A stretch of 32,000 bases of DNA, taken from positions 3,630,001 to 3,662,000 of the forward strand of contig NZ_CP042911.1 of assembly GCF_008065095.1 (NCBI RefSeq), read 5' to 3'. Positions within the stretch are counted from its first letter, which is position 1; each line of letters opens with the position of its first letter. The translations under genes and the position numbers were made by a program. This stretch comes from Gemmata obscuriglobus (lineage in GTDB: Bacteria; Planctomycetota; Planctomycetia; Gemmatales; Gemmataceae). Positions 1-32,000 of the stretch are shown here, in pieces. A model generated the notes under the pieces. The model was not told the origin of the DNA and made no database searches. It saw only the letters and a list, made by a program, of their open reading frames with translations.

Positions 1-260
1 GGCTGCTGCCGCTGGTGGACCGGCGGGTGGTGGTGGTGCCGGACAACGACGAGGTCGGGCGGTCGCACGCGATGCGGTGCGTTGGGTGGCTGGTGTGCGG
101 GGGCGTCCGCTCGGTGCGGGTGCTGTGGCCGGGCGAGTGCGGCTACGACCCGGCCCCGGGCGGCGACATCTCCGACTGGCTGGCCGCTCAGGACCCGGAC
201 GGCGGCGGGGCGAAGGCGTCGCTGATCGAACTGTGCAAGCGGGCTCACGAGTACAAGTGA
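1..260 (+). CDS. Toprim-domain protein (primase-like), C-terminal fragment; 5' end outside window
   Basis: Frame is open from the window edge (phase of nt 3) to TGA 258-260. Translation ..RRVVVVPDNDEVGRSHA.. carries the acidic DxD Toprim signature. GC3-rich codons. Confidence 0.5.
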   Translation, partial: LLPLVDRRVVVVPDNDEVGRSHAMRCVGWLVCGGVRSVRVLWPGECGYDPAPGGDISDWLAAQDPDGGGAKASLIELCKRAHEYK

Positions 261-261
261 A

Positions 262-277
262 CTGGTCGCGCGACCAC
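262..277. repeat. GTGGTCGCGCGACCAC palindrome copy (15/16)
   Basis: ctggtcgcgcgaccac; intergenic, 25 nt before ATG 303. Confidence 0.9.
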
Positions 278-280
278 TTT

Positions 281-295
281 GGATACGGGGAGAAC
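281..295 (+). promoter_or_regulatory. shared 15-nt leader/SD block GGATACGGGGAGAAC
   Basis: Identical to 4166-4180; both lie between a palindrome and an ATG. Confidence 0.6.
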
Positions 296-302
296 GCCAC
301 CG

Positions 303-2561
303 ATGACGAGCGACTACGGCGAGTTTTTGCGGTCGAAGGTGCGGGCGGTCGAGCCGGCGGGGTTCGAGAACGGGCGGCTCCCGAAGGGCCTGTTCCCGCA
401 CCAGCGGGCGATCGTGAAGTGGGCGTGCCGGATGGGCCGCGGGGCGGTCTTCGCCGACACCGGGCTCGGCAAAACGCTGATGCTGCTCGCGTGGGCGGAT
501 CAGGTGTACCGCCGCACCGATCGGCCGGTGCTGGTGCTGACGCCGCTCGCAGTCGCTGAGCAGACGGCAGAAGAGGCGAAGAGATTTGGGATCGAAGGCG
601 TTTTCCGAACCGACTCGCCCGCCGGCTACGTCGATTACTCCCGGGTCGTGGTCACGAACTACCAGAAGCTGCACCGGTTCGACCCGTCCGCCTTCGGTGG
701 CGTTGTTCTGGATGAGAGTTCGATCCTCAAGAGCCACGACGGGGCGTACCGCAAGGCCCTGACGGAGGCGTTCGCGGCCACGCCGTACAAGCTGTGCTGC
801 ACCGCGACCCCGGCCCCGAACGACCACACCGAGATCGGCACCCACGCCGAGTTCTTGGGCGTGATGAGCCGGACGGAGATGCTCGCCACCTACTTCGTTC
901 ACGACTCGGGCGACACGTCGGAGTGGCGGCTGAAGGGGCACGCGGTCCGCGACTTCTGGCGGTGGGTCGCGTCGTGGGCGGTGCTGTGCCGGCGGCCGTC
1001 CGACCTGGGGTTCAGTGACGAGGGGTACGAACTGCCCCCGCTCCGCGTCCACGAGGTCGAGATCGAGACCGCCGCCCAGGCGGGCGTACTGTTCGCGACC
1101 GCGGAGACCACGCTCGCCGGCCAGCGGGCGGCCCGGAAGGAGTCGATGGATGGTCGCGCGACCACGTCCGCCCGGATCGCGAACGAGCCCGGCCCGTGCG
1201 TTGTGTGGGCGGAACTGAACGCCGAAGCCGACGCGGTTCAGGAACTGATTCCGGACGCGGTGCAGGTCGCGGGGGCGGACAAGGACGAGGACAAGCTGTC
1301 GCGGCTGAAGGGGTTCGCGGCTGGAACACACCGGGTGCTGGTCACCAAGACCACCGTGGCCGGGTTCGGGCTCAACTGGCAGCACTGCCGCCGCATGGTG
1401 TTCGTGGGGCTGTCGAACAGCTACGAGCAGTTCTATCAGGCGGTTCGGCGGTGCTGGCGGTTCGGCCAGACGGGGCCGGTGGACGTGTACCTGATCGGCA
1501 CGGCCCGCGACGCCGGGGTGTGGGCGAACATCGCCCGCAAGCAGCGGGACCACGAGGCGATGGTCGAGGGGATGCTACAGCACACCCGGGACGTGAACCG
1601 CGAACAACTGGGGGCGACCGTGAAGCAGACCGACGAGTACCGGACGGGCCGGACCGGGGGCAAGACCGACGCGTGGATGATCCACCTCGGGGACTGCGTG
1701 GAAACGCTCCGCGGGTTCGACCCGGAGTGCGTCGATTACAGCCTGTTCTCGCCCCCGTTCGCGTCGCTCTACACGTACAGCAACTCGCCGCGGGACATGG
1801 GCAACTGCGGCACCTACGCCGAGTTCGCGGCCCACTTCGGGTTCCTCGTGGCGGAACTGTACCGCGTGCTGAAGCCGGGGCGGCTGGTGTCCTTCCACTG
1901 CATGAACCTGCCGACCACGAAAGAGCACCACGGGTACATCGGGATCCAGGACTTCCGCGGCGACCTGATCCGGCAGTTCCAAGCCGCGGGGTTCATCTAC
2001 CACTCGGAGGTGTGCGTCTGGAAGGATCCGGTCACTGCGATGCAGCGGACGAAGGCCCTCGGGCTGCTCCACAAGCAGCTCAAAAAGGACTCGTGCATGT
2101 CGCGGCAGGGGATTCCGGACTTCGTCGTCACGGTGCGGAAGCCGGGCGTCAACCCGGCTCCGGTCAGCCACACGAACGACACGTTCCCGGTGGACCGGTG
2201 GCAACGGTACGCCTCCCCGGTGTGGATGGACATCGACCAGTCCGACACGCTGAACAACTACCGCGACGCCCGCCAGGAGCAGGACGAGCGGCACATCTGC
2301 CCGCTCCAGCTCGGCGTAATCGAGCGGTGCCTGGAGCTGTGGTCGCGCCCGGGCGACCTCGTTCTGTCCCCGTTCGCGGGCATCGGCAGCGAGGGGTACG
2401 TTGCTCTCAAGATGAAGCGGCGGTTCGTCGGGTGCGAGTTGAAGCCGTCGTACTTCGAGATCGCGACCGCGAACCTGCGGCGGGCCGAAGCAGAATCGTC
2501 ACAACCCACATTGTTCGACTGTCTGGGTGAGTCGGAAACTACCCCGGCCGATGCGGCGTAG
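303..2561 (+). CDS. SNF2-family helicase fused to an N6/N4 DNA methyltransferase
   Basis: ORF-track frame 279..2561. ATG 303 is preferred because the same GGATACGGGGAGAAC leader precedes ATG 4185. N-terminal half has helicase motifs ADTGLGKT (Walker A), VLDESS (motif II), CTATPAPN (motif III) and QAVRRCWRFGQ (motif VI). C-terminal half has FSPPF, a (D/S)PP(Y/F) catalytic motif, and SPFAGIGSEG, an FxGxG AdoMet motif. Confidence 0.85.
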   Translation: MTSDYGEFLRSKVRAVEPAGFENGRLPKGLFPHQRAIVKWACRMGRGAVFADTGLGKTLMLLAWADQVYRRTDRPVLVLTPLAVAEQTAEEAKRFGIEGVFRTDSPAGYVDYSRVVVTNYQKLHRFDPSAFGGVVLDESSILKSHDGAYRKALTEAFAATPYKLCCTATPAPNDHTEIGTHAEFLGVMSRTEMLATYFVHDSGDTSEWRLKGHAVRDFWRWVASWAVLCRRPSDLGFSDEGYELPPLRVHEVEIETAAQAGVLFATAETTLAGQRAARKESMDGRATTSARIANEPGPCVVWAELNAEADAVQELIPDAVQVAGADKDEDKLSRLKGFAAGTHRVLVTKTTVAGFGLNWQHCRRMVFVGLSNSYEQFYQAVRRCWRFGQTGPVDVYLIGTARDAGVWANIARKQRDHEAMVEGMLQHTRDVNREQLGATVKQTDEYRTGRTGGKTDAWMIHLGDCVETLRGFDPECVDYSLFSPPFASLYTYSNSPRDMGNCGTYAEFAAHFGFLVAELYRVLKPGRLVSFHCMNLPTTKEHHGYIGIQDFRGDLIRQFQAAGFIYHSEVCVWKDPVTAMQRTKALGLLHKQLKKDSCMSRQGIPDFVVTVRKPGVNPAPVSHTNDTFPVDRWQRYASPVWMDIDQSDTLNNYRDARQEQDERHICPLQLGVIERCLELWSRPGDLVLSPFAGIGSEGYVALKMKRRFVGCELKPSYFEIATANLRRAEAESSQPTLFDCLGESETTPADAA
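1150..1165. repeat. palindrome copy (15/16), in CDS
   Basis: atggtcgcgcgaccac; read as GRATT in the helicase-MTase. Confidence 0.9.
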
Positions 2562-2577
2562 TTGGTCGCGCGTCCAC
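2562..2577. repeat. palindrome copy (14/16)
   Basis: ttggtcgcgcgtccac; starts 1 nt after TAG 2559-2561, 15 nt before ATG 2593. Confidence 0.75.
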
Positions 2578-2592
2578 TAAGAGGATTTGCCC

Positions 2593-3042
2593 ATGCCCAT
2601 GTACCCGGTGCTGTTTGGAACGGTTGACGAGCGGGTCAAGCAGATCGAGTTGGAAGCCCAGATGGGGCGGATAACGGCCGCAGAGGCGGTCGAGTTGATG
2701 GCCCCGCTGGTTCGTGAGCGGGGCGTGGAGCTGATCGACCAAGTCGAGGATCTCGTTCAGAAGTACGCCGAAGACGGATGGGACGTTGAAGACCTGCTCG
2801 GCGTGATATTCCACATTGGGACCGTTCTGGAGTACACGGACGGTCCCGAAGCGGTAGCAGAGGTCACGCGGGAGATGGTCCGGGATTGCGGGTCGCACCC
2901 GGCCGACGAAGACGACCCGAAAACGACCGGCGACAAGAAAGACGCAGAGGAGACCCGCTACCGACGGCAGGTCGAATCGGAGTTGGCTCGAATCCGGAAG
3001 CAACCGCCCAAGAACGCCACATACAAGAAGAAACCCAAATGA
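2593..3042 (+). CDS. hypothetical acidic protein
   Basis: ORF-track frame 2587..3042. GAGGA at 2581-2585 lies 7 nt before ATG 2593. The stop overlaps the next start as ATGA. High GC3. Confidence 0.6.
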   Translation: MPMYPVLFGTVDERVKQIELEAQMGRITAAEAVELMAPLVRERGVELIDQVEDLVQKYAEDGWDVEDLLGVIFHIGTVLEYTDGPEAVAEVTREMVRDCGSHPADEDDPKTTGDKKDAEETRYRRQVESELARIRKQPPKNATYKKKPK

Positions 3043-4139
3043 ACCTGACCATCGACCGCGACACACTGGCCGGGCTGCTCCGCACGGCGGCCCCGGCCGT
3101 TCCTTCCCGCACCACCGCCCCCGTGTTGCGGTGCGTGAAGGTCACCACGTCGGACGGCTCCGTTTCAGTGTCCGCGACGAACACCGAACTGTTCGTGACC
3201 GGGCGCGCGACCGCCGAAACGGGCAAGCCCGGCTCGCTGTGCGTCCCGGCGGACGTGATCCAGTCGGCGGTGAAGCTGGCCCCGTCCGGGCCGGTCAGCA
3301 TCGTGTCCGGGGCACGGGCCGAGTTGAAGTACGCGGGCGGGAGCTACAAGCTCAACACCGAGGACGTGTCGAAGTTCCCGGAGTGGGTGCCGCCGGAATT
3401 GCAGGGCGTGTCGTTCGAGATCGACGCCCCGGCCCTCGTGCGGTGCCTCACTCGGGTGGCGTTCTGCTGCTCCGAGCGGGTCGAATCGTTCACCACGTCG
3501 GGTGTGTGGCTGGAGGTTGCGAACGGCGAGTTCAACGCGGTCGCGACGGACTCCATCCGGCTCGGGATCGCGACAGCCAAGGTGGCCGACGGGGTGCAGG
3601 CGTCGGCACTCGTCCCGGCCCCGACCGTCCAGGCGGTGAAAGCGGCGTTCTCCGGCCGGACCGGTCCCGTCACGGTGACCGTCTGGGGCTCGACGGTGCG
3701 GTTCGCGGACGACTCGCTCAGCATCGCGTCCCCGCTCCTCACCGGCAAGTTCGCCCCCTGGCGGATGCTGGAGCAGAAGGTGAAGCCGCACGGGACGACG
3801 TTCGTGGACGACCCATCAGCCCTGTTGCGGGCGGTCCGCCGCGCCACGGTGACGGCCGACGCTGCGGACACGGCGGTGGTGCTGACCGGCGAGGGGCCGA
3901 CGCTCACGCTGAAGGCCGCCGGGGCGGTCGGCGAGGGCGAGGTCGAGCACGTGTGCAAGTCGCAAAGCGGGGTCGCGTCGGCGGTGACGACCAAGATGGA
4001 CCCGAAGAACCTGACGGACGCACTGGCCCTTGCCGCAAGCGACGGCGTTGAATCGATCACGTTCGCGTTCGAGGCGAGGAAGGCGGCGTGGGTGGAGTGC
4101 GACGGCTGGAAGTACGCCTCCATGCCGATCGTAAAGTAA
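3039..4139 (+). CDS. dnaN: DNA polymerase III beta sliding clamp
   Basis: In-frame ATG 3039 within ORF 2886..4139 (ATGA overlap with the upstream stop). 366 aa. N-terminus MNLTIDRDTLAGLL..APVLRCVKV..VSATNTEL is typical of beta clamps. Confidence 0.8.
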   Translation: MNLTIDRDTLAGLLRTAAPAVPSRTTAPVLRCVKVTTSDGSVSVSATNTELFVTGRATAETGKPGSLCVPADVIQSAVKLAPSGPVSIVSGARAELKYAGGSYKLNTEDVSKFPEWVPPELQGVSFEIDAPALVRCLTRVAFCCSERVESFTTSGVWLEVANGEFNAVATDSIRLGIATAKVADGVQASALVPAPTVQAVKAAFSGRTGPVTVTVWGSTVRFADDSLSIASPLLTGKFAPWRMLEQKVKPHGTTFVDDPSALLRAVRRATVTADAADTAVVLTGEGPTLTLKAAGAVGEGEVEHVCKSQSGVASAVTTKMDPKNLTDALALAASDGVESITFAFEARKAAWVECDGWKYASMPIVK

Positions 4140-4143
4140 GCGA

Positions 4144-4159
4144 GTGGTCGCGCGACCAC
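4144..4159. repeat. palindrome copy (16/16)
   Basis: Intergenic, 25 nt before ATG 4185. Confidence 0.95.
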
Positions 4160-4165
4160 TTCGAA

Positions 4166-4180
4166 GGATACGGGGAGAAC
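4166..4180 (+). promoter_or_regulatory. shared 15-nt leader/SD block GGATACGGGGAGAAC
   Basis: Identical to 281-295. Confidence 0.6.
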
Positions 4181-4184
4181 ACCA

Positions 4185-5171
4185 ATGAAGACGGTGCTGT
4201 CACTCGGGGCGGGCGTTCAGTCCTCGACGCTCCTGCTGCTCGCGTGCCGGGGCGAACTCCCGAAGCCGGACCACGTCGTCTTCAGCGACACGCAGTTCGA
4301 GCCGCCGGAGGTGTACGCCCACCTTGAATGGCTGAAAGACGAAGCGGCCAAGGCGGGAATTACGATCGACACGGTTACAGTCGGCAGCATTAAGCGGGAC
4401 GCAATCGACTTCGCACGTCGCCGCGGACGCGGCGACGTGTCGAGGTACGCCTCGATCCCGTTCTACGTCGCGAATAACGACGGCACTCAGGGGATGATGC
4501 CGCGGCAATGCACCAAGGAGTACAAGCTCGAGGCGATCGACAAGTACCACCGCCGCACCGTCCTGGGGCTCAAACCCGGACAGCGGGCTCCTAAGGAGCC
4601 CGCTGTCCGGGTGCTGATCGGGATCAGCGACGACGAGCGGCACCGGGCCAAGCCCCCCGGCTGGTGGGCCAGTGAGCAGGAGGAAATCGGCGAGAACCTG
4701 TTCGGCGGCGCGATGGTGCGGAAGCGGAAGGTTTGGAAACCAGTTCACTGGCAGGTGAGGGCGTACCCGCTGCTGAATGTGGAGATGTGGCCGGACCAGT
4801 CGGTTACGGATTGGGACGTGATCGGCGGCATCTGGACGCGGGCCGACTGCGTGAAGTGGCTCGAGAAGAACTTTCCGGGTCGCAAGGTGCCGAAGTCGGC
4901 GTGCATCTGCTGCCCGTACCGGTCGGACGCCGAGTGGATTCACATGCGGGAAACGGACCCGGAAACGTTCGCCGAAGCGGTGTCATTCGATCACGAGATC
5001 CGCGAGGCGTACCGCGACGGGCAGGCCCGTCGCGGGTTCTTGGCTGGCGTTCCTTACACGCACCGCACGATGGTTCCGCTCGAGGTTGTGGAGTTCGACC
5101 CGAACCGCACGAAGCGTAAGGGGTGCGGGGCGTTGTGGGATGAGGAGCCGGACGGCATGTGCGGCTTATGA
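4185..5171 (+). CDS. PAPS-reductase / PP-loop ATPase family protein (DndC-like), possible DNA-modification enzyme
   Basis: N-terminus MKTVLSLGAGVQSST resembles the degenerate SGGxDS PP-loop of phage PAPS-reductase-like proteins. C-terminal Cys cluster SACICCPY. SD-like GGGGAG lies in the conserved leader. Confidence 0.55.
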   Translation: MKTVLSLGAGVQSSTLLLLACRGELPKPDHVVFSDTQFEPPEVYAHLEWLKDEAAKAGITIDTVTVGSIKRDAIDFARRRGRGDVSRYASIPFYVANNDGTQGMMPRQCTKEYKLEAIDKYHRRTVLGLKPGQRAPKEPAVRVLIGISDDERHRAKPPGWWASEQEEIGENLFGGAMVRKRKVWKPVHWQVRAYPLLNVEMWPDQSVTDWDVIGGIWTRADCVKWLEKNFPGRKVPKSACICCPYRSDAEWIHMRETDPETFAEAVSFDHEIREAYRDGQARRGFLAGVPYTHRTMVPLEVVEFDPNRTKRKGCGALWDEEPDGMCGL

Positions 5172-5187
5172 GTGGTCGCGCGACCAC
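5172..5187. repeat. palindrome copy (16/16; 20-bp palindrome 5170-5189)
   Basis: Immediately after TGA 5169-5171, 22 nt before GTG 5210. Confidence 0.95.
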
Positions 5188-5209
5188 TCACTTACGACGG
5201 GAGCAAGCT

Positions 5210-5557
5210 GTGGAAGTGTGGGCGGCGGTGCTGTCGGCCCTCGTGCAGTCGCGGGGGCACCCGAGGCCGGAACGCGAGTACCGGTTCCATTCGGACCGGA
5301 TGTGGCGGTTCGACCTCGCGTGGCCGGCGCTGAAGGTCGCGTTCGAGCGGGAAGGGCTCGCGACCAAGGGCGGGAAGTCGCGGCACACGACCAACGCCGG
5401 GTACGCGGGCGACATCGAGAAGTACAACGCGGCGGCACTCGCCGGGTGGGTCGTGATCCGCGGCACGACGCGGATGATCGAGAGCGGCGAGGCGGGGAAC
5501 GATCTGCTGACGGCACTCGAACTGGCGAGTGGTCGCGCGACCACTTTGGGGGAATGA
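5210..5557 (+). CDS. Vsr/DUF559-like PD-(D/E)xK endonuclease-fold protein
   Basis: Frame of ORF 5159..5557. GTG 5210 follows ACGGGAG by 7 nt; the alternative start is ATG 5168 (ATGA overlap). Motifs REYRFH..RFDLAWP..VAFEREG..GWVVIRG resemble DUF559/Vsr-type nucleases. Confidence 0.5.
   Translation: MEVWAAVLSALVQSRGHPRPEREYRFHSDRMWRFDLAWPALKVAFEREGLATKGGKSRHTTNAGYAGDIEKYNAAALAGWVVIRGTTRMIESGEAGNDLLTALELASGRATTLGE
5529..5544. repeat. palindrome copy (16/16)
   Basis: In the last codons of the nuclease gene (GRATT), 16 nt before ATG 5561. Confidence 0.95.
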
Positions 5558-5560
5558 CCG

Positions 5561-6124
5561 ATGGCGGCGGTAGCAGCGGAGAGCGACGCCGATCTGTGTG
5601 CGGCGGTGTCGGCGGGCCGGGCGGCGGCGGACGCCCTCCTCAAGCGGCACGAGAAGCTGATCTGGTCGTGCGTCCACCGGCTCCAGTTGCCGGACTGGGT
5701 GGACCGCGACGACATCTTCCAGGCCGGTCAGGTGGCCTTGGCCCACGCGGCGACGAAGTGGACCGAGGGGGCCGGGGCCAAGTTCACGACTTACGCCCGC
5801 ACCGCGATCTGGAACGCGGTGGTGAACGAGTCCCGGAAGCAGCAGAAGAAGGCCACGAGCTTCGACGACCGGCCCAACGACCCGGACGGCTCGGACCTGC
5901 TTAACACCCTTGCCGCACCCGAACCCACCGACCCGCCGGAGTGGCTGGTGAAGGGCATCGGGCGGTTGTCGCCCGTCCTGCGGCGGGTCGTCGTGCTGCA
6001 CTTCGGGCTGGAAGGGGAGCCGCGGACGTGGGGCGAGATCGCGTCGGCCACCGGCATGACGGTCGCAGTGGCGAAGCGAGCACTGGAACTGGCACTGGCT
6101 CAACTCACCCCGCAGACCGTGTGA
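5561..6124 (+). CDS. sigma-70 family (group 4/ECF-like) RNA polymerase sigma factor
   Basis: Region-2-like DDIFQAGQVALAHAATKW..FTTYARTAIWNAVVNESRK and region-4 HTH-like LSPVLRRVVVLHFGLEGEPRTWGEIASATGMTVAVAKRAL. Confidence 0.75.
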   Translation: MAAVAAESDADLCAAVSAGRAAADALLKRHEKLIWSCVHRLQLPDWVDRDDIFQAGQVALAHAATKWTEGAGAKFTTYARTAIWNAVVNESRKQQKKATSFDDRPNDPDGSDLLNTLAAPEPTDPPEWLVKGIGRLSPVLRRVVVLHFGLEGEPRTWGEIASATGMTVAVAKRALELALAQLTPQTV

Positions 6125-6127
6125 GAG

Positions 6128-6143
6128 GTGGTCGCGCGACCAC
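6128..6143. repeat. palindrome copy (16/16; 22-bp palindrome 6125-6146)
   Basis: Between the convergent stops of the sigma gene and the minus-strand minigene. Confidence 0.95.
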
Positions 6144-6144
6144 C

Positions 6145-6324
6145 TCACTTGATGTTGTCGATCGCCCCGAGAATCTTGTCGATCGCGACCGCCCATTTGT
6201 ACTGATCGATCATCGGGTCTTGGGCGGTTTTCATCTCCGTTGCCGTCAGGTCCATCCGCAGAACCAACTCCCGCAGCACCCGGTACGCCTCGTCCTTCGA
6301 CACCGCGGTCAGCTCGCACTTCAT
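6145..6324 (-). CDS. hypothetical 59-aa protein; reverse-oriented minigene between two palindrome copies
   Basis: Not in the ORF track (under 60 aa). Minus-strand ATG at 6324 is preceded by GGGAGG. Translation MKCELTAVSKDEAYRVLRELVLRMDLTATEMKTAQDPMIDQYKWAVAIDKILGAIDNIK, stop at 6145-6147. GC3-rich codons. Confidence 0.55.
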   Translation of the reverse strand: MKCELTAVSKDEAYRVLRELVLRMDLTATEMKTAQDPMIDQYKWAVAIDKILGAIDNIK

Positions 6325-6342
6325 CTCTCGGCCCTCCCGCGA

Positions 6343-6358
6343 GTGGTCGCGCGACCAC
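6343..6358. repeat. palindrome copy (16/16)
   Basis: 18 nt upstream of minus-strand ATG 6324; 12 nt before the TACCATAA box. Confidence 0.95.
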
Positions 6359-6370
6359 TTCTGATCGGCC

Positions 6371-6378
6371 TACCATAA
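6371..6378 (+). promoter_or_regulatory. CGGCC-TACCATAA box (putative -10-type promoter element)
   Basis: cggccTACCATAA, 12 nt after a palindrome, upstream of the terminase genes. Confidence 0.4.
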
Positions 6379-6422
6379 CAGAGGGAACCGGTCTCACAAT
6401 CAGCGTTGCGGAAATCCGAAAC

Positions 6423-6851
6423 ATGGGAGCGAACGCACCGCCGAACCCGGACGACGGCGGCAACATGCGGCGTACCAAGATCAGCGATCAGAAGATCGCT
6501 GCGGTGGCTGCGTTGATCGTTCAGGGGAACTTTCGGTATGTCGCGGGCAAGGCGGTCGGTGTGCCGCCCCGGACGTTCCGAGACTGGATGAAGCGGGGCA
6601 AAGAGTACCCGGACGGACTTTACGGTCAGTTCCGGATTGCTGTCATTGCCGCCGAAGCTGAGGCCGAGCGTAAGGCCGTAGCTGCCGTGATTGCCGCCGG
6701 CCAGGACGACGCCAAACACCTCGAATGGTGGCTCGAGCGGAAGTTCCCGGAACGCTGGGGGAAGTTTCGCGGGGAGTTGAACGACCTGAAGCGTGAGATT
6801 GCGGAACTGAAGAGGCAGATCGGTGAGACTCAACCTTCGGAAACTCCGTGA
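6423..6851 (+). CDS. terminase small subunit-like HTH protein
   Basis: In-frame ATG 6423 (alternative 6465) within ORF 6240..6851. HTH-like GKAVGVPPRTFRDWMKRG and WWLERKFPERWG, typical of small terminase families. Lies directly upstream of the large terminase and overlaps it. Confidence 0.55.
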   Translation: MGANAPPNPDDGGNMRRTKISDQKIAAVAALIVQGNFRYVAGKAVGVPPRTFRDWMKRGKEYPDGLYGQFRIAVIAAEAEAERKAVAAVIAAGQDDAKHLEWWLERKFPERWGKFRGELNDLKREIAELKRQIGETQPSETP

Positions 6852-8382
6852 GCAGGTCGAGTCGCTGAAGCGGCAGGTGGCCTCAAAGGGGTGGATTGAT
6901 TACGCCAAGTACCGAACCGACCCGGCCGGGTACGCCCGCGACATCTTGAAGGTAAAGTGGTGGGCGAAGCAGGTCGAGATCGCCGAAGCGCTGTGCAAGC
7001 CGCCGTACCGCGTTCTGGTCAAGGCGTCTCACTCCGTCGGAAAGTCACACCTCGCGGGCGGTCTGGTCAACTGGTGGTACGACACCCGGTTCCCGGGCGT
7101 GTGTCTTACGACCGCCCCGACCGATCGGCAGGTCAAGGACGTGCTGTGGAAAGAAGTGCGGCGGCAACGGCGGAAGCGGCCCGGGTTCGTGGGGCCGAAG
7201 ATGCCCCGGTTGGAATCCGACCCCACGCACTTCGCCCACGGGTTCACGGCACGGGATGCTACGAGCTTCCAGGGCCAGCACGAGGCGTCCATCCTGCTCA
7301 TTTTTGATGAAGCGGTCGGGATCGACGGCGATTTTTGGGAGGCCGCCGAGTCGATGTGCCAGGGTGCCGAGTACGGGTGGCTCGCGATCTTCAACCCGAC
7401 CGACACCACCTCGCGGGCGTACCTCGAAGAGCAGGCCGGTTCCCGGTGGACAGTGATCGACATTCCCGCGACCGAGCACCCGAACATCGCGGCCGAACTG
7501 GTCGCGCGACCACCCGAGTACCCGTCGGCGGTCCGACTCAACTGGCTCCGTGATCGGCTGGAGCAGTGGGCCGAGCGGATCGAACCGGGGGACGCGACCC
7601 CGACCGACATCCAATTCCCGAACCCCGACGGCTCGCCGCAGTGGTGGCGACCGGGGCCGTTGGCGGACGCCCGACTGCTCGCCCGGTGGCCGGCGAGCGG
7701 GTGCGGCGTGTGGTCCGATCCTGTGTGGCGTTCCGTCGAGCGTGCCGCCCCAGATCCGGTTCCCGAGCGGTGGTTACCACAAATCGGGTGCGATGTGGCC
7801 CGGTTCGGCGAGGACTGGACCGAATTGCACGTCCGGTGCGGCAACGTCAGTCTGCACCACGAGGCTCACAACGGCTGGGACACCAAGCGGACGACCGAGC
7901 GGCTGAAACAGATGTGCGGCGAGTGGGCACAGTGGGCGACGCAGCTTCGTGATCGCGGTGCAGATCCGATTGACCCGCGACGGATCCCGGTGAAGGTTGA
8001 CGACGACGGAGTAGGCGGCGGCGTCACGGACCAGCGAGGTGGGTTCAACTTTCAGGCCGTGTCGTCCGCCTCGAACGCCAACGACAAAGAGGCGTACCCG
8101 AACCGCCGGAGCGAGTTGTGGTTCACAGTCGCCGACCGGGCCAAACGGGGCGAACTGTTCTTGTCGAACCTACCCGCCCACGTCCGGCAGGAACTGAAGC
8201 GGCAGGCGATGGCCCCGACCTACAAACTGGACGCGGCCGGTCGTCGTGTGGTCGAGCCAAAAGAAGACACGAAAGAACGGATCGGTCGCTCGCCAGACGG
8301 AATGGACGCGGTGAACCTCGCGTACTACGAGCCGAGCGGCCGGGGCGGGGCGGTGGCGGTCGAAGGGTCACGCGGTCGGTGA
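6823..8382 (+). CDS. terL: terminase large subunit
   Basis: GTG 6823 lies 7 nt after AAGAGG. Walker A-like KASHSVGKSH, Walker B-like ILLIFDEA, and RNaseH-like nuclease motif IGCDVARFGEDWTEL. 519 aa. Confidence 0.8.
   Translation: MRLNLRKLREQVESLKRQVASKGWIDYAKYRTDPAGYARDILKVKWWAKQVEIAEALCKPPYRVLVKASHSVGKSHLAGGLVNWWYDTRFPGVCLTTAPTDRQVKDVLWKEVRRQRRKRPGFVGPKMPRLESDPTHFAHGFTARDATSFQGQHEASILLIFDEAVGIDGDFWEAAESMCQGAEYGWLAIFNPTDTTSRAYLEEQAGSRWTVIDIPATEHPNIAAELVARPPEYPSAVRLNWLRDRLEQWAERIEPGDATPTDIQFPNPDGSPQWWRPGPLADARLLARWPASGCGVWSDPVWRSVERAAPDPVPERWLPQIGCDVARFGEDWTELHVRCGNVSLHHEAHNGWDTKRTTERLKQMCGEWAQWATQLRDRGADPIDPRRIPVKVDDDGVGGGVTDQRGGFNFQAVSSASNANDKEAYPNRRSELWFTVADRAKRGELFLSNLPAHVRQELKRQAMAPTYKLDAAGRRVVEPKEDTKERIGRSPDGMDAVNLAYYEPSGRGGAVAVEGSRGR
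7498..7513. repeat. palindrome copy (15/16), in CDS
   Basis: ctggtcgcgcgaccac; read as LVARPP in terL. Confidence 0.9.
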
Positions 8383-8383
8383 A

Positions 8384-8399
8384 GTGGTCGCGCGACCAC
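8384..8399. repeat. palindrome copy (16/16)
   Basis: 1 nt after TGA 8380-8382, 15 nt before ATG 8415. Confidence 0.95.
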
Positions 8400-8414
8400 C
8401 ATTGAGGGCACACG

Positions 8415-11400
8415 ATGGCGATCGATAAGCCGGTTCTGTGGGGGGCGGACGGCAACCCTCTTTCCCAAGAGGGGGCGCTGCTCTCCCCGAACGCCCTGAA
8501 CGTCGCCCAGGTCATCCAGAACGCCGGGAAGATGTACTCGCACACGTGGGACGAGGCGATGCGGGACGCCCCGCAGAACGCCCTCGCCATGCGGCGCGAC
8601 CCGTTCTACCGGTCGATGCTGCAAGAGCGGACCTCGCCGACGCAGAACCTCGACTGGGAGGTGGCGGTTCCGAACGAGGACGATCCGGTCCACCGGTTGC
8701 AGCGGGACACGCTCCAACGCGCGTGGGAGGAGCTTCCGGACAAGCCGAACCTGATGTACTCGCTCCTCGACGGTGCCCTTTGGTGGGGGCGGTCCGGTCA
8801 GCAGGGCATGTGGGGCCAGAGCGACAGCGGGCTCACGAACTGGCTGTACCACGAGCCGGTCCACGGCGACTCGATTCAGCACCAGTGGGACCGCACGCCC
8901 GTCATTCTCGTGTCGTGGCAGGCGAAGCAGAAGTTGGAGCGGGACGACCCCGAGTGCATCATCAGCTCGTCCACCCGCGGGGCGTACGGGCTGCGGCTGT
9001 ACAAGCCCGAGTACCGCAAGCGGTTTATCCTCCACACCCACGTTCGTGAGGCGTCGGACTATTACGAAGGTGAGATGGCGGGCGGCGTCCACGGCGTCGG
9101 GCTCCGCTCGTGGGCGTACTGGGGCGATTACGTCCGCCGCGACATCCTCGCGGCGATGCTCGGGTTCATGAACTCGACCGGGATGATGGACCTCGTCATC
9201 ATCAACTACCCGGACGGCAACGTCGAGGCCGAAAAGCGGGCGATCGCGAACGCCAAGAAGATCAGCGGCAAGCTCGTGCTCATCTGCCCCCGCGACCCGT
9301 CGAAGGACTGGCCCGCGGTCGAACAGGTGCCGATGAACACCGCCGGCGTCGAGGTGGTGCAGAACCTGCTGGAGAACTACTTCGACCGTTACACGCGGGA
9401 GCTGTTCGTCGGGCAGAACATGAGCAACGGCGGCGGCGGGCCGGGCGGGCTGGAGGGCGATGGCCGCGCCGAACTGGCCGGCGATACCAAGTTCCAACTC
9501 TGCAAGACGGACGCCCGCCGCTTGGCCGAGACGCTCACGCGGGACTGGCTCGTCCCGTGCCGGGATTACAACTTCCCCGGCTCGAAGGTGCCGGTGACGA
9601 TGAAGCCCATCCTGGCCGATCCCAAGGCCAAGGAGAAGGCACAGAACATTAGCGTCTGCGTCGCCAACGGCATCGAGATCGAGGAAGACGAGGCACGCCG
9701 GGCGTTGGGCTTCTCGAAGCCGCGAGAGGGCAAGAAAACGATCGGGGCGAAGCCGGCGGCCGATCCGACGAACCCGACCGCACCACCGGGCGACGGCGGG
9801 GCGGTCGCGCGCCCACCCCAGCCCCCGAAGCCGGACGGCGGGCACGACCTCGCGACCGACTTCCTCCAGCGGATCGGGCGGCTGGAAGATCTGCTCATGT
9901 ACCGGCTGAACCAGCCGCCGTGGCCGGGTGCGGTGTTCGACGAACAGCGCCACCGCTGGGTGAACAAGGACGGCAGCGACGGGCCGCAAGGTGGTCGCGC
10001 GACCACAGCCGGGAACGGTAACGGCCAACCGGCCCCGCAGCTCGGCGACGCGGACCGGGACGACATCGCCAACGGCATCGACGCCGACGTGCGGGCCTGG
10101 AAGGGTGAGGAGATCCCGCCCGGACTCGTGCAGCGGGCGAAGGACGTGGCACTGACGATTGCGGCCAAAACCTACATCTGGGCGACGCAGGCCACGCACT
10201 CGAAGGCAATGGCGACGCTCGGCGAGGTGATGGGGGCCGTGTTCGACACGCCGGCCGACATGATGAAGTTGGGGTACAACCCGTCCACGTCGAGCGGCAC
10301 GTCCGGTGCGGGCGTGGCCGATCCGGTCAAGGCGAACCTGAACGACGCGTTCGGCGTCGGCGTGTCCGGTCACCTCGTCGCGTCCGTCGCGTCGAAGGTG
10401 CTGGTGAAGGCGGCATATTGGGTGCGGAACCGGACGCAGAAGGGCGAGCAGCCGACCGCCCTCTCTTTGGTGGCGTTGCTGTACGAAGGCGACCAAGAGC
10501 CGGACGGGTTCTTCGAGTGGGCCGAGTTCATCGCGACCGTGCTTCAGAGGACCGCAAAGGGGATCGGCAGCGACGCCCAGATGCCGGACGCGGCGACCGT
10601 CGAGCGGAACCTGCGGGCGCTGGTGGAAGAACGCCAGAAAGCCGAAGGGGACGACGACCTCACCGGGTACGCGTGGGACGAATCGCAGGTCAAGCGGGAC
10701 GGGGACGGTCAGTTCGCCCCGAAGAACGGTGGGGAGTACGGACCCGACCACCCCCGCACCCGCAAGGGGCGGCCGGTGCCGCGGTCCGCAATCCGTCTGG
10801 CCGCCACCTCCCCGGACGATGCCGACGAGATCCGCAAGCGGTTGAGCGTTCCGGCCGAACGCGAGAAGTTCGACGCGGCGGTCAAGGCCGAGAAGCGACG
10901 GATCGGTGACGCCCGCCGCAAGAAGCGGCTCGACCTCGCCGGCAAGGCCGCCGCCGCCGAAGGCGACCGGATCGGCAAGATGCCCGCCGCGGCCCGCCGG
11001 CTCAAACTCGACGGACTCGCGGCCGAACTCTCGCAGGCGGCGAACGCGATCCGATCGGCCCACACGGTCAAGCAGGCCAAGACCGAACTCAAAGCGGTCA
11101 AAAAGCGAATCGCGACGGCCGCCAAGGATGTTCGCAAGGCGTTCGGGGAAGAGGCAACTCGGTACGCCGGAACACTCGGCGTACCGGACCGGATTGCCAA
11201 GGAGATCGGTCGCGGCATCGCGTCGGCCGCCAAATACGACAACGTTCCGCCGCTACCAACGGACGCGATCGAAGACGCTCTGGGCGAAGTAAACTCGGCA
11301 TGGAGCAGCGGTCGCCGACGCGACGCCTTGAAGAACCTGACGGACGCGTTCGACGCGTCACTCGACACCTCTCGTGTTGCGGCGGCCGTTAAGGATTGGG

Positions 11401-12512
11401 CCGGGGATGGCGGGTACGCACGGGAAATCCTCGAACGGGCTCTCGAACTGCGGGTGGACGAGATCGACCCCAAGCGGGGCGAGTCGGCCGCCGCGTACAA
11501 ACAGCGGCTCGAGAACGACCACGGGTTCAAAAACCTGCCGCAACCCGAGGCGGGTGAGAGTGCGAAAGACTACTCCTACACGCCGGACATTGAGAACACG
11601 CGGTCCGATCGGAGCGACGCCGTCGCCGCGAATTGGCTCAGCGGGTTCGCCGACCACATCGCGAAAGCGTTCGGGAGTGGTCGCGCGACCACCTCATACG
11701 ACTGGGATGCGGGCGACCACCCACGCGGCCAGCCCGACAACGCCGGCCAGTTCGCACCGAAGGGCGGCGGCACAAAGGAGAGTGGCGACCGCCCAAAAGC
11801 TGACGCCGGTGGTCGCGCGACCACCGGCAACCTCCGGGACCGCCTGAACGATAAAGACGACCCGATCAACGCCGACGCGGGCCGTAGCGGTCGCGCGACC
11901 ACGCATGCGGATAAGGCGTCCAAACGGAATCGCCCGAAAGCCGTCGGGGTTGCGGGCGTGGTGGATGTGGCCCGGTCGCGGCGGATCAAGAAGGCTCACA
12001 AGGTCGAGCAGGAGGTCGCGGTCGCAGTTGAAGGGGCGAACCTGCCCGACAGCGAGCCGGCGGACGTGGTGTACATGCCAGACGCTCGGGGCAAGCCAAT
12101 CACGGACCCGGCCGAATCGAAGCGGTGGCTCGCCCAACGTGCCAAGGTACTTGCCGCTCACAACAAGCGGCAGGCGGGACAGGAACTCACCGCTGCCGAA
12201 CGGTCATTGGCCGAGGTGGCAGAAACGGTGCTGTCGAATCCGGCCCACTTCTTCGAGGTAAAAACCTTGCAGAAGGCACGACAGAACCGGGTGCGGATGA
12301 CTGCCGACGCCCTCGATAAGAAACGGGCATGGCAGGCGAAGTACAACGTGGTATTCTCCGTCGTCATCGTTGACGAGCGGAAGGGCTCGAAGCACTCGGG
12401 ACACCGAGTCTACGTCGCCCCCGCCACGCTCGAAAAGACGGTGTCGCTCGCCGATTGTGTAAAAGTCGGCAGCATCGCAGAGGTGCTCAAACACGCCCGG
12501 GGTGGCTCGTGA
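8415..12512 (+). CDS. portal-containing giant head protein (portal-like N-terminus plus long C-terminal extension)
   Basis: Uninterrupted 1365-codon frame with high GC3, directly downstream of terL. The portal call for the first ~460 aa rests on synteny only. Low-complexity linkers carry 5 copies of the 16-bp palindrome. Confidence 0.5.
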   Translation: MAIDKPVLWGADGNPLSQEGALLSPNALNVAQVIQNAGKMYSHTWDEAMRDAPQNALAMRRDPFYRSMLQERTSPTQNLDWEVAVPNEDDPVHRLQRDTLQRAWEELPDKPNLMYSLLDGALWWGRSGQQGMWGQSDSGLTNWLYHEPVHGDSIQHQWDRTPVILVSWQAKQKLERDDPECIISSSTRGAYGLRLYKPEYRKRFILHTHVREASDYYEGEMAGGVHGVGLRSWAYWGDYVRRDILAAMLGFMNSTGMMDLVIINYPDGNVEAEKRAIANAKKISGKLVLICPRDPSKDWPAVEQVPMNTAGVEVVQNLLENYFDRYTRELFVGQNMSNGGGGPGGLEGDGRAELAGDTKFQLCKTDARRLAETLTRDWLVPCRDYNFPGSKVPVTMKPILADPKAKEKAQNISVCVANGIEIEEDEARRALGFSKPREGKKTIGAKPAADPTNPTAPPGDGGAVARPPQPPKPDGGHDLATDFLQRIGRLEDLLMYRLNQPPWPGAVFDEQRHRWVNKDGSDGPQGGRATTAGNGNGQPAPQLGDADRDDIANGIDADVRAWKGEEIPPGLVQRAKDVALTIAAKTYIWATQATHSKAMATLGEVMGAVFDTPADMMKLGYNPSTSSGTSGAGVADPVKANLNDAFGVGVSGHLVASVASKVLVKAAYWVRNRTQKGEQPTALSLVALLYEGDQEPDGFFEWAEFIATVLQRTAKGIGSDAQMPDAATVERNLRALVEERQKAEGDDDLTGYAWDESQVKRDGDGQFAPKNGGEYGPDHPRTRKGRPVPRSAIRLAATSPDDADEIRKRLSVPAEREKFDAAVKAEKRRIGDARRKKRLDLAGKAAAAEGDRIGKMPAAARRLKLDGLAAELSQAANAIRSAHTVKQAKTELKAVKKRIATAAKDVRKAFGEEATRYAGTLGVPDRIAKEIGRGIASAAKYDNVPPLPTDAIEDALGEVNSAWSSGRRRDALKNLTDAFDASLDTSRVAAAVKDWAGDGGYAREILERALELRVDEIDPKRGESAAAYKQRLENDHGFKNLPQPEAGESAKDYSYTPDIENTRSDRSDAVAANWLSGFADHIAKAFGSGRATTSYDWDAGDHPRGQPDNAGQFAPKGGGTKESGDRPKADAGGRATTGNLRDRLNDKDDPINADAGRSGRATTHADKASKRNRPKAVGVAGVVDVARSRRIKKAHKVEQEVAVAVEGANLPDSEPADVVYMPDARGKPITDPAESKRWLAQRAKVLAAHNKRQAGQELTAAERSLAEVAETVLSNPAHFFEVKTLQKARQNRVRMTADALDKKRAWQAKYNVVFSVVIVDERKGSKHSGHRVYVAPATLEKTVSLADCVKVGSIAEVLKHARGGS
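9801..9816. repeat. palindrome copy (14/16), in CDS
   Basis: gcggtcgcgcgcccac; read as AVARPP in the 1365-aa ORF. Confidence 0.7.
9991..10006. repeat. palindrome copy (16/16), in CDS
   Basis: Read as GGRATT in the 1365-aa ORF. Confidence 0.95.
11677..11692. repeat. palindrome copy (16/16), in CDS
   Basis: Read as SGRATT in the 1365-aa ORF. Confidence 0.95.
11809..11824. repeat. palindrome copy (16/16; 22-bp palindrome 11806-11827), in CDS
   Basis: Read as GGRATT. Confidence 0.95.
11887..11902. repeat. palindrome copy (15/16), in CDS
   Basis: gcggtcgcgcgaccac; read as SGRATT. Confidence 0.9.
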
Positions 12513-12850
12513 GCTACAGCGTCTACTACGCCTTCGAGGACAAGGAAGCTCAGGACGGCCCGTTCGTCGCGTCCGGAACCGGATGGCTCGATTGGGGCGA
12601 ATGGGTTCTCGATATCGAAGGGTGCGAGGAGTGCCACACGCTGTACGAAGCCGGCTGGGCGATGGCCGAACCCATCCGAGACGAACTCGAACGGCTGCTC
12701 GACGCCGACGGGCACAATGAAGACCGCGACGACATCACACGTGCTGTTCTGAAGGCCGTGAACGCTTTACCCCCTGGGTGCGAGACTATCATCATTTCGG
12801 ACGGCACCGAACCGGGAGATGATGATGACGACAGCGGCGAAGACGAGTGA
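12509..12850 (+). CDS. hypothetical acidic protein
   Basis: Frame of ORF 12455..12850. GTG 12509 overlaps the upstream stop (GTGA). C-terminus is poly-Asp/Glu. Confidence 0.5.
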   Translation: MSYSVYYAFEDKEAQDGPFVASGTGWLDWGEWVLDIEGCEECHTLYEAGWAMAEPIRDELERLLDADGHNEDRDDITRAVLKAVNALPPGCETIIISDGTEPGDDDDDSGEDE

Positions 12851-13532
12851 CATCATCGGCGAATTGCCATGTTCAGATACGCGGTGCGCGAAGGGATGGA
12901 TCACGACCCGAACTCGCGTCGCGGAAATGGAGCGTGGCGAGTACAACCTGTCGAAGTGGCGATGCTCGAAATGCGATGGGAAAGGCATCAGGGTGGTCGC
13001 GCGACCACCCCAGATCGCGTGCGGTGATCTTCCCGACCCATCTGGGTTGCTCGCTTGGATCAGTGCGGATCCGGACGAGGACACACACCGGCTCGGCTAC
13101 GCCGACTGGCTTGACGAACACGAACAACACCAGAGAGCGGAATACATCCGACTGTGCTGTGCGCCGGCGGGATCTCTGCCGCACACTACCCGTGTGGGCG
13201 AGTTATTCGATGATCTGTTTCAGCGTCTGCCGCCGAGCTACTGCCTCAAGGACATGCACCGTGGGTTCATCAAGCGGATCGTTTGCCCGTGGGAGAGGTG
13301 GCGTGATCACGGTGATGATTTGCGATCCCGTGAATGGGTTCCGCTCGTCGAACTGACGACGCAAGTTGTTTTTGATGAGGCCGTAGAAGAGTTTTGGGAC
13401 ACCCACGTCCGCGTCGCTGGTCGTGACATGGCGACCATTATTTCACCTCATGACGGTAGCCGAATGGACGCTCAAATACTCGAACGTCGTTGGCTGGGCA
13501 CTCGGTTCATTCTTGGCCCCATTCCATTCTGA
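12819..13532 (+). CDS. zinc-ribbon plus TIGR02996-like (Gemmata repeat-companion) domain protein
   Basis: CxxC..CxxCxGxG cysteines, then DTHRLGYADWLDEHEQHQRAEYIRLC, which resembles the TIGR02996 signature. Start uncertain (ATG 12819/12822/12825). Confidence 0.55.
   Translation: MMMTTAAKTSDIIGELPCSDTRCAKGWITTRTRVAEMERGEYNLSKWRCSKCDGKGIRVVARPPQIACGDLPDPSGLLAWISADPDEDTHRLGYADWLDEHEQHQRAEYIRLCCAPAGSLPHTTRVGELFDDLFQRLPPSYCLKDMHRGFIKRIVCPWERWRDHGDDLRSREWVPLVELTTQVVFDEAVEEFWDTHVRVAGRDMATIISPHDGSRMDAQILERRWLGTRFILGPIPF
12993..13008. repeat. palindrome copy (16/16; 20-bp palindrome 12991-13010), in CDS
   Basis: Read as VVARPP between the zinc-ribbon and TIGR02996-like parts. Confidence 0.95.
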
Positions 13533-13548
13533 ATGGCCGCGCGACCAC
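13533..13548. repeat. palindrome copy (14/16)
   Basis: atggccgcgcgaccac; 1 nt after TGA 13530-13532, 2 nt before the TACCATAA box. Confidence 0.75.
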
Positions 13549-13550
13549 CC

Positions 13551-13558
13551 TACCATAA
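13551..13558 (+). promoter_or_regulatory. TACCATAA box in front of an apparently leaderless gene
   Basis: TACCATAAggcATG; no SD; the ATG lies 5 nt after the TACCAT hexamer. Confidence 0.45.
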
Positions 13559-13561
13559 GGC

Positions 13562-14731
13562 ATGGGGCCGAGTGATCCGACGCTGACGTTCTTGGACCGC
13601 CTCCGCGACGAGTCCCAATGGGTCATTCGTCGCGGGGTGCCGATCTTCGAGCCGCACGAGCGGGACGCCCGGGACAAGGACGGCAAGCCGATCACGATCC
13701 GGGTCACCGAACGCGACCTGCCGCGGATCGCCCGCGAGTCCAACCGTCTTGAGGCCGAGAACGGCGTCGTTGGCGTTCTGACCGACCGCCACACGATCCG
13801 CCCGCGGGCCGACGGGGCCGGGTTCGAGCCGGTCCCGGACGTGAAGGTGTACGGCGTCCAGCGGAACTACCGCGTCGGCACGTACGGCGTCCGCGACCCG
13901 AAAACCGGTCGCGTCACGGTGAAGCCTGCCGTCCTGGCCGACTGGTACTTCCTGCCGGACGTGTCCGCCGAAGCCGCCCGCCGCCCGCACCGGTCCGTCG
14001 AGTACCAGCACGGCACCGGCCAGATCCGCGGCACCGCCGTCATGGTGAACGCCCCGTTCCTCGACATGGGAATGGTGGCCCTGTCCAGCGACCAACCGAT
14101 TTACTGCTACCAGATGGGGGCTTCCGTGGACCAGCCGAACAAGCCGACCGGGGACCAGCCGCAGTTCACGGACGAAGAGAAGTCACTGTTCGAGAAATGC
14201 CGCACCTACATGCGGGCGACTTACGGGCTCGGCGAAGAGTGGCCGGGGGCGAAGAAGGAAGAGTCTGCGAACCCCGAGAAGAAGACGGGCGAAAGCGACG
14301 ACAAAAAGGCCCCCATCACCCCGATGCAGAAGAACGGGGGCGTTGAGGTCTACGCGGCCCTTCAGGCTCGCGTCGCCGGGCTCGAGCAGGAACGGGACAT
14401 CGAGCGGTGCCAGTTGCTCGTGGCCGAGGGGCTGGTCGGCTACTCGCTCAACGCGGACGAGAAGAAGAAGGCGATCAGCTCGCTCGCCAAACTCCCCGCC
14501 GCCGACCGCAGCGAACGGGTCGAGGAGCTGAAGGCGATCTACGCGGCCCGTAAGGTGCCGGCCGGGATGATCGAGATCTACGGCGGCAAGGTTGAGGGCG
14601 GCGACGACGCCACGCCCGGCCCGATGTCGGCACCCTGGTATCACGAGCCGGCGATGGCGTACATGCGGGAGGAGCCCGGAACCATGTACGAAAAGGCCGT
14701 CGCCCACATTCTGGCGACCCACAAGAAGTAA
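13562..14731 (+). CDS. putative prohead protease/scaffolding protein
   Basis: Position between the portal region and the decoration/capsid genes. C-terminal charged coiled-coil-like segment (LQARVAGLEQERDIERCQ..). No SD; the ATG lies 5 nt after the TACCATAA box. Confidence 0.35.
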   Translation: MGPSDPTLTFLDRLRDESQWVIRRGVPIFEPHERDARDKDGKPITIRVTERDLPRIARESNRLEAENGVVGVLTDRHTIRPRADGAGFEPVPDVKVYGVQRNYRVGTYGVRDPKTGRVTVKPAVLADWYFLPDVSAEAARRPHRSVEYQHGTGQIRGTAVMVNAPFLDMGMVALSSDQPIYCYQMGASVDQPNKPTGDQPQFTDEEKSLFEKCRTYMRATYGLGEEWPGAKKEESANPEKKTGESDDKKAPITPMQKNGGVEVYAALQARVAGLEQERDIERCQLLVAEGLVGYSLNADEKKKAISSLAKLPAADRSERVEELKAIYAARKVPAGMIEIYGGKVEGGDDATPGPMSAPWYHEPAMAYMREEPGTMYEKAVAHILATHKK

Positions 14732-14750
14732 CCGCTGTCAGCGGCCCGAA

Positions 14751-14766
14751 GTGGTCGCGCGACCAC
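14751..14766. repeat. palindrome copy (16/16)
   Basis: Intergenic, 29 nt before ATG 14796. Confidence 0.95.
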
Positions 14767-14795
14767 TTTCACCAACCGAGCACAAGGGGCGGATC

Positions 14796-15200
14796 ATGTT
14801 GGGAAGCTTCAGCGGTCGCGCCGGCGGCAACATCCTGCCGGCCCGGTTCGTCAAGCGAACCGGCGTGTCGGGCGAGGCGGTTGTGACCCAGTGCGGGGCG
14901 AACGAGTCCCCGTGGGGGATCGGGCCGAAGGGCACCCGCCGCATGGCGCTGACCGGCTGGGACGACGGGTTCGCTGCGGTCGCGGGGGATGACGTGAACG
15001 TGTTCGGGCCGGGCGACGACGTTGCGCCCCTCGAACTCGGCGGGACGGTGGCGGTCGGAGACTACATCAAAAGCGACTCGGTCGGTCGCGGGGTCTCGGC
15101 GAGCACCGACAAGGATCGTGTGGGGGCTCAGGCACTTGAGCCCGGCGTTGCGGGGCAGCTCATCCGGGTCAAGCCGATGCGGTTCGACCTCTCGGTCTGA
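14796..15200 (+). CDS. DUF2190-like head decoration protein
   Basis: In-frame ATG 14796 within ORF 14592..15200. 134 aa, Gly/Val-rich pattern (..VAVGDYIKSDSVGRGV..GVAGQLIRV..) typical of DUF2190. Sits immediately upstream of the capsid gene. Confidence 0.5.
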   Translation: MLGSFSGRAGGNILPARFVKRTGVSGEAVVTQCGANESPWGIGPKGTRRMALTGWDDGFAAVAGDDVNVFGPGDDVAPLELGGTVAVGDYIKSDSVGRGVSASTDKDRVGAQALEPGVAGQLIRVKPMRFDLSV

Positions 15201-15218
15201 TCGGGCCGGTCGCCGCGA

Positions 15219-15234
15219 CCGGTCGCGCGACCAC
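15219..15234. repeat. palindrome copy (14/16) overlapping a second palindrome 15206-15222
   Basis: ccggtcgcgcgaccac; 33 nt before ATG 15268. Confidence 0.8.
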
Positions 15235-15267
15235 TTACGGGTTCACGGGCGGTAACAGGGGCGACTC

Positions 15268-16371
15268 ATGCCGATGCGATCGATCGGGCCGTTCAACGGC
15301 CTGCTGCCGGAACCGACAGGCGTCCTAGTCGGATACCTTCGCGACCCGAGCACGTTTCCGTACCTGCGGTACGCGCAAATCATCCCCGCCCCCGAAGTCC
15401 AGTTCATGTACTGGCTCATGAACTTCGACGAGCCGGTGCGGGTGCCCCGCGAGAACGACTACGTCTGGGCATACGACGACTACCGCCCGACCGGTAAGGA
15501 CTTCTCCGTCCAGGGCGAGTGGATCGAGACCCGCACCAACCGCTGGGACTTCCCGTACACCATTGGCGAGACCACACTCCGGCTGTGGAAAAAGGCCGGG
15601 TTCAACGTCAAGCAGATGTACGACGACATCCGCGGTAACCAGTTCCAGGTGCACCGGGCGTGGCGGGCGGTTAAAACCTTGCTCGCGGCGACGTGGCCGA
15701 CGAACAACCGGGCGTCGAACCCGTCCGCTCTTCTGGGGCAGTCGGATCCGGTCTATTTCGACAACTCGCTCGGCAACCCGACCACCCCGGGCGGCACACT
15801 GGACCCGCGGTTCCTCGTCATCAAGCGGACCTTCAACGCCGTGAAGCGGCGGATCAACCTCGCGACGAACGGGGCCGTCCGCCGCGACCAGTTGTTCGCG
15901 GTGATTCCGCCGGTTGTGGCCGAAGCGATCTCGAACACGCACGAGATCCAGGAGGCACTGAAGCAGAGCCAGCACGCAAAGGAACTGACGGACGGGTTCT
16001 CGAACGCGAACGACTGGAACCTGCCGGAGACCTACGCCGGGTTCACGCTCGTGGTCGAGGACACGCCGCGGGTGAAGATCAACCAGAAGGCCGACGGCAC
16101 GATGGCAGACATCACCGTGCCGAGCGAGAAGGATTACATCCTCGACACCGACTCCGTCCTGTTCACATCCCGGCAGGGCAAGCTGGACGGGGTGTACGGC
16201 GGGAAAAACTTCTCCACGCTCCAGCTCTACACGCACAACGGCGAGGCCCGCGTCGAGGCGTTCAGTGAGCCCAAGCACGAACTCGTGGAAGGCCACATCG
16301 TCGCCGAGGACAAGTTCGTCACGCCGTCGATGGTGTCCGGGTTCCGCCTGGACGACGTGCTCCAGTCCTGA
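15268..16371 (+). CDS. major capsid protein (by synteny)
   Basis: 367 aa, directly after the decoration-like gene. Strong coding signal. No motif-level confirmation possible here. Confidence 0.5.
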   Translation: MPMRSIGPFNGLLPEPTGVLVGYLRDPSTFPYLRYAQIIPAPEVQFMYWLMNFDEPVRVPRENDYVWAYDDYRPTGKDFSVQGEWIETRTNRWDFPYTIGETTLRLWKKAGFNVKQMYDDIRGNQFQVHRAWRAVKTLLAATWPTNNRASNPSALLGQSDPVYFDNSLGNPTTPGGTLDPRFLVIKRTFNAVKRRINLATNGAVRRDQLFAVIPPVVAEAISNTHEIQEALKQSQHAKELTDGFSNANDWNLPETYAGFTLVVEDTPRVKINQKADGTMADITVPSEKDYILDTDSVLFTSRQGKLDGVYGGKNFSTLQLYTHNGEARVEAFSEPKHELVEGHIVAEDKFVTPSMVSGFRLDDVLQS

Positions 16372-16391
16372 TCCGCCGCGGCGGCCCGGAA

Positions 16392-16407
16392 GTGGCCGCG
16401 CGACCAC
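16392..16407. repeat. palindrome copy (15/16)
   Basis: gtggccgcgcgaccac; 25 nt before ATG 16433. Confidence 0.9.
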
Positions 16408-16432
16408 TCACCGACAGACCAGAGGGTAAGGC

Positions 16433-17026
16433 ATGAACGGCTTCGGCGGGAACGGGACCGGGAACCTGACGCAGTCCGCGGGCACACGCATCCGGTATCT
16501 GATTCAGCCCAACCGCAACGGGCGGGCTCGGGTCACCAAGTGCGTGTACACCGCCGGCGCGACCGCCCACCCGCTCACGTTCGCCCGGCCGCTCGGCCGG
16601 ACCACGGCGTCAGCGGCGGCCGCGGCTGGTCAGGCGGTGATTAACCTGACCAGTGATCCGGGACCGAGCGGTAACGGCATCGCGGCGAACGACCTGCTCG
16701 CGATCCGCGAGACCGACGGCGTGACGAGACTGTACACCGTCCAGTCGGTGTCTGCCCTTGCCATCACCCTCACGAGCAACTTGGTGGCCGGTGCCGCGGC
16801 CGGGGCGAAGGTTTGGAACTTCGGCCTCGTGACCGACGTGAACCCGGCAGACGGGGTTGCCCACCCGTCGATCTCCGGGATCGCCGGGCAGACCACGACC
16901 TATGAGGACCGCGAGGGCGGGCTGTTCGCCACGTTCGTCACCGACGACCCGATCCTATTCGACAGCGGGAACGCGACAAACGCCGGCACGCTCCAGCAAC
17001 TCAACTGGTCGTTCACCGTCGATTGA
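16433..17026 (+). CDS. hypothetical head-associated protein
   Basis: ATG 16433 preceded by AGAGGGTAAGG. 197 aa. Followed by a strong hairpin. Confidence 0.55.
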   Translation: MNGFGGNGTGNLTQSAGTRIRYLIQPNRNGRARVTKCVYTAGATAHPLTFARPLGRTTASAAAAAGQAVINLTSDPGPSGNGIAANDLLAIRETDGVTRLYTVQSVSALAITLTSNLVAGAAAGAKVWNFGLVTDVNPADGVAHPSISGIAGQTTTYEDREGGLFATFVTDDPILFDSGNATNAGTLQQLNWSFTVD

Positions 17027-17055
17027 TCCGGCCCTAACAACTCGTTACACACGCT

Positions 17056-17087
17056 CGGGGCTGCTGGTCGATCGTCCAGCAGCCCCG
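17056..17087 (+). terminator. 12-bp GC-rich hairpin after the head genes
   Basis: cggggctgctgg-tcgatcgt-ccagcagccccg followed by the T-rich ttctcgttcgtgt. Confidence 0.5.
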
Positions 17088-17098
17088 TTCTCGTTCGT

Positions 17099-17114
17099 GT
17101 GGTCGCGCGACCAC
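17099..17114. repeat. palindrome copy (16/16)
   Basis: 14 nt before ATG 17129. Confidence 0.95.
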
Positions 17115-17128
17115 AACCGGAGCCAGCG

Positions 17129-17698
17129 ATGCCGCAGACGCCGAACGGAGCCGCCGCCCCTTACTGCTCGGTGGCGTTGTTCCTCGAGTACCACGACTGG
17201 CAGCAGATCGCCGACCTGATCCGCGACGGCGAAGGACCGCGACCTACCCGTGCCCGGATTCTGGACGGCACCACACCCAGCGACGAGTACACCCGCATCA
17301 ACCGCGTGCTCCTGGCCGCTTCGGGGGAGCTGGAAGGGGCGTGTTTCGTCGGCAAACGGTACTCCACCGACGACCTCGCTGCACTCACCGGTAGCGGGGC
17401 CGAACGGCTCCGTAAGATCGTTGCCGACCTTGCCTTCTGGACGCTGTCCCAGCGGCGACAGCCCGGATCGGCCGATCCCGACACAGTGCCCGGAGCGAAG
17501 CAGGCACTGGCCGAACTCGACCGGCTCCGCGACGGCGATCGCATCTTCCCGCTTCAGGAATCGGCGAACGCGGGTCTGCCCAGCACAAGCGACCCGGACC
17601 CGTCACAGCAGGCGAACCCGCTCATCACTAACGCTGAGCGTTTCTTCGGCACGCACCGGCAAGGGTACAACCGCCCATACCGGCCCGGCGGGTACTGA
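17129..17698 (+). CDS. DUF1320 (Mu gp36-like) head-tail adaptor
   Basis: In-frame ATG 17129 after GGAG. N-terminus ..PYCSVALFLEYHDWQQIADL.. and overall pattern resemble DUF1320. Confidence 0.45.
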   Translation: MPQTPNGAAAPYCSVALFLEYHDWQQIADLIRDGEGPRPTRARILDGTTPSDEYTRINRVLLAASGELEGACFVGKRYSTDDLAALTGSGAERLRKIVADLAFWTLSQRRQPGSADPDTVPGAKQALAELDRLRDGDRIFPLQESANAGLPSTSDPDPSQQANPLITNAERFFGTHRQGYNRPYRPGGY

Positions 17699-17714
17699 CC
17701 GGTCGCGCGACCAC
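17699..17714. repeat. palindrome copy (14/16); left edge of low-GC island
   Basis: ccggtcgcgcgaccac; immediately after TGA 17696-17698. Confidence 0.8.
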
Positions 17715-17773
17715 ATTCGATCAGATTGTGGGTTGGAGTTCGGAAATGCCGAGAACATCCGCCACTTCCAGCC

Positions 17774-17816
17774 ACAGCCAGGGAAAATGTTCAACTTGAA
17801 CATTTTCCCTGGCTGT
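17774..17816. repeat. 43-nt near-perfect palindrome (21-nt arms, 1-nt centre)
   Basis: acagccagggaaaatgttcaa-c-ttgaacattttccctggctgt. Confidence 0.9.
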
Positions 17817-18006
17817 CATCGGGTTCACGTCTGGTTAAATGCTGTCGGGGAGTGTGGCTGGAACCGAACTCTAAGGCCAAAAGACACGTACCTAACGTAG
17901 AGTTCTCTGCCACACGCGAATAAAATTCAAGTGACATCACCGGCACGTTTTTTTCACTGACTTCCCGCCCTGGACGGCTCAAAACCGCCTAGCGGTTGGA
18001 CGTGTC

Positions 18007-18014
18007 CTATGGTA
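18007..18014 (-). promoter_or_regulatory. TACCATAG box (weak), minus strand, inside the low-GC island
   Basis: + strand ctatggta; no palindrome or CGGCC in front. Confidence 0.2.
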
Positions 18015-18132
18015 CACGGGTGAACCTTGCCGGGATGACACGGTCCTTTTACTCTGTCGAAAGACCGTGCCTTGAACCGGGGTATTCCTAATTAGCGATG
18101 ACATCGCCTTTAATTCTGTTTCGAGGTGCCAG

Positions 18133-18582
18133 ATGACGGAAACGACCAGCCAGTCAGTTTCCCCAATCCGCCTCAACTCACAAGCCAAGGACAAACGGAT
18201 TTGGGTCGAGTTGCGGGATGGGGAAGAAGAACTCCTGTGGACGGTGGATCAGATCCTGACCGCCTGCCGGGCGTACAACCAGACAGTTTCTCTGGCCGAC
18301 GTTGATCGGCCAGTTCGTGAACTGTGGAAGGTGCTGAACGCTTGGTGCGTATCACAGAGTGACGCCATCAAAACAGCGTACCTGCAACCGACCGGGAACG
18401 GTCGGTTGCTGTTCCTCGTTGTTCAACCAGCAACCGGATTTGATCAGGAATTGACCGATGCGCTGACCGAACTGGACATGGACATCGCCAACGATGACCG
18501 GTTCGAGTTGGTAAAAATGGATGTTCGGTTGGTAACGCCAATGTCTCAGGAACAAGTAGACGCGATGCTGCGTCCACACTAA
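18133..18582 (+). CDS. hypothetical protein (low-GC island gene 1)
   Basis: ATG 18133 follows GAGGTG. 149 aa. Codon usage is clearly less GC3-biased than in flanking genes. Confidence 0.6.
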   Translation: MTETTSQSVSPIRLNSQAKDKRIWVELRDGEEELLWTVDQILTACRAYNQTVSLADVDRPVRELWKVLNAWCVSQSDAIKTAYLQPTGNGRLLFLVVQPATGFDQELTDALTELDMDIANDDRFELVKMDVRLVTPMSQEQVDAMLRPH

Positions 18583-18583
18583 T

Positions 18584-19078
18584 TTGTTCGGGGGATCGCC
18601 CTTGCCGACTGATGTTGAACACTTCGCCGCCGCTGCTCGAAATCAAGAACTAATTACACATCTGCTTCCGCAGATTTCAGTATTTCCTGATTGGGTGGCG
18701 GTGGCGGCGTTCTACAAGGCCATGCACCTCGCAGAGGCGGTTCTGTTCAGAACCTATCACGCCAAGCACACATTCGGCCACGACGACCGTCATCGCGTTC
18801 TTAAGAGCAATCGCCGGTACGAGCATATTTACAAGCATTACCGACCACTCTGGGAGGCGTCACTCGTAGCTCGTTACCTGGAAGTCCACAACGACGGATA
18901 TCCGAAGTTCACGGATTACATGGCAACTCCTGTTATTCAAGCGAAGCTGATCAACCATTATCTGAATCAGGTAGAGCAGGGCGTGACCCGGTTGCTGGGA
19001 TCGTGGCCTGTCAACGTTCCCCGGTGCGTCGCACAGCCACCGAACTCGCCACCTGCCGCCGCCACCACTGGATCGTGA
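18584..19078 (+). CDS. hypothetical all-helical protein (low-GC island gene 2); HEPN-like is only a guess
   Basis: TTG 18584 lies 1 nt after the upstream TAA (start uncertain). RNQELITH fits Rx4-6H. Helical pattern ..DWVAVAAFYKAMHLAEAVL... Confidence 0.45.
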   Translation: MFGGSPLPTDVEHFAAAARNQELITHLLPQISVFPDWVAVAAFYKAMHLAEAVLFRTYHAKHTFGHDDRHRVLKSNRRYEHIYKHYRPLWEASLVARYLEVHNDGYPKFTDYMATPVIQAKLINHYLNQVEQGVTRLLGSWPVNVPRCVAQPPNSPPAAATTGS

Positions 19079-19094
19079 CTGACCGCGCGACCAC
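19079..19094. repeat. palindrome copy (13/16); right edge of low-GC island
   Basis: ctgaccgcgcgaccac; immediately after TGA 19076-19078. Confidence 0.6.
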
Positions 19095-19201
19095 TTCAAC
19101 CGAGGCGGAAGAATCATTAGGGGTGGTGAACTTTTGATCATCTAGCGGGCGAGTCTGCGAATGCCATACTGGATGACATCTCGTCCAGTGGTAATTTGCC
19201 C

Positions 19202-19897
19202 ATGATGACCACACGCTGCCCGGGGTGTTCGGTTCTCGTTCGCGTGTCTGCGGAAGCAGCGGCGGCGGACCCTGCGTGTCCCCGATGCAGCTCTCCGTTA
19301 ATCTTGACCGTTGACGAGCCGAAGCCGATCACACGACCCAAATCAGCTCCTGTAGTGAACGAGCCCCCGCAGGAACGAGATTGGGAACCCGAACCGGAGC
19401 CGGAACAACCGGAACGGGAAGAGCCTGATCCCTACTACCGTCCGATTCGCCGGCGAAAAAAGAAGGGGCCACCGGTACTCGCCATTGCGACTGTTGGCGT
19501 TCTGTTCTTGGTTGCGATCGTGTCCGTTGTGGCGCTGCTGAACCGGGCCAAAAACGTTCAGGATCAGGCACGGGCAGCATCACAGAAGGGAACTGTTAAG
19601 AGCAGCCCACCGGTTCATTCCGAACGACCGATCGAAACACCAGTGCGGGCGACCGATTACAAGGACGAACTCGACCGCGAGGATTCGGAGCGGTTCGTAA
19701 CCCGAATACTCGCCCTTGCAATCGGTCTGCCGATCTACCTGCTTCCGACGGGCGTGGCGGTGTTTCGCCGGCACAACAATCTGGCTCCGATCGTGATAGT
19801 CAACGTGTTCCTCGGGCTCATTTTCGTCGGCTGGGTCGTCGCTTTGGCATGGTCCGTTTCCGACATGCGGCCCATGCGGACCGAGCGACCGGTTTGA
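19202..19897 (+). CDS. zinc-ribbon / transmembrane protein with C-terminal superinfection-immunity (T4 Imm-like, PF14373-type) domain
   Basis: N-terminus CPGC..CPRC. C-terminus IYLLPTGVAVFRRHNNLAPIVIVNVFLGLIFVGWVVALAWSV closely follows the Imm_superinfect pattern. Confidence 0.6.
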   Translation: MMTTRCPGCSVLVRVSAEAAAADPACPRCSSPLILTVDEPKPITRPKSAPVVNEPPQERDWEPEPEPEQPEREEPDPYYRPIRRRKKKGPPVLAIATVGVLFLVAIVSVVALLNRAKNVQDQARAASQKGTVKSSPPVHSERPIETPVRATDYKDELDREDSERFVTRILALAIGLPIYLLPTGVAVFRRHNNLAPIVIVNVFLGLIFVGWVVALAWSVSDMRPMRTERPV

Positions 19898-19914
19898 CTC
19901 CCGGAGGACACCAC

Positions 19915-20397
19915 GTGGACGACGACACCGAACTCCTCATTCTGCGGCGACGGCGGCAACAGAAACAAGCCCGCCGACGCATGATCTTGCTGGCCTCACT
20001 CGCCGGCGTCGGGGCCGTACTCCTCCTCGCCATCGTCGTCGTCGCAGGACGAGCCGGAAGCGGGCGCGCGACCACAAACGTGTTGGGGGGGCCGTCCAAC
20101 CACGCCGAACTGGCCGATTTGCTGCGATCGAAGGGTCTCCAGGTCAGCTACGAATCTGCTGGCCCGTTGATTGATCGCCCGGAACGTCCGACGTCCATTT
20201 TCACGATCGATGTTGCAGGCAAGCGTGGTCTATTAATGGTGCATCTGAACAAGAGCGAATCGGCTGCACGCGAGCAAGTCGCCACGATGGGTGGCAACGG
20301 GTTCGCGTGCAGCCGATTCGCTCTTGAAGTGTGGATGGCAGATGAAGAGTCGAAGTCTGTATTCCTGCAAGTAAAACGAACACTGGGCGTCAACTGA
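19915..20397 (+). CDS. membrane-anchored hypothetical protein
   Basis: GTG 19915 lies 6 nt after GGAGGA, within ORF 19849..20397. One TM helix (ILLASLAGVGAVLLLAIVVVAG). Confidence 0.5.
   Translation: MDDDTELLILRRRRQQKQARRRMILLASLAGVGAVLLLAIVVVAGRAGSGRATTNVLGGPSNHAELADLLRSKGLQVSYESAGPLIDRPERPTSIFTIDVAGKRGLLMVHLNKSESAAREQVATMGGNGFACSRFALEVWMADEESKSVFLQVKRTLGVN
20060..20075. repeat. palindrome copy (14/16), in CDS
   Basis: gcgggcgcgcgaccac; read as SGRATT. Confidence 0.7.
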
Positions 20398-20407
20398 GAG
20401 GACGCCC
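20385..20407. terminator. hairpin spanning the convergent stops of genes 19915..20397 and 20390..21472
   Basis: gggcgtc-aactgagag-gacgccc; no U-tract. Confidence 0.25.
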
Positions 20408-21472
20408 GCCACTCGGGTACACGTGACCAGAGCGGCTGGCAGCGATCCGAGCTGTAGCGGCCATGCGGCCCAGCTCTGCGTCGATCCGAGCCGCCTCTCG
20501 CTCAATTCGCTCCGCATCAGCAGCAATCCCAGTAGACGCTGCCTTCTTGGATTCTTCTTCGCTCTTCTTTTTCTGCCTGTCGAGCAGCAGACCCATTACT
20601 CCGGCGGTCTTCAGTACGGGCGAGTTCGCAATTGCCTCTGTTGCGGCACTGATGATCCGCAGTGGGGGCACCAGGAGATCGTTCAGGAGAGCCAAAATCT
20701 CGTTCTTGGTGTTCGCCAAGACATTTTCTAAACCTTCGCTTGCGTCCTTGCGACGCTGTTCCGATTTTGCCAGTACGCCCGTCGAGCCCGCCTGAGCGTT
20801 GCCCTGCCGCCGGTCGCGCAACATCTCTTGGATGTCGCGCTGGGCAAGGACGGCCGCCATCGGTCCCGACACTTCCGCCAGCTTCCGGGCAGCGGCGATC
20901 TGCTCATCCGTAGCCTGGATGACAGCCTTTTTAAACTGGTTGAGGGCGTCCCCGACTGCGACAATGGCCCCGATCGGCCCGGCCAGACGGGCGAGACCCG
21001 CCGCCCCGCCAGTGAGTCCGCCCAGACCCGTCGGCCCCTTCCCACCCAGAAACTCGCCCACACCCTTAGTTGCGTTCGCGGACGCTTTACCGAACCGCGA
21101 GTTGTTCCAGAGCCTACGGAGGAACCCCGGCTCTTCTTCCTTTGGCGTTGTTGGCTTCGGCGGCCCTGGTAGTCCGCCCTGACCGGGCAGTCCGCCCACG
21201 ATCGACACCTGGAGCGGCTTTGGCCCCACGACGATCACCGATTGCGGGCGGTCGAACGCCGACACGACGCCGTTCTGCTCGCGGGCCGTGGTCGCGTGCT
21301 CGTGCTCCAGGGCGATCTCGCCCGGAAGAGCGATGATTGACTTGTGCAAGTCTTCGATCGCAAAAGACAGCGCCGCTTGGCTCGCGGCGGCCACCGTTTG
21401 CGACACCTTCGAGACATCCACCAAATCTCCCAGCGACTTGATGACATCATCGAGAGTCGAATCCCCGCCCAT
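20390..21472 (-). CDS. tape-measure-like protein (short, 360 aa)
   Basis: Minus-strand ATG 21472 preceded by AGGAGAAGG. Gly-rich hydrophobic segments (GLGGLTGGAAGLARLAGPIGAIVAVGD). Position after the chaperone. Confidence 0.5.
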   Translation of the reverse strand: MGGDSTLDDVIKSLGDLVDVSKVSQTVAAASQAALSFAIEDLHKSIIALPGEIALEHEHATTAREQNGVVSAFDRPQSVIVVGPKPLQVSIVGGLPGQGGLPGPPKPTTPKEEEPGFLRRLWNNSRFGKASANATKGVGEFLGGKGPTGLGGLTGGAAGLARLAGPIGAIVAVGDALNQFKKAVIQATDEQIAAARKLAEVSGPMAAVLAQRDIQEMLRDRRQGNAQAGSTGVLAKSEQRRKDASEGLENVLANTKNEILALLNDLLVPPLRIISAATEAIANSPVLKTAGVMGLLLDRQKKKSEEESKKAASTGIAADAERIEREAARIDAELGRMAATARIAASRSGHVYPSGGRPLS

Positions 21473-21483
21473 AACCTTCTCCT

Positions 21484-21499
21484 GTGGTCGCGCGACCAC
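21484..21499. repeat. palindrome copy (16/16)
   Basis: Between the GT-frame stop (21502-21504) and minus-strand ATG 21472. Confidence 0.95.
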
Positions 21500-21501
21500 C
21501 T

Positions 21502-22049
21502 TCAGCCCCGACCACTGATAGCCTCAACGACACATGCTGCGATGCTCTCGTAACGGGCCACCGCCGCTTCCTCTACTCGCTTGCGACCGGCCCAGACGCC
21601 GACGAAGGTGCGGTAGGGGAGTCGAGCGGGATCGAGGGCGAAGCCCGCGGCGGCGAGATCGAGAAAGGGCGGGCACTTGCGGCGAGTTGCTGCAAGAACG
21701 CCAGGAATCTGAACAGCACAAGCAGTCGCTCAGCTTCCGTCAGTCCGGCCGCCCCGTCCAGCGGTCGCAGCCCGAACATGGCGTCCGCGGCCTTGACGAG
21801 TGCCGTCACTGCGTCCGCTTTCTTCTGCTTCATGTCGGCGGCGACGGGCGTACCGGCCATTGCGGCGGCGAGGTCCGCCGGCACCTCGTGCGCGAGCACC
21901 CGGAGCCGATCCTCGTAGTCCGGGCACGATTCTTCGAGGACCCGGCCCGCAACCATCGGATCGGCCCGCCGTGTCGCGGTGCCGTCGAAGTACGCGAAGA
22001 TCTGCCGCTGGTGGTCACGCGACCACCAGCGGCGAAGGAAACCGAACAT
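21502..22049 (-). CDS. tail assembly chaperone, -1 frameshift fusion (GT-like), predicted
   Basis: The -1 frame is open from the slip site (21663-21669) to TGA (21504-21502). It has no start codon of its own. It encodes the protein-like sequence LDLAAAGFALDPARLPYRTFVGVWAGRKRVEEAAVARYESIAACVVEAISGRG. Confidence 0.5.
21573..22049 (-). CDS. tail assembly chaperone (G-like, 0-frame product)
   Basis: Lies between the tube-like and tape-measure-like genes. Contains an in-phase C_CCT_TTC slippery heptamer. Confidence 0.5.
   Translation of the reverse strand: MFGFLRRWWSRDHQRQIFAYFDGTATRRADPMVAGRVLEESCPDYEDRLRVLAHEVPADLAAAMAGTPVAADMKQKKADAVTALVKAADAMFGLRPLDGAAGLTEAERLLVLFRFLAFLQQLAASARPFSISPPRASPSIPLDSPTAPSSASGPVASE
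21663..21669 (-). other. -1 programmed frameshift slippery heptamer C_CCT_TTC
   Basis: + strand gaaaggg. The phase is exactly X_XXY_YYZ relative to the chaperone 0 frame (codons P128 F129). Confidence 0.55.
22011..22026. repeat. palindrome copy (15/16), in CDS
   Basis: gtggtcacgcgaccac; read as WWSRDH near the chaperone N-terminus. Confidence 0.85.
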
Positions 22050-22061
22050 GCTGCTACCTCG

Positions 22062-22568
22062 TTACAGGGCTCGGGTGTAGAGCGGGGTGTTGACCGCCGA
22101 AACGGTGGACGCGGGCGCGAACGGCCACGCGAAAAACGTGAGGTTCACCGGCTTGTTGCCCACGGACATCGGGATGCGGGCGTTCGGCCGGAGAACGCAG
22201 TGCAAGAACTTCCACGGGGTGTCATCGGACGCCGCAATGCCGATGGCGAAGTCGTCCCCGTTGGTTCCCACGAGTCGGCCGGGGGTGTTGAGCTGGCCTG
22301 CGGCCCCGCGGTTGCCCCGGTTGAGCACCTTGGTCAGGACGGCCGGGTCGATACTGATGAGCGGGCAGGTGATCGTCGCCACCTCCCCGAAGTCTTGAAG
22401 CTCGTGGGGCGTCATCTCACCGAACACGTCGGAGAAGATCTCCTTGTAGTTCTTGCTGATGTCGATATCGACCCCGCCTTGGGCGTACCCGAGCATTTCC
22501 TGCGCGGCGGCCGTGCCGGTGTAGGAATACACGATCGCCGGCCCCGTCCGCCAAAAACCGACCGCCAT
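22062..22568 (-). CDS. tail tube-like protein (by synteny)
   Basis: 168 aa, first gene of the minus-strand operon, upstream of the chaperone and tape-measure-like genes. Confidence 0.4.
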   Translation of the reverse strand: MAVGFWRTGPAIVYSYTGTAAAQEMLGYAQGGVDIDISKNYKEIFSDVFGEMTPHELQDFGEVATITCPLISIDPAVLTKVLNRGNRGAAGQLNTPGRLVGTNGDDFAIGIAASDDTPWKFLHCVLRPNARIPMSVGNKPVNLTFFAWPFAPASTVSAVNTPLYTRAL

Positions 22569-22598
22569 GGCAACGCCCCCAAAAATCTAACGGCTACT

Positions 22599-22606
22599 AT
22601 ATGGTA
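22599..22606 (-). promoter_or_regulatory. CGGCCA-TACCATAT box for the minus-strand tail operon
   Basis: The minus strand reads palindrome-cggcca-TACCATAT, about 30 nt before ATG 22568. Confidence 0.4.
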
Positions 22607-22612
22607 TGGCCG

Positions 22613-22628
22613 GTGGTCGCGCGACCAC
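22613..22628. repeat. palindrome copy (16/16) in divergent intergenic region
   Basis: 17 nt before ATG 22646; 6 nt from the minus-strand TACCATAT box. Confidence 0.95.
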
Positions 22629-22645
22629 TTCCGGAGGGGGCTCAA

Positions 22646-24532
22646 ATGTCGGTCATCGAATACAACTCGATCCGGTTCCACTTCGCCAAAACCGCGAGCG
22701 TCGAGTTCGATACGTCCCGCGACAAGAGTGGCGTGGACGTGATCGCCAACACGACCACGATCCGGGCTCGCGGCGTCGCCTCGCTCACCTCGCAGGTGCC
22801 GGGCGATTCAGCCGCCTTGCTGCCCACCATCCGACACATGCTGAACATGCCCCGGCGGCGACTCCTGTATCAAGTGGGGGGATACACCATCATCTCCCAA
22901 TCCGGGATGGACGCCCAGCTCGGGCCGACCCCGGTCAAGCCCGCCACCGTCGAGCCGGCGGGCAACGGCACCTTCTTCGTGGACGTGGCGTACAAGGTCA
23001 GCACCTACGACTGTGGCGAGGCGGCCTTGTCCGACCCCGTTACCTCCCTCCGCTGGACGCAGTCCGAGAGCTTCGACGACCGCTGGTTCTCCACCATCAC
23101 CACGTCCGGCACCCTGACCGTCCGGAGCGACCTGAACCAGTGCGCCGACAACTTCCGGCAGTTGGCGACGCCCCCGATCCTCGACGACTACCAACGCGTG
23201 TCCGCCAAGTACACCCTCGCACCCGACGGGCTCAGCCTGGACTTCGAGTTCACCGACCAAGAGAAATCGCTTCTCCCCCCGTACCCGGCCGTAGTTGCTG
23301 ATGGCGATTTTAACGTCATTTGCCCGCAGAACCATAAACGCACAGGAGTAGTCACAATCACGCTCGAAGGGGCAAAGGGGTGTAGTCGGAAAGACCTGAT
23401 GTTCGTTGGGCTGCGGATGGCAATCGCGAAACTCAAAGCCGAAGGATTCATCGACGGCTCCCCTCTCATGTGGGGCAATTTCTCGGAAAATCTGTTCCGG
23501 CCAGTAGTGAAGGTAAGTGTCCAGGCACTTCTCGCCACACTCGGTGGGACTGGTTTCGCTGGTGCGGCGGCGGCTAGTCTCGGCGCCGCCGCGGCCGGGA
23601 TGAATGGCCCGGCGGTGATGCGGAGCGTCGGCTACACGCCAGGAGTGCAGGAGGGCCGGTCGGGAATCGCCCCGCCGGTCCGTAAGCGGTTGCTCGGGCT
23701 CCTGGCCGCCGCGTTCCGAGACCCATGTGCGGCCAGCGAGGGCTTCACGGCCGAGCTGCGGAACGACCGTGGCGGATCGGGGTCCAACGCCGAACTCTCG
23801 ACCGGCGGTGCGTCACTCTCCACACCGCCCGCCGAACTCGTGACCGGAACGACCGGCGGGGCCGGCACATCCCCGATCAAGGACTACGCACCGTATGACC
23901 TGTACCGCATCCAGTTCGAGTACACGCAAGATACGGGGAAGCGGGTGATGCCGGGAACCGGCGTCGGTGACACGCCCCAGCGGGGCACGGCGGTGACCGT
24001 CCACGGGGGGCAAATGTTTCTGGAGGTAAGTTGGGCATGCCAGAGAACTGGCAGGCCGCCCCAGATCCCGTCGTTCTCCGTGAACGATCCGAACCTCGTT
24101 GCCATTGGCGGGACGTGCATCCCGGCCGAGATGCAGCTTTCCGCGGACGGGAGCGCCCCGACGTATCGCGTCGCCGGCCACTACATCTATGGCGTGTTGG
24201 ACCCGTCATTGGTGTCACTCACGGCCCCGGTGCCACCATATTTCAGCGATGGCGTGCTCACCACCGCACCGAACATCGCCAACTTTACGGCCCCCGTTGT
24301 CCGGACCGGGAGCAGCGGCTCCGGGTACAGCGGTGGGGGGGACTACGGAAGCAACATCTTCGTTCCTGAGCGCGAGCCCTCGCTTTCCGTCGAGCCCCCG
24401 TCGCAATTGGACCTGTTCGGCATCCCCGGCCCGATCGGCGGCGGGTTTCCGTTCGCCGGCCCTCCGGGTGGGTTGGGCTCTGGCGATACGGGGGGCGGCG
24501 GGCTCCTTCCCACAAACCCCGTGAACCCGTAG
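22646..24532 (+). CDS. large virion (tail/baseplate-like) protein, hypothetical
   Basis: ATG 22646 follows GGAGGGGG, within ORF 22601..24532. 628 aa with a Gly-rich C-terminus. Carries two sequences homologous to array spacers. Confidence 0.6.
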   Translation: MSVIEYNSIRFHFAKTASVEFDTSRDKSGVDVIANTTTIRARGVASLTSQVPGDSAALLPTIRHMLNMPRRRLLYQVGGYTIISQSGMDAQLGPTPVKPATVEPAGNGTFFVDVAYKVSTYDCGEAALSDPVTSLRWTQSESFDDRWFSTITTSGTLTVRSDLNQCADNFRQLATPPILDDYQRVSAKYTLAPDGLSLDFEFTDQEKSLLPPYPAVVADGDFNVICPQNHKRTGVVTITLEGAKGCSRKDLMFVGLRMAIAKLKAEGFIDGSPLMWGNFSENLFRPVVKVSVQALLATLGGTGFAGAAAASLGAAAAGMNGPAVMRSVGYTPGVQEGRSGIAPPVRKRLLGLLAAAFRDPCAASEGFTAELRNDRGGSGSNAELSTGGASLSTPPAELVTGTTGGAGTSPIKDYAPYDLYRIQFEYTQDTGKRVMPGTGVGDTPQRGTAVTVHGGQMFLEVSWACQRTGRPPQIPSFSVNDPNLVAIGGTCIPAEMQLSADGSAPTYRVAGHYIYGVLDPSLVSLTAPVPPYFSDGVLTTAPNIANFTAPVVRTGSSGSGYSGGGDYGSNIFVPEREPSLSVEPPSQLDLFGIPGPIGGGFPFAGPPGGLGSGDTGGGGLLPTNPVNP

Positions 24533-24541
24533 GATGGGTTT

Positions 24542-25081
24542 CCTTCAATTCGGCCACGGGCTTACACCCGTGGAGAGCGGCCCGGCTTCGGCACCAGACT
24601 CGCCAGTAAGGCGCTTCAATTCGGCCACGGCGTTCAACCCGTGGAGACTCGGTCAGCCCGGCCGTCCCGTCCAGCGGCTTCAACCCGCTTCAATTCGGCC
24701 ACGGGTGCAAACCCGTGGAGAGGGCTGGTGACGATCGAATCGCTTCCGAAACGTCGCTGCTTCAATTCGGCCACGGGGGTCAACCCGTGGAGAGGCGACG
24801 CCCCCGATCCTCGACGACTACCAGCGGACGCTTCAATTCGGCCACGGGTGCAAGCCCGTGGAGAGACCGCTCGCCGTTCGATCGTGGCATAATTCGAGCC
24901 TGCTTCAATTCGGCCACGGAGATCAGCCCGTGGAGACCTCCCCGATACGGGACTACGCACCGTATGACCTGTAGCTTCAATTCGGCCACGGGAATCAACC
25001 CGTGGAGGTGGCTTCTTCGCTACACGGTAACACTCCGCACACGCCACTTCAATTCGGCCACGGGTGCGAATCTGTGGGGAG
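24542..25081. CRISPR. orphan CRISPR-like array, 8 repeats / 7 spacers, no cas genes in window
   Basis: 36-nt repeats at 24542, 24613, 24687, 24759, 24830, 24902, 24974 and 25046. Consensus GCTTCAATTCGGCCACGG-N7-CCCGTGGAGAG. Spacers are 35, 38, 36, 35, 36, 36 and 36 nt. The last repeat is degenerate (TCTGTGGGGAG). Confidence 0.8.
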
Positions 25082-25125
25082 CTTACCCCCGCTTGCGATC
25101 CGCCGCAACATCCGATCCGCCCGGA

Positions 25126-25308
25126 TCACTCCCGTGCGAACACGCAGCACACGAGCGCGACGAGCGTCGTGAACGTGGCGATACACGCGGCCGAGAACAA
25201 CCCGTACAGACCGCTCAGGGCGACGATCGCCCCGTACATCGCACCGCCCAATCCCTGGCGGGCGACGCGGCGGGCACGGACCAGAAAACGCGGGATGCTG
25301 ATTCTCAC
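25126..25308 (-). CDS. small single-pass membrane protein (60 aa)
   Basis: Minus-strand GTG 25308 follows CGGAG and lies 24 nt downstream of a palindrome copy. TM segment GAIVALSGLYGLFSAACIATFTTLVALVCCVF. Confidence 0.45.
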   Translation of the reverse strand: MRISIPRFLVRARRVARQGLGGAMYGAIVALSGLYGLFSAACIATFTTLVALVCCVFARE

Positions 25309-25332
25309 AGTGGGCTCCGGGTTGGGGGCGAA

Positions 25333-25348
25333 GTGGTCGCGCGACCAC
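25333..25348. repeat. palindrome copy (16/16; 20-bp palindrome 25331-25350)
   Basis: Between minus-strand genes, 24 nt upstream of GTG 25308. Confidence 0.95.
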
Positions 25349-25349
25349 T

Positions 25350-25628
25350 TCAGTTGGTGGCGTTCTTCGCGGTGCAGATCGGGCACCCCGGATCGGGGCG
25401 GTGCGGGTGCCGCGGGCAACACGTCGTCACCCGCACCGCGAACGTGCGATACCGGCACTCCTCGCAGTCGCAGTCGCCCATCGGCACGTCCCCGCGGTGA
25501 CCGCACTCGTAACAGTACGTCGGCACGTTCGCGTACACGCGGTTCAGCGTCTTGCACCACGAACACGCGGTCCGGTGGATGGTGCCGCAGACCGGCTCGT
25601 CGGTCCGCAGGGCGTGACGGTTCGGCAT
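25350..25628 (-). CDS. Cys-rich zinc-binding small protein (92 aa)
   Basis: Minus-strand ATG 25628 lies 7 nt after AAGGAG. More than 12 Cys in CxxC-type pairs (CSWC, CYEC, CDCEEC, CPIC). Confidence 0.6.
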   Translation of the reverse strand: MPNRHALRTDEPVCGTIHRTACSWCKTLNRVYANVPTYCYECGHRGDVPMGDCDCEECRYRTFAVRVTTCCPRHPHRPDPGCPICTAKNATN

Positions 25629-25713
25629 GACGGGTCTCCTTGGTTCGGTCACGCGGATGGTATCGGTTGTTGCGGAATTCCGTAATGTCAGTGGCGAGTT
25701 GTTGAACTGAAGC

Positions 25714-25986
25714 TCAGACATTCAGTGGTCGCCAGTCGCCCCACTGGTTGTTGCGTTCCATCCAGGCCGATGCGACGAACCGGCCGTCTGTCGTCCGCAC
25801 CCACACCTCGGCCCGGGGCCGTTCCCACTCGTCGTTGGCCCCGATCCACACGATGCGCCAGCCGGGCGGCATGGGGCGGATGGGGGCCGGGAAACCGTCC
25901 GGAACCCAGAACGCGTCCGCGTAAACCGGTTGGTCGGCGGCGTCCAGTTCACGAATCCACTGAGGCACTTCGGAGCAGCGGGACAC
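25714..25986 (-). CDS. Trp-rich small hypothetical protein (90 aa)
   Basis: Minus-strand GTG 25986 lies 6 nt after GGAGG and 24 nt downstream of a palindrome. The upstream part of ORF 25714..26454 reads through the palindrome and is rejected. Confidence 0.5.
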   Translation of the reverse strand: MSRCSEVPQWIRELDAADQPVYADAFWVPDGFPAPIRPMPPGWRIVWIGANDEWERPRAEVWVRTTDGRFVASAWMERNNQWGDWRPLNV

Positions 25987-26010
25987 GGGCGTCCTCCGTT
26001 GGGGATGAAA

Positions 26011-26026
26011 GTGGTCGCGCGACCAC
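26011..26026. repeat. palindrome copy (16/16)
   Basis: Between minus-strand genes, 24 nt upstream of GTG 25986. Confidence 0.95.
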
Positions 26027-26027
26027 C

Positions 26028-26330
26028 TCAGAACGCCATCTCCACAACGTCCGCCCTCCGCTTCCGCCACTCGCCCCAACTCCGCGTCCGGTGCGACCAC
26101 GTGAGCGAGTACCGCCAGTCCCGGTCGTAATACACCACCCGCAGCGAGCCCGGCGGCGTCGCCATCACGCTCACGGGAACCAGACCCCGCGGCGGGCGGT
26201 TCCGGCCCCGCGGCAACCCGTCCACCCAACCGATACCCGTCAGGTGGATCTTCCCGTTCCGCATCTCGAACGGCACCGGAGACCACTTCAGCCGATTGAC
26301 CGATTTGCGAGAATTGAGTAACGTAGACAT
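26028..26330 (-). CDS. Trp-rich small hypothetical protein (100 aa), loosely similar to the preceding one
   Basis: ATG 26330 follows GAGGTG. The stop abuts palindrome 26011-26026. Confidence 0.55.
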   Translation of the reverse strand: MSTLLNSRKSVNRLKWSPVPFEMRNGKIHLTGIGWVDGLPRGRNRPPRGLVPVSVMATPPGSLRVVYYDRDWRYSLTWSHRTRSWGEWRKRRADVVEMAF

Positions 26331-26356
26331 CGAACACCTCTACACAGGGGTTCACC

Positions 26357-26389
26357 GGCCCCGGAGCGTGTATCAGACGCTCCGGGGCC
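26357..26389. promoter_or_regulatory. 13-bp-stem inverted repeat in the divergent regulatory gap
   Basis: ggccccggagcgt-gtatcag-acgctccggggcc. Confidence 0.4.
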
Positions 26390-26428
26390 AATTTCGTGTC
26401 GGGCAACCACCGCTCGACAGGGATACAA

Positions 26429-26469
26429 TAAGGCGACATGCCCTTGTTTGTCAAGGCGATGTCGCCTTA
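26429..26469. promoter_or_regulatory. operator-like inverted repeats upstream of the XRE gene
   Basis: TAAGGCGACAT (26429-26439) and ATGTCGCCTTA (26459-26469). Inner dyad AAGGCGA-TG-TCGCCTT at 26453-26468. TTGTCA at 26448-26453 is -35-like. Confidence 0.45.
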
Positions 26470-26487
26470 ATTCTTAGTAGGTGGGTT

Positions 26488-26757
26488 ATGGCCATCCCAG
26501 CCGTGGCGAAGAAAAACATCAGGACCGGCTTTGGGAAGCGACTCCGCGAGTTGCGGATCGACAAGAATTTGACTCAATCCCAGCTCGGTGAGCGTGCCGG
26601 GATGATGTACCAAGATGTAGCGAAACTCGAACGTGGCGAACGTGAGCCGATGTGGGCTACCGTCATTCGCTTGGCTGATGCTCTTGGCGTGCGGGCTGAT
26701 GACTTCCGCACGCTCGAAGATCCGTTGGCCGATCTCCCGGAGTTGCCGCTGGAGTGA
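26488..26757 (+). CDS. XRE/Cro-CI family HTH regulator
   Basis: In-frame ATG 26488. KRLRELRIDKNLTQSQLGERAGMMYQDVAKLERGEREP is a classic HTH_3 pattern. Confidence 0.8.
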   Translation: MAIPAVAKKNIRTGFGKRLRELRIDKNLTQSQLGERAGMMYQDVAKLERGEREPMWATVIRLADALGVRADDFRTLEDPLADLPELPLE

Positions 26758-26760
26758 GGA

Positions 26761-26776
26761 GCGGTCGCGCGACCAC
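26761..26776. repeat. palindrome copy (15/16)
   Basis: gcggtcgcgcgaccac; 3 nt after TGA 26755-26757. Confidence 0.9.
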
Positions 26777-26948
26777 TTCGCGTGGTGAACACATCGACAG
26801 CTTGCGTGGCGGGTTGCGGGTGCGATGATGTGGCGACCTCACGGGGTGCGTGGGGCGCGGCGTCTGCCCTCCGGTTGTCGTTTCTCGTACTAAGTGATAT
26901 CTAGACCGACTCCGGCCGACAGATTCCGGGGGCGATCCGAGTACCAGT

Positions 26949-27377
26949 ATGGCGATGCCTGCCGACCAACTGCCCGTTGGTGAGGGGCTGCTCCCGGACG
27001 GGTCGTGGGGGATGTTCTACGTCAGCCGGCCGGAGATGATCCGCCTGCGTGACAACGGCCCCCAGGAGAAGTACGAAGACGCACGCTTCCTCGAAGAGGC
27101 CGTTCGCGACCCGGATGCCATTTTCTTGGGGCTCCGGCGACCGAACCAGGACGACGCCTTGTGTTACTCTGTCTTCCTCACGTGTGACCCGGAGGAAGAT
27201 GACGAGGATTACAAGAAGCCCCCGCGGTACGGCCTCGCCTTCTTGGCGTTCGTGCGCGTCGCGAACATGGGTTGTGTAATATTCGATTGGGAGTGGCGGG
27301 AAGAAGACCCCGACCTCCCGGGCCACCCGAACAATTGGCGGAGAGACTTCGGAGAGCGTTTATGGTCCCGACCCTGA
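26949..27377 (+). CDS. hypothetical protein (cassette gene 1)
   Basis: 142-aa ORF with mixed codon bias. Overlaps the next gene by 16 nt. Confidence 0.5.
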   Translation: MAMPADQLPVGEGLLPDGSWGMFYVSRPEMIRLRDNGPQEKYEDARFLEEAVRDPDAIFLGLRRPNQDDALCYSVFLTCDPEEDDEDYKKPPRYGLAFLAFVRVANMGCVIFDWEWREEDPDLPGHPNNWRRDFGERLWSRP

Positions 27378-27748
27378 GAGAGTTCCTGAAGGCGAACCCC
27401 AGCCGGGGTTTCCGGTCGGCGCCCCAATATTTCTCTTCTGGCGACTACCTCACGTACTTCATTGAGGACGCCTCGCACTACGCGGAGCGGCTCGACGAGG
27501 TGCTGACCGTTTACCTTCACACCGAAACAAAGAACCTCGTCGGCGTGAAGGTGAAGGGCGTGCGGCACATCATGAAGACGGTCGATGAACTCGAACTCGT
27601 CGTGGACGGCGATTCGGTCAAGCTCGGTGTGTTCATCTTCGCAGGGGCCGCCGCCGACCGACCGGACCGGAAGGCCGACCGGTACGCCCAGCTCGTCAAG
27701 TTGAAGGACGTTCTGGTCAGCCGCAACGAACTGCCCGCAAAGGCTTGA
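27362..27748 (+). CDS. hypothetical protein (cassette gene 2)
   Basis: In-frame ATG 27362 within ORF 27272..27748. 128 aa. Confidence 0.5.
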   Translation: MVPTLREFLKANPSRGFRSAPQYFSSGDYLTYFIEDASHYAERLDEVLTVYLHTETKNLVGVKVKGVRHIMKTVDELELVVDGDSVKLGVFIFAGAAADRPDRKADRYAQLVKLKDVLVSRNELPAKA

Positions 27749-27799
27749 TCGGATCAAACAATTCTCGGATCGAACCCCGCGACCACTTCGGGGCCGGTC

Positions 27800-27991
27800 A
27801 TGCGTCGCTGGGTCGAACACCGCCTCTACGTTCTGGATCGCGTGACGGGCGACCCGTTCTGGGGCCGGGTGTTCGCGGGCGTGCTCGTTGCCGTCCTCGC
27901 GGCACTCCTGATTTACCGCGGGTACGTTCAACCCCGGGTGGGCGCGCGCCCACCCGATCGGGTTCCGGCGGCCGGGCCGGGCGTACAATAA
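27800..27991 (+). CDS. small membrane protein (63 aa)
   Basis: TM segment VFAGVLVAVLAALLIY. Contains the symmetric palindrome variant. Confidence 0.4.
   Translation: MRRWVEHRLYVLDRVTGDPFWGRVFAGVLVAVLAALLIYRGYVQPRVGARPPDRVPAAGPGVQ
27938..27953. repeat. symmetric palindrome variant GTGGGCGCGCGCCCAC, in CDS
   Basis: T5->G and A12->C together keep perfect dyad symmetry. Confidence 0.7.
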
Positions 27992-27995
27992 AAGC

Positions 27996-28226
27996 ATGGC
28001 GACGACGATCGAGGATGTGCTGGCGGTGCTGGCGAAGAACGCCAAGCGAATGAGGGGCGACCGGACGCAAGCCGACCTCGCGGAGGCGAGCGGTTTGACG
28101 GTCTCGCAGATCTCGCAGATCGAGAGCGGGAGGCCGGAGAACCCGCCGTCCGTGCGGACGCTCGTGGCCCTGGCGAACGGGCTCGGGGTGGACGTGTCGG
28201 AGCTGCTCAAGCGGGCGGCGGGGTAG
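27996..28226 (+). CDS. XRE family HTH regulator
   Basis: RMRGDRTQADLAEASGLTVSQISQIESGRPENP is a classic HTH_3 pattern. 76 aa. Confidence 0.8.
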   Translation: MATTIEDVLAVLAKNAKRMRGDRTQADLAEASGLTVSQISQIESGRPENPPSVRTLVALANGLGVDVSELLKRAAG

Positions 28227-28527
28227 CATCCCTCTTTTGGCGTTCGACCCATTTGTCGATCCGGACCGTGTTGCCGTCCGCGTCGTAAACGTACCCGCCG
28301 CGGGCAACGGCCCCCGGCTTGTAAACCGGATCGTGCCCGCCTTGGGTGCGTTCGGAGATCGGCTCGTGCAGCCCCGCCGCGATCATTTCCAGCCGCACCG
28401 ACTTCACCACCGGCCGCGAACACCCGCACTCCTTCGCCACGTCCCGGTCCGACAGCGACTGGTTCTTCTTCGACCGCAGGAACTTCCGCACCCGCAGTCT
28501 CAGCCCCAGATTCTTGTGACCCGCCAT
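28207..28527 (-). CDS. putative HTH DNA-binding protein (106 aa)
   Basis: Minus-strand ATG 28527 follows GAGGAG. SLSDRDVAKECGCSRPVVKSVR is HTH-like. Convergent with the XRE gene and overlaps it by 20 nt. Confidence 0.5.
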   Translation of the reverse strand: MAGHKNLGLRLRVRKFLRSKKNQSLSDRDVAKECGCSRPVVKSVRLEMIAAGLHEPISERTQGGHDPVYKPGAVARGGYVYDADGNTVRIDKWVERQKRDATPPPA

Positions 28528-28540
28528 CGGAACTCCTCGA

Positions 28541-28556
28541 CTGGTCGCGCGGCCAC
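28541..28556. repeat. palindrome copy (14/16)
   Basis: ctggtcgcgcggccac; 13 nt upstream of minus-strand ATG 28527. Confidence 0.75.
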
Positions 28557-28645
28557 CTCCAACCGTATTCGATGGCACGATGAGCACATTGAACCACATT
28601 GGGCACACTTCCAGTAAGTGAACGGGCGTGTAAGTCGGGCGGAAA

Positions 28646-28661
28646 GTGGTCGCGCGGCCAC
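28646..28661. repeat. palindrome copy (15/16)
   Basis: gtggtcgcgcggccac; in the long non-coding gap. Confidence 0.85.
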
Positions 28662-29164
28662 CGCTCGGGAGGAAAATTCGCGAGCGGTCGGGGCAGGGTG
28701 CCTACTGTAATTTGCCGGCCGCGTGTCGGCCGAACAGCCTCAGAGTGGCAAACCGTGTGCGTCCCGAACGGGCCAATAGTGGGCATCGGGGCGACCCGTT
28801 TCAGTGGTGGCTCGGACCGGCCAATCGACAGCTTAACGGCTGCACGACGCCGGGTTAACCGGCCGGGGCAACCCGGGGCGTCAACGGACCGCCCCCGCAA
28901 CCGAAAGGTTGGGCACTTCACCTGAGACGTGAGGGGCTTGCTGACGGAACCCGCGATGCGTCCGGACGGTCCGACGCGGCGGCCGACTTTCTCGTAACGC
29001 CGAGGCACCGGTCGCTGACCGGTGGCCGGGACGGACGGGCACGTCCATTCCGGACATTGCGGGGCGTTTAACAAATACTGCGGGGGATAAGAGGGGTCAT
29101 TGTGTGCCCGCTCACGTCGTCCGCAGGTGCCGCTGACTAACGCCAGAGGAAGGAAGGGTGCCGT

Positions 29165-29464
29165 ATGCCGCGTCCGGCCGACCGCAAACCGAAGGCGAAG
29201 AACGCGAAGCGGGTGGACCCGACGAAAACGGTCCTGACCGCGACGGACGGCGAAGCCCTGCCGGTCGCGAGCGGGCTGGGGCTGTACCTGCTGCTCGAGG
29301 GGCCGGTGGTGAACCGCCGGTGGCGGGTGTACGACCGGGCGACCGGGGCGTTCCTCGCACGAGCGGACCCGCAAGGTGGTCGCGCGACCGGCCCGCGGAT
29401 CGGCACCCTGACCGGCGGCTGGCGGGAGCTGCTCGCGGAGATCCGGAAGCGAACCGGAGCCTGA
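29165..29464 (+). CDS. hypothetical basic protein
   Basis: ATG 29165 follows GGAAGGAAGGG. 99 aa. Confidence 0.5.
   Translation: MPRPADRKPKAKNAKRVDPTKTVLTATDGEALPVASGLGLYLLLEGPVVNRRWRVYDRATGAFLARADPQGGRATGPRIGTLTGGWRELLAEIRKRTGA
29376..29391. repeat. palindrome copy (14/16), in CDS
   Basis: gtggtcgcgcgaccgg; read as GGRATG. Confidence 0.7.
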
Positions 29465-29488
29465 CTTCTCTGGCGTTCCTGACGTAAG

Positions 29489-29504
29489 GTGGTCGCGCGA
29501 CCAC
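29489..29504. repeat. palindrome copy (16/16)
   Basis: Intergenic; 6 nt before the TACCATAA box. Confidence 0.95.
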
Positions 29505-29510
29505 CGGCCC

Positions 29511-29518
29511 TACCATAA
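29511..29518 (+). promoter_or_regulatory. CGGCCC-TACCATAA box
   Basis: palindrome-cggccc-TACCATAA, 33 nt before ATG 29552. Confidence 0.4.
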
Positions 29519-29551
29519 ACGTGAGTCGTTTGAACCCGAGCGAGGACCGAC

Positions 29552-29755
29552 ATGGCGGTTACCTACACGGTCGAGCAGAAGAAGCTGGCGAAGATCGACG
29601 GGCAGAGCCTCGCGACGATCGCGGTGGCGGGCATCGAGTTCCAGGGGCCGGTTTCGGAGGACGAGCGGGACGCTCTGCTCCGGTGGCTCCTCGACTTCCA
29701 GCAGCGACGCCGGGCCAACGCAGCGAATCCGAAGGGCACCCCGCTGGCGGAATAA
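29552..29755 (+). CDS. hypothetical 67-aa protein
   Basis: ATG 29552 lies 5 nt after GAGGA. High GC3, in contrast to the overlapping ORF 29521..30156. Confidence 0.6.
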   Translation: MAVTYTVEQKKLAKIDGQSLATIAVAGIEFQGPVSEDERDALLRWLLDFQQRRRANAANPKGTPLAE

Positions 29756-29757
29756 AA

Positions 29758-29773
29758 GTGGTCGCGCGACCAC
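29758..29773. repeat. palindrome copy (16/16)
   Basis: 2 nt after TAA 29753-29755, 33 nt before GTG 29807. Confidence 0.95.
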
Positions 29774-29806
29774 CAGCAGCCTCCACCCACGAATCGGAGC
29801 GACACC

Positions 29807-30076
29807 GTGAGCGATTACCCGCCCGTCACAGAAGAAACGGTCGAGACCGAAGAAGCCGAATGCGGGTGCAACGAGAAGTTCGACAAGCTCGGCGAGATCA
29901 TCGAACTGGTAACGGCGACGTGGGCGTGCCCCGTGTGCGGGTCCGTGACGTTCGAGAAGGGGCCGGGCGACCACCCGCCGACGGTCCCGTACCCGTGGGC
30001 CGGGGCGATCATGCGGACGGTCGTGACCTTGGCCGTGATCGTGACGTTCGCCGCGATCTACCTGACCGCGAAGTGA
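29807..30076 (+). CDS. zinc-ribbon, C-terminally membrane-anchored small protein
   Basis: GTG 29807 lies 7 nt after GGAG. CGC..CPVC cysteines and TM segment TVVTLAVIVTFAAIYL. Confidence 0.55.
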   Translation: MSDYPPVTEETVETEEAECGCNEKFDKLGEIIELVTATWACPVCGSVTFEKGPGDHPPTVPYPWAGAIMRTVVTLAVIVTFAAIYLTAK

Positions 30077-30077
30077 G

Positions 30078-30093
30078 GTGGCCGCGCGACCAC
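30078..30093. repeat. palindrome copy (15/16)
   Basis: gtggccgcgcgaccac; 17 nt before ATG 30111. Confidence 0.9.
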
Positions 30094-30110
30094 TTTTCGG
30101 GAGGTCACGG

Positions 30111-30641
30111 ATGGCGGGCGGGCGGGAGTGGACGACGGGCGAGGAGGCCGAACTGAAACGGCTCCTCGCTGCCGGAACGAAGCTGGCGACCGTCGCCAAA
30201 CGGCTGAACCGGTCCTACTCGGCGGTGGCCCAGCGGGCGTTCCGGGTGTCGGGCCGGGAGCGGCTGCCCCGGCTCCACAAGGCCGGTGAGTTGGAGGAGC
30301 GGGTGCGGTCGCTTTCGGTTCCCGGCGTTCCTGACGCGGTGGTCGCGGGCATCCTGGGCGTGACCCGGCAGACCGTTCTGAAGACCCGCCAGCGGCTCGG
30401 TATCCCCCAGAGCGTACCGCCGAACGGGAAACTGCCCCGCGACCCGGCCAAGCGGTCGGACCTGTCGATCGCCGCGAAGGTGCTGTGGCTGTACTCGGGC
30501 GTCGGGCGGTCCGATGTGGTGATTGCGAAGCGGATCGGCGTGTCGAGAACGACCGTCCGCGATTACCGGCTCAAATTCAACCTGCCGGCGTTGGGCGAAC
30601 TGAAGTGTGGTCGCGCGACCACTACGGAGGTGCAGAAATGA
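30111..30641 (+). CDS. multi-HTH (Myb/SANT-like) DNA-binding protein
   Basis: ATG 30111 follows GGGAGG. WTTGEEAELKRLLAAGTKLATVAKRLNRSYSAVAQRA plus two further HTH-like segments. Confidence 0.5.
   Translation: MAGGREWTTGEEAELKRLLAAGTKLATVAKRLNRSYSAVAQRAFRVSGRERLPRLHKAGELEERVRSLSVPGVPDAVVAGILGVTRQTVLKTRQRLGIPQSVPPNGKLPRDPAKRSDLSIAAKVLWLYSGVGRSDVVIAKRIGVSRTTVRDYRLKFNLPALGELKCGRATTTEVQK
30607..30622. repeat. palindrome copy (16/16)
   Basis: In the last codons of the HTH gene (CGRATT), 15 nt before thyX ATG 30638. Confidence 0.95.
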
Positions 30642-31567
30642 AAGTCATCACCGAGCCTTCGGTTTACGTCTTGGGCCGACAAACGGTCGATCAGGCCGAA
30701 CTCGATCGATTTTTGGTCGACCACGGCGTGAGCTGGGAGAGTGACAGCGAGGTCGCTGGCGAAGTGCTCACGGAAACGGCGGGACGCGTCTGTTATATGT
30801 CGTTCGCGAAGCCGCGACCGGGCGGCAACAGCGCGTACCTGACCCACATCAAGGAAGTGGGGCACGGGAGCGTGCTGGAGCACGCGGTGTGGAACCTGCT
30901 CCTCACCGGGGTGTCGCGGTCGCTCACGCACGAGCTGGTGCGGCACCGCGCCGGGTTCGGGTTCAGCCAGCTCTCGCAGCGGTACGTGGACGAGTCGGTG
31001 GCCGAGTACGTGGAGCCCGACATCATCGCCCGCGACCCCGAGTTGCACGCGATCTGGCTCGAATCGGTGAAGCAGTCGCACGCGGCGTACATGAAGCTCG
31101 CCGACGCGCTCAGCGCGAAGCTAACGAACACGTTCGGTCCGTGCGACAACCCGAACTGTGAGCGTGGTTACCAAGCGGACCACCTGAAGGTTCGGACCTA
31201 TGTGGCTTGCCCCACATGCAAAGGGAGTCCCAGTAAGGCATGGTACGCTGCGCCGCTCGGTCGGTTTGTGCCGGGATGGGAGAACGGTCTGACCGCGACT
31301 GATCGCCGCAAGGCCGCGCGTCAGGCCGCGCGGAGCGTGCTGCCGAACGCCACCGAGACCAAGATCTTCATCACCGCGAACGCCCGTGCTCTGCGGCACT
31401 TCATGGAGCAGCGTGGATCGGTCCACGCCGAACCGGAGATTCGGAAGCTCTCGTGCGCGATCCTTGACGCGCTCCAGAAAGACGCCCCCAACCTCTTCAG
31501 TGACTACCAGAAGGTGCCCCTTCCCGACGGCACGTTTGAACTGGTGACGCAGTTCAAGAAGGTGTGA
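30638..31567 (+). CDS. thyX: flavin-dependent thymidylate synthase ThyX with an internal Cys4 insertion
   Basis: ATG 30638 (ATGA overlap, ACGGAGG SD). ThyX signature LTHELVRHRAGFGFSQLSQRY (RHRxxSxxxxSxR). 309 aa. Confidence 0.85.
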   Translation: MKVITEPSVYVLGRQTVDQAELDRFLVDHGVSWESDSEVAGEVLTETAGRVCYMSFAKPRPGGNSAYLTHIKEVGHGSVLEHAVWNLLLTGVSRSLTHELVRHRAGFGFSQLSQRYVDESVAEYVEPDIIARDPELHAIWLESVKQSHAAYMKLADALSAKLTNTFGPCDNPNCERGYQADHLKVRTYVACPTCKGSPSKAWYAAPLGRFVPGWENGLTATDRRKAARQAARSVLPNATETKIFITANARALRHFMEQRGSVHAEPEIRKLSCAILDALQKDAPNLFSDYQKVPLPDGTFELVTQFKKV

Positions 31568-31578
31568 GGAGCCGCAGC

Positions 31579-31884
31579 ATGAGCCAGAAGTCCAAGTCCC
31601 CACAAGAGGTGGCGAGAGAGCAAACGCTCGCGATCTCGGAACACCTGTACCTCGCCGGCCGCGACGGGCTGACCGCCGAGCAACTGGCCGGCGCGGCCAA
31701 GTTTCCGGTCGAGATCGTTCGAAAGCGGCTCCACGCCGGCGGCCCGAACTGTGCGAACCCCGAGTGGCGGCGGTTCACGTTCGACCGGCTGACGAACCGC
31801 TGGGCACTGACGCTCGGTGGGGAGCAAGTTTTGAAGAGAAGTGGTCGCGCGACCACCCGCCCGGGGCGGCGGCGGATCGCCTGA
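31579..31884 (+). CDS. hypothetical (winged-helix-like?) protein
   Basis: ATG 31579 lies 8 nt after GGAG. 101 aa. A palindrome copy lies in its last 15 codons. Confidence 0.5.
   Translation: MSQKSKSPQEVAREQTLAISEHLYLAGRDGLTAEQLAGAAKFPVEIVRKRLHAGGPNCANPEWRRFTFDRLTNRWALTLGGEQVLKRSGRATTRPGRRRIA
31841..31856. repeat. palindrome copy (16/16)
   Basis: In the last codons of gene 31579..31884 (SGRATT). Confidence 0.95.
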
Positions 31885-31890
31885 CCGGTC

Positions 31891-31898
31891 TACCATAA
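31891..31898 (+). promoter_or_regulatory. TACCATAA box in front of an apparently leaderless gene
   Basis: TACCATAAatcATG; same 5-nt spacing as at 13551; no SD. Confidence 0.45.
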
Positions 31899-31901
31899 AT
31901 C

Positions 31902-32000
31902 ATGAGCGTTGCACTGACCGGAACCGGTGGGTTCTTCACCCGCTTGGGGAAGCTGGGGAAGCTGCTCTACGCCGTCAACGGCGACCAGTCCGGGTACGCC
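31902..32000 (+). CDS. hypothetical protein, N-terminal fragment (runs off window)
   Basis: ATG 31902 lies 5 nt after the TACCATAA box with no SD. Open to the window end: MSVALTGTGGFFTRLGKLGKLLYAVNGDQSGYA. Confidence 0.45.
   Translation, partial: MSVALTGTGGFFTRLGKLGKLLYAVNGDQSGYA

What the first reader, a model, noticed from the sequence alone, without database searches (positions are those of the whole stretch)
262..31856. A 16-bp perfect palindrome GTGGTCGCGCGACCAC marks almost every gene junction (39 copies)
There are 20 perfect copies, 9 with one mismatch and 10 with 2-3 mismatches. Many extend to 18-22 bp: AAGTGGTCGCGCGACCACTT at 25331-25350, GAGGTGGTCGCGCGACCACCTC at 6125-6146, and CCGGTGGTCGCGCGACCACCGG at 11806-11827. 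Between nt 1 and 17.7 kb all 14 non-overlapping gene junctions carry one copy. It sits at or just after the stop codon and 14-33 nt before the next start, immediately 5' of the SD. Minus-strand genes show the same geometry (6343, 21484, 25333, 26011, 28541), with distances of 11-24 nt. The motif is absent from the low-GC island (17715-19078) and from 22629-25332 (virion gene plus array). A 16-mer should not recur by chance in 32 kb. It is not a classical terminator: the hairpin is 6-9 bp, there is usually no U-tract, and it also occurs inside genes. Candidate roles are: binding sites for a dimeric HTH protein acting genome-wide (compare the stoperators of Cluster A mycobacteriophages); intercistronic RNA processing or stability hairpins (compare the RNase III sites between T7 genes, or the start-associated sequences of Cluster K phages); or recombination/cassette boundaries (attC- or REP-like).
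Basis: partly seen in the sequence, partly recalled or inferred. Interest (0 to 1): 0.88.

Follow-up and report, generated by a model that had tools for sequence, protein, structure and literature searches.

The report
Genome-wide 16-bp palindrome in Gemmata prophage
A 50-kb prophage of the planctomycete Gemmata obscuriglobus carries over 50 copies of one exact 16-bp palindrome, mostly at its gene junctions, and this is most likely a dispersed set of DNA-binding sites for a phage-encoded ParB-like regulator, which would be a new variant of the "stoperator"/KorB type of whole-element control.

Summary
The window has 20 perfect copies and 41 at three or fewer mismatches, against 0 and 0.8 expected by chance.

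The window is part of a roughly 50-kb tRNA-Arg-integrating prophage of Gemmata obscuriglobus. The assembled element carries 57 copies, 33 of them perfect. 33 of the 53 copies with at most 2 mismatches lie in the 10% of the element that is non-coding. They usually sit 0-4 nt after a stop codon and 7-33 nt before the next start.

The identical 16-mer, or a genome-wide variant of it, recurs in at least nine related Gemmata-type elements. These share only 30-80% protein identity, and the one tested by blastn shares no DNA similarity. About 11 kb of host flank has no copy.

Copies inside genes sit in non-conserved linkers at homologous positions. They are read as GRATT or VVARP and never as WSRDH, so selection acts on the nucleic acid.

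Wherever the early region was held, motif-bearing elements encode a ParB/KorB/Noc-like protein. The window holds a short paralogue of its central region.

The best explanation is a set of dispersed operator or parS-like DNA sites. An intercistronic RNA hairpin is not excluded, and no binding has been shown.

The parts
262..277 (.). palindrome copy, 1 mismatch (CTGG...), intergenic
   Evidence: 1 nt after the stop at 260, 25 nt before the start at 303
1150..1165 (.). copy, 1 mismatch, inside the SNF2-methylase gene, read as GRATT
2562..2577 (.). copy, 2 mismatches, intergenic
   Evidence: abuts the stop at 2561, about 21 nt before the next start
4144..4159 (.). perfect copy, intergenic (DnaN-like gene | PAPS-reductase-like gene)
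   Evidence: 4 nt after the stop, 25 nt before the start at 4185
5172..5187 (.). perfect copy, intergenic
   Evidence: abuts the stop at 5171, 22 nt before the start at 5210
5529..5544 (.). perfect copy in the last codons of gene 5210-5557 (GRATT), 16 nt before the sigma-factor start at 5561
6128..6143 (.). perfect copy between convergent genes (22-bp palindrome with its flanks)
   Evidence: 3 nt and 1 nt after the two stops; hairpin -17.4 kcal/mol
6343..6358 (.). perfect copy 18 nt upstream of the minus-strand gene start at 6324 and 11 nt upstream of the -10-like CTACCATAA at 6370
7498..7513 (.). copy, 1 mismatch, inside the TerL gene (VARP frame)
8384..8399 (.). perfect copy, TerL | portal junction
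   Evidence: 1 nt after the stop, 15 nt before the start at 8415
9801..9816 (.). copy, 2 mismatches, inside the portal-fusion ORF (VARP frame)
9991..10006 (.). perfect copy inside the portal-fusion ORF (GRATT)
11677..11692 (.). perfect copy inside the portal-fusion ORF (GRATT)
11809..11824 (.). perfect copy inside the portal-fusion ORF (GRATT)
11887..11902 (.). copy, 1 mismatch, inside the portal-fusion ORF (GRATT)
12993..13008 (.). perfect copy inside ORF 12819-13532 (VVARP)
13533..13548 (.). copy, 2 mismatches, intergenic; followed 1 nt later by CTACCATAA and a leaderless-looking ATG at 13562
14751..14766 (.). perfect copy, intergenic
   Evidence: 19 nt after the stop, 29 nt before the start at 14796
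15219..15234 (.). copy, 2 mismatches, intergenic, upstream of the gene at 15268-16371, read here as the major capsid gene
   Evidence: 18 nt after the stop, 33 nt before the start at 15268
16392..16407 (.). copy, 1 mismatch, intergenic
   Evidence: 20 nt after the stop, 25 nt before the start at 16433
17099..17114 (.). perfect copy, intergenic, just after a separate terminator-like hairpin at 17056-17087
   Evidence: 14 nt before the start at 17129
17699..17714 (.). copy, 2 mismatches, intergenic, last copy before the low-GC island
   Evidence: abuts the stop at 17698
19079..19094 (.). degenerate copy, 3 mismatches (doubtful), abuts the stop at 19078 at the end of the low-GC island
20060..20075 (.). 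copy, 2 mismatches, inside ORF 19915-20397 (GRATT)
21484..21499 (.). perfect copy 11 nt upstream of the minus-strand gene start at 21472
22011..22026 (.). copy, 1 mismatch (central GTCACGC), inside minus-strand gene 21573-22049
22613..22628 (.). perfect copy in a divergent region, 17 nt before the start at 22646 and just downstream of the -10-like CTACTATAT
25333..25348 (.). perfect copy 1 nt after the stop of the minus-strand gene 25350-25628/25721 (start uncertain), and upstream in minus sense of the repeat array
26011..26026 (.). perfect copy between two minus-strand genes
   Evidence: 1 nt after a stop, 24 nt before the next start
26761..26776 (.). copy, 1 mismatch, 3 nt after the stop of XRE gene 26488-26757
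27938..27953 (.). copy with a symmetric double change (GTGGGCGCGCGCCCAC), inside ORF 27800-27991
28541..28556 (.). copy, 2 mismatches, 13 nt upstream of the start of the ParB-central-region paralogue gene
28646..28661 (.). copy, 1 mismatch, in the 637-nt divergent intergenic region
29376..29391 (.). copy, 2 mismatches, inside ORF 29165-29464 (GRATT-type frame)
29489..29504 (.). perfect copy, intergenic, 5 nt upstream of CTACCATAA at 29510
29758..29773 (.). perfect copy, intergenic
   Evidence: 2 nt after the stop, 33 nt before the start at 29807
30078..30093 (.). copy, 1 mismatch, intergenic
   Evidence: 1 nt after the stop, 17 nt before the start at 30111
30607..30622 (.). perfect copy in the last codons of the multi-HTH gene (GRATT), 15 nt before the ThyX start at 30638
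31841..31856 (.). perfect copy in the last codons of gene 31579-31884 (GRATT), 33 nt upstream of CTACCATAA at 31890
28207..28527 (-). gene for a 106-aa HTH protein (GobsT_31170); short paralogue of the central region of the ParB-like protein; candidate binder or repressor
   Evidence: (P0007); homologue also in L005 (P0009)
26488..26757 (+). XRE-family HTH gene (alternative candidate binder)
27996..28226 (+). XRE-family HTH gene (alternative candidate binder)

Best explanation
GTGGTCGCGCGACCAC, more fully R-GTGGTCGCGCGACCAC-Y, is a DNA recognition site for a sequence-specific dimeric DNA-binding protein encoded by the element itself. About 57 copies are spread over the roughly 50-kb Gemmata obscuriglobus prophage.

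The prime candidate binder is a ParB/KorB/Noc-like protein. It has a ParB/Srx N-terminal domain, an HTH and a Cys-rich C-terminal domain. Its gene lies 3.8-5 kb left of the window, directly after an excisionase-like HTH_17 gene. A second candidate is its 106-aa short paralogue in the window (28207-28527, minus strand).

Inferred mechanism: the protein occupies the sites, or loads there and spreads. A few copies overlap the -35/spacer region of -10-like elements or lie just downstream of them. Most lie at gene junctions and some lie inside genes, where a bound protein would act as a roadblock or silencer or would organise the DNA. This resembles stoperators in Cluster A mycobacteriophages and the O_B sites of KorB on plasmid RK2.

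The junction position is explained by lack of room. A fixed 16-mer under selection for many copies fits only in intergenic gaps, or in tolerant protein linkers where it reads as GRATT or VVARP.

Shown here: copy number, positions, conservation, variants, co-occurrence with the protein family, and the ParB-like fold. Inferred: binding, the identity of the binder, and the regulatory outcome.
For: (1) The copy number is far above chance: 20 perfect copies in the window, and 33 perfect / 57 at three or fewer mismatches in the 49.4-kb composite.

(2) Positions 3, 4, 6, 8-11, 13 and 14 are invariant in 53 copies, and position 7 differs in one.

(3) The same 16-mer is present in L005, which shares only 30-50% protein identity and has no blastn match to the window. 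It is also present in L142/L143, L140, L271, L272, L060 and L150.

(4) Two lineages have changed their copies genome-wide. In L144, 7 of the 9 copies read GTGGCCGCGCGGCCAC, the same change in both half-sites, and the other two differ from it only at position 1. In L139, 12 of the 13 copies have a GCAC or GTGC centre; the other reads GCGT.

(5) Intragenic copies sit at homologous positions in four or five phages while the surrounding linker amino acids are unalignable. The DNA, including synonymous positions, is conserved. All 10 perfect coding copies read GRATT (9) or VVARP (1), never WSRDH.

(6) A site lies inside the parB-like gene itself in the L132, L142, L140, L139 and L144 homologues, and it follows the local variant, reading GRAAT in L144.

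(7) Wherever the early region was held, the motif-bearing element encodes the ParB-like protein (L132, L060, L139, L140, L142, L144, L150, L271, L272). L005 encodes only the short paralogue. TerL relatives without the motif (L128-L131) show no homologue in the parts held.

(8) The protein is ParB-like. PF02195 is on record for P0004 and P0006. There are weak sulfiredoxin profile hits. P0001 matches PHROG 1033, 'ParB-like partition protein'. The AlphaFold model (pLDDT 76) matches ParB, Noc, KorB and Spo0J structures over about 150 residues.

(9) Operator-like placement: copies lie 1-11 nt upstream of the -10-like CTACCATAA at 6343, 13533 and 29489, and 33 nt upstream at 31841. The equivalent in L005 is GGTATAAC. 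Paired copies 53-70 bp apart lie in the regulatory intergenic regions of L139, L060 and L167, next to an XRE gene in L139 and L167.

(10) The motif is confined to the elements. There are 0 copies in 10 kb of host DNA next to the G. palustris element and in 1.1 kb next to the G. obscuriglobus attL.

(11) GCGC is 5-20-fold avoided in these elements yet retained at every motif centre, which argues for strong constraint on the central bases.
Against: No binding data exist.

Most co-occurring elements were found through homologues of the ParB-like protein or the integrase, so they are relatives, and shared descent could explain the association. Only L060, L150 and L005 are semi-independent.

No residue in the HTH of the ParB-like protein or of the HTH_17 protein visibly covaries with the L144 or L139 site variants. 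XRE repressors and the HTH_17 protein are equally possible binders.

A symmetric double change also fits a conserved RNA stem.

The tight placement right after stop codons and upstream of SD sequences, a copy ahead of an apparent internal start in the primase-like gene, and the excess of mismatches in the transcription-upstream arm (21 against 8) all hint at a directional, possibly RNA-level, component.

No ParA partner was found. The GxxR motif reads DGGHR rather than the canonical GERR, so CTP-clamp behaviour is unproven.

The Foldseek matches for the 106-aa paralogue are generic HTH folds and not significant.
Confidence: 0.5

Rival explanations
1. The motif is an intercistronic RNA hairpin. 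When transcribed, the palindrome folds into a 6-9-bp stem with a GCGC loop at each junction. It would act as an mRNA processing or stability element, or as a translation insulator just upstream of each SD, possibly recognised by a sequence-specific RNA-binding protein or nuclease.
For: It sits 0-4 nt after stops and 7-33 nt before starts on both strands, including before an apparent in-frame internal start conserved in four phages. Isolated hairpins are moderately stable, -12 to -17 kcal/mol. The L144 variant keeps pairing (U-A becomes C-G), and the L139 variant changes only loop bases. Mismatches concentrate in the transcription-upstream arm. There is weak -1/+17 pairing covariation.
Against: Exact 16-nt identity across phages that otherwise share no DNA similarity is not needed for a plain hairpin. 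Ten perfect copies lie inside ORFs of the element (4 in the portal ORF, 1 perfect plus 1 near copy in the parB-like gene), where cleavage or termination would be harmful. Single-arm variants mostly create C·A mismatches rather than G·U pairs. A·C occurs at the flanking pair in 13 of 53 copies. In context the hairpin is sometimes not the minimum-energy fold (sites 8384 and 16392). The distance to the start is variable. There is no Rfam match. Only 2 of about 27 copies are terminator-like.
Confidence: 0.2
2. The site is read by a host-encoded factor, such as a Gemmata transcription factor or nucleoid protein, or it is a host REP-like repeat that mobile elements of this host have adopted.
For: The same 16-mer occurs in at least two kinds of Gemmata elements beyond the phage family: the L060 integrative element in a Gemmata MAG and the small L150 element in G. 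palustris. Sequence identity across diverged phages would follow naturally from a conserved host protein.
Against: There are 0 copies in the host DNA sampled next to these elements: 10 kb in L150 and 1.1 kb in L147. There are also none in 4 kb of unidentified sequence in L145. Of the 120 genome and 120 metagenome stretches returned by the truncated scans for the exact 16-mer (about 0.67 Mb for the metagenome set), only L060 and four short contigs hold more than one copy, and three of those four show protein similarity to the prophage. Lineage-specific variants exist in L139 and L144. L060 and L150 also carry the ParB-like gene, so they are not independent of the element-encoded candidate.
Confidence: 0.1
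3. The motif marks recombination or cassette boundaries, or is a self-spreading micro-repeat. Identical 16-20-bp junction sequences would promote exchange of gene modules between related phages, or would be inserted by an element-encoded nuclease or recombinase.
For: It marks 35 of 61 gene junctions. It is shared by mosaic relatives with rearranged gene order. HNH and tyrosine-recombinase genes are present. Genome-wide variant replacement in L139 and L144 could reflect copying from a master copy.
Against: It is too short and lacks the arm-spacer-arm layout of tyrosine-recombinase cores. It does not resemble the attP/tRNA-Arg core. In L139, 7 of the 8 coding copies carry the strand of the central change that keeps the GRATT or VVARP peptide, as expected for point mutation under selection in place rather than re-insertion. 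Copy positions are conserved between phages. No conserved sequence lies beyond about 18 bp.
Confidence: 0.07

Closest known systems
Stoperators of Cluster A mycobacteriophages (L5, Bxb1; PMC6550527, PMC9283540)
   Same: There are tens of copies of one short site spread over a temperate phage genome. In Cluster A the motif covaries between lineages with repressor and genome distance (PMC6550527); here two lineages carry their own variants. From my own knowledge, Cluster A sites lie mostly in short intergenic regions, with some in genes. The same protein acts at the early promoter and as a block to elongation.
   Different: Stoperators are 13-bp asymmetric sites with one predominant orientation, bound by a monomeric two-domain repressor. 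Here the site is a perfect 16-bp palindrome, which implies a dimer. It is about twice as numerous, and the host is a planctomycete. The candidate binder is ParB-like, and binding is unproven.
KorB and its O_B operators on plasmid RK2, with KorA or TrbA partners (PMC11790492, PMC13584720)
   Same: A ParB-family protein encoded by a mobile element recognises a short palindrome dispersed over the element. It represses promoters nearby and at a distance. Foldseek matches the phage protein to KorB structures 8qa8 and 8qa9. A small HTH gene is a constant neighbour.
   Different: From my own knowledge, RK2 has about a dozen 13-bp O_B sites. Here there are about 57 16-bp sites, mostly at gene junctions of a prophage. 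The C-terminal domain differs (Cys-rich). CTP binding and sliding are untested. No ParA/IncC partner was found.
Chromosomal and plasmid ParB-parS, and Noc-NBS
   Same: The site is a 16-bp perfect palindrome. The protein has a ParB/Srx N-domain followed by an HTH. A site lies inside the parB-like gene itself, as for the parS inside B. subtilis spo0J (my own knowledge).
   Different: parS sites are few and clustered near an origin or par locus and work with ParA. Here the sites are dispersed over the whole element, there is no ParA, and the element integrates at tRNA-Arg. The sequence is unrelated to the TGTTNCACGTGAAACA consensus.
17-bp dyad repeat of Cluster O mycobacteriophages (TGTTCGGNNNCCGAACA; PMC4351075)
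   Same: There are more than 30 copies per genome with invariant inverted arms. Copies lie partly between ORFs and partly inside them, at conserved positions among relatives. Function is unknown.
   Different: The sequence is different, and the Cluster O repeat has a 3-bp variable spacer. No binder has been proposed for it. Here the centre is invariant within a genome, and a candidate protein family co-occurs.
Intercistronic RNase III sites of T7, and REP hairpins of enterobacterial operons
   Same: They are hairpin-forming sequences at gene junctions of polycistronic units.
   Different: These are longer and imperfect, and their sequences are not identical from site to site. REPs are host-chromosomal. 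Here the stem is 6-9 bp, the sequence is identical at every copy, and copies also lie inside ORFs.

Membership tests
Cluster A-type stoperator system | Many copies (about 24-35) of one short site dispersed over a temperate phage genome, mostly in short intergenic regions | tested here: met
   57 copies in 49.4 kb. 33 of the 53 copies with at most 2 mismatches lie in the 10.4% of the element that is non-coding.
Cluster A-type stoperator system | An asymmetric 13-bp site with one predominant orientation relative to transcription | tested here: not met
   The site is a perfect 16-bp palindrome. Only a weak excess of mismatches in the upstream arm was seen.
Cluster A-type stoperator system | Bound by the immunity repressor, which blocks elongation | not testable with these tools
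   No binding or expression data. Homology of the window proteins to L5 gp71 was not tested.
ParB-parS / KorB-O_B / Noc-NBS | The element encodes a protein with a ParB/Srx N-domain followed by an HTH DNA-binding domain | tested here: met
   PF02195 is on record for P0004 and P0006. P0001 matches PHROG 1033 at E=2e-6. Foldseek matches ParB, Noc, KorB and Spo0J at E=1e-5 to 1e-3 over about 150 columns. The gene lies outside the window (L132:2951-4138).
ParB-parS / KorB-O_B / Noc-NBS | A short (13-16 bp) palindromic cognate site present on the same replicon | tested here: met
   The site is a 16-bp palindrome, with a copy inside the parB-like gene in the L132, L142, L140, L139 and L144 homologues.
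ParB-parS / KorB-O_B / Noc-NBS | The protein binds that site specifically | not testable with these tools
   Only co-occurrence was shown. No HTH residues covary with the site variants.
ParB-parS / KorB-O_B / Noc-NBS | A CTP-binding GxxR (GERR-type) motif and clamp closure | tested here: inconclusive
   The motif reads DGGHR/DGWHR/DGRHR, more like Srx or a ParB-like nuclease. Biochemistry is needed.
ParB-parS / KorB-O_B / Noc-NBS | A ParA-type ATPase partner encoded next to it (for partition systems) | tested here: not met
   No ParA/CbiA-type Pfam hit appears among the called genes of L132, L136, L137 and L145 or among the window proteins scanned.
Intrinsic (Rho-independent) terminator | A G+C-rich hairpin followed by a U-tract | tested here: not met
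   Only 2 of about 27 copies in 1-20 kb pass the scan. A genuine-looking terminator at 17056-17087 is a different sequence.
Host REP/BIME-like repeats | Hundreds of copies spread over the host chromosome, independent of mobile elements | tested here: inconclusive
   There are 0 copies in about 11 kb of host flank. Almost all hits of the truncated genome and metagenome scans are single copies. The G. obscuriglobus chromosome could not be scanned whole.
Cluster O-type dyad repeats (function unknown) | More than 30 copies of an invariant inverted repeat at conserved positions, both between and inside ORFs | tested here: met
   Compared with PMC4351075. This is the same phenomenon with an unrelated sequence.
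RNase III-type intercistronic processing sites | A long (about 20 bp or more) imperfect duplex | tested here: not met
   The stem is 6-9 bp with a 4-nt loop.

The most novel reading that the evidence does not exclude
A ParB/KorB-fold protein, possibly together with its HTH-only paralogue acting as the lysogenic repressor, uses more than 50 parS-like palindromes placed at most gene junctions to silence, insulate or compact an entire 50-kb prophage. This would be a prophage-scale, ParB-based equivalent of stoperators in Planctomycetes. The sites are the one place where the otherwise strongly avoided GCGC tetramer is kept, perhaps because the bound protein shields it from restriction.
Probability: 0.3. 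Interest if true: 0.8.

Novelty: new variant of a known kind. Interest (0 to 1): 0.62.

Why it matters
Very little is known about viruses and gene regulation in Planctomycetes. Here a single exact 16-mer organises a whole prophage family. It comes with a concrete, testable pair of candidate binders and natural specificity variants in L139 and L144.

If the ParB-like protein binds, the recently described KorB principle (a ParB-family clamp used as a long-range repressor) would extend from plasmids to prophages. It would also offer a mechanistic lead for other unexplained phage-wide dyad repeats, such as the Cluster O repeat.

The identical junction sequence gives a ready substrate for modular exchange between phages. 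It is also a simple marker for finding Gemmata-type mobile elements in metagenomes.

The GCGC exception links regulatory sites to restriction avoidance in a way that can be tested.

Tried and rejected
**Database and pattern searches**
- Near-identity search in GenBank phages gave only a trivial methylase hit.
- Rfam gave no family at gathering threshold, and only a chance hit in the array region.
- No tRNA was found in the window.
- The intrinsic-terminator reading was rejected.
- No paper holds the exact 16-mer.

**Sequence statistics**
- Flank-extension covariation is significant only at the first flanking pair and is weak. The "18-22 bp palindromes" are mostly an R/Y preference.

**Collection scans**
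They did not even reach the G. obscuriglobus record, so they cannot settle host-chromosome density.

**Binder identification**
- I looked for binder-site covariation in the HTH of the ParB-like proteins and in the HTH_17 proteins and found no convincing specificity residue.
- The Foldseek result for the 106-aa paralogue shows only generic, non-significant HTH matches.
- NCBIfam gives no name for the ParB-like family.
- Pfam on the 395-aa protein itself gives no hit. The ParB assignment rests on its homologues and on the fold.

**Other**
- The P0004 contig could not be fetched because the file was too large.
- I considered a recombinase core site, a pac/cos element, iterons and a promoter for the phage sigma factor. 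All were rejected on symmetry, length or dispersal.

Full report
**1. The observation**

The exact 16-mer GTGGTCGCGCGACCAC occurs 20 times in the 32-kb window, and none of 100 shuffles had a single copy. Allowing up to three mismatches gives 41 copies: 20 perfect, 9 with one mismatch, 9 with two and 3 with three. Shuffles give a mean of 0.83.

The quoted 20-22-bp extensions exist. Across 53 copies, however, the flanks show mainly a purine at -1 (49/53) and a pyrimidine at +17 (47/53). Pairing covariation is weak at that first flanking pair (29 observed against 21.3 expected, p=0.014) and absent further out. A·C combinations at that pair are common, 13 of 53.

Positions 3, 4, 6, 8-11, 13 and 14 never vary, and position 7 differs in one copy.

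**2. What the window is**

There is no close relative among GenBank phages. Window proteins are found, residue for residue, in Gemmata obscuriglobus assemblies: GCA_000171775.1, LR593888.1 and several Logan contigs.

Overlapping contigs extend the window 7.9 kb to the left (L132) and 9.4 kb to the right (L137). This gives a 49,358-bp composite. Its left end holds a tyrosine integrase next to the 3' part of a tRNA gene. In the draft assembly the integrase is followed by an intact tRNA-Arg(ACG) and a host BON-domain gene.

In the complete genome LR593888.1 the integrase is instead joined through an attP-type junction to the right end of the element. The element is therefore about 50 kb and also exists as a circular or tandem form.

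Gene content is that of a temperate tailed phage:
- integrase, excisionase-like HTH_17 protein, DEAD helicase;
- an SNF2-methylase fusion, a DnaN-like clamp, a sigma factor;
- large terminase, a Mu-type portal fused to a long tail, a gene read here as the major capsid gene;
- a superinfection-immunity protein, two XRE proteins and ThyX.

**3. Anatomy of the repeat in the whole element**

The composite has 57 copies at three or fewer mismatches: 33, 10, 10 and 4 with zero to three mismatches.

Of the 53 copies with at most two mismatches, 33 lie in the 10.4% of the sequence that is non-coding. That is a 14-fold enrichment. Of 61 gene junctions, 35 carry a copy. Junctions with a copy have a median gap of 42 nt, and those without have a median gap of 9.5 nt.

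At junctions the motif usually starts 0-4 nt after the upstream stop and ends 7-33 nt before the next start, ahead of the SD. This holds on both strands. Copies also stand alone:
- after the last gene of a unit (6128, 25333, 26761);
- before the first gene of a unit (6343, 21484, 28541, and upstream of the integrase).

Twenty-three copies lie inside ORFs. All 10 perfect ones are read as GRATT (9) or VVARP (1). None uses the WSRDH frame, although that frame has the best third-position G+C. My frame labels were swapped, as the translations show, and they are corrected here.

Only 2 of about 27 copies in the first 20 kb resemble an intrinsic terminator. A real-looking terminator at 17056-17087 has a different sequence. 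Rfam has no match.

**4. Relatives**

A scan of IMG/VR for the 16-mer found one multi-copy contig, L005, with 11 perfect and 6 near copies in 14 kb. L005 shares TerL, portal, protease and capsid-region genes with the window at only 30-50% identity. It has no blastn similarity to the window, yet it shows the same stop-motif-SD-start layout.

The genome scan was truncated. Among its 120 rows the only multi-copy hit was L060, an integrative element in a Gemmata MAG.

Homologues of a ParB-like protein (section 5) and of the integrase led to further elements:
- L142/L143: 7 perfect copies in 10 kb.
- L140: the core GGTCGCGCGACC eight times.
- L271 and L272: 9 and 13 copies.
- L150 in G. palustris: 4 copies, all on the element side of the integrase.
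- L139 and L144: variant motifs.

In L139, 12 of the 13 copies carry GTGGTCGCACGACCAC or its complement. Among the 8 coding copies, 7 carry the strand of the central change that keeps GRATT or VVARP, as expected for point mutation of pre-existing sites under protein-level selection.

In L144 the motif is GTGGCCGCGCGGCCAC, the same change in both half-sites. There are nine copies in 5.5 kb: seven exact and two differing only at position 1. In frame it reads GRAAT.

TerL relatives L128 (51% identity) and L129 (41%) have no over-represented 12-mer at all.

Host DNA sampled next to these elements has no copy: 10 kb in L150 and 1.1 kb in L147. Four kb of unidentified sequence in L145 also has none.

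The metagenome scan was also truncated. It added four short multi-copy contigs; three of them show protein similarity to the prophage, and L179 shows none.

**5. A candidate binder**

Comparing all composite proteins with L005 and L060 showed that one small window protein is the only protein with homologues in both. It is 106 aa, encoded at 28207-28527 on the minus strand, and annotated GobsT_31170.

In L060 the match lies in the middle of a 418-aa protein. That protein is itself homologous (33%) to a 395-aa protein of the prophage encoded just left of the window (L132:2951-4138). The gene sits between the excisionase-like HTH_17 gene and the helicase gene.

The larger protein has three parts:
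- an N-terminal domain with a DGGHR motif;
- a central HTH;
- a Cys-rich C-terminal domain, after a disordered linker that itself contains motif copies.

Evidence that it is ParB-like:
- Homologues P0004 and P0006 carry PF02195.
- A profile gives weak sulfiredoxin hits.
- P0001 matches PHROG 1033, "ParB-like partition protein".
- An AlphaFold model (pLDDT 76) matches ParB, Noc, KorB and Spo0J structures over about 150 residues.

The family is large, with 11,298 representatives at E<=1e-10. No ParA was seen in the element.

The small paralogue folds into a confident helical HTH-like N-terminal half, but its structural matches are generic.

Wherever the early region was held, the motif-bearing element has the ParB-like gene, always next to an HTH_17 gene.

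I could not find residues in either protein that track the L144 or L139 site variants. XRE repressors next to paired copies in L139 and L167 remain alternative binders.

**6. Evidence that selection acts on the nucleic-acid sequence**

Two intragenic sites were compared across phages: one in the parB-like gene and one in the primase-like gene. Each lies at the homologous position in four or five phages. The surrounding codons and amino acids are unalignable, while the 16-mer is kept, including at synonymous positions.

The tetramer GCGC is strongly avoided in these elements. Outside motif copies the composite has 80 GCGC against 410 expected. L272 has 20 observed against 146 expected overall, and L139 has 39 against 167. 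GCGC is at expectation in the host flank of L150 and in the motif-less relatives L128 and L129.

Yet 57 of the 137 GCGC in the composite sit at motif centres. Only L139 has lost the central GCGC. The centre is therefore under strong constraint, or it is shielded.

**7. Placement at promoter-like elements**

A second short motif, CTACCATAA, occurs four times in the window against 0.7 expected. It contains a -10-like TACCAT. Each copy lies 1-33 nt downstream of a palindrome copy. Two copies lie 3 nt before an ATG, which suggests leaderless transcripts.

L005 has the equivalent GGTATAAC after the palindrome upstream of the homologous protease gene. At these places the palindrome would overlap the -35/spacer region. 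At 22613 and in L167 it lies just downstream of a -10-like element. These are typical operator positions. They are read by eye, because the sigma-70 scan finds nothing useful in this organism.

**8. Interpretation**

The combination of evidence fits a set of DNA sites read by a sequence-specific dimeric protein better than a plain RNA hairpin:
- an exact palindrome, invariant at its centre;
- conservation across phages that share no DNA similarity;
- half-site-symmetric and central variants that are genome-wide within a lineage;
- conserved intragenic copies;
- operator-like placement at -10-like elements;
- confinement to mobile elements that share a ParB-like HTH protein family.

The junction position can be explained by room. 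Only gaps and tolerant linkers can hold a fixed 16-mer. Placing it next to the stop keeps the unavoidable mRNA hairpin away from the ribosome-binding site.

Some features do not follow from this model and keep the RNA-level rival alive:
- the excess of mismatches in the transcription-upstream arm (21 against 8, and the same trend in L005 and L272);
- the copy ahead of an apparent internal start in the primase-like gene;
- the closeness to stop codons.

**9. Comparison and novelty**

The phenomenon belongs to a known kind, phage- or plasmid-wide dispersed sites. Known examples are Cluster A stoperators (PMC6550527, PMC9283540), KorB O_B sites (PMC11790492) and the unexplained Cluster O dyad repeat (PMC4351075).

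It is not a member of the stoperator family, because it is symmetric and has no preferred orientation. It is not a canonical partition system, because there is no ParA and the sites are dispersed.

The exact sequence appears in no paper searched. I rate it a new variant of a known kind. Interest is moderate to high because of the host phylum, the scale, the candidate ParB-type binder and the natural specificity variants.

Noticed in passing
window 24538-25108, minus strand: A CRISPR-like array with 8 repeats of about 36 nt and a period of about 72 nt. The consensus on the minus strand is CTCTCCACGGGTTGACnCCCGTGGCCGAATTGAAGC. The stem and the ...ATTGAAGC end are conserved, but the loop differs between repeats. 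About 36-nt unique spacers separate the repeats. No cas gene was recognised among the window proteins scanned, and there is no Rfam match. A palindrome copy (25333) lies just upstream in minus sense.
   Followed up: partly
whole composite (window plus L132 and L137); also L139, L140, L142, L005, L271, L272: The tetramer GCGC is 3-7-fold depleted overall (about 5-fold in the composite outside motif copies, 80 observed against 410 expected; 20 against 146 overall in L272). It is at expectation in the adjacent host DNA (L150) and in the motif-less relatives L128 and L129. 57 of the 137 remaining GCGC in the composite are the centres of the palindrome. L139 has lost the central GCGC from 12 of its 13 copies. 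This suggests restriction avoidance, with the motif exempt or shielded.
   Followed up: partly
window 6370-6378, 13550-13558, 29510-29518, 31890-31898 (also L137 about 8045): A second short motif, CTACCATAA, contains a -10-like TACCAT. There are 4 exact copies against 0.7 expected. Each lies just downstream of a palindrome copy. Two copies lie 3 nt before an ATG (13562, 31902), suggesting leaderless mRNAs. L005 has GGTATAAC at the equivalent place.
   Followed up: partly
window 17715-19078 and 19196-19897: A low-GC island (53% G+C) with two ORFs of unknown function and no palindrome copy. It is followed by a gene with a superinfection-immunity (Imm_superinfect) domain. It is probably a recently acquired moron region.
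   Followed up: partly
L145 (LR593888.1 4,811,920-4,833,005) against L147 (ABGO01000499.1): In the draft assembly the integrase is next to an intact tRNA-Arg(ACG) and a host BON-domain gene, so the element is integrated. In the complete genome the integrase is joined by an attP-type junction to the right end of the element. About 4 kb of unrelated DNA interrupts the element at composite position about 7250. This means a circular or tandem form, or an assembly artefact, together with a possible insertion.
   Followed up: partly
window 8415-12512: The portal protein (Mu-type portal domain, residues 58-432) is fused to a tail of about 900 residues that is partly low-complexity. The tail holds five palindrome copies, four of them read as GRATT.
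   Followed up: no
L132:7456-7500 (window about -455); homologous places in L142, L140 and L139: The 'intragenic' palindrome copy in the primase-like gene is followed in all four phages by an SD-like sequence and an in-frame GTG or ATG 17-24 nt later. This suggests a conserved internal translation start giving two isoforms.
   Followed up: partly
all oriented copies (composite, L005, L272): Mismatches are concentrated in the transcription-upstream arm (positions 1, 2 and 5: 21 against 8 in the mirror positions). In L272, 10 of the 13 copies have a terminal position changed at one end, and 4 of the 5 oriented intergenic copies have it at the upstream end (CTGG...CCAC in sense). The DNA-site model does not explain this.
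   Followed up: partly
window 303-2561, 3039-4139, 5561-6124, 30638-31567: The prophage carries an unusual replication and expression toolkit: an SNF2 helicase fused to an N6/N4 DNA methylase, its own DnaN-like sliding clamp, a sigma factor and ThyX.
   Followed up: no
L132 end (14039-14054) and other Logan contig ends: One short-read contig of this element (L132) ends 3 nt after a palindrome copy. The repeat may break assemblies and so hide such elements in metagenomes.
   Followed up: no

What the first reader, a model, noticed from the sequence alone, without database searches (positions are those of the whole stretch)
9801..11902. In-frame palindrome copies sit at apparent domain linkers; five lie inside the 1365-aa ORF
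The motif has no stop codon in any of its six frames; it reads VVARP, WSRDH or GRATT. Copies inside CDSs fall where domain boundaries are expected. In the SNF2 helicase (1150, ..MDGRATTSAR..) the copy lies between the two RecA-like lobes. In terL (7498, ..ELVARPPEYP..) it lies between the ATPase and nuclease parts. In gene 12819..13532 (12993) it lies between the zinc-ribbon and TIGR02996-like parts. Five copies lie in the giant ORF (9801, 9991, 11677, 11809, 11887). The last three fall within 226 nt of a G/D/P/K-rich stretch. Other in-CDS copies are at 20060, 22011, 27938, 29376, 30607 and 31841. Two readings are possible. In one, the giant ORF and other multidomain genes arose by fusion of neighbouring genes across former intergenic palindromes. 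In the other, the palindrome behaves like an insertion-tolerant mobile element, comparable to Rickettsia palindromic elements that insert in-frame.
Basis: inference. Interest (0 to 1): 0.7.

Follow-up and report, generated by a model that had tools for sequence, protein, structure and literature searches.

The report
Stop-free phage palindrome embedded in genes
A 14-base palindrome that marks almost every gene boundary in this uncultivated phage is also kept, base for base, inside its long genes, showing how a DNA signal with no stop codon in any frame can live inside proteins and let neighbouring genes fuse or split.

Summary
TGGTCGCGCGACCA (core GGTCGCGCGACC) occurs 28 times exactly in 32 kb (0.03 expected). 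It occupies 21 of 26 intergenic gaps, usually 2-6 nt after a stop codon. All five copies in the 1365-aa ORF lie in predicted disordered linkers.

- Fusion or fission at a palindrome is shown for the C-terminal nuclease-like module of the giant ORF, which is a separate gene after a boundary palindrome in relatives.
- It is also supported for gene 12819..13532.
- The SNF2 and terL copies are neither fusion scars nor insertions. They replace homologous residues without any indel, and the SNF2 copy encodes part of a confident helix.
- Nothing supports a Rickettsia-type mobile element.

The DNA, not the peptide, is conserved:
- Every GRATT uses the same rare codon set.
- Orthologous copies persist in 50-76% identical relatives.
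- One orthologous copy switches reading frame.
- One lineage changed both half-sites in all copies (TGGCCGCGCGGCCA, giving GRAAT).
- Genes of 1.5 kb or more hold four times more internal copies per kb than short genes, often at different positions in different lineages.

Best reading: a clade-specific cis-element, probably a dimeric-protein site, kept at close spacing. Its function is untested.

The parts
8415..12512 (+). 1365-aa ORF: Mu-type portal with a roughly 900-aa modular C-terminal extension
   Evidence: Pfam Portal_Mu covers aa 58-432 (E 1.8e-30). GC3 is 0.72-0.93 in this one frame throughout. All 34 homologues are extended portals of 770-1700 aa with variable C-termini.
8586..9710 (+). 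Portal domain (aa 58-432)
   Evidence: Pfam PF06074 match. It is the only part alignable with L005.
9802..9815 (.). Degenerate in-frame copy CGGTCGCGCGCCCA, read as VARP
   Evidence: Orthologous copies are L132 5095 (VARP), L134 9238 (variant palindrome, AARP) and L135 11407, which is read in another frame (GRATS). It lies in a pLDDT<50 segment (model residues 1-61).
9816..9991 (+). Conserved mini-module between two palindromes (..FLQRIGRLE..QPPWPGAVFDEQRHRWVNKDGS..)
   Evidence: The segment is conserved in L132, L134 and L135 and is flanked by palindromes in all four. The model shows a helix and a small beta unit here.
9992..10005 (.). Exact in-frame copy, read as GGRATT
   Evidence: Orthologous copies are L132 5288 (1 mismatch, SGHATT), L134 9443 (variant, SGRAAT) and L135 11593 (TGRATS). 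It lies in pLDDT<50 segment 86-104.
11678..11691 (.). Exact in-frame copy, read as SGRATT
   Evidence: It matches L132 7805 inside a separate gene. It lies in pLDDT<50 segment 597-710.
11810..11823 (.). Exact in-frame copy, read as GGRATT; it corresponds to a gene boundary in relatives
   Evidence: The DNA alignment shows the window reading GDRPKADAGGRATT straight through. L135 has ..DRPKA, TGA, then the palindrome and a new gene. P0008 also ends ..DRPKA*.
11888..11901 (.). In-frame copy (exact core, first base C), read as SGRATT
   Evidence: It lies in pLDDT<50 segment 712-743.
11964..12509 (+). C-terminal folded domain (aa 1184-1365), with a PD-(D/E)xK / Hjc-like nuclease fold
   Evidence: pLDDT is mostly above 90. 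The best Foldseek PDB hits are Hjc Holliday-junction resolvases 2wiw and 2wcw (prob 0.98-0.99, E 0.15, TMt 0.40-0.46), then HincII and RecU. The domain is a stand-alone protein in 17 clusters.
1151..1164 (.). Exact in-frame copy in the SNF2-helicase/DNA-methylase gene 303..2561, read as GRATT
   Evidence: It aligns without a gap to xxR(V/A)xxAA in 120 homologues. It encodes the start of helix 282-293, pLDDT about 95. The orthologous copy is L135 112; P0035 has the GRAAT variant.
7499..7512 (.). Exact in-frame copy in terL 6823..8382, read as (L)VARP
   Evidence: terL is identified by phrog_2. The copy sits in a gap-free block against L008, L009 and L005, which lack the motif there. L132 keeps it with 1 mismatch.
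12994..13007 (.). Exact in-frame copy in gene 12819..13532, read as VVARP, between a Cys-rich N-terminal part and a TIGR02996 domain
   Evidence: TIGR02996 covers aa 75-115. In L132 the same domain starts at aa 4 of a gene preceded by an intergenic palindrome.
5530..5543 (.). 'Tail' copy: gene 5210..5557 reads through the junction palindrome (..SGRATTLGE*) before stopping
   Evidence: The same arrangement occurs in L134 (1554) and L135 (5617).
30608..30621 (.). 'Tail' copy at the end of gene 30111..30641
8385..8398 (.). Typical junction copy, 3 nt after the terL stop and 17 nt before the giant-ORF start
   Evidence: In the window, 21 of 26 intergenic gaps of at least 14 nt carry a copy.
13534..13547 (.). 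Junction copy with one variant half-site (TGGCCGCGCGACCA)
   Evidence: The fully variant form TGGCCGCGCGGCCA is the genome-wide motif in relative L134.

Best explanation
**What the element is (shown).** The palindrome is a clade-specific cis-element found throughout the genome of a group of uncultivated phages with a Mu-type portal. The hosts are probably Gemmata-like planctomycetes. It sits behind most stop codons, at about 80% of gene junctions.

**Why it can sit inside genes (shown).** It has no stop codon in any frame, so ORFs can run through it. In-CDS copies arise in two ways:
- Junction copies become internal when neighbouring ORFs are joined, or they become boundaries again when an ORF splits. 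Examples are the nuclease-like C-terminal module of the giant ORF, gene 12819..13532, and the copies in the last codons of 5210..5557 and 30111..30641.
- Copies are built in place by base substitutions in existing coding sequence. Examples are SNF2 and terL.

**What is conserved (shown).** Both kinds are then kept as DNA, not as peptide.

**What the element does (inferred).** It is needed at close spacing, with a copy at least every 1.5 kb or so. Long genes therefore have to carry it. It survives there where the encoded peptide is harmless: mostly the GRATT frame in disordered linkers, or places where it mimics the residues already present. The uniform sequence within each genome, and the symmetric switch of both half-sites between lineages, point to recognition by a sequence-specific dimeric factor. 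The most likely case is a phage-encoded DNA-binding protein acting on an operator array similar to stoperators. No such protein was identified.
For: **Enrichment and placement.**
- 28 exact core copies in the window, against 0.03 expected.
- 21 of 26 intergenic gaps carry a copy.
- Copies lie 2-6 nt after stop codons even when the next start is 170-420 nt away.

**Same element in diverged relatives.**
- L005: terL 40% identical, GC 58%, 15 exact copies of the 14-mer in 14.2 kb (19 at up to 2 mismatches).
- L132, L135 and L136 also carry it.
- It is absent from the more distant L008, L009 and the Tuwongella prophage L137.

**The constraint is on DNA, not peptide.**
- All GRAT(T) peptides in the window are encoded by the motif or a decayed copy of it. 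Every GRATT encoded by an exact core uses GGT-CGC-GCG-ACC, although GGT accounts for only 13% of Gly codons.
- Orthologous in-CDS copies persist across portals that are 50-76% identical.
- One orthologous copy is read as VARP in three phages and as GRATS in L135.
- L134 has 17 copies of the variant core GGCCGCGCGGCC (full form TGGCCGCGCGGCCA), with both half-sites changed, in intergenic and in-CDS copies alike (GRAAT, AARP).

**Fusion or fission at palindromes.**

**Origin in place, without any indel.** SNF2. terL.

**Independent gains in the same genes.**
- SNF2 carries a copy at aa 283 in the window and L135, but at about aa 464 in L136.
- terL carries a copy at aa 226 in the window and L132, aa 17 and 389 in L005, about aa 329 in L136 and about aa 338 in L134.

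**Density rule.** Genes of 1.5 kb or more hold 21 internal copies in 31.3 kb, and 11 of 13 such genes have at least one. Genes under 1.2 kb hold 8 copies in 47.7 kb, and only 8 of 95 have one.

**Frame bias.** Internal copies: 23 in the GRATT frame, 6 as VARP, 3 as WSRD. Copies in the last codons of a gene: 7 of 7 in the GRATT frame.

**Not a generic hairpin or terminator.**
- Only 12-16 bp are conserved, with no other conserved box within 30 nt.
- Flank complementarity is weak.
- Only 2 copies in the first 20 kb fit a terminator pattern.
- Separate GC-rich hairpins stand between the stop codon and the motif at 14730 and 17056.
Against: - No binding protein was identified, and nothing here measures binding, transcription or RNA ends.
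- The motif can fold into an RNA hairpin with a 6-10 bp stem (-9 to -22 kcal/mol). Its position just behind stop codons would also suit a function at RNA 3' ends.
- The density comparison counts orthologous copies in related contigs, so the observations are not independent.
- Two genes of at least 1.5 kb have no internal copy: window 22646..24532 and the L135 terL.
- The relatives are metagenomic contigs with automatic or home-made gene calls.
- Whether the giant-ORF junctions arose by fusion or by fission was not resolved.
Confidence: 0.55

Rival explanations
1. The element works at the RNA level. It is a short hairpin of fixed sequence behind each cistron that serves as a 3'-end stabiliser, a processing site or a weak terminator. 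A sequence-specific RNA-binding factor or nuclease would recognise it, and the copies inside genes are tolerated or exploited.
For: Copies sit 2-6 nt after stop codons on both strands, even when the next gene is far away. Predicted hairpins have 6-10 bp stems with a GCGC loop, and several have z-scores of -2.6 to -5.5. The change seen in L134 preserves base pairing (U-A becomes C-G).
Against: Flanking complementarity barely exceeds the null. Only 2 of about 24 copies fit a terminator pattern. Separate ordinary hairpins precede the motif after the structural genes at 14730 and 17056. The three half-variant copies in clear plus-strand context give a C-A mismatch rather than G-U, and one of them no longer folds. 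Copies also stand at divergent junctions (6344, 22614). Copies conserved inside ORFs would truncate the mRNA.
Confidence: 0.25
2. One reading: each in-CDS copy is the scar of a fusion between formerly separate neighbouring genes.
For: This holds for the C-terminal module of the giant ORF and for gene 12819..13532. Copies in the last codons of genes show ORFs running through junction palindromes.
Against: The SNF2 copy replaces conserved residues in 120 full-length homologues and lies in a confident helix. The terL copy lies in a gap-free block of a gene that is never split. The same genes carry copies at different positions in different lineages.
Confidence: 0.1
3. The palindromes are recombination joints. 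Short identical sequences at module boundaries would promote exchange of genes and, because they contain no stop codon, in-frame exchange of protein modules. This resembles the PeSL cassettes of T4-type phages. The explanation could hold alongside the best one.
For: The C-terminal extensions of the portals are mosaic and not alignable between relatives, yet palindromes punctuate them. In L135, terL has been replaced by a non-homologous family between two palindromes. Several blastn matches between relatives end at palindromes, including the in-CDS copy at 9992. P0002 diverges from the window about 7 residues after one of its palindromes.
Against: About 80% of junctions carry a copy, so coincidence with module edges is nearly automatic. 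BLAST extensions tend to stop on a perfect 14-mer, which is an artefact. Protein homology continues 130-200 residues past copy 9992. The insertion in P0008 starts about 10 residues after the palindrome rather than at it. This model does not explain copies built in place in SNF2 and terL.
Confidence: 0.15
4. One reading: a small mobile palindromic element, like RPE, MITE or REP, that inserts in frame.
For: There are many identical copies, some of them inside ORFs. L005 terL has a 3-residue indel at its N-terminal GRATT.
Against: The conserved unit is 12-16 bp, and a 14-bp element cannot insert in frame. SNF2 and terL show no length change. No target duplications were seen. The truncated genome scan showed no multi-copy bacterial genome. 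IMG/VR scans for the motif and two variants gave only single chance hits apart from L005. Flank preferences differ between lineages.
Confidence: 0.04
5. The peptide is the functional unit. GRATT would be a protease cleavage site or a linker motif in the polyprotein-like portal, and the DNA identity would be incidental.
For: GRATT-like peptides recur in the linkers of many portal homologues.
Against: Codon use is identical in every copy despite a GC3-rich codon bias. The same site is read in different frames in different phages. The peptide changes to GRAAT exactly where the genome-wide DNA motif changes. Most copies are non-coding.
Confidence: 0.03

Closest known systems
Stoperators of Cluster A mycobacteriophages such as L5 (PMC9283540)
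   Same: There are tens of copies of one short conserved site spread over the whole phage genome. Most lie in short intergenic spaces next to stop and start codons, so every transcription unit carries sites.
   Different: Stoperators are asymmetric 13-mers bound by a monomeric repressor, and their orientation follows transcription (PMC9283540). The site here is a perfect palindrome about 2-3 times denser, with one copy per 0.8 kb. It is systematically embedded in frame in long genes, and no repressor is known.
phiC31 conserved inverted repeats (repressor operators repeated in intergenic regions) and the KorB OB operators of plasmid RK2. Both are recalled from memory and were not checked here.
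   Same: They are palindromic operators of a dimeric regulator, repeated many times at intergenic positions of one replicon.
   Different: They have fewer copies (about 12-18). They are not reported as conserved in-frame parts of proteins or as fusion joints. Binding is proven for them and untested here.
DNA uptake sequences (USS/DUS) of Pasteurellaceae and Neisseriaceae (PMC2817400)
   Same: A short over-represented motif occurs about once per kb in both intergenic and coding DNA. Coding copies arise by point mutation, show reading-frame bias, and sit preferentially at poorly conserved residues. Recently acquired genes lack them. Here, the replaced terL in L135 and gene 22646..24532 have none.
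   Different: USS/DUS are asymmetric motifs of cellular chromosomes, driven by the DNA-uptake machinery. The motif here is a palindrome of a phage clade tied to stop codons. No uptake process applies.
PeSL mobile regulatory cassettes of T4-type phages (PMC2839356, PMC4122927)
   Same: These are conserved intergenic motifs that flank genes and are associated with modular shuffling between related phages.
   Different: PeSLs combine a sigma-70 promoter with a terminator stem-loop and are concentrated in hyperplastic regions. The element here is a bare 12-16 bp palindrome with no promoter box. It is found genome-wide and in frame inside ORFs.
Rickettsia palindromic elements (RPE). Properties are recalled from memory; PMC10969869 turned up in a literature search but was not read.
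   Same: A palindromic repeat is found in frame inside protein-coding genes.
   Different: RPEs are 100-150 bp mobile insertions that add a peptide segment. Here the unit is 14 bp. The SNF2 and terL copies add no residues, and no mobility was detected.
Polyvalent or polymorphic-toxin head proteins of phages, such as MuF-toxin fusions. Recalled from memory.
   Same: A head-morphogenesis protein carries a long variable C-terminal array of effector-like modules joined by low-complexity linkers with HPR..G.F-type motifs. Homologues carry 2'-5' RNA ligase, ART and kinase domains.
   Different: Here the carrier is the portal itself, and the linkers contain a conserved DNA palindrome.

Membership tests
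RPE / MITE-like in-frame mobile insertion | The element is tens to more than 100 bp long, with its own extended structure | tested here: not met
   Only 12-16 bp are conserved. Information content drops to background within 2-3 nt on each side in five genomes.
RPE / MITE-like in-frame mobile insertion | Presence of the element corresponds to extra residues compared with homologues that lack it | tested here: not met
   SNF2 is gap-free in 120 homologues. terL is gap-free against L008, L009 and L005.
RPE / MITE-like in-frame mobile insertion | Many copies in the host chromosome | tested here: inconclusive
   The genome-contig scan gave single hits in unrelated GC-rich bacteria. The only multi-copy stretch was an 18.7-kb contig in a Gemmata MAG.
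Stoperator-type operator array | Many copies of one short site across the phage genome, mainly in short intergenic spaces | tested here: met
   There are 40 copies in 32 kb, and 21 of 26 gaps are occupied.
Stoperator-type operator array | An asymmetric site whose orientation follows transcription | tested here: not met
   The site is a perfect palindrome and occurs at convergent and divergent junctions alike.
Stoperator-type operator array | A cognate repressor binds the sites and blocks initiation or elongation | not testable with these tools
   No candidate protein was identified. Small conserved proteins gave no DNA-binding domain hits, apart from a sigma factor and a weak VRR_NUC match.
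PeSL-type regulatory cassette | A composite of a sigma-70-like promoter and a terminator stem-loop | tested here: not met
   There is no conserved box next to the palindrome. One promoter-like site was found in 20 kb, which is below chance. Only 2 copies fit the terminator pattern.
PeSL-type regulatory cassette | Indels and replacements between relatives are bounded by the motif | tested here: inconclusive
   The L135 terL replacement and the portal C-terminal modules are bounded by copies. With about 80% junction occupancy, this is expected anyway.
Uptake-sequence-like over-represented motif | Coding copies made by substitution, with frame bias, at tolerant positions | tested here: met
   Searches show no indel. 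Internal copies split 23, 6 and 3 across the three frames. All giant-ORF copies lie in pLDDT<50 segments. The SNF2 copy is an exception, in a helix.
Uptake-sequence-like over-represented motif | Driven by a sequence-biased DNA uptake machinery | not testable with these tools
   No such machinery is known for a phage. The comparison is an analogy of pattern only.
Intrinsic terminator / REP-type hairpin | A GC-rich stem followed by a U tract, with a stem sequence that is free to vary between sites | tested here: not met
   Two copies fit the pattern. The sequence is identical at all sites and across genomes.
Gene fusion / fission (Rosetta-stone) event | The two parts are separate adjacent genes in relatives, and the junction is homologous at the DNA level | tested here: met
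   The separate gene is L135 12310..13029, also seen as P0155, P0156 and P0157, while the window is fused. The junction alignment shows an 11-nt indel carrying the stop. The L132 gene 53..979 supports the same for the TIGR02996 part.
Mu-type portal protein (PF06074) | Pfam match above the gathering score | tested here: met
   106.9 bits against a cut-off of 23.9, covering aa 58-432.

The most novel reading that the evidence does not exclude
The stop-free palindrome is a dual-use element. It is a regulatory or recognition site that the phage must keep every 1.5 kb or less. At the same time it is a universal in-frame joint. Identical 14-mers that read GRATT would let modules of the portal-borne effector array, and whole genes, be swapped, fused and split between phages without breaking reading frames. 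That would be a prokaryotic-virus counterpart of exon shuffling, driven by a conserved DNA signal.
Probability: 0.15. Interest if true: 0.85.

Novelty: new variant of a known kind. Interest (0 to 1): 0.6.

Why it matters
- **A clean natural example of a DNA signal competing with protein coding.** One 14-mer is kept base for base inside proteins. It is read in different frames at the same site in different phages. It changes in step with the genome-wide motif in one lineage.
- **A simple route to gene fusion and fission.** A junction signal with no stop codon in any frame lets genes join or split, and the split and joined states are both observed at one homologous junction.
- **A lead on an unknown phage group.** If the element is an operator array, its density and its presence inside long genes imply an unusually tight, genome-wide control mechanism. 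Phages of planctomycetes have almost no experimental record.
- **A practical tag.** The motif and its variants can be used to recognise and bin genomes of this clade in metagenomes.

Tried and rejected
- **Close relatives among phage isolates.** Megablast of 8000-13000 against phage isolates found nothing. A tblastn of the giant ORF found only a weak Ochrobactrum phage hit. No cultured relative exists in that collection.
- **Known RNA families.** The Rfam gathering scan of the window gave 0 hits.
- **Literature.** A search for the motif string returned 0 papers.
- **Host REP idea.** The genome scan gave almost only single chance hits. Scans of IMG/VR for two motif variants also gave only singletons.
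- **Hairpin covariation in the flanks.** The excess was small: mean extension 1.56 against 1.07. It is explained mostly by a symmetric RRG..CYY composition, so I rejected it as evidence for a structure.
- **Terminator idea.** The consensus scan flags 2 copies.
- **Breakpoint coincidence from blastn matches.** I judged this unsafe. A perfect 14-mer anchors BLAST extensions, and protein homology runs past copy 9992.
- **Trans-acting factor.** Pfam, PHROGs and NCBIfam searches of small conserved proteins gave no DNA-binding domain. Hits were a sigma-70-type factor (5561..6124) and a weak VRR_NUC match for the homologue of 5210..5557.
- **C-terminal domain.** The sequence search of the PDB gave no hit. 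Only the fold search gave Hjc-like matches, at weak E-values.
- **Codon-usage gene caller.** It was trained on the window and failed on the lower-GC L005, so L005 frames were taken by hand.

Full report
**1. The observation**

The core GGTCGCGCGACC occurs 28 times exactly in the 32-kb window, against 0.03 expected from dinucleotide-preserving shuffles. The 14-mer TGGTCGCGCGACCA has 40 copies at up to 2 mismatches, against 0.49 expected. Inside ORF 8415..12512 there are five copies:
- 9802: two mismatches, read as VARP.
- 9992, 11678 and 11810: exact, read as GRATT.
- 11888: exact core, read as GRATT.

As a palindrome the motif can only be read as WSRD(H), VARP or GRAT(T), and none of these readings contains a stop codon.

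The giant ORF is one coding frame. GC3 is 0.72-0.93 in every 300-nt block. All detectable homologues are similarly extended portals of 770-1700 aa.

**2. Where the copies sit**

A codon-usage gene map places most copies 2-26 nt after a stop codon and 15-35 nt before the next start.
- 21 of 26 intergenic gaps of at least 14 nt carry a copy.
- Where the spacer is long, the copy stays next to the stop codon (17700, 19080, 26762, 25334, 26012).
- Copies occur at convergent junctions (6129) and divergent junctions (6344, 22614).
- Only 12-16 bp are conserved, with no second box within 30 nt.
- Complementarity beyond the 14-mer is only slightly above a flank-shuffling null (1.56 against 1.07 pairs).
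- Only two copies in the first 20 kb look like intrinsic terminators. After the structural genes, separate ordinary hairpins stand between the stop codon and the motif (14730, 17056).
- The motif can form a 6-10 bp hairpin. Even so, it behaves as a site of fixed sequence rather than a generic stem-loop.

**3. Context**

The window is a phage head and replication region. Identified genes are:
- an SNF2 helicase fused to a DNA methylase;
- a DnaN-like clamp;
- a PAPS-reductase-like gene;
- a sigma-70-type factor;
- terL (phrog_2);
- a Mu-type portal;
- a thymidylate synthase.

No cultured relative exists in the phage collection. Portal homologues include a prophage protein of Tuwongella immobilis. 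The only multi-copy genomic hit for the motif is a contig in a Gemmata MAG. A TIGR02996 domain, typical of Gemmata, is also present. The host is therefore probably a planctomycete. This is an inference.

**4. The same element in relatives**

| Locus | Relationship to the window | Motif copies |
|---|---|---|
| L005 (IMG/VR) | terL 40% and portal 38% identical; GC 58% against 65% | 15 exact 14-mers in 14.2 kb (19 at ≤2 mismatches) |
| L132 | portal 76% identical | 9 core copies in 8.3 kb |
| L135 | portal 52% identical | 16 copies in 14.7 kb |
| L136 | portal 55% identical | 23 core copies in 23.5 kb |
| L134 | portal 51% identical | no canonical copy; 17 copies of the variant core GGCCGCGCGGCC (full form TGGCCGCGCGGCCA) |
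| L008, L009, L137 (Tuwongella prophage) | more distant | none |

In L134 both half-sites are changed. The window itself holds five half-variant sites. A motif that is uniform within each genome, but differs between lineages by a symmetric change in both halves, implies sequence-specific recognition by a trans-acting factor of matching specificity. The alternative would be concerted evolution of all copies.

**5. DNA, not peptide, is conserved in the in-CDS copies**

- Every GRAT(T) peptide in the window's proteins is encoded by the motif or a decayed copy of it. Every GRATT from an exact core uses GGT-CGC-GCG-ACC, although GGT makes up only 13% of Gly codons.
- Copy 9992 has orthologues after the conserved FDEQxHRWxNxDGS block in L132 (SGHATT, 1 mismatch), L134 (SGRAAT, variant palindrome) and L135 (TGRATS).
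- Copy 9802 has orthologues in L132 (VARP) and L134 (AARP, variant). Its orthologue in L135 is read in a different frame, as GRATS.
- The SNF2 copy is shared with L135 and P0037, and is GRAAT in P0035.
- Across loci, internal copies favour the GRATT frame: 23, against 6 for VARP and 3 for WSRD. All seven copies in the last codons of a gene use the GRATT frame.

**6. Domain linkers**

An AlphaFold2 model of giant-ORF aa 440-1365 was built from 14 sequences and has a mean pLDDT of 57.6.
- All five copies fall in segments with pLDDT below 50 (model residues 1-61, 86-104, 597-710, 712-743).
- These segments separate a small conserved module, a helical middle part, and a C-terminal domain with pLDDT mostly above 90.
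- The best structural matches of that domain are archaeal Hjc Holliday-junction resolvases, then HincII and RecU. This is a PD-(D/E)xK fold, at weak E-values.

The SNF2 copy is different. In a good model (pLDDT 83.7) it encodes residues 284-288, at the start of helix 282-293 with pLDDT about 95.

**7. Testing the two readings**

Fusion or fission is directly visible at copy 11810.
- The window reads GDRPKADAGGRATT straight through.
- L135 reads ..GRDRPKA, then TGA, then has the palindrome 17 nt later. It then starts a separate 239-aa gene that matches window aa 1184-1359.
- The DNA aligns across the junction. L135 differs by an 11-nt indel that carries the stop codon.
- Two further independent contigs show the same split (P0008 ends ..DRPKA*; P0155 and P0156 begin MTAAGExGRATT).
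- The nuclease-like domain is a stand-alone protein in 17 clusters.
- In L132, the module matching window aa 1068-1283, with two in-frame palindromes, is a separate gene two genes downstream of the portal.

For gene 12819..13532, the TIGR02996 part that follows the palindrome is the N-terminus of an L132 gene preceded by an intergenic palindrome.

Genes 5210..5557 and 30111..30641, and several genes in relatives, read through a junction palindrome before stopping. This is the intermediate state between a boundary copy and an internal copy.

The SNF2 and terL copies show the opposite.
- The SNF2 GRATT aligns without a gap to xxR(V/A)xxAA in 120 homologues, and its Arg (R285) is invariant in a 43-sequence subset.
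- The terL LVARP replaces LRGEE, LEGKP or LAGRP in a block of constant length.
- These copies were made in place by substitution. They are neither fusion scars nor insertions.

Nothing supports an RPE-like mobile element.

**8. A spacing rule**

Pooling the window with L132, L134, L135 and L136:

| Gene length | Internal copies | Coding DNA | Genes with at least one copy |
|---|---|---|---|
| 1.5 kb or more | 21 | 31.3 kb | 11 of 13 |
| under 1.2 kb | 8 | 47.7 kb | 8 of 95 |

The same genes carry copies at different positions in different lineages:
- SNF2: aa 283 in the window and L135, about aa 464 in L136.
- terL: aa 226 in the window and L132, aa 17 and 389 in L005, about aa 329 in L136, about aa 338 in L134.

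With its in-CDS copies counted, the window has only one gap between successive copies longer than 1.7 kb (positions). The counts include orthologous copies, so they are not independent. The pattern still suggests selection, or a molecular drive, for a minimum density. It resembles the way uptake sequences colonise coding DNA (PMC2817400).

**9. Mechanism**

The following points are shown:
- The element is clade-specific and associated with gene boundaries.
- It is conserved at the DNA level.
- It contains no stop codon.
- It enters ORFs by two routes.

The following is inferred. A dimeric, sequence-specific factor recognises the element. The most likely case is a phage DNA-binding protein acting on a dense operator array, comparable to stoperators (PMC9283540) but symmetric. 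Long genes must carry sites, which persist where GRATT or VARP does no harm.

An RNA-level role remains a serious rival: a hairpin behind each cistron that is recognised by a specific factor. A PeSL-like role in modular exchange (PMC2839356) could hold alongside either model. My breakpoint evidence for it is weak and partly artefactual.

**10. Verdict**

The finding is real. It is more interesting than a list of coincidences, but its two proposed readings are respectively only partly right and wrong. It is a new variant of a known kind, namely a repeated regulatory or recognition site found throughout a phage genome. What is unusual is that the site is maintained in frame inside proteins, and that gene fusion or fission is documented at it.

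Noticed in passing
L134 whole locus (e.g. 1027, 9238, 9443, 10148): One relative has replaced the motif genome-wide with TGGCCGCGCGGCCA (17 core copies in 12.6 kb), with both half-sites changed. Its proteins accordingly read GRAAT or AARP. The window has five half-variant sites (13534, 16393, 30079, 28542, 28647).
   Followed up: partly
window 14730-14746, 17056-17087, 16374-16385: After the structural genes ending at 14731, 16371 and 17026, a separate ordinary GC-rich hairpin lies between the stop codon and the palindrome. The one at 17056 has a 12-bp stem and a T-rich tail. At these junctions the palindrome sits 20-74 nt from the stop instead of 2-6 nt.
   Followed up: partly
window 15208-15233: A degenerate extra copy, GGTCGC-C-GCGACC, overlaps by one base the junction copy that starts at 15220. 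The two form a tandem pair.
   Followed up: no
L135 8433..9968: In this relative terL belongs to a different, non-homologous family (Terminase_6N/6C), although the flanking genes are syntenic with the window. The replaced gene lies between two palindromes and has no internal copy.
   Followed up: partly
proteins P0021 and P0032 (portal homologues): Two distant portal homologues carry a long insertion, starting ..CVPV.GSEILTR.GF and ending ..(M/I)(V/I)TGNT, inside the conserved portal core. It looks like an intein (Hint-type). This is my reading of the sequence and was not tested.
   Followed up: no
window 11700-12509: The last 270 residues of the giant ORF match the C-terminal end of PHROG 113 ('portal protein') with E 1.3e-169. 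The PHROGs source set therefore contains a nearly identical giant portal, although the phage-isolate collection has no close relative.
   Followed up: no
window 5210..5557 and L136 6860..7201: A small protein just upstream of the sigma-factor gene is far better conserved than its neighbours: 79% identical to L134 and 66% to L135. Its L136 homologue has a weak VRR_NUC (PD-(D/E)xK nuclease) hit. Its last codons are encoded by the junction palindrome in all three phages checked (window, L134, L135).
   Followed up: partly
window 10690-10760 and 11700-11770: Motifs of the type W(D/E)xxxHPR..G.FAPKGGG (YAWDESQVKRDGDGQFAPKNGG and YDWDAGDHPRGQPDNAGQFAPKGGG) lie next to the linker palindromes. Similar HEH..G.F.G.GGG motifs start many stand-alone homologues of the C-terminal domain.
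   Followed up: no
window 22646..24532 and 18000-20000: The 1.9-kb gene 22646..24532 has no family match and no palindrome copy. It accounts for the one 2.7-kb gap in the array. GC content drops to 0.57 at 18-20 kb. Either could mark recently acquired DNA.
   Followed up: no
L003 and L002 (unrelated IMG/VR contigs hit by chance): L003 carries its own repeated 12-mer (AGGTTCGCGCCC, 7 copies in 15 kb). L002 carries CTCAAGCCTC and CTCAGGACTC about 15 times each.
   Followed up: no

What the first reader, a model, noticed from the sequence alone, without database searches (positions are those of the whole stretch)
21736..21773. Spacer 2 matches the tail-chaperone gene on the opposite coding strand
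Spacer 2 (24649-24686) is TCGGTCAGCCCGGCCGTCCCGTCCAGCGGCTTCAACCC. The + strand at 21736-21773 reads TCCGTCAGTCCGGCCGCCCCGTCCAGCGGTCGCAGCCC. Identity is 31/38. On the minus strand the gene encodes GLRPLDGAAGLTE and the spacer encodes GLKPLDGTAGLT. The changes are three silent (CTG->TTG, GGA->GGG, ACG->ACC) plus R->K and A->T. With this, three of seven spacers derive from relatives of tail genes lying within 3 kb of the array.
Basis: seen in the sequence. Interest (0 to 1): 0.8.

Follow-up and report, generated by a model that had tools for sequence, protein, structure and literature searches.

The report
Prophage CRISPR array aimed at relatives
A prophage of the planctomycete Gemmata obscuriglobus carries a CRISPR array with no cas genes of its own, and four of its seven spacers are imperfect, codon-respecting copies of three genes next to the array. 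This is the known signature of virus-borne arrays thought to use a host's CRISPR machinery against related viruses.

Summary
Spacer 2 (24649-24686) matches 21736-21773 at 31/38, against 23.6±0.9 for dinucleotide shuffles (0/400, z=8). The mismatches are synonymous or conservative in the frame of the minus-strand 158-aa gene. Spacers 4 and 6 match the neighbouring 628-aa gene (31/35, 32/36). I add spacer 1: it encodes RPGFGTRLASK, a motif of the neighbouring 168-aa gene in relatives, where the resident allele has diverged (14/35).

The array has 8 repeats and 7 spacers and belongs to the type I-G family of Gemmataceae: 36 nt, 7-bp stem, CCGA linker and ATTGAAGC handle. It is probably transcribed on the minus strand. 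It has no cas genes and no host-type leader, and sits at the end of a leftward operon inside a G. obscuriglobus prophage.

Every resident near-match lacks either a TTN PAM or a matching seed, so the prophage should be immune to its own guides.

This fits the published class of virus-borne CRISPR arrays that target adjacent genes of close relatives (Faure 2019; Medvedeva 2019). It is a new member of that class.

Not supported or unproven:
- the "tail-chaperone" label;
- any perfectly matching target;
- a cognate I-G system in G. obscuriglobus.

Unusual extras are loop-hypervariable repeats and a homing-like mini-array cassette in a relative.

The parts
24542..25081 (-). CRISPR array without cas genes: 8 repeats of 36 nt and 7 spacers of 35-38 nt. 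The canonical (transcribed) orientation is the minus strand.
   Evidence: Searches give the parsing. Searches give the orientation: in related host loci the I-G cas genes and the array are co-oriented with ...CCGAATTGAAGC at the repeat's 3' end.
24542..24577 (-). Repeat R1 (last in canonical order): CTCT-CCACGGG-TGTAAG-CCCGTGG-CCGA-ATTGAAGG
   Evidence: hairpin -15.2 kcal/mol.
24613..24648 (-). Repeat R2
   Evidence: 6-bp stem, loop differs from the others.
24687..24722 (-). Repeat R3
24759..24794 (-). Repeat R4
24830..24865 (-). Repeat R5
24902..24937 (-). Repeat R6
24974..25009 (-). Repeat R7
25046..25081 (-). Repeat R8, first in canonical order. It is degenerate (CTCC-CCACAGA-TTCGCA-CCCGTGG-CCGA-ATTGAAGT) and its stem is broken.
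   Evidence: -3.8 kcal/mol, no better than shuffles.
24578..24612 (-). Spacer 1. It derives from a relative's allele of the 168-aa gene and encodes RPGFGTRLASK.
   Evidence: L148 28/35, L143 27/35. TTN flanks in 5/5 relatives.
24649..24686 (-). Spacer 2, the subject of the finding.
24723..24758 (-). Spacer 3, no match found anywhere.
24795..24829 (-). Spacer 4, matches the 628-aa gene (ATPPILDDYQR).
24866..24901 (-). Spacer 5, no match found anywhere.
24938..24973 (-). Spacer 6, matches the 628-aa gene (SPI[K/R]DYAPYDL).
25010..25045 (-). Spacer 7, no match found. It lies next to the degenerate repeat R8.
21736..21773 (-). Resident near-protospacer of spacer 2 (31/38). In canonical orientation its 5' flank is TTC, the invariant Phe codon, and mismatches fall at positions 4, 7, 8, 9, 22, 30 and 36.
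22156..22190 (+). Site in the resident 168-aa gene homologous to the spacer-1 target. It has diverged fully (14/35; RPNARIPMSVG).
23165..23199 (-). Resident near-protospacer of spacer 4 (31/35). The PAM-distal 29 nt are identical. Mismatches fall at PAM-proximal positions 1, 2, 3 and 6, and the 5' flank is GAC, not TTN.
23869..23904 (-). Resident near-protospacer of spacer 6 (32/36). The PAM-proximal 24 nt are identical, but the 5' flank is CGG, not TTN.
21573..22049 (-). 158-aa gene of unknown function, identical to GobsT_31050 of Gemmata obscuriglobus. Holds the spacer-2 site.
   Evidence: No family hit.
22062..22568 (-). 168-aa gene (weak PHROG 2175 'Ig domain' hit). Its relatives' alleles are the source of spacer 1.
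22646..24532 (+). 628-aa gene, conserved in the phage family. By fold it resembles only uncharacterised Caudovirales proteins. Holds the spacer-4 and spacer-6 sites. Its stop codon is 9 nt from the array.
20390..21472 (-). 360-aa gene, the fourth member of the conserved four-gene module.
   Evidence: synteny in L135, L136, L137, L144, L146, L148.
25126..26330 (-). Leftward operon of four small genes. The last encodes a small hydrophobic peptide whose stop is 44 nt before repeat R8. The array is co-oriented with the operon and immediately downstream.
   Evidence: (gene calls).
26425..26454 (-). Promoter-like site (TTGACA-18-TATTGT, 10/12) in the divergent region facing an HTH gene. Candidate promoter for the operon and array.
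   Evidence: 1 found against 0.2 expected. No minus-strand terminator was predicted before the array.
26488..26757 (+). Divergent HTH (HTH_3/HTH_31) regulator gene. The arrangement looks like an immunity or lysogeny-control region.

Best explanation
The window is part of a prophage of Gemmata obscuriglobus. Between the 3' end of a conserved 628-aa phage gene and a leftward regulatory operon it carries a leaderless type I-G CRISPR array with no cas genes. At least four of its seven spacers were taken from related phages, from three adjacent genes whose resident copies lie 0.6-2.8 kb from the array.

Most likely mechanism:
1. The array is transcribed on the minus strand as the tail of the leftward operon (inferred).
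2. Csb2 of a host type I-G system cuts each repeat 4 nt after the hairpin (inferred from repeat anatomy).
3. The phage-encoded crRNAs load host Cascade and Cas3 (inferred).
4. Incoming relatives that carry matching alleles with a TTN PAM are destroyed, which is superinfection exclusion and inter-phage competition (inferred).

The prophage itself is spared because each resident site lacks either the PAM (S4, S6) or seed complementarity (S2, S4), or is a wholly different allele (S1). This last point is shown directly by the sequence.
For: Spacer matches:
- Matches are far beyond chance and are codon-aware.
- S1 matches relatives but not the resident allele, so at least that spacer is foreign in origin.

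Element and host:
- The element is phage-like: TerL, a Mu-type portal, a sigma factor, DnaN, ThyX and HTH regulators.
- It is in G. obscuriglobus: the 158-aa protein is 100% identical to GobsT_31050, and the array is identical in draft assembly ABGO01000025.

Repeat type:
- The repeat's 17-mer forms long uniform arrays in Gemmataceae and Isosphaeraceae genomes.
- Those arrays sit next to cas3g, csx17, csb1 and csb2, co-oriented with them.
- Repeat anatomy (4 nt, 7-bp stem, 6-nt loop, CCGA, 8-nt ATTGAAGC handle) equals the biochemically defined I-G repeat. The published I-G PAM is TTN.
- Seven of eight repeats fold into the hairpin.
- Stem, linker and handle are 93-100% identical among R1-R7, while loops are 44% identical. 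This implies selection on what Csb2 needs.

PAM and self-avoidance:
- 5' flanks are TTN at all five S1 sites in relatives and at all three S2 sites. The S2 PAM is the invariant Phe codon of the family.
- Resident sites systematically lack PAM or seed.

Recurrence and literature:
- Two related elements show the same design: L138/L009 (spacer against the gene it follows; PAM-distal 24 nt exact, seed diverged) and L035.
- Virus-borne mini-arrays are reported to target adjacent genes of close relatives and not the carrier, with point mutations or deletions at the carrier's own sites (PMC6858448; PMC11656645).
Against: - No genome in any collection searched has a perfect or near-perfect target. The best hits are 32/38 and 28/35, all with seed mismatches, so present-day interference is unproven.
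- S4 and S6 sites have no TTN PAM in any sampled genome. S4 has TTG at the wrong end, as if the spacer were flipped.
- No Csb2 from G. obscuriglobus appears among the best 120 of 2193 hits, although G. massiliana, G. palustris and Frigoriglobus orthologues rank near the top. The lysogen may therefore lack the cognate effector.
- The leader-proximal repeat is degenerate and there is no host-type leader. The array cannot be updating by normal adaptation, and S7 is probably not processed.
- There are no expression data.
Confidence: 0.6

Rival explanations
1. Linked killer-and-immunity cassette (CRISPR-guided homing or marker exclusion). The array and the adjacent resistant alleles are one selfish unit. 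Guides cut the sensitive alleles of neighbouring genes in a co-infecting relative. Survivors arise by recombination with the carrier's resistant alleles, and this drags the tightly linked array along. Tight linkage is also needed so that recombination never pairs the array with a sensitive allele. This refines the best explanation rather than opposing it.
For: - All four assignable spacers map 0.6-2.8 kb from the array in an element of about 39 kb or more. A rough chance estimate for the three resident near-matches is (6.6/38.6)^3, about 0.005; this is my own arithmetic.
- L138: the array sits 2 nt after the stop of the gene it matches.
- L035: 22 nt of the protospacer in thyX appear to be replaced by a cassette of a new C-terminus, about 100 nt, and a mini-array against the uninterrupted site. 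The exact last 12 nt of the wild-type allele (AAGAAGGTGTGA) resume right after the last repeat.
- In relatives, a family-specific palindrome directly follows the 628-aa gene's stop. In the window the array and a small ORF sit between that stop and the next palindrome, which reads as an insertion.
- Medvedeva 2019 states that the proximity of targets to the arrays is unexplained.
Against: - There is detection bias: only spacers that fall in conserved genes can be recognised, and most relatives were fetched through the 628-aa gene.
- Only one clear cassette-in-target case exists (L035), and its inverted spacer orientation is not explained by simple homing.
- There is no pair of genomes with filled and empty sites.
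- Other mini-arrays of the family (L004, L008, L070, L129) show no near-self match in the DNA available.
Confidence: 0.2
2. Captured fragment of a host array that is now a relic, or that acts only as an RNA decoy (Racr-like). In this reading the repeats soak up Csb2 and Cas7 to blunt host immunity, and spacer content merely reflects the donor host's history of primed adaptation against this phage family.
For: - No leader and a degenerate first repeat.
- No perfect target is known.
- S4 and S6 lack a PAM everywhere sampled.
- Clustering of four targets within about 2.7 kb is what primed adaptation in a host would give (established knowledge of type I priming).
- Phage repeat units acting as RNA anti-CRISPRs are documented (PMC10651486, listed).
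- The host may lack I-G genes.
Against: - Seven complete repeat-spacer units with perfectly conserved stem, linker and handle, beside saturated loops, argue for long selection on processable units rather than decay.
- Decoys described so far are mostly solitary repeats.
- All resident sites avoid PAM plus seed, which matters only if the guides are active.
- The same design recurs in L138 and L035.
Confidence: 0.15
3. Self-derived spacers. The lysogen's adaptation machinery took spacers from the resident prophage, and the prophage then escaped autoimmunity by mutating its own sites.
For: - S4 (29-nt perfect run, changes confined to PAM and seed) and S6 (24-nt perfect run, non-TTN flank) look like classic escape patterns.
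- L138's spacer shows the same pattern: 24 nt exact, seed block changed.
Against: - S1's resident allele is a different allele class (14/35; RPNARIPMSVG against RPGFGTRLASK), while relatives match 25-28/35.
- S2 differs at 7 scattered positions, including a three-base R>K codon change, and is as close to L139 and L144 as to the resident gene.
- A leaderless array with a broken first repeat is a poor acquisition site.
Confidence: 0.08
4. Self-regulation. Partially matched crRNA-like guides (as in CreA or crlRNAs) make Cascade bind without cutting, and so repress the prophage's own structural genes.
For: - Partial complementarity to the prophage's own genes.
- The array sits in what looks like the immunity operon.
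- S6 has a 24-nt PAM-proximal perfect match.
Against: - Known regulatory guides need a PAM plus a seed match, usually at a promoter. Here no resident site has both: S2 has the PAM but seed mismatches at 4, 7, 8 and 9, while S4 and S6 have no TTN.
- All sites are inside coding regions.
- S1 has no resident site at all.
Confidence: 0.03
5. Chance similarity in GC-rich sequence.
For: The window is 62-70% G+C.
Against: - 0/400 dinucleotide shuffles reach the observed scores (z = 8-13).
- Mismatches respect the reading frame.
- Protein-level scores exceed all shuffles.
Confidence: 0

Closest known systems
Virus-borne mini-CRISPR arrays of Saccharolobus portogloboviruses SPV1/SPV2 (Medvedeva et al. 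2019, PMC6858448)
   Same: - An array without cas genes inside a viral genome, with repeats of a host CRISPR family.
- Spacers match close relatives.
- The carrier's own orthologous sites carry mutations that prevent self-targeting.
- Targets lie close to the array.
- The proposed role is heterotypic superinfection exclusion.
   Different: - SPV arrays have 1-2 spacers, promoter-bearing leaders like the host's, repeats like the host's, and 100% matches to a co-occurring virus.
- Here there are 7 spacers, no host-type leader, a degenerate first repeat, loop-diversified repeats and no perfect target known.
- The host is bacterial (Planctomycetota) and the system is type I-G, not Sulfolobales type I/III.
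[quoted passage not shown] 2019, as summarised in PMC6858448 and PMC11656645)
   Same: - Leaderless arrays in prophages.
- Spacers target adjacent genes of closely related viruses but not the carrier.
- Thought to arise by recombination with host arrays.
   Different: - The reviews describe repeats identical to the host's and one or two spacers.
- This array is longer, and each repeat has a different loop.
- I could not read the primary paper, so details rest on the two citing papers.
Chromosomal type I-G CRISPR-Cas loci of Gemmataceae/Isosphaeraceae (e.g. L083, L101, L153; biochemistry from Thioalkalivibrio I-G, bioRxiv 10.1101/2022.08.08.503147)
   Same: - 36-nt repeat with a 7-bp stem, 4-nt linker and 8-nt ATTGAAGC handle.
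- 35-38-nt spacers.
- TTN flanks at S1 and S2 targets.
   Different: - Host arrays are uniform (63/66, 39/43 and 12/12 identical repeats), lie next to cas genes and have a shared leader motif.
- The window array has no cas genes, no such leader and heterogeneous loops.
Free-standing homing endonuclease genes of T-even phages (marker exclusion). This is a comparison of how it may work, made from my own knowledge; it is not a membership claim.
   Same: - A selfish cassette beside a conserved gene.
- It cuts the allele of that neighbouring gene in a co-infecting relative.
- The carrier's allele is resistant through polymorphisms.
- Repair co-converts the cassette into the victim.
   Different: - Here the nuclease would be host Cascade-Cas3 guided by phage RNA.
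- No transmission advantage has been shown.
RNA anti-CRISPRs (Racr; PMC10651486)
   Same: Phage-encoded mimics of host CRISPR repeats, transcribed without cas genes.
   Different: - Racrs are mostly solitary repeats whose 'spacer' content is irrelevant.
- Here there are full units whose spacers match phage genes with correct PAM geometry for S1 and S2.

Membership tests
Type I-G CRISPR array | 36-nt repeat forming a ~7-bp hairpin, cleaved 4 nt 3' of the stem to leave an 8-nt 5' handle. | tested here: met
   Canonical repeat is CTCT-CCACGGG-N6-CCCGTGG-CCGA-ATTGAAGC. Seven of eight copies fold as expected.
Type I-G CRISPR array | The same repeat family occurs next to I-G cas genes (cas3g, cas8g/csx17, cas7g/csb1, csb2) in cellular genomes. 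| tested here: met
   L083 and L101 arrays carry the identical 17-mer and are followed by csb2, csb1, csx17 and cas3g. L153, a Gemmata MAG, shares the handle and has a full I-G locus with cas4-cas1 and cas2.
Type I-G CRISPR array | Regularly spaced repeats with unique spacers of uniform length. | tested here: met
   Start-to-start spacing is 71-74 nt and spacers are 35-38 nt.
Type I-G CRISPR array | TTN PAM 5' of protospacers on the crRNA-sense strand. | tested here: inconclusive
   TTN is present at 5/5 S1 sites and 3/3 S2 sites. It is absent at 0/6 S4 sites and 0/2 S6 sites. True targets are unknown.
Type I-G CRISPR array | cas genes and a leader adjacent to the array. | tested here: not met
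   No cas domain is found in the window or in the gene calls of the element. The upstream region shares no motif with the host leaders of L153, L083 and L101. It is therefore an orphan, leaderless array of the I-G family.
Virus-borne mini-CRISPR array | The array lies inside a viral or proviral genome and has no cas genes. | tested here: met
   The array is flanked on both sides by genes of the phage element (628-aa module on the left; HTH regulators and ThyX on the right). The whole region assembles as 38.6-kb contigs and sits in the G. obscuriglobus chromosome.
Virus-borne mini-CRISPR array | Spacers match closely related viruses and not the carrier. | tested here: met
   S1, S2, S4 and S6 match genes of the phage family at 71-91%. 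The carrier's own sites lack PAM or seed, or are a different allele. Caveat: no perfect target was found.
Virus-borne mini-CRISPR array | Repeats identical or near-identical to those of the actual host's CRISPR-Cas system. | tested here: inconclusive
   The repeats match the Gemmataceae I-G family. No G. obscuriglobus Csb2 is in the best 120 hits, and the host's own arrays were not retrievable because the genome scan was truncated.
Virus-borne mini-CRISPR array | Only one or two spacers (the definition of 'mini'). | tested here: not met
   There are seven spacers. It is a virus-borne array but not 'mini' in the strict sense.
Virus-borne mini-CRISPR array | Confers exclusion of the targeted virus. 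| not testable with these tools
   This needs infection or plasmid-challenge experiments.
crRNA-like regulatory RNAs (CreA / crlRNA) | Partial match to the carrier's own DNA that keeps the PAM and PAM-proximal seed, usually at a promoter. | tested here: not met
   No resident site combines TTN with an intact seed, and all sites are intragenic.
RNA anti-CRISPR (Racr) | Repeat mimic, typically solitary, acting independently of spacer content. | not testable with these tools
   The structure is a full array rather than a solitary repeat. The function cannot be judged from sequence.

The most novel reading that the evidence does not exclude
The array and the resistant alleles of the three genes beside it form one selfish killer-and-immunity cassette, in effect a natural CRISPR-guided homing or gene-drive element of phages.

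- Guides made from the cassette use host Cascade-Cas3 to cut sensitive alleles of the neighbouring genes in co-infecting relatives.
- Only recombinants that copy in the resistant alleles survive, and the tightly linked array comes with them.
- The L035 relative may be a caught-in-the-act example: a mini-array cassette sits inside the very protospacer it targets.
- This would also explain the proximity between virus-borne arrays and their targets, which the literature calls unexplained.
Probability: 0.2. Interest if true: 0.8.

Novelty: new member of a known kind. Interest (0 to 1): 0.45.

Why it matters
If it works as proposed, this is inter-phage warfare by borrowed CRISPR immunity in a phylum (Planctomycetota) and a CRISPR subtype (I-G) where I found no description of it.

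The host is culturable and its prophage, array and candidate targets are all in hand.

The case is cleaner than most in three respects:
- Four spacers converge on three adjacent genes.
- Two of the PAMs are locked by conserved codons.
- Each resident site shows a different route to self-immunity.

The case also bears on an open point stated in the literature: why virus-borne arrays target genes next to themselves. A testable linkage or homing explanation is available.

The loop-only hypervariability of the repeats gives a natural mutational map of what the I-G processing enzyme does and does not read.

Tried and rejected
Function of the target genes
- Pfam and PHROGs gave nothing for the 158-, 360- and 628-aa proteins. 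The 168-aa protein has only a weak 'Ig domain' PHROG hit.
- Profile searches of the PDB gave nothing.
- AF2 of the 628-aa protein (pLDDT 64) has no PDB fold match. In BFVD it matches only uncharacterised Caudovirales proteins.
- AF2 of the 168-aa protein without an alignment failed (pLDDT 34).
- tblastn against GenBank phages found no match.
- So 'tail' and 'tail chaperone' remain guesses.

True targets
- Protein-guided scans of viral contigs found none.
- Metagenome contigs gave only 39-44% relatives.
- Exact 20-21-mers of S3, S5 and S7 have no hit in viral contigs.
- 5.8 kb to the left of the window and the right flank have no S3, S5 or S7 hit.
- Spacers of host arrays (184 from fetched loci and 67 from L153) do not hit this phage family, so no independent PAM could be derived.

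Host cas genes
- The Csb2 search lists no G. obscuriglobus protein. Literature searches were uninformative.

Other dead ends
- Rfam and tRNA scans of the window found nothing.
- A junction search for an empty L035 site found nothing.
- tblastx maps of relatives were swamped by GC-rich noise and were not used.
- Faure 2019 could not be read.

Rejected readings
- Protein-coding repeat: the period is not a multiple of 3.
- Host chromosomal array beside a prophage: the array is internal to the element.
- Self-regulation: no resident site has PAM plus seed.
- Chance: excluded by the shuffle test.
Full report
**1. Observation**

The sequence at 24542-25081 is a regular array of eight 36-nt repeats. 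Start-to-start spacing is 71-74 nt, and the repeats separate seven spacers of 35-38 nt.

I scanned every spacer, ungapped, against both strands of the window with the array masked.
- Spacer 2 has one outlier hit, 31/38 at 21736-21773. The next-best hits are 24/38.
- Spacer 4 has 31/35 at 23165-23199.
- Spacer 6 has 32/36 at 23869-23904.
- Spacers 1, 3, 5 and 7 top out at 21-23.

With 400 dinucleotide-preserving shuffles of each spacer, the best genome-wide hit averages 21.3-23.6 (sd about 0.9, maximum 24-26). The three matches therefore lie 8.1, 10.1 and 13.3 sd above expectation, and no shuffle reaches them.

The codon argument is also right. In the frame of the minus-strand ORF 21573-22049 the gene reads GLRPLDGAAGLT and the spacer reads GLKPLDGTAGLT. 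There are three silent changes, a three-base CGA>AAG (R>K) change and GCG>ACG (A>T). S4 encodes exactly the resident ATPPILDDYQR. S6 encodes SPIRDYAPYDL against the resident SPIKDYAPYDL.

**2. A fourth spacer**

Relatives of the 628-aa protein were found by protein search and their contigs were fetched.

Spacer 1 has no match in the window, but it matches the gene homologous to the resident 168-aa ORF (22062-22568, minus) in these relatives.
- L148 matches 28/35 and L143 27/35.
- L141 matches 26/35.
- L136, L137, L146 and L147 match 25/35.

It encodes RPGFGTRLASK, the family motif C[FI]IRPG[FY]GT..AS[KA]ANP. L143 has RPGFGTRLATK. The resident allele reads RPNARIPMSVG there and shares only 14/35 bases.

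So four of seven spacers (S1, S2, S4, S6) derive from three adjacent genes, and at least S1 cannot have come from the resident copy.

S3, S5 and S7 match nothing. I checked the window, 5.8 kb further left, the right flank, all relatives at DNA or protein level, and IMG/VR.

**3. What the element is**

The window encodes the following:
- an SNF2-helicase/methylase fusion;
- a DnaN homologue;
- a sigma-70-family factor;
- a large terminase;
- a 1365-aa Mu-type portal fusion;
- a superinfection-immunity membrane protein;
- HTH regulators;
- ThyX.

The 158-aa protein is 100% identical to GobsT_31050 of Gemmata obscuriglobus. The locus is present in the 9.03-Mb chromosome and in draft contig ABGO01000025 with the identical array. 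It also assembles as separate 38.6-kb contigs in several sequencing runs. It is therefore a prophage, or a prophage-derived episome, of G. obscuriglobus.

The array is internal to the element. The 628-aa gene ends 9 nt to its left. To its right lies a leftward operon of four small genes (25126-26330) that diverges from an HTH gene (26488-26757).

**4. What kind of array it is**

The 17-mer CTTCAATTCGGCCACGG occurs as long arrays in Planctomycetota genomes:
- Singulisphaera, 66 copies;
- Gemmataceae, 43;
- Fimbriiglobus, 29;
- Gemmata, 4.

In L083 and L101 these arrays are followed by cas3g, csx17 (cas8g), csb1 (cas7g) and csb2. A Gemmata MAG (L153) has a complete I-G locus (cas4-cas1, cas2, csb1, csb2, cas3g) followed by a co-oriented array ending in ...GGCCGAATTGAAGC.

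- In these loci the cas genes and array are co-oriented.
- In L043 and L088 the degenerate repeats lie at the far end of the array.

In that orientation the repeat is CTCT-CCACGGG-N6-CCCGTGG-CCGA-ATTGAAGC. This is exactly the architecture shown biochemically for type I-G: a 36-nt repeat with a 7-bp stem, cleaved by Csb2 4 nt after the stem to leave an 8-nt handle, with a TTN PAM (bioRxiv 10.1101/2022.08.08.503147).

Seven of the eight repeats fold into this hairpin. The leader-proximal R8 does not.

There are no cas genes in the window or in the element's gene calls. The 300 nt upstream share none of the motifs common to the host leaders. Instead, the array begins 44 nt after the stop of a small hydrophobic ORF. 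A promoter-like site (TTGACA-18-TATTGT) sits at 26454-26425 on the same strand, and no terminator is predicted in between. Transcription as the tail of that operon is an inference, not a demonstration.

**5. Self versus non-self**

Read in the canonical orientation:
- **S2.** The resident site has a bona fide TTC PAM, the invariant Phe codon of the family, but mismatches at positions 4, 7, 8, 9, 22, 30 and 36.
- **S4.** The resident site is identical over the PAM-distal 29 nt. It differs at positions 1, 2, 3 and 6 and has GAC instead of TTN.
- **S6.** The resident site is identical over the PAM-proximal 24 nt but has CGG instead of TTN.
- **S1.** There is no resident counterpart.

Every resident site is thus disarmed, each in a different way. 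That pattern is what one expects if the guides are, or were, active.

In relatives the PAM-side flank is TTG/TTC/TTG/TTA/TTT at the five S1 sites and TTC at the S2 sites. This agrees with I-G.

Two points count against the model. The S4 and S6 sites carry no TTN in any sampled genome, and S4 has TTG at the opposite end, as a flipped spacer would. No sampled genome matches any spacer well enough, seed included, to be a present-day target.

**6. Comparison with what is known**

Medvedeva et al. 2019 (PMC6858448) describe virus-borne mini-arrays in SPV1 and SPV2 with these features:
- Their spacers hit the sister virus.
- The carrier's orthologous sites are mutated or deleted.

They also summarise Faure et al. 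2019. That work found many phages and prophages carrying leaderless mini-arrays whose spacers target adjacent genes of closely related viruses but not the carrier, probably acquired by recombination with host arrays. The 2024 review PMC11656645 repeats this.

The present locus fits that class in every tested respect except size (seven spacers, not one or two) and repeat uniformity. I therefore file it as a new member of a known kind: a prophage-borne, leaderless type I-G array without cas genes, in a planctomycete.

I do not file it as a crRNA-like regulator, because no resident site has PAM plus seed. Its structure is not that of a solitary-repeat RNA anti-CRISPR, although a decoy effect cannot be excluded.

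**7. Mechanism and its weak points**

Shown:
- the array's structure;
- its family;
- its position in a prophage;
- the foreign, homologous origin of four spacers;
- the disarmed state of the resident sites.

Inferred:
- transcription from the leftward operon;
- processing by a host Csb2;
- loading into host Cascade;
- exclusion of relatives.

The main weakness is the host. A search with a planctomycete Csb2 returned orthologues from G. massiliana, G. palustris G18 and Frigoriglobus near the top of the list. It returned none from G. obscuriglobus among the best 120 of 2193 hits. G. palustris G18 also harbours two copies of the targeted gene module. The genome-wide repeat scan was truncated before it could show the host's own arrays. 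The array may therefore be idle in this lysogen and useful only in I-G-positive hosts, or it may be a relic.

Against decay, stem, linker and handle are 93-100% identical among R1-R7, while the six loop bases are only 44% identical. That pattern points to long-continued selection on exactly the parts Csb2 needs.

**8. The proximity problem and the most novel reading**

The four assignable targets lie 0.6-2.8 kb from the array. Two relatives show the same pattern.

- **L138/L009.** A three-repeat array starts 2 nt after the stop of a portal-like gene. One spacer matches that gene 950 nt upstream: 24 nt are exact and the PAM-proximal 11 nt are replaced.
- **L035.** This relative shares the window's thyX region. 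Its thyX allele follows the window-type sequence up to ...CCCGATGGCAC and then switches to an AT-rich alternative C-terminus. About 100 nt later comes a two-repeat array whose only spacer is the uninterrupted version of that site. It matches the window allele 27/33 and L035's own allele 22/33. Directly after the last repeat, the exact final 12 nt of the window-type allele (AAGAAGGTGTGA) resume.

The L035 arrangement is the logic of a homing element that sits inside, and thereby destroys, its own target. The inverted orientation of the spacer remains unexplained.

In relatives of the window, a family-specific palindrome follows the 628-aa gene's stop directly. In the window the array and a small ORF lie between that stop and the next palindrome, as an insertion would.

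Three non-exclusive explanations for the proximity remain:
- detection bias towards conserved genes;
- capture of host-array fragments by spacer-protospacer recombination;
- selection for tight linkage between guides and resistant alleles, with drive-like spread.

I give the linkage or homing reading about 0.2.

**9. Verdict**

The finding is correct as an observation. Its interpretation is largely right (spacers from relatives of neighbouring genes). Its gene labels go beyond the evidence, and the phenomenon belongs to a known class. Interest is moderate. It is a well-resolved, experimentally approachable example with some unusual features, not a new kind of system.

Noticed in passing
window, 38 sites (e.g. 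4144-4159, 5172-5187, 6128-6143, 8384-8399, 14751-14766, 17099-17114, 21484-21499, 22613-22628, 25333-25348, 26011-26026, 29489-29504, 30607-30622, 31841-31856): The 16-bp perfect palindrome GTGGTCGCGCGACCAC occurs 38 times (20 exact copies, the rest with up to 2 mismatches), against 0.12 expected. Most copies lie in the short gaps between genes, just after a stop and 15-30 nt before the next start. Exact copies occur only in loci of this phage family and in none of 141 other loci. It may be a stoperator-like repressor site, an intercistronic hairpin, or a site for the phage sigma factor or methylase. Many GTG 'starts' in the ORF list are just its first three bases.
   Followed up: partly
window 24542-25009 (repeats R1-R7): Among R1-R7 all variation is confined to the 6-nt loop, the loop-closing base and the two outermost positions. 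Loop pairwise identity is 0.44, against 0.93-1.00 elsewhere. Host arrays of the same family are nearly uniform. The loops look saturated, yet S4 still shares a 29-nt perfect run with the resident gene. So loop diversity is not simple neutral ageing of the whole array. It may be selected to suppress repeat-mediated deletion, or it may come from shuffling of units between arrays.
   Followed up: partly
L035 300-700 (Planctomycetia MAG PMV_1_maxbin.004, contig JAKEEV010000921.1); window 31523-31567: A two-repeat mini-array lies about 100 nt downstream of a thyX homologue. Its single spacer is the uninterrupted form of the 3' end of that gene. L035's own allele switches to an AT-rich alternative tail inside the protospacer. 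The exact last 12 nt of the window-type allele reappear right after the last repeat, which looks like a cassette inserted into its own target.
   Followed up: partly
L138 2761-2940 and 1809-1843 (= L009; IMG Ga0272446_1004201 / IMGVR_UViG_3300028735_000293): A related phage carries a three-repeat I-G mini-array 2 nt after the stop of an 803-aa portal-like gene. One spacer matches that gene with 24 exact bases and a replaced PAM-proximal block. The third repeat has its loop inverted relative to the first two (CAGACC against GGTCTG). Loop inversion between neighbouring repeats is also seen in L008.
   Followed up: partly
window 23153-23164 / 23165-23199: The resident spacer-4 site has TTG (a conserved Leu codon, also TTG in L148 and L146) at the end opposite to the expected PAM side. 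Spacer 4 therefore looks like a flipped spacer. If the array were ever transcribed on the + strand, this site (PAM plus 29-nt perfect match) would be a self-target.
   Followed up: partly
L016, L025, L039, L051, L058, L110, L116 (Planctomycetota MAG contigs): Single, complete copies of the I-G repeat (hairpin and handle) stand alone in contigs. They may be solitary repeat units of the kind proposed as RNA anti-CRISPRs, or array ends cut by assembly. Most other single hits of the 17-mer in non-planctomycete genomes are chance matches without the hairpin.
   Followed up: no
L136 7852-11896 and L137 7849-11896 (Gemmata palustris G18, two replicons/contigs): The same four-gene module (332/333, 156, 169 and 631 aa) occurs twice in G. 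palustris G18, each within about 6 kb of an integrase. No terminase, portal or capsid gene lies within ±10 kb. The module may also travel on smaller integrative elements, possibly satellites, which could be the real targets of spacer 1. G18 has a type I-G csb2.
   Followed up: no
window 8415-12512: A 1365-aa ORF has a Mu-type portal domain only in residues 58-432. The remaining ~900 residues are unassigned and contain four copies of the palindrome.
   Followed up: no
window 19196-19897: This gene encodes a membrane protein with a C-terminal Imm_superinfect domain (PF14373, E = 2.4e-11). It would be a second, protein-based superinfection-immunity function a few kb from the array, and it is also present in relative L135.
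   Followed up: no
window about 30638-30709 (start of thyX, 30638-31567): The 38.6-kb Logan contigs of two independent runs both end at this point, inside the phage thyX gene. This suggests a second thyX-like copy in the genome that breaks assemblies, so the contig ends are not the true ends of the element.
   Followed up: no
window 25126-25312: The ORF just upstream of the array (canonical direction) probably starts at the GTG at 25310-25312, after a GGAG. It encodes a ~60-aa hydrophobic peptide (MRISIPRFLVRARRVARQGLGGAMYGAIVALSGLYGLFSAACIATFTTLVALVCCVFARE). Together with the array it fills the gap between the 628-aa gene's stop and the palindrome at 25333.
   Followed up: no

Follow-up and report, generated by a model that had tools for sequence, protein, structure and literature searches.

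A short CRISPR array in the chromosome of Gemmata obscuriglobus adjoins a gene for a 628-amino acid phage protein, and one of its spacers, spacer 4, is a near-copy of part of that same gene. This raises the question of where the spacer came from, this genome or that of a relative, and what an array in such a position might do. The whole stretch of 32,000 nucleotides around the array (the window) was analyzed.

Results

The array lies within a tailed prophage

The window matches G. obscuriglobus contig ABGO01000025.1 at 100% identity and is part of a tailed prophage of ~38.6 kb in the chromosome of G. obscuriglobus UQM 2246. Recognizable phage genes include those for an SNF2 helicase-methylase, sliding clamp, TerL, scaffold and adaptor, as well as a Mu-like portal of 1365 amino acids. 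The array sits between the prophage tail genes and a regulatory region, with phage genes on either side. It lies 5.6 kb inside the end of 38.6-kb Logan phage contigs, and synteny with a relative that has no array (L035) runs on at both of its flanks. No cas genes were found by Pfam, PHROG or precomputed domain hits in the window, which leaves ~7.9 kb of the prophage outside it, and accordingly no cas operon is associated with the array within this stretch. Beside the array is a conserved module, in which proteins of about 360, 158 and 168 amino acids are encoded on one strand and the 628-amino acid protein is divergent:

20390–21472, minus strand: 360-amino acid protein, fourth gene of the conserved module
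21573–22049, minus strand: 158-amino acid protein, identical to G. obscuriglobus GobsT_31050; matched by spacer 2
22062–22568, minus strand: 168-amino acid tail tube protein; its orthologue in relatives is the apparent origin of spacer 1
22646–24532, plus strand: 628-amino acid phage protein, conserved in Gemmataceae prophages; matched by spacers 4 and 6

The sequence-only reading had called the 628-amino acid gene a virion gene. This is plausible, as the adjoining 168-amino acid protein has a tail-tube fold (Foldseek probability 1.00 against many tail-tube structures), but the 628-amino acid protein itself matches uncharacterized phage proteins only. Pfam, PHROGs and GenBank phages gave no match to it; a structure search with a mediocre AF2 model (pLDDT 62) gave no significant match in the PDB, and its matches in BFVD were to uncharacterized phage proteins. 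The closest sampled homologue is 63% identical (BLASTP). The protein is probably a tail component, and we treat this function as putative. A plus-strand open reading frame of 402 amino acids (21534–22742) was also considered as the target of spacer 2 and was rejected, because the codon pattern of the spacer 2 differences suits the frame of the 158-amino acid gene, which is called on the minus strand there and is syntenic in five relatives.

The repeats have type I-G anatomy

The functional orientation of the array is the minus strand, as set by the orientation of the I-G repeat family. The array and its spacers are as follows:

24542–25081, minus strand: CRISPR array of eight repeats of 36 nt and seven spacers of 35–38 nt
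24578–24612, minus strand: spacer 1, encoding RPGFGTRLASKA, a tail-tube allele of other Gemmataceae (pro)phages
24649–24686, minus strand: spacer 2, with a self near-match in the 158-amino acid gene
24723–24758, minus strand: spacer 3, no target found in the searches described below
24795–24829, minus strand: spacer 4, GTCCGCTGGTAGTCGTCGAGGATCGGGGGCGTCGC when read as crRNA
24866–24901, minus strand: spacer 5, no target found in the same searches
24938–24973, minus strand: spacer 6, with a self near-match in the 628-amino acid gene
25010–25045, minus strand: spacer 7, no target found in the same searches

The repeat is built as CTCT/CCACGGG/6-nt loop/CCCGTGG/CCGA/ATTGAAGC, 36 nt in all, in which a linker of 4 nt joins the 7-bp stem to the 8-nt handle ATTGAAGC. 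The published I-G repeat likewise has 36 nt, a 7-bp stem, a cut 4 nt past the stem and an 8-nt handle, and is used with a TTN PAM (PMC9638904). The same repeat family adjoins cas3g-cas8g2-cas7g-csb2-cas4g/cas1g in Singulisphaera, a Planctomycetota MAG and a Gemmataceae MAG; this association with I-G cas genes was established at loci L025, L021 and L010. Host arrays of the family hold from about 12 to more than 100 repeats and are oriented with ATTGAAGC at the 3′ end. Judged by anatomy and family, the prophage array is composed of genuine type I-G CRISPR repeats, although none of the host repeats sampled from Gemmataceae or other Planctomycetota matches its repeats exactly.

No two of the eight prophage repeats share the same hairpin loop, whereas the sampled host arrays are uniform. 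Outside the loop, only the first 4 nt vary. When folded, seven of the repeats form the hairpin, and in the leader-proximal repeat R8 it is broken. The 13 variable columns all miss 17 columns of the 3′ stem arm, linker and handle, which are invariant in 8/8 repeats (P = 1.2e-5). Such invariance is what selection for processing by Csb2 would predict, and free decay would not. The eight naturally varied repeats suggest that the loop and first four bases tolerate change and that stem, linker and handle do not.

The surroundings of the array and its occurrence elsewhere were also surveyed. The leaders at L025 and L021 have conserved blocks in common, and neither flank of the prophage array is similar to them, so that a leader of the host type was not found. 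In the DNA examined, no self-matching spacers were seen in other small arrays of the repeat family (L001, L002, L005, L007, L009, L012, L026 and L027). A scan of genome contigs with the repeat returned no G. obscuriglobus locus, this very array included, so this region must be masked in that collection or missing from the representative genome. The literature searched offered nothing usable on the CRISPR–Cas content of G. obscuriglobus.

Four spacers match genes of the adjoining tail module

Three spacers have near-matches in the prophage itself:

21736–21773, minus strand: self near-protospacer of spacer 2 in the 158-amino acid gene (GLRPLDGAAGLT), 31/38; the spacer encodes GLKPLDGTAGLT
23165–23199, plus strand: self near-protospacer of spacer 4 in the 628-amino acid gene (ATPPILDDYQRV), 31/35
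23869–23904, plus strand: self near-protospacer of spacer 6 in the 628-amino acid gene (SPIKDYAPYDL), 32/36

The pairing of spacer 4 with 23165–23199 had been made from the letters of the window, and its particulars held when recomputed. Both sequences are as quoted, with 31/35 identities in the same sense, the first 29 of them contiguous. The gene starts at 22646 and encodes 628 amino acids, with 23165 at a first codon position, and in this frame CAA>CAG and CGC>CGG are silent and GTG>AC(G) replaces Val with Thr. The mismatches do bunch at one spacer end (plus-strand spacer positions 30, 33, 34 and 35, corresponding to crRNA positions 1, 2, 3 and 6), which is the PAM-proximal seed end when the array is read in minus orientation. 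On the PAM side the self site is flanked by GAC, not TTN. The 29-mer occurs at two places only. No match with three or fewer mismatches was given by any of 100 dinucleotide-preserving shuffles, and the best matches in the window to spacers that have no real match carry 13–14 mismatches.

Matches of spacers 6, 2 and 1 had not been part of the sequence-only reading. Spacer 6 pairs perfectly with its self site at crRNA positions 1–24 and mismatches it at positions 25, 26, 27 and 36, and the PAM-side flank is CGG, not TTN. The self site of spacer 2 has a TTC PAM, with mismatches at crRNA positions 4, 7, 8, 9, 22, 30 and 36. Spacer 1 differs from the prophage's own tail-tube copy at 18/35 positions, which amounts to no self match; its peptide, RPGFGTRLASKA, is found exactly in the homologous tail-tube protein P0077 of a related phage, and the spacer has 7–10 mismatches to the tail-tube genes of related prophages. 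At least one spacer therefore did not arise by decay of a sequence in this genome. For the peptides encoded by spacers 3, 5 and 7, a six-frame BLOSUM scan gave noise only.

Spacer divergence points to related phages

When whole codons of spacers 2, 4 and 6 were compared with their self copies, 12 base differences were found to cause three amino acid changes (K>R, R>K and A>T). Random substitutions were equally conservative in 0.15% of 100,000 simulations (P = 0.0015), and this codon-aware divergence argues that the spacers derive from functional orthologues. Spacers 1, 2, 4 and 6 all map to one 4.1-kb module beside the array; under uniform placement, four spacers within a 4-kb module next to the array would be expected with P of about 0.004. 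At the level of sequence, the matches trace at least four of the seven spacers to tail-module genes of related Gemmataceae phages (tail tube, 158- and 628-amino acid genes). The earlier proposal that spacer 4 differs from the self copy as the orthologue of a related phage would is thus supported by the codon-aware divergence, by spacer 1, by the genuine I-G repeats and by TTN at the homologous sites of spacers 1 and 2. The 31/35 match is accordingly best read as the trace of a rival's orthologue, and spacer 4 as no piece of this genome.

Perfect protospacers were sought with a degenerate spacer 4 pattern in JGI metagenomes and IMG/VR, with the cores of spacers 5, 6 and 7 in IMG/VR, and by protein-seeded locus searches in IMG/VR and JGI metagenomes, after which all retrieved loci were scanned. 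None was found for any spacer in these data, the best match having seven mismatches. The 35/35 match with a PAM that had been anticipated in a relative of spacer 4's target gene thus did not appear in IMG/VR or JGI metagenomes, in a search of little power given a nearest 628-amino acid homologue of 63% identity. The predicted targets would be as follows:

Spacer 4: a site ending in TACCAGCGGAC, directly followed by NAA (Q-R-T-K/N)
Spacer 6: a site ending in GACCTGTA, directly followed by NAA (D-L-Y-K/N)
Spacer 2: a TTC-flanked site beginning with GGGTTGAAGCCG
Spacer 1: a site ending in AGTAAGGC, directly followed by NAA

The self copies lack an intact PAM and seed

At the sites homologous to spacers 1 and 2, TTG, TTA or TTC is present on the correct side without exception, against a TT background of about 0.03–0.04, and from this we infer a TTN PAM for these two spacers. 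TTN is absent at the self copies of spacers 4 (GAC) and 6 (CGG), which are not their actual protospacers. Judged by these positions, none of the three self copies (spacers 2, 4 and 6) should serve as a target, since each has seed mismatches or lacks a PAM. The prophage's own site is altered in the seed at positions 1, 2, 3 and 6 and has no PAM for spacer 4, has no PAM for spacer 6, is altered in the seed at positions 4, 7, 8 and 9 for spacer 2, and is mismatched at 18/35 positions for spacer 1.

A small operon reads into the array

Upstream of the array on the minus strand, the following features were identified:

25126–26330, minus strand: operon of four small genes (100, 90, 92 and 86 amino acids), reading into the array
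26425–26454, minus strand: sigma-70-like promoter match TTGACA-18-TATTGT upstream of this operon; a consensus match only
26488–26757, divergent from the promoter match: Cro/CI-type HTH gene

A gap of 44 nt separates the end of the operon from the first repeat, and no terminator-like site was found between the two. The operon is the probable source of array transcription.

Discussion

Taken together, we consider it likely that the locus is a phage-borne CRISPR array for phage–phage competition, of the kind known as virus-borne mini-arrays, in a new host group. A minus-strand transcript of the small upstream operon would probably run on through the array. As suggested by the repeat anatomy, the cleavage site of host Csb2 (a Cas5–Cas6 fusion) would lie 4 nt beyond the 7-bp hairpin of each repeat, and crRNAs with the 8-nt handle would load into a putative host I-G Cascade. 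The lysogen could then destroy incoming relatives whose matching alleles adjoin a TTN PAM, and the outcome would be a CRISPR-mediated superinfection exclusion that benefits the prophage. Its own alleles would escape through seed differences (spacers 4 and 2), absence of a PAM (spacers 4 and 6) or full divergence (spacer 1).

Mini-CRISPR arrays for interviral conflict are carried by the Saccharolobus portogloboviruses SPV1 and SPV2 (Medvedeva et al. 2019, PMC6858448). Spacers of virus-borne mini-arrays match related viruses, often in genes near the array, and the carrier's own loci are mutated (PMC6858448, PMC11656645). The Gemmata array resembles them in lying inside a viral genome without cas genes, in having repeats of the CRISPR type of the host clade, in spacers derived from related viruses, which match genes near the array, and in point differences at the carrier's orthologous sites that would, here by sequence, prevent self-targeting. 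The lack of a leader is shared with the mini-arrays of bacteriophages that PMC6858448 considers. It differs from virus-borne mini-arrays in being unusually long, with seven spacers and eight repeats against one or two spacers, which is a difference of size and not of kind. It differs also in that its repeats match no sampled host repeat exactly and have eight different loops, and in being of type I-G, in a Planctomycetota prophage, with no reciprocal partner phage or perfect target among those sampled. A non-exhaustive search of the literature returned no virus-borne array of type I-G or from Planctomycetota. Compared with type I-G arrays such as those served by the Thioalkalivibrio sulfidiphilus effector (PMC9638904), the repeat anatomy, the spacer length of 35–38 nt and the TTN PAM inferred for spacers 1 and 2 are shared; unlike them, the Gemmata array has no adjacent cas operon or leader, lies in a prophage and has heterogeneous repeats.

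The array could instead be a relic, once functional or captured from a host array by recombination, and now an inert passenger without cognate Cas, expression or live targets. Repeats that are mutually different where host arrays are uniform, a first repeat (R8) without its hairpin, the missing leader and perfect targets, and the return of no other array of the repeat family from G. obscuriglobus would all suit this explanation. It is nevertheless unlikely, given that variation is restricted to the loop and first 4 nt with 17 positions invariant in 8/8 repeats, that the spacer lengths are still canonical, and that absent targets are to be expected at 63% protein identity to the nearest sampled relative. 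Less probable still is an array of host origin or a local duplication, that is, a chromosomal CRISPR locus abutting and targeting the prophage, or duplicated fragments of its genes. The window is indeed chromosomal DNA of G. obscuriglobus and the matches lie <3 kb from the array; this explanation is made very improbable by phage synteny with L035 on both sides of an array well inside a phage contig, and by the lack of both cas genes and leader. Duplication would also have to yield three separate fragments of exactly spacer length framed by CRISPR repeats, and leaves spacer 1 without a local source. No self copy has an intact PAM plus seed.

A further explanation is that the transcript acts as an RNA decoy or anti-CRISPR, in which Racr-like or crRNA-like RNAs sequester Csb2 and Cas7, or act as competitors of host crRNAs, and thereby shield the phage from host I-G immunity, with the spacers incidental. 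As outlined in PMC10651486 and bioRxiv 10.1101/2024.10.29.618823, phages do encode repeat mimics without cas genes, and one transcript of this array could present eight conserved Csb2-type hairpins. The Gemmata array is like these Racrs and phage crRNA-like regulators in that repeat-derived RNAs, here predicted, are phage-encoded without cas genes; the regulators engage host Cas proteins, a feature that by analogy may be shared. In those accounts they are solitary or degenerate units, with "spacers" that are non-guiding or partly match host promoters, whereas the prophage array has eight repeats and seven full-length spacers, and so does not correspond to a Racr. At least four of these spacers come from phage tail genes, with PAM-consistent flanks, and no PAM-flanked partial spacer match to the examined host cas loci or leaders was found. 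We regard decoy action with incidental spacers as improbable, rather more so than a relic and less so than a host array or duplication, and note that a decoy role and an interference role do not exclude each other.

Two other candidate roles were dropped. Type III or RNA targeting was considered because the crRNAs of spacers 4 and 6 are antisense to the 628-amino acid mRNA; it was dropped because the family of these repeats goes with I-G operons and because spacers 1 and 2 are of opposite polarity to their genes. A regulatory role like that of phage crRNA-like RNAs was examined by searching host loci for seed matches with a PAM, which gave chance seeds of 10–11 nt only, mostly without a PAM.

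Returning to an array directed at competing phages, a more tentative extension, doubtful but possible, is that the array and the adjoining tail genes form one co-inherited "immunity cassette," with spacers against rival alleles and resistant alleles in cis. Loops that have drifted in every repeat while stem, linker and handle are frozen would then indicate a long-selected cassette without Cas1–Cas2 turnover, and the array would be a stable inherited guide set, not an adaptive one. Weapon and antidote would stay together through recombination with a rival, and competing Gemmataceae phages would be driven to diverge in their tail modules.

The phenomenon of virus-borne arrays is already established, and the gain is in scope and detail, not in principle. 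For archaeal viruses, an unexplained closeness of spacer and target has been noted; the locus is a further, bacterial case of this, in a system, type I-G, that is described as the least understood of the type I subtypes (PMC9638904). Genetic tools have been described for G. obscuriglobus (PMC4910669), and with a cultivable type strain these make direct testing possible. If the proposed function is correct, the type strain of a cultivable planctomycete would provide a natural example of a prophage that uses the CRISPR machinery of its host against rival phages.

Spacer matches in the tail module

It had been claimed from the sequence alone that spacer 4 is a copy, diverged at silent sites, of the adjacent 628-aa virion gene. 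Both of the sequences quoted for this comparison were correct on re-reading, and the alignment was reproduced: spacer 4 (24795–24829) shares 31 of 35 bases with 23165–23199 in the same sense, the first 29 being contiguous. This 29-mer was found at two sites only, the spacer and the 628-aa gene. None of 100 dinucleotide-preserving shuffles gave a spacer 4 match, even with three mismatches allowed, and the window-wide best for spacers lacking a real match was 13–14 mismatches. The codon changes were also as described (CAA to CAG, CGC to CGG and GTG to AC(G)) in the frame of the gene in question.

Target gene of spacers 4 and 6
Start 22646, + strand: 628-aa protein P0001

The 628-aa protein is a plausible virion component, judging by its neighbours and its similarity to uncharacterised phage proteins. 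Whereas the sequence-only reading saw one match, related matches total four (spacers 1, 2, 4 and 6). Spacer 6 (24938–24973) shares 32 of 36 bases with 23869–23904, also in the 628-aa gene, and spacer 2 (24649–24686) shares 31 of 38 with 21736–21773. Both the gene calls and the synteny of several relatives place the latter site inside the 158-aa minus-strand gene and ruled out a long plus-strand ORF as its home. Spacer 1 has no self match (best self alignment, 18 mismatches) and aligns, with 7–10 mismatches, to the 169-aa orthologue of the window's tail-tube gene in related prophages. It encodes RPGFGTRLASKA, exactly the peptide present in the homologous tail-tube protein P0077; the window's own protein has RPNARIPMSVGN where this peptide would align. 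For spacers 3, 5 and 7, no target could be identified at the DNA or peptide level, and searches of IMG/VR and JGI metagenomes returned no perfect protospacer for any spacer searched. The proposed check for a 35/35 match with a PAM in relatives likewise found none, although it has little power on current data because, among sampled homologues, none comes closer to the 628-aa protein than 63% identity (BLASTP).

Over the complete codons of the three self near-matches, 12 bases in 9 codons differ, with only three amino-acid changes (K to R, R to K and A to T); as few changes were obtained in 0.15% of 100,000 random-substitution simulations. The scarcity of amino-acid changes, combined with spacer 1 and its lack of a local source, shows the spacers to be pieces of functional orthologues and not decayed copies or duplications of local genes, which bears out the suggestion of an orthologue from a related phage. 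By these alignments, at least four spacers are shown to have been copied out of the tail module that related phages carry. Four of the seven fall in a module representing 10.7% of the genome (P = 0.0035, assuming uniform placement and with detection bias possible).

Repeat architecture and array type

The array (24542–25081) has eight repeats, each 36 nt long, separated by seven spacers of 35–38 nt. Uniform arrays of its repeat family, with ∼12 to >100 repeats each, occur in genomes of Gemmataceae and further Planctomycetota, and the family lies directly downstream of cas3g–cas8g2–cas7g–csb2–cas4g/cas1g in three Planctomycetota genomes. When read in the direction of those cas operons, the repeat has ATTGAAGC at its 3′ end, which identifies the minus strand as the predicted functional strand of the window's array. 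The minus-strand repeat, CTCT / CCACGGG / 6-nt loop / CCCGTGG / CCGA / ATTGAAGC, has exactly the layout published for type I-G: 36 nt, a 7-bp stem, Csb2 cleavage 4 nt past the stem and an 8-nt handle (PMC9638904). All eight repeats are mutually different, and the hairpin folds in seven of them but not in R8, the first. Variation affects 13 columns, in the loop and the seventh stem pair that closes it, the four opening bases, the final base and, in R8 alone, one more 5′-arm base, whereas the 17 columns of the 3′ stem arm, linker and handle are invariant throughout (P = 1.2e-5). The loops form sub-families, YTGAYY (R2, R4, R6 and R7), YTYGCA (R3, R5 and R8) and TGTAAG (R1), the first two alternating in part along the array; a possible reason is assembly out of two or more source arrays, as opposed to drift in place.

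The window contains no cas genes, and neither flank of the array resembles conserved host leaders. The array starts 44 nt past a four-gene minus-strand operon preceded by a promoter-like site (sequence match), with no terminator-like site between operon and array.

Arrays of 2–3 repeats of the same I-G family were also seen in two IMG/VR viral contigs (L001, 1–210; L002, 1190–1300), and a Fimbriiglobus MAG (L009, 1467–1796) has a 5-repeat array whose repeats are likewise all different. No self or cross matches of these three arrays were present within the DNA compared. Planctomycete phages may often carry I-G mini-arrays.

The prophage and its other features

Window genes include a SNF2 helicase–methylase, sliding clamp, TerL, Mu-like portal, scaffold and adaptor. 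A tail-tube fold was assigned to the 168-aa protein, whose model (pLDDT 78) matches many tail-tube structures with a Foldseek probability of 1.00.

Prophage genes outside the targeted module
279–2561, + strand: fused SNF2 helicase–N6/N4 DNA methylase (domain hits)
8415–12512, + strand: portal protein, unusually large at 1365 aa (N-terminal Mu-type portal domain; phrog_113 full length)
19202–19897, + strand: superinfection-immunity protein gene (PF14373; phrog_1039, E = 1e-92)

No close relatives of the portal or helicase–methylase were found among GenBank phages. Located immediately upstream of the tail module that the spacers match, the superinfection-immunity gene is conserved in a relative (L030); the prophage may thus carry a second, protein-based exclusion system beside the CRISPR-based one.

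Several sequencing runs yielded phage contigs of 38,620–38,621 nt, every one of which stops at window position 30709, 72 nt inside thyX; the element is therefore a ∼38.6-kb prophage with the array 5.6 kb inside it, its left end lying outside the window. Contig ABGO01000025.1 (strain UQM 2246) is 100% identical to window 20319–32000, and GobsT_31050 of Gemmata obscuriglobus is identical to the 158-aa protein. The thyX gene spans 30638–31567, and the chromosome carries on past 30709, where the independent phage assemblies end. The shared end point suggests that the attachment site lies within the 5′ end of thyX (30638–30709), and the assemblies ending inside thyX possibly reflect excised phage copies in the cultures. 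Both sides of the array are syntenic with an array-less relative (L035) that has a 145-aa gene in its place, marking the array as accessory cargo that occupies a variable slot in the phage genome.

In Gemmata sp. G18 the four-gene tail module occurs twice, on two contigs (L033 and L034), with identical 631-aa proteins and an integrase a few kb from each copy. No portal or terminase is visible ≤10 kb upstream, and the two copies may belong to satellite-like elements, or to remnants, that share the tail module.

A 16-bp perfect palindrome, GTGGTCGCGCGACCAC, recurs across the window in 38 copies at ≤2 mismatches, 20 of them exact (shuffles expect 0.12). The majority lie a few bases from gene starts or stops, and the element could serve as a terminator/attenuator, mark a site of RNA processing or bind a protein.

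Example sites of GTGGTCGCGCGACCAC
262–277, 2562–2577, 4144–4159, 5172–5187, 8384–8399
13533–13548, 17699–17714, 22613–22628, 25333–25348, 26761–26776

Proposed role

These comparisons show that a G. obscuriglobus prophage carries an array of I-G type that lacks cas genes. In the model that we propose, the array would be transcribed together with the upstream operon, host Csb2 would process the transcript, and the crRNAs would be loaded into host Cascade; superinfecting related phages would be destroyed, and the prophage's own alleles would be immune.

The published I-G PAM is TTN (PMC9638904). Where spacers 1 and 2 have homologous sites in relatives, the PAM-side flank was always TTG, TTA or TTC (TT background frequency, 0.03–0.04), and on this basis the inferred PAM appears to agree with I-G. 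The spacer 4 self copy is flanked by GAC and mismatched at crRNA positions 1, 2, 3 and 6; that of spacer 6 is perfect at positions 1–24 but flanked by CGG; and that of spacer 2 has a TTC PAM with mismatches at 4, 7, 8, 9 and three more. No self site combines an intact PAM with an intact seed. Such disarming is consistent with the model but is not independent proof, because 14% divergence would disarm most sites by chance. A TTN PAM would predict that the true target of spacer 4 encodes Q-R-T-(K/N) and that of spacer 6 D-L-Y-(K/N), the predicted changes falling at residues variable among homologues.

That the array is a relic would fit its heterogeneous repeats, the broken R8 and the missing leader and targets, but the processing elements are strictly conserved, and we regard this as improbable. 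A decoy or anti-CRISPR role, possibly an additional one, seems very unlikely; it leaves full-length, PAM-consistent spacers from phage genes unexplained, and a search for regulatory partial matches found none. Synteny, the position of the array inside the phage contig and spacer 1 all contradict a host chromosomal array or local duplication, to which we give scarcely any credence.

Virus-borne mini-CRISPR arrays have been described with targets unexplainedly close to the array and with mutated self sites (PMC6858448; PMC11656645), and both aspects of this pattern recur here. The reading of spacer 4 was correct and can be taken further: the element is one of the virus-borne arrays of this established sort, and stands out by being long, of type I-G, diversified in its repeat loops and resident in a cultivable planctomycete.

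What the first reader, a model, noticed from the sequence alone, without database searches (positions are those of the whole stretch)
23869..23904. Spacer 6 matches the same virion gene with a conservative codon change
Spacer 6 (24938-24973) is CTCCCCGATACGGGACTACGCACCGTATGACCTGTA. The gene at 23869-23904 reads ATCCCCGATCAAGGACTACGCACCGTATGACCTGTA. Identity is 32/36, with 24 contiguous identities at 23881-23904. In frame (..TSPIKDYAPYDLY..) the changes are ACA->ACC (silent), ATC->ATA (silent) and AAG->CGG (Lys->Arg). Again this is the signature of a homologous gene in a relative.
Basis: seen in the sequence. Interest (0 to 1): 0.85.

Follow-up and report, generated by a model that had tools for sequence, protein, structure and literature searches.

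The report
Prophage CRISPR array aimed at relatives
A prophage of the planctomycete Gemmata obscuriglobus carries its own cas-less CRISPR array whose spacers, spacer 6 included, were copied from neighbouring genes of related phages, which is a known way for one virus to use the host's CRISPR machinery against its competitors.

Summary
The best of 500 shuffles reached 26/37.

The array (24542-25080) has 8 repeats and 7 spacers and no cas genes nearby. It lies inside a Gemmata obscuriglobus prophage. Its repeat belongs to the family found next to type I-G cas operons in Gemmataceae, and the host has a complete I-G locus elsewhere. Repeat anatomy, host cas orientation and TTN flanks all indicate minus-strand transcription. 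The 23904 end of the spacer-6 match is therefore PAM-proximal.

Four of the seven spacers trace to three adjacent genes:
- Spacer 1 maps to the 168-aa gene, but of another allelic type.
- Spacer 2 maps to the 158-aa gene.
- Spacers 4 and 6 map to the 628-aa gene.

The 16 nucleotide differences fall in 12 codons, of which 8 are synonymous and 4 conservative (P=5e-5). The donors were therefore functional homologues in related phages.

Each self-copy lacks a recognition determinant. The spacer-6 site has a CGG flank instead of TTN, the spacer 2 and 4 sites have seed mismatches, and the spacer-1 site is 14/36.

This matches virus-borne mini-CRISPR arrays, so it is a new member of a known kind. Expression and interference are inferred, no perfect target was found, and the "virion gene" label is unproven.

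The parts
24542..25080 (-). Orphan CRISPR array with 8 repeats of 35-36 nt and 7 spacers of 36-39 nt. In crRNA orientation the repeat reads (N)TCTCC-ACGGG-loop-CCCGT-GGCCGA-ATTGAAGC.
   Evidence: The repeat family lies next to type I-G cas operons. Orientation is set by the host cas gene direction and the ATTGAAGC handle. The RNA hairpins fold as expected.
24937..24973 (-). Spacer 6, the finding. The predicted crRNA guide is the reverse complement, TACAGGTCATACGGTGCGTAGTCCCGTATCGGGGAGG.
23868..23904 (+). Self-homologue of spacer 6 inside the 628-aa gene, 33/37 identical. The mismatches lie at guide positions 25, 26, 27 and 36, so the PAM-proximal 24 nt are perfect.
23905..23907 (+). PAM position of the spacer-6 self site. 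It reads CCG on the + strand, which is 5'-CGG-3' on the guide-like strand, and is not the AT-rich TTN expected for type I-G.
   Evidence: TTN and TAT PAMs for I-G are from PMC9638904 and PMC12915315.
22646..24532 (+). 628-aa conserved phage protein (WP_010036750.1, GobsT_31070), function unknown. It holds the homologues of spacers 4 and 6. The longest ORF starts at 22601.
   Evidence: No family or solved-structure match. BFVD hits are to uncharacterised phage proteins only.
24794..24829 (-). Spacer 4.
23164..23199 (+). Self-homologue of spacer 4, 32/36 identical. Mismatches are at guide positions 1, 2, 3 and 6 (the seed), and the flank is GAC.
24648..24686 (-). Spacer 2.
21735..21773 (-). Self-homologue of spacer 2 inside the 158-aa gene 21573-22049 (minus strand), 31/39 identical. 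A TTC flank is present, but guide positions 4, 7, 8 and 9 (plus 22, 30, 36 and 39) are mismatched.
24577..24612 (-). Spacer 1. It encodes RPGFGTRLASK, a motif of the 169-aa protein family in related phages.
22156..22191 (-). Position homologous to spacer 1 in the carrier's own 168-aa gene (22062-22568, minus strand). It is only 14/36 identical and belongs to a different allelic type (RPNARIPMSVG).
24722..24758 (-). Spacer 3, with no target found. The same holds for spacer 5 (24865-24901) and spacer 7 (25009-25045).
25046..25080 (-). Repeat 8, the first in the direction of transcription. It is degenerate: the stem is broken, the handle is ATTGAAGT, and the fold is only -3.8 kcal/mol.
25126..26330 (-). 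Four small minus-strand genes directly upstream of the array, co-directional with it. The last one, 25126-25386, encodes a small hydrophobic protein and ends 45 nt before repeat 8. The array is probably read through from this operon.
   Evidence: Gene calls, GC3 analysis, and no Pfam hits. Co-transcription is an inference.
26425..26454 (-). The only sigma-70-like promoter match in 24300-26900 (TTGACA-18-TATTGT). It is divergent from the HTH gene at 26488-26757 (+).

Best explanation
The window is a prophage of Gemmata obscuriglobus. Between the convergent ends of a conserved 628-aa gene and a leftward operon of small genes, it carries a cas-less, leader-less CRISPR array of the type I-G repeat family.

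Proposed mechanism:
1. The array is transcribed on the minus strand, probably by read-through from the operon that starts at the divergent regulatory region near 26.4 kb.
2. The host's Csb2 (a Cas5/Cas6 fusion) would cut each repeat 4 nt after the 7-bp stem. This gives crRNAs with the 8-nt handle ATTGAAGC.
3. The host's I-G Cascade and Cas3 would then destroy incoming DNA that carries a matching protospacer next to a TTN PAM.

At least four of the seven guides were copied from three adjacent, conserved genes of related phages. The array would therefore exclude superinfecting or co-resident relatives.

The carrier's own copies of those genes are spared because each lacks one recognition determinant:
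- The spacer-6 site has a perfect 24-nt PAM-proximal match but a CGG flank instead of TTN.
- The spacer 4 and spacer 2 sites have seed mismatches.
- The spacer-1 site is a different allele.

Shown: the array, its family, the host I-G locus, the origin of the spacers in homologous coding sequence, the flank and seed pattern, and selective conservation of the repeat's handle and stem.

Inferred: transcription, processing by the host Csb2, interference, and the ecological role.
For: Array and family:
- There are 8 regularly spaced repeats with 36-39-nt spacers.
- The same repeat core occurs in 40 Gemmataceae/Planctomycetota genome loci.
- Long arrays of this family sit beside cas8g, cas7g, csb2 and cas4/1.
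- The repeat has a 7-bp stem, then 4 nt, then an 8-nt handle. This is exactly the Csb2 cleavage geometry described in PMC9638904.

Host:
- The proteins of the window are G. obscuriglobus proteins on a 9.03-Mb contig.
- The host has cas4/1-cas2-cas3-cas8g-cas7g-csb2 and an array of at least 111 repeats.
- The prophage has no cas genes.

Spacer origin:
- Spacers 2, 4 and 6 match the window at 31/39, 32/36 and 33/37, against a chance maximum of 26.
- The differences are biased to synonymous sites, P=5e-5.
- Spacer 1 encodes the relatives' version of the neighbouring 169-aa protein (BLOSUM score 54 against a null maximum of 39), while the own site is 14/36.

PAM and orientation:
- The cognate sites of spacer 1 in 8 relatives carry TTN on the guide-like strand, as do those of spacer 2 in the window, L055 and L058.

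Self-avoidance:
- None of the 109 host chromosomal spacers hits the prophage.

Selection on repeats:
- In repeats 2-7 there are 14/42 loop differences against 1/168 outside the loop (Fisher P=3e-10).
- Spacers stay 80-89% identical to homologues whereas loops differ by 33% from consensus.

Recurrence:
- Related elements L009/L058 and L015 also carry mini-arrays with a spacer that imperfectly matches a gene 0.2-1 kb away in their own genome.

Precedent:
- Medvedeva 2019 (PMC6858448) and the 2024 review (PMC11656645) describe the same pattern. This includes targeting of genes close to the array and point mutations in the carrier that prevent self-targeting.
Against: - No phage with a perfect protospacer was found. 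The nearest non-self homologue of the 628-aa protein is 60-63% identical among 5.8 billion proteins. The spacer-6 core is absent from IMG/VR and JGI metagenomes.
- The prophage repeats are only 27-30/37 identical to the host's own repeat. The stem is CCGCGGC in the host and CCACGGG here, and the loop differs. Processing by the host Csb2 is therefore unproven.
- The first repeat in transcription order is degenerate, and there is no host-type leader.
- There are no expression data.
- TTN as the PAM for Gemmataceae I-G rests on two independent spacer sites here plus literature on other species.
- A seed-perfect self site with a non-PAM flank (spacer 6) could in principle trigger priming in type I systems.
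Confidence: 0.62

Rival explanations
1. The array is a relic. A fragment of a type I-G array was captured from a former Gemmataceae host, or built there, and is now carried passively. It is not processed or used in G. obscuriglobus.
For: - The repeats resemble those of other Gemmataceae (29-32/36) more than the present host's (27-30/37).
- There is no leader.
- The transcription-proximal repeat is degenerate.
- Repeat loops are heterogeneous, unlike the uniform repeats of host arrays.
- The array is identical in all assemblies, so there is no sign of turnover.
Against: - Decay is not uniform. The handle, the 4-nt linker and the stem are invariant in repeats 2-7 while the loop varies (P=3e-10).
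- Spacers have not decayed at the loop's rate, and their differences from homologues are synonymous-biased.
- The host encodes a complete I-G system whose repeat shares the last 14 nt and the hairpin geometry.
Confidence: 0.2
2. The array is an RNA anti-CRISPR decoy. The eight repeats mimic host repeats and tie up Csb2 and Cas7 in unproductive complexes, protecting the phage from the host's I-G system. The spacers would be incidental.
For: - Repeat-mimicking RNAs in phages are known (Racr, PMC10651486, listed; summarised).
- Selection acts on the parts that Cas proteins bind, not on the loop.
- The repeats are not identical to the host's.
Against: - Racrs are solitary repeat units, whereas this is a regular 7-spacer array with host-like spacer lengths.
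- Four spacers have a specific origin in phage genes, with PAM-consistent flanks, and have been preserved.
- A decoy role could coexist with targeting.
Confidence: 0.08
3. The array regulates the prophage itself. Guides with partial matches to the prophage's own genes would direct Cascade to bind without cleavage, as crRNA-like regulatory RNAs do, to silence the adjacent gene module in lysogens.
For: - The three self-matches lie within 3 kb of the array.
- Spacer 6 has a perfect 24-nt PAM-proximal match with distal mismatches, a pattern that can allow binding without Cas3 recruitment.
- Regulatory mini-arrays are known (10.1101/2023.03.03.530964 and 10.1101/2024.10.29.618823, listed).
Against: - No self site combines a TTN flank with an intact seed.
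- Spacer 1 has no usable self site.
- The guides lie in coding regions rather than at promoters.
Confidence: 0.05
4. The array is a chromosomal host array that happens to lie next to, and self-target, an integrated prophage. Alternatively, the similarity is chance.
For: The window is part of the bacterial chromosome.
Against: - Phage genes flank the array on both sides.
- The same 38.6-kb unit assembles on its own in several runs.
- The host's real I-G array is elsewhere, next to cas genes, with a different repeat.
- Relatives have the same synteny without an array.
- Chance is excluded by the shuffle control.
Confidence: 0.02

Closest known systems
Virus-borne mini-CRISPR arrays (SPV1/SPV2 of Saccharolobus, Medvedeva et al. 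2019, PMC6858448; phage and prophage mini-arrays reviewed in PMC11656645)
   Same: - The array sits in a viral or proviral genome without cas genes, and its repeats belong to the host's CRISPR type.
- Spacers are derived from related viruses.
- Targets lie close to the array.
- The carrier's orthologous sites carry point changes or divergent sequence that prevent self-targeting.
- Like the phage mini-arrays cited there, this one has no leader.
   Different: - It has seven spacers rather than one or two.
- The repeats are not identical to the host's (73-81%), with two compensatory stem changes and a free-varying loop.
- It belongs to subtype I-G in a planctomycete.
- No reciprocal partner virus or perfect target is known.
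- There is no experimental support.
Canonical type I-G (formerly I-U) CRISPR arrays (Thioalkalivibrio sulfidiphilus, PMC9638904; G. obscuriglobus chromosomal array, L075)
   Same: - The repeat is 36 nt with a 7-bp stem, a 4-nt linker and an 8-nt ATTGAAGC handle.
- Spacer lengths are 36-39 nt.
- Cognate protospacers carry TTN flanks.
   Different: - There are no adjacent cas genes and no conserved leader.
- The repeats are heterogeneous in the loop.
- The degenerate repeat is at the transcription-proximal end.
- The array is located inside a prophage.
RNA anti-CRISPRs / solitary repeat units (Racr, PMC10651486)
   Same: A phage-encoded CRISPR repeat mimic without cas genes.
   Different: Racrs are single repeats without meaningful spacers. 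Here there is a regular array whose spacers derive from phage genes.
crRNA-like regulatory mini-arrays (crlRNAs, 10.1101/2023.03.03.530964 and 10.1101/2024.10.29.618823)
   Same: Guides with partial complementarity to a nearby target.
   Different: The self sites here lack either the PAM or the seed, and they lie inside coding regions rather than at promoters.

Membership tests
CRISPR array of the type I-G repeat family | Regularly spaced direct repeats of about 36 nt separated by unique spacers of similar length. | tested here: met
   There are 8 repeats with start-to-start spacing of 71-74 nt and 7 unique spacers of 36-39 nt. Host I-G spacers are 34-41 nt with a mode of 36.
CRISPR array of the type I-G repeat family | The repeat sequence is shared with arrays that lie next to I-G cas genes (cas8g, cas7g/csb1, csb2, cas4-cas1). 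| tested here: met
   The core CTTCAATTCGGCCACGG..CCGTGGAG was found in 40 genome loci. L048 and L043 have cas8g, cas7g, csb2 and cas4/1 beside the array.
CRISPR array of the type I-G repeat family | The repeat RNA forms a 7-bp hairpin followed by 4 nt and an 8-nt 5' handle, which is the Csb2 cleavage geometry. | tested here: met
   Folds show 6-8-bp stems, then CCGA, then AUUGAAGC. The geometry is described in PMC9638904. Actual cleavage was not tested.
CRISPR array of the type I-G repeat family | Adjacent cas genes and a conserved leader. | tested here: not met
   There are no cas genes in the window. The leader motifs shared by L043, L048, L051 and L075 are absent. The array is an orphan.
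CRISPR array of the type I-G repeat family | An AT-rich (TTN) PAM lies next to cognate protospacers. | tested here: inconclusive
   TTN is present at sites homologous to spacer 1 in 8 relatives, and at spacer 2 sites in the window, L055 and L058. True (perfect) protospacers were not found, and the self sites of spacers 4 and 6 have GAC and CGG.
Virus-borne mini-CRISPR array used in interviral conflict | The array is carried by a virus or provirus that has no cas genes of its own, in a host that has the matching Cas system. | tested here: met
   Phage genes (TerL, portal, scaffold, adaptor) are identified. The window is a G. obscuriglobus prophage. The host I-G locus is shown.
Virus-borne mini-CRISPR array used in interviral conflict | The repeats are identical or near-identical to those of the host's arrays. 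| tested here: not met
   Identity to the G. obscuriglobus chromosomal repeat is 27-30/37. The last 14 nt and the geometry are shared, but the stem differs by two compensatory pairs and the loop differs.
Virus-borne mini-CRISPR array used in interviral conflict | Spacers match related viruses but not the carrier itself. | tested here: inconclusive
   The origin of 4 of 7 spacers in homologues of the carrier's genes is shown, and the self sites are disabled. No relative with a perfect match is in any collection searched.
Virus-borne mini-CRISPR array used in interviral conflict | The array has only one or two spacers. | tested here: not met
   There are seven spacers.
Virus-borne mini-CRISPR array used in interviral conflict | The array confers exclusion of the targeted virus. 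| not testable with these tools
   This needs infection or plasmid-interference assays.
RNA anti-CRISPR (Racr / solitary repeat unit) | A single repeat-like unit without a functional spacer that inhibits the cognate Cas complex. | tested here: not met
   This is a regular multi-spacer array with gene-derived spacers. Inhibition is not testable.
crRNA-like regulatory mini-array | The guide is partially complementary to a PAM-flanked site that it represses. | tested here: not met
   No self site has both a TTN flank and an intact seed.

The most novel reading that the evidence does not exclude
The array may be more than a weapon against relatives. Its crRNAs could act on the prophage's own genome. 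Spacer 6, with a perfect 24-nt PAM-proximal match and distal mismatches, could direct non-cleaving Cascade binding to the 628-aa gene and so control the adjacent gene module in lysogens. In that reading, the unusual repeats (loop free to vary, stem changed by compensatory pairs relative to the host) would reflect adaptation of a phage-owned guide cassette to this dual use or to several host I-G systems.
Probability: 0.05. Interest if true: 0.75.

Novelty: new member of a known kind. Interest (0 to 1): 0.45.

Why it matters
This is a clear bacterial example of a provirus carrying CRISPR guides against its own kin, in the genetically tractable model planctomycete Gemmata obscuriglobus. The host has a complete type I-G system, which is the least studied type I subtype.

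The example is unusually informative. Seven guides are present and four can be traced to three adjacent conserved genes. The carrier's own copies show three different ways of escaping self-targeting: loss of the PAM, seed mismatches, and allelic replacement.

The repeats also separate constrained positions (handle, linker, stem) from free ones (loop). That amounts to a natural mutagenesis map for Csb2 recognition.

The finding does not change concepts, because interviral CRISPR conflict is already described.

Tried and rejected
Search for the donor or true target of spacer 6:
- The 24-nt core is absent from IMG/VR and from JGI metagenomes.
- A protein-based locus search found no close relative in IMG/VR.
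- Alignment-based searches found only relatives of 35-44% identity.
- Among 5.8 billion proteins the nearest non-self homologue is 60-63% identical.
- INPHARED phages gave no match by protein or DNA.

Spacers 3, 5 and 7:
- No target was found in the window, in the 5.8 kb upstream or 2.5 kb downstream of it, in 15 related loci at nucleotide or peptide level, or in IMG/VR.

Host spacers against the prophage:
- 566 spacers from Gemmataceae arrays and 109 from the G. obscuriglobus array gave only 13-18-nt chance matches. A PAM could therefore not be derived that way.

Function of the 628-aa protein:
- There was no Pfam or PHROG hit.
- The AF2 model had pLDDT 59.
- There was no significant PDB fold or sequence match.
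- BFVD hits were to uncharacterised phage proteins.
- The 'virion' label therefore remains a guess from position.

Other checks:
- Rfam gave no family for the repeat.
- Plus-strand transcription of the array was rejected. The handle would be at the wrong end, host cas operons point the other way, and the flanks give no motif.
- ORF 21534-22742 (+) as the target of spacer 2 was rejected. It is an Arg-rich wrong frame, and the real gene is 21573-22049 on the minus strand.
- An array at the same locus in relatives was not found. L055, L057, L067-L071 share the four-gene synteny but have no repeats.
Full report
**1. The observation**

The two sequences are exactly as quoted. 24938-24973 against 23869-23904 gives 32/36 identity. 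With the repeat taken as 35 nt, the spacer is 24937-24973 and the match to 23868-23904 is 33/37, with 24 contiguous identities at 23881-23904. The repeat finder reports the pair on its own (family D4). In 500 shuffles of the spacer scanned over both strands of the window, the best score was 26/37. In the reading frame of the gene the differences are two silent changes and Lys>Arg.

**2. The array**

Positions 24542-25080 hold eight repeats with a period of 71-74 nt and seven spacers of 36-39 nt. On the + strand the repeat reads GCTTCAATTCGGCCACGG, then 7 variable nt, then CCCGTGGAGA.

The 17-nt core plus the 3' arm was found in 40 loci of Gemmataceae and other Planctomycetota genomes, and in three IMG/VR contigs. 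Long arrays of the family are internally uniform. They lie beside cas8g, cas7g, csb2 and cas4/cas1, which is subtype I-G.

In those loci the cas genes point so that the repeat reads ...CCGTGGCCGAATTGAAGC. The window's array is therefore transcribed on the minus strand. In that orientation each repeat has a 7-bp stem, then 4 nt (CCGA), then ATTGAAGC. This is exactly the geometry by which Csb2 produces an 8-nt 5' handle in the characterised I-G system (PMC9638904). The RNAs fold accordingly. Rfam has no family for the repeat.

**3. Where it sits**

The window encodes:
- a helicase-methylase, a sliding clamp and a sigma factor
- a large terminase and a 1365-aa portal
- a scaffold, a head-tail adaptor, a superinfection-immunity protein and ThyX
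- several HTH regulators

No Cas protein is present.

Exact look-ups show that its proteins are Gemmata obscuriglobus proteins located on a 9.03-Mb contig (WP_010036750.1, WP_010036791.1 and others). The same 38.6-kb unit also assembles separately in several sequencing runs. The array is identical in all assemblies. The array therefore lies inside a prophage.

The host has a complete I-G locus elsewhere: cas4/1, cas2, cas3, cas8g, cas7g and csb2, with an array of at least 111 repeats reading GTTCTCCGCGGCTCATAGCCGCGGCCGAATTGAAGC.

The prophage repeats share the last 14 nt and the hairpin geometry with that repeat. They differ by two compensatory stem pairs and in the loop. Identity is 27-30/37 to the host repeat, against 29-32/36 to the common Gemmataceae repeat.

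The conserved I-G leader motifs are absent upstream of the prophage array. Repeat 8, the first in transcription order, starts 45 nt after the stop of a small minus-strand gene. The only sigma-70-like promoter in the neighbourhood is at 26454-26425 on the minus strand, divergent from an HTH gene. Read-through from that operon is the likeliest source of a precursor, but this is an inference.

**4. What the spacers are**

Three spacers match the window itself, all within 3 kb of the array:

| Spacer | Self site | Identity | Gene |
|---|---|---|---|
| 2 | 21735-21773 | 31/39 | 158-aa gene, minus strand |
| 4 | 23164-23199 | 32/36 | 628-aa gene |
| 6 | 23868-23904 | 33/37 | 628-aa gene |

The 16 nucleotide differences fall in 12 codons. 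Eight are synonymous and four are conservative. Random placement of the same number of changes gives 10.6 non-synonymous codons on average, and 4 or fewer in 5e-5 of trials.

Spacer 1 has no nucleotide match in the window, but in one frame it encodes RPGFGTRLASK. That is the motif of the 169-aa protein encoded next to the 628-aa gene in other members of this phage group:
- L065 has RPGFGTRLATK (score 54 against a null maximum of 39).
- L063, L064, L071, L067 and L069 carry similar versions.

The window's own 168-aa protein has RPNARIPMSVG at that place, and the DNA is 14/36 identical.

The four-gene module (about 360, 158 and 168 aa on one strand, 628 aa on the other) is syntenic in relatives, including two prophages of Gemmata sp. 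G18. None of those carries an array.

Four of seven spacers therefore derive from homologues of three adjacent conserved genes, and at least one comes from a phage with a different allele. Spacers 3, 5 and 7 have no detectable source.

**5. PAM-proximal end and self-avoidance**

With minus-strand transcription, the guide for spacer 6 is the reverse complement of the + strand. The PAM-proximal end is the 24973 / 23904 end.

Sites homologous to spacer 1 in eight relatives are followed, on the guide-like strand, by TTN. So are the spacer 2 sites in the window, L055 and L058. TTN is the PAM reported for I-G. B. lactis I-G uses TAT, which is also AT-rich.

The carrier's own sites look like this:

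| Spacer | Mismatched guide positions | Flank |
|---|---|---|
| 6 | 25, 26, 27, 36 | CGG |
| 4 | 1, 2, 3, 6 | GAC |
| 2 | 4, 7, 8, 9, 22, 30, 36, 39 | TTC |
| 1 | site is 14/36 identical overall | TTG |

Every self site lacks either the PAM or the seed. For spacer 6 specifically, protection would rest on the PAM alone. A donor gene with a TTN PAM would read ...GAC CTG TAY AAR, that is Tyr-Lys/Asn where the carrier has Tyr-Arg.

None of the 109 chromosomal host spacers derives from the prophage, so there is no trace of self-priming.

**6. Are the repeats under selection?**

In repeats 2-7 the 7-nt loop differs from consensus at 14 of 42 positions. The remaining 28 positions differ at 1 of 168 (Fisher P=3e-10). 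All eight loops are different, unlike host arrays.

Spacers remain 80-89% identical to homologous coding sequence, with synonymous-biased differences. They have therefore not decayed at the loop's rate. This argues that the handle, linker, stem and spacers are maintained while the loop is free. I have no explanation for why the loops diversified so far.

**7. Recurrence**

Two other elements of the same phage group carry small arrays of this repeat family, each with a spacer that imperfectly matches a gene close by in its own genome.
- In L009/L058, whose homologue of the 628-aa protein is 41% identical, spacer 2 has 25 exact contiguous nt in common with a site 1 kb away. It is completely different over the 11 PAM-proximal nt.
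- In L015, a single spacer encodes PDGTFKLVTQF, the C-terminus of ThyX. It matches the window's thyX at 27/34 and its own adjacent thyX at 22/34.

**8. Comparison with what is known**

This is the pattern described for virus-borne mini-CRISPR arrays. In those, the virus has no cas genes, the repeats are of the host's type, and spacers are directed against close relatives. Targets lie near the array, and the carrier carries point changes or deletions that prevent self-targeting (PMC6858448; PMC11656645).

The differences here are:
- seven spacers instead of one or two
- repeats not identical to the host's
- a hypervariable loop
- subtype I-G in a planctomycete
- no known partner virus

The rivals are a non-functional relic, a repeat decoy of the Racr kind, and self-regulation by partially matching guides. 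They are weighed in the report sections. None is excluded by experiment, but each fits fewer of the observations.

**9. The target gene**

The 628-aa protein has about 20 homologues, all from Gemmataceae genomes or metagenomes. It has no Pfam or PHROG family. The AF2 model was poor (pLDDT 59). There was no PDB match by fold or sequence. In BFVD there were strong matches only to uncharacterised proteins of uncultured tailed phages. It is a conserved phage protein, but 'virion gene' is unproven.

**10. Verdict**

The whole feature is a prophage-borne, cas-less type I-G array that most likely uses the host's Cas proteins against related phages.

It is a new member of a known kind. It is of moderate interest because of the host (a model planctomycete with an I-G system), the number of traceable guides, and the informative repeat variation.

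Noticed in passing
Whole window, e.g. 4144-4159, 5529-5544, 8384-8399, 17099-17114, 22613-22628, 25333-25348, 30607-30622: The perfect 16-bp palindrome GTGGTCGCGCGACCAC occurs 29 times (at most 1 mismatch) in 32 kb, against 0.01 expected. Most copies sit in intergenic gaps 14-29 nt upstream of start codons on either strand. It is also present in related phages and prophages (L055, L057, L067-L070) but not in the host cas locus (L075-L077). It looks like a phage-family-wide start-associated regulatory element. From memory, it is reminiscent of the start-associated sequences of cluster K mycobacteriophages.
   Followed up: partly
24560-24566, 24631-24637, 24705-24711, 24777-24783, 24848-24854, 24920-24926, 24992-24998, 25064-25070: The 7-nt hairpin loop differs in every one of the eight repeats, while the handle, linker and stem are invariant in repeats 2-7 (P=3e-10). 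Host arrays of the family have uniform repeats. The cause of this loop diversification is unexplained.
   Followed up: partly
L009 1326-1482 (= L058 760-935); L008 1194-1300: In two IMG/VR mini-arrays of the same repeat family, the terminal repeat carries the reverse complement of the inner hairpin of its neighbours. L009 has CAGACCG against CGGTCTG, and L008 has CTGTGCAG against CTGCACAG. This looks like the hairpin centre having been inverted.
   Followed up: no
L015 330-440 and 570-1213; window 31522-31555: A Planctomycetia MAG contig carries a two-repeat mini-array about 150 nt from a thyX that is 80% identical to the window's. Its single spacer encodes the ThyX C-terminus. It is closer to the G. 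obscuriglobus prophage thyX (27/34) than to its own (22/34).
   Followed up: partly
8415-12512: There is a very large portal-family protein of 1365 aa. It matches phrog_113 over its full length (1603 bits), with Portal_Mu only in the first 430 residues. The protein is therefore a long fusion or extension.
   Followed up: no
19196-19897: A membrane protein with a C-terminal Imm_superinfect domain (PF14373) is encoded here. It is a second, protein-based candidate for superinfection exclusion in the same prophage. A homologue is also present in relative L057.
   Followed up: no
Window 1-30709 and upstream (L054, L072, L078): The prophage assembles as a separate contig of 38,620-38,621 bp with the same end (window position 30709) in independent G. 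obscuriglobus sequencing runs, although it is also part of the 9-Mb chromosome. This may reflect an excised or replicating form, or merely an assembly break.
   Followed up: no
24532-24542: The stop codon of the 628-aa gene is only 9 nt from repeat 1, and no terminator-like site was found. Plus-strand read-through would therefore produce RNA antisense to the crRNA precursor.
   Followed up: no
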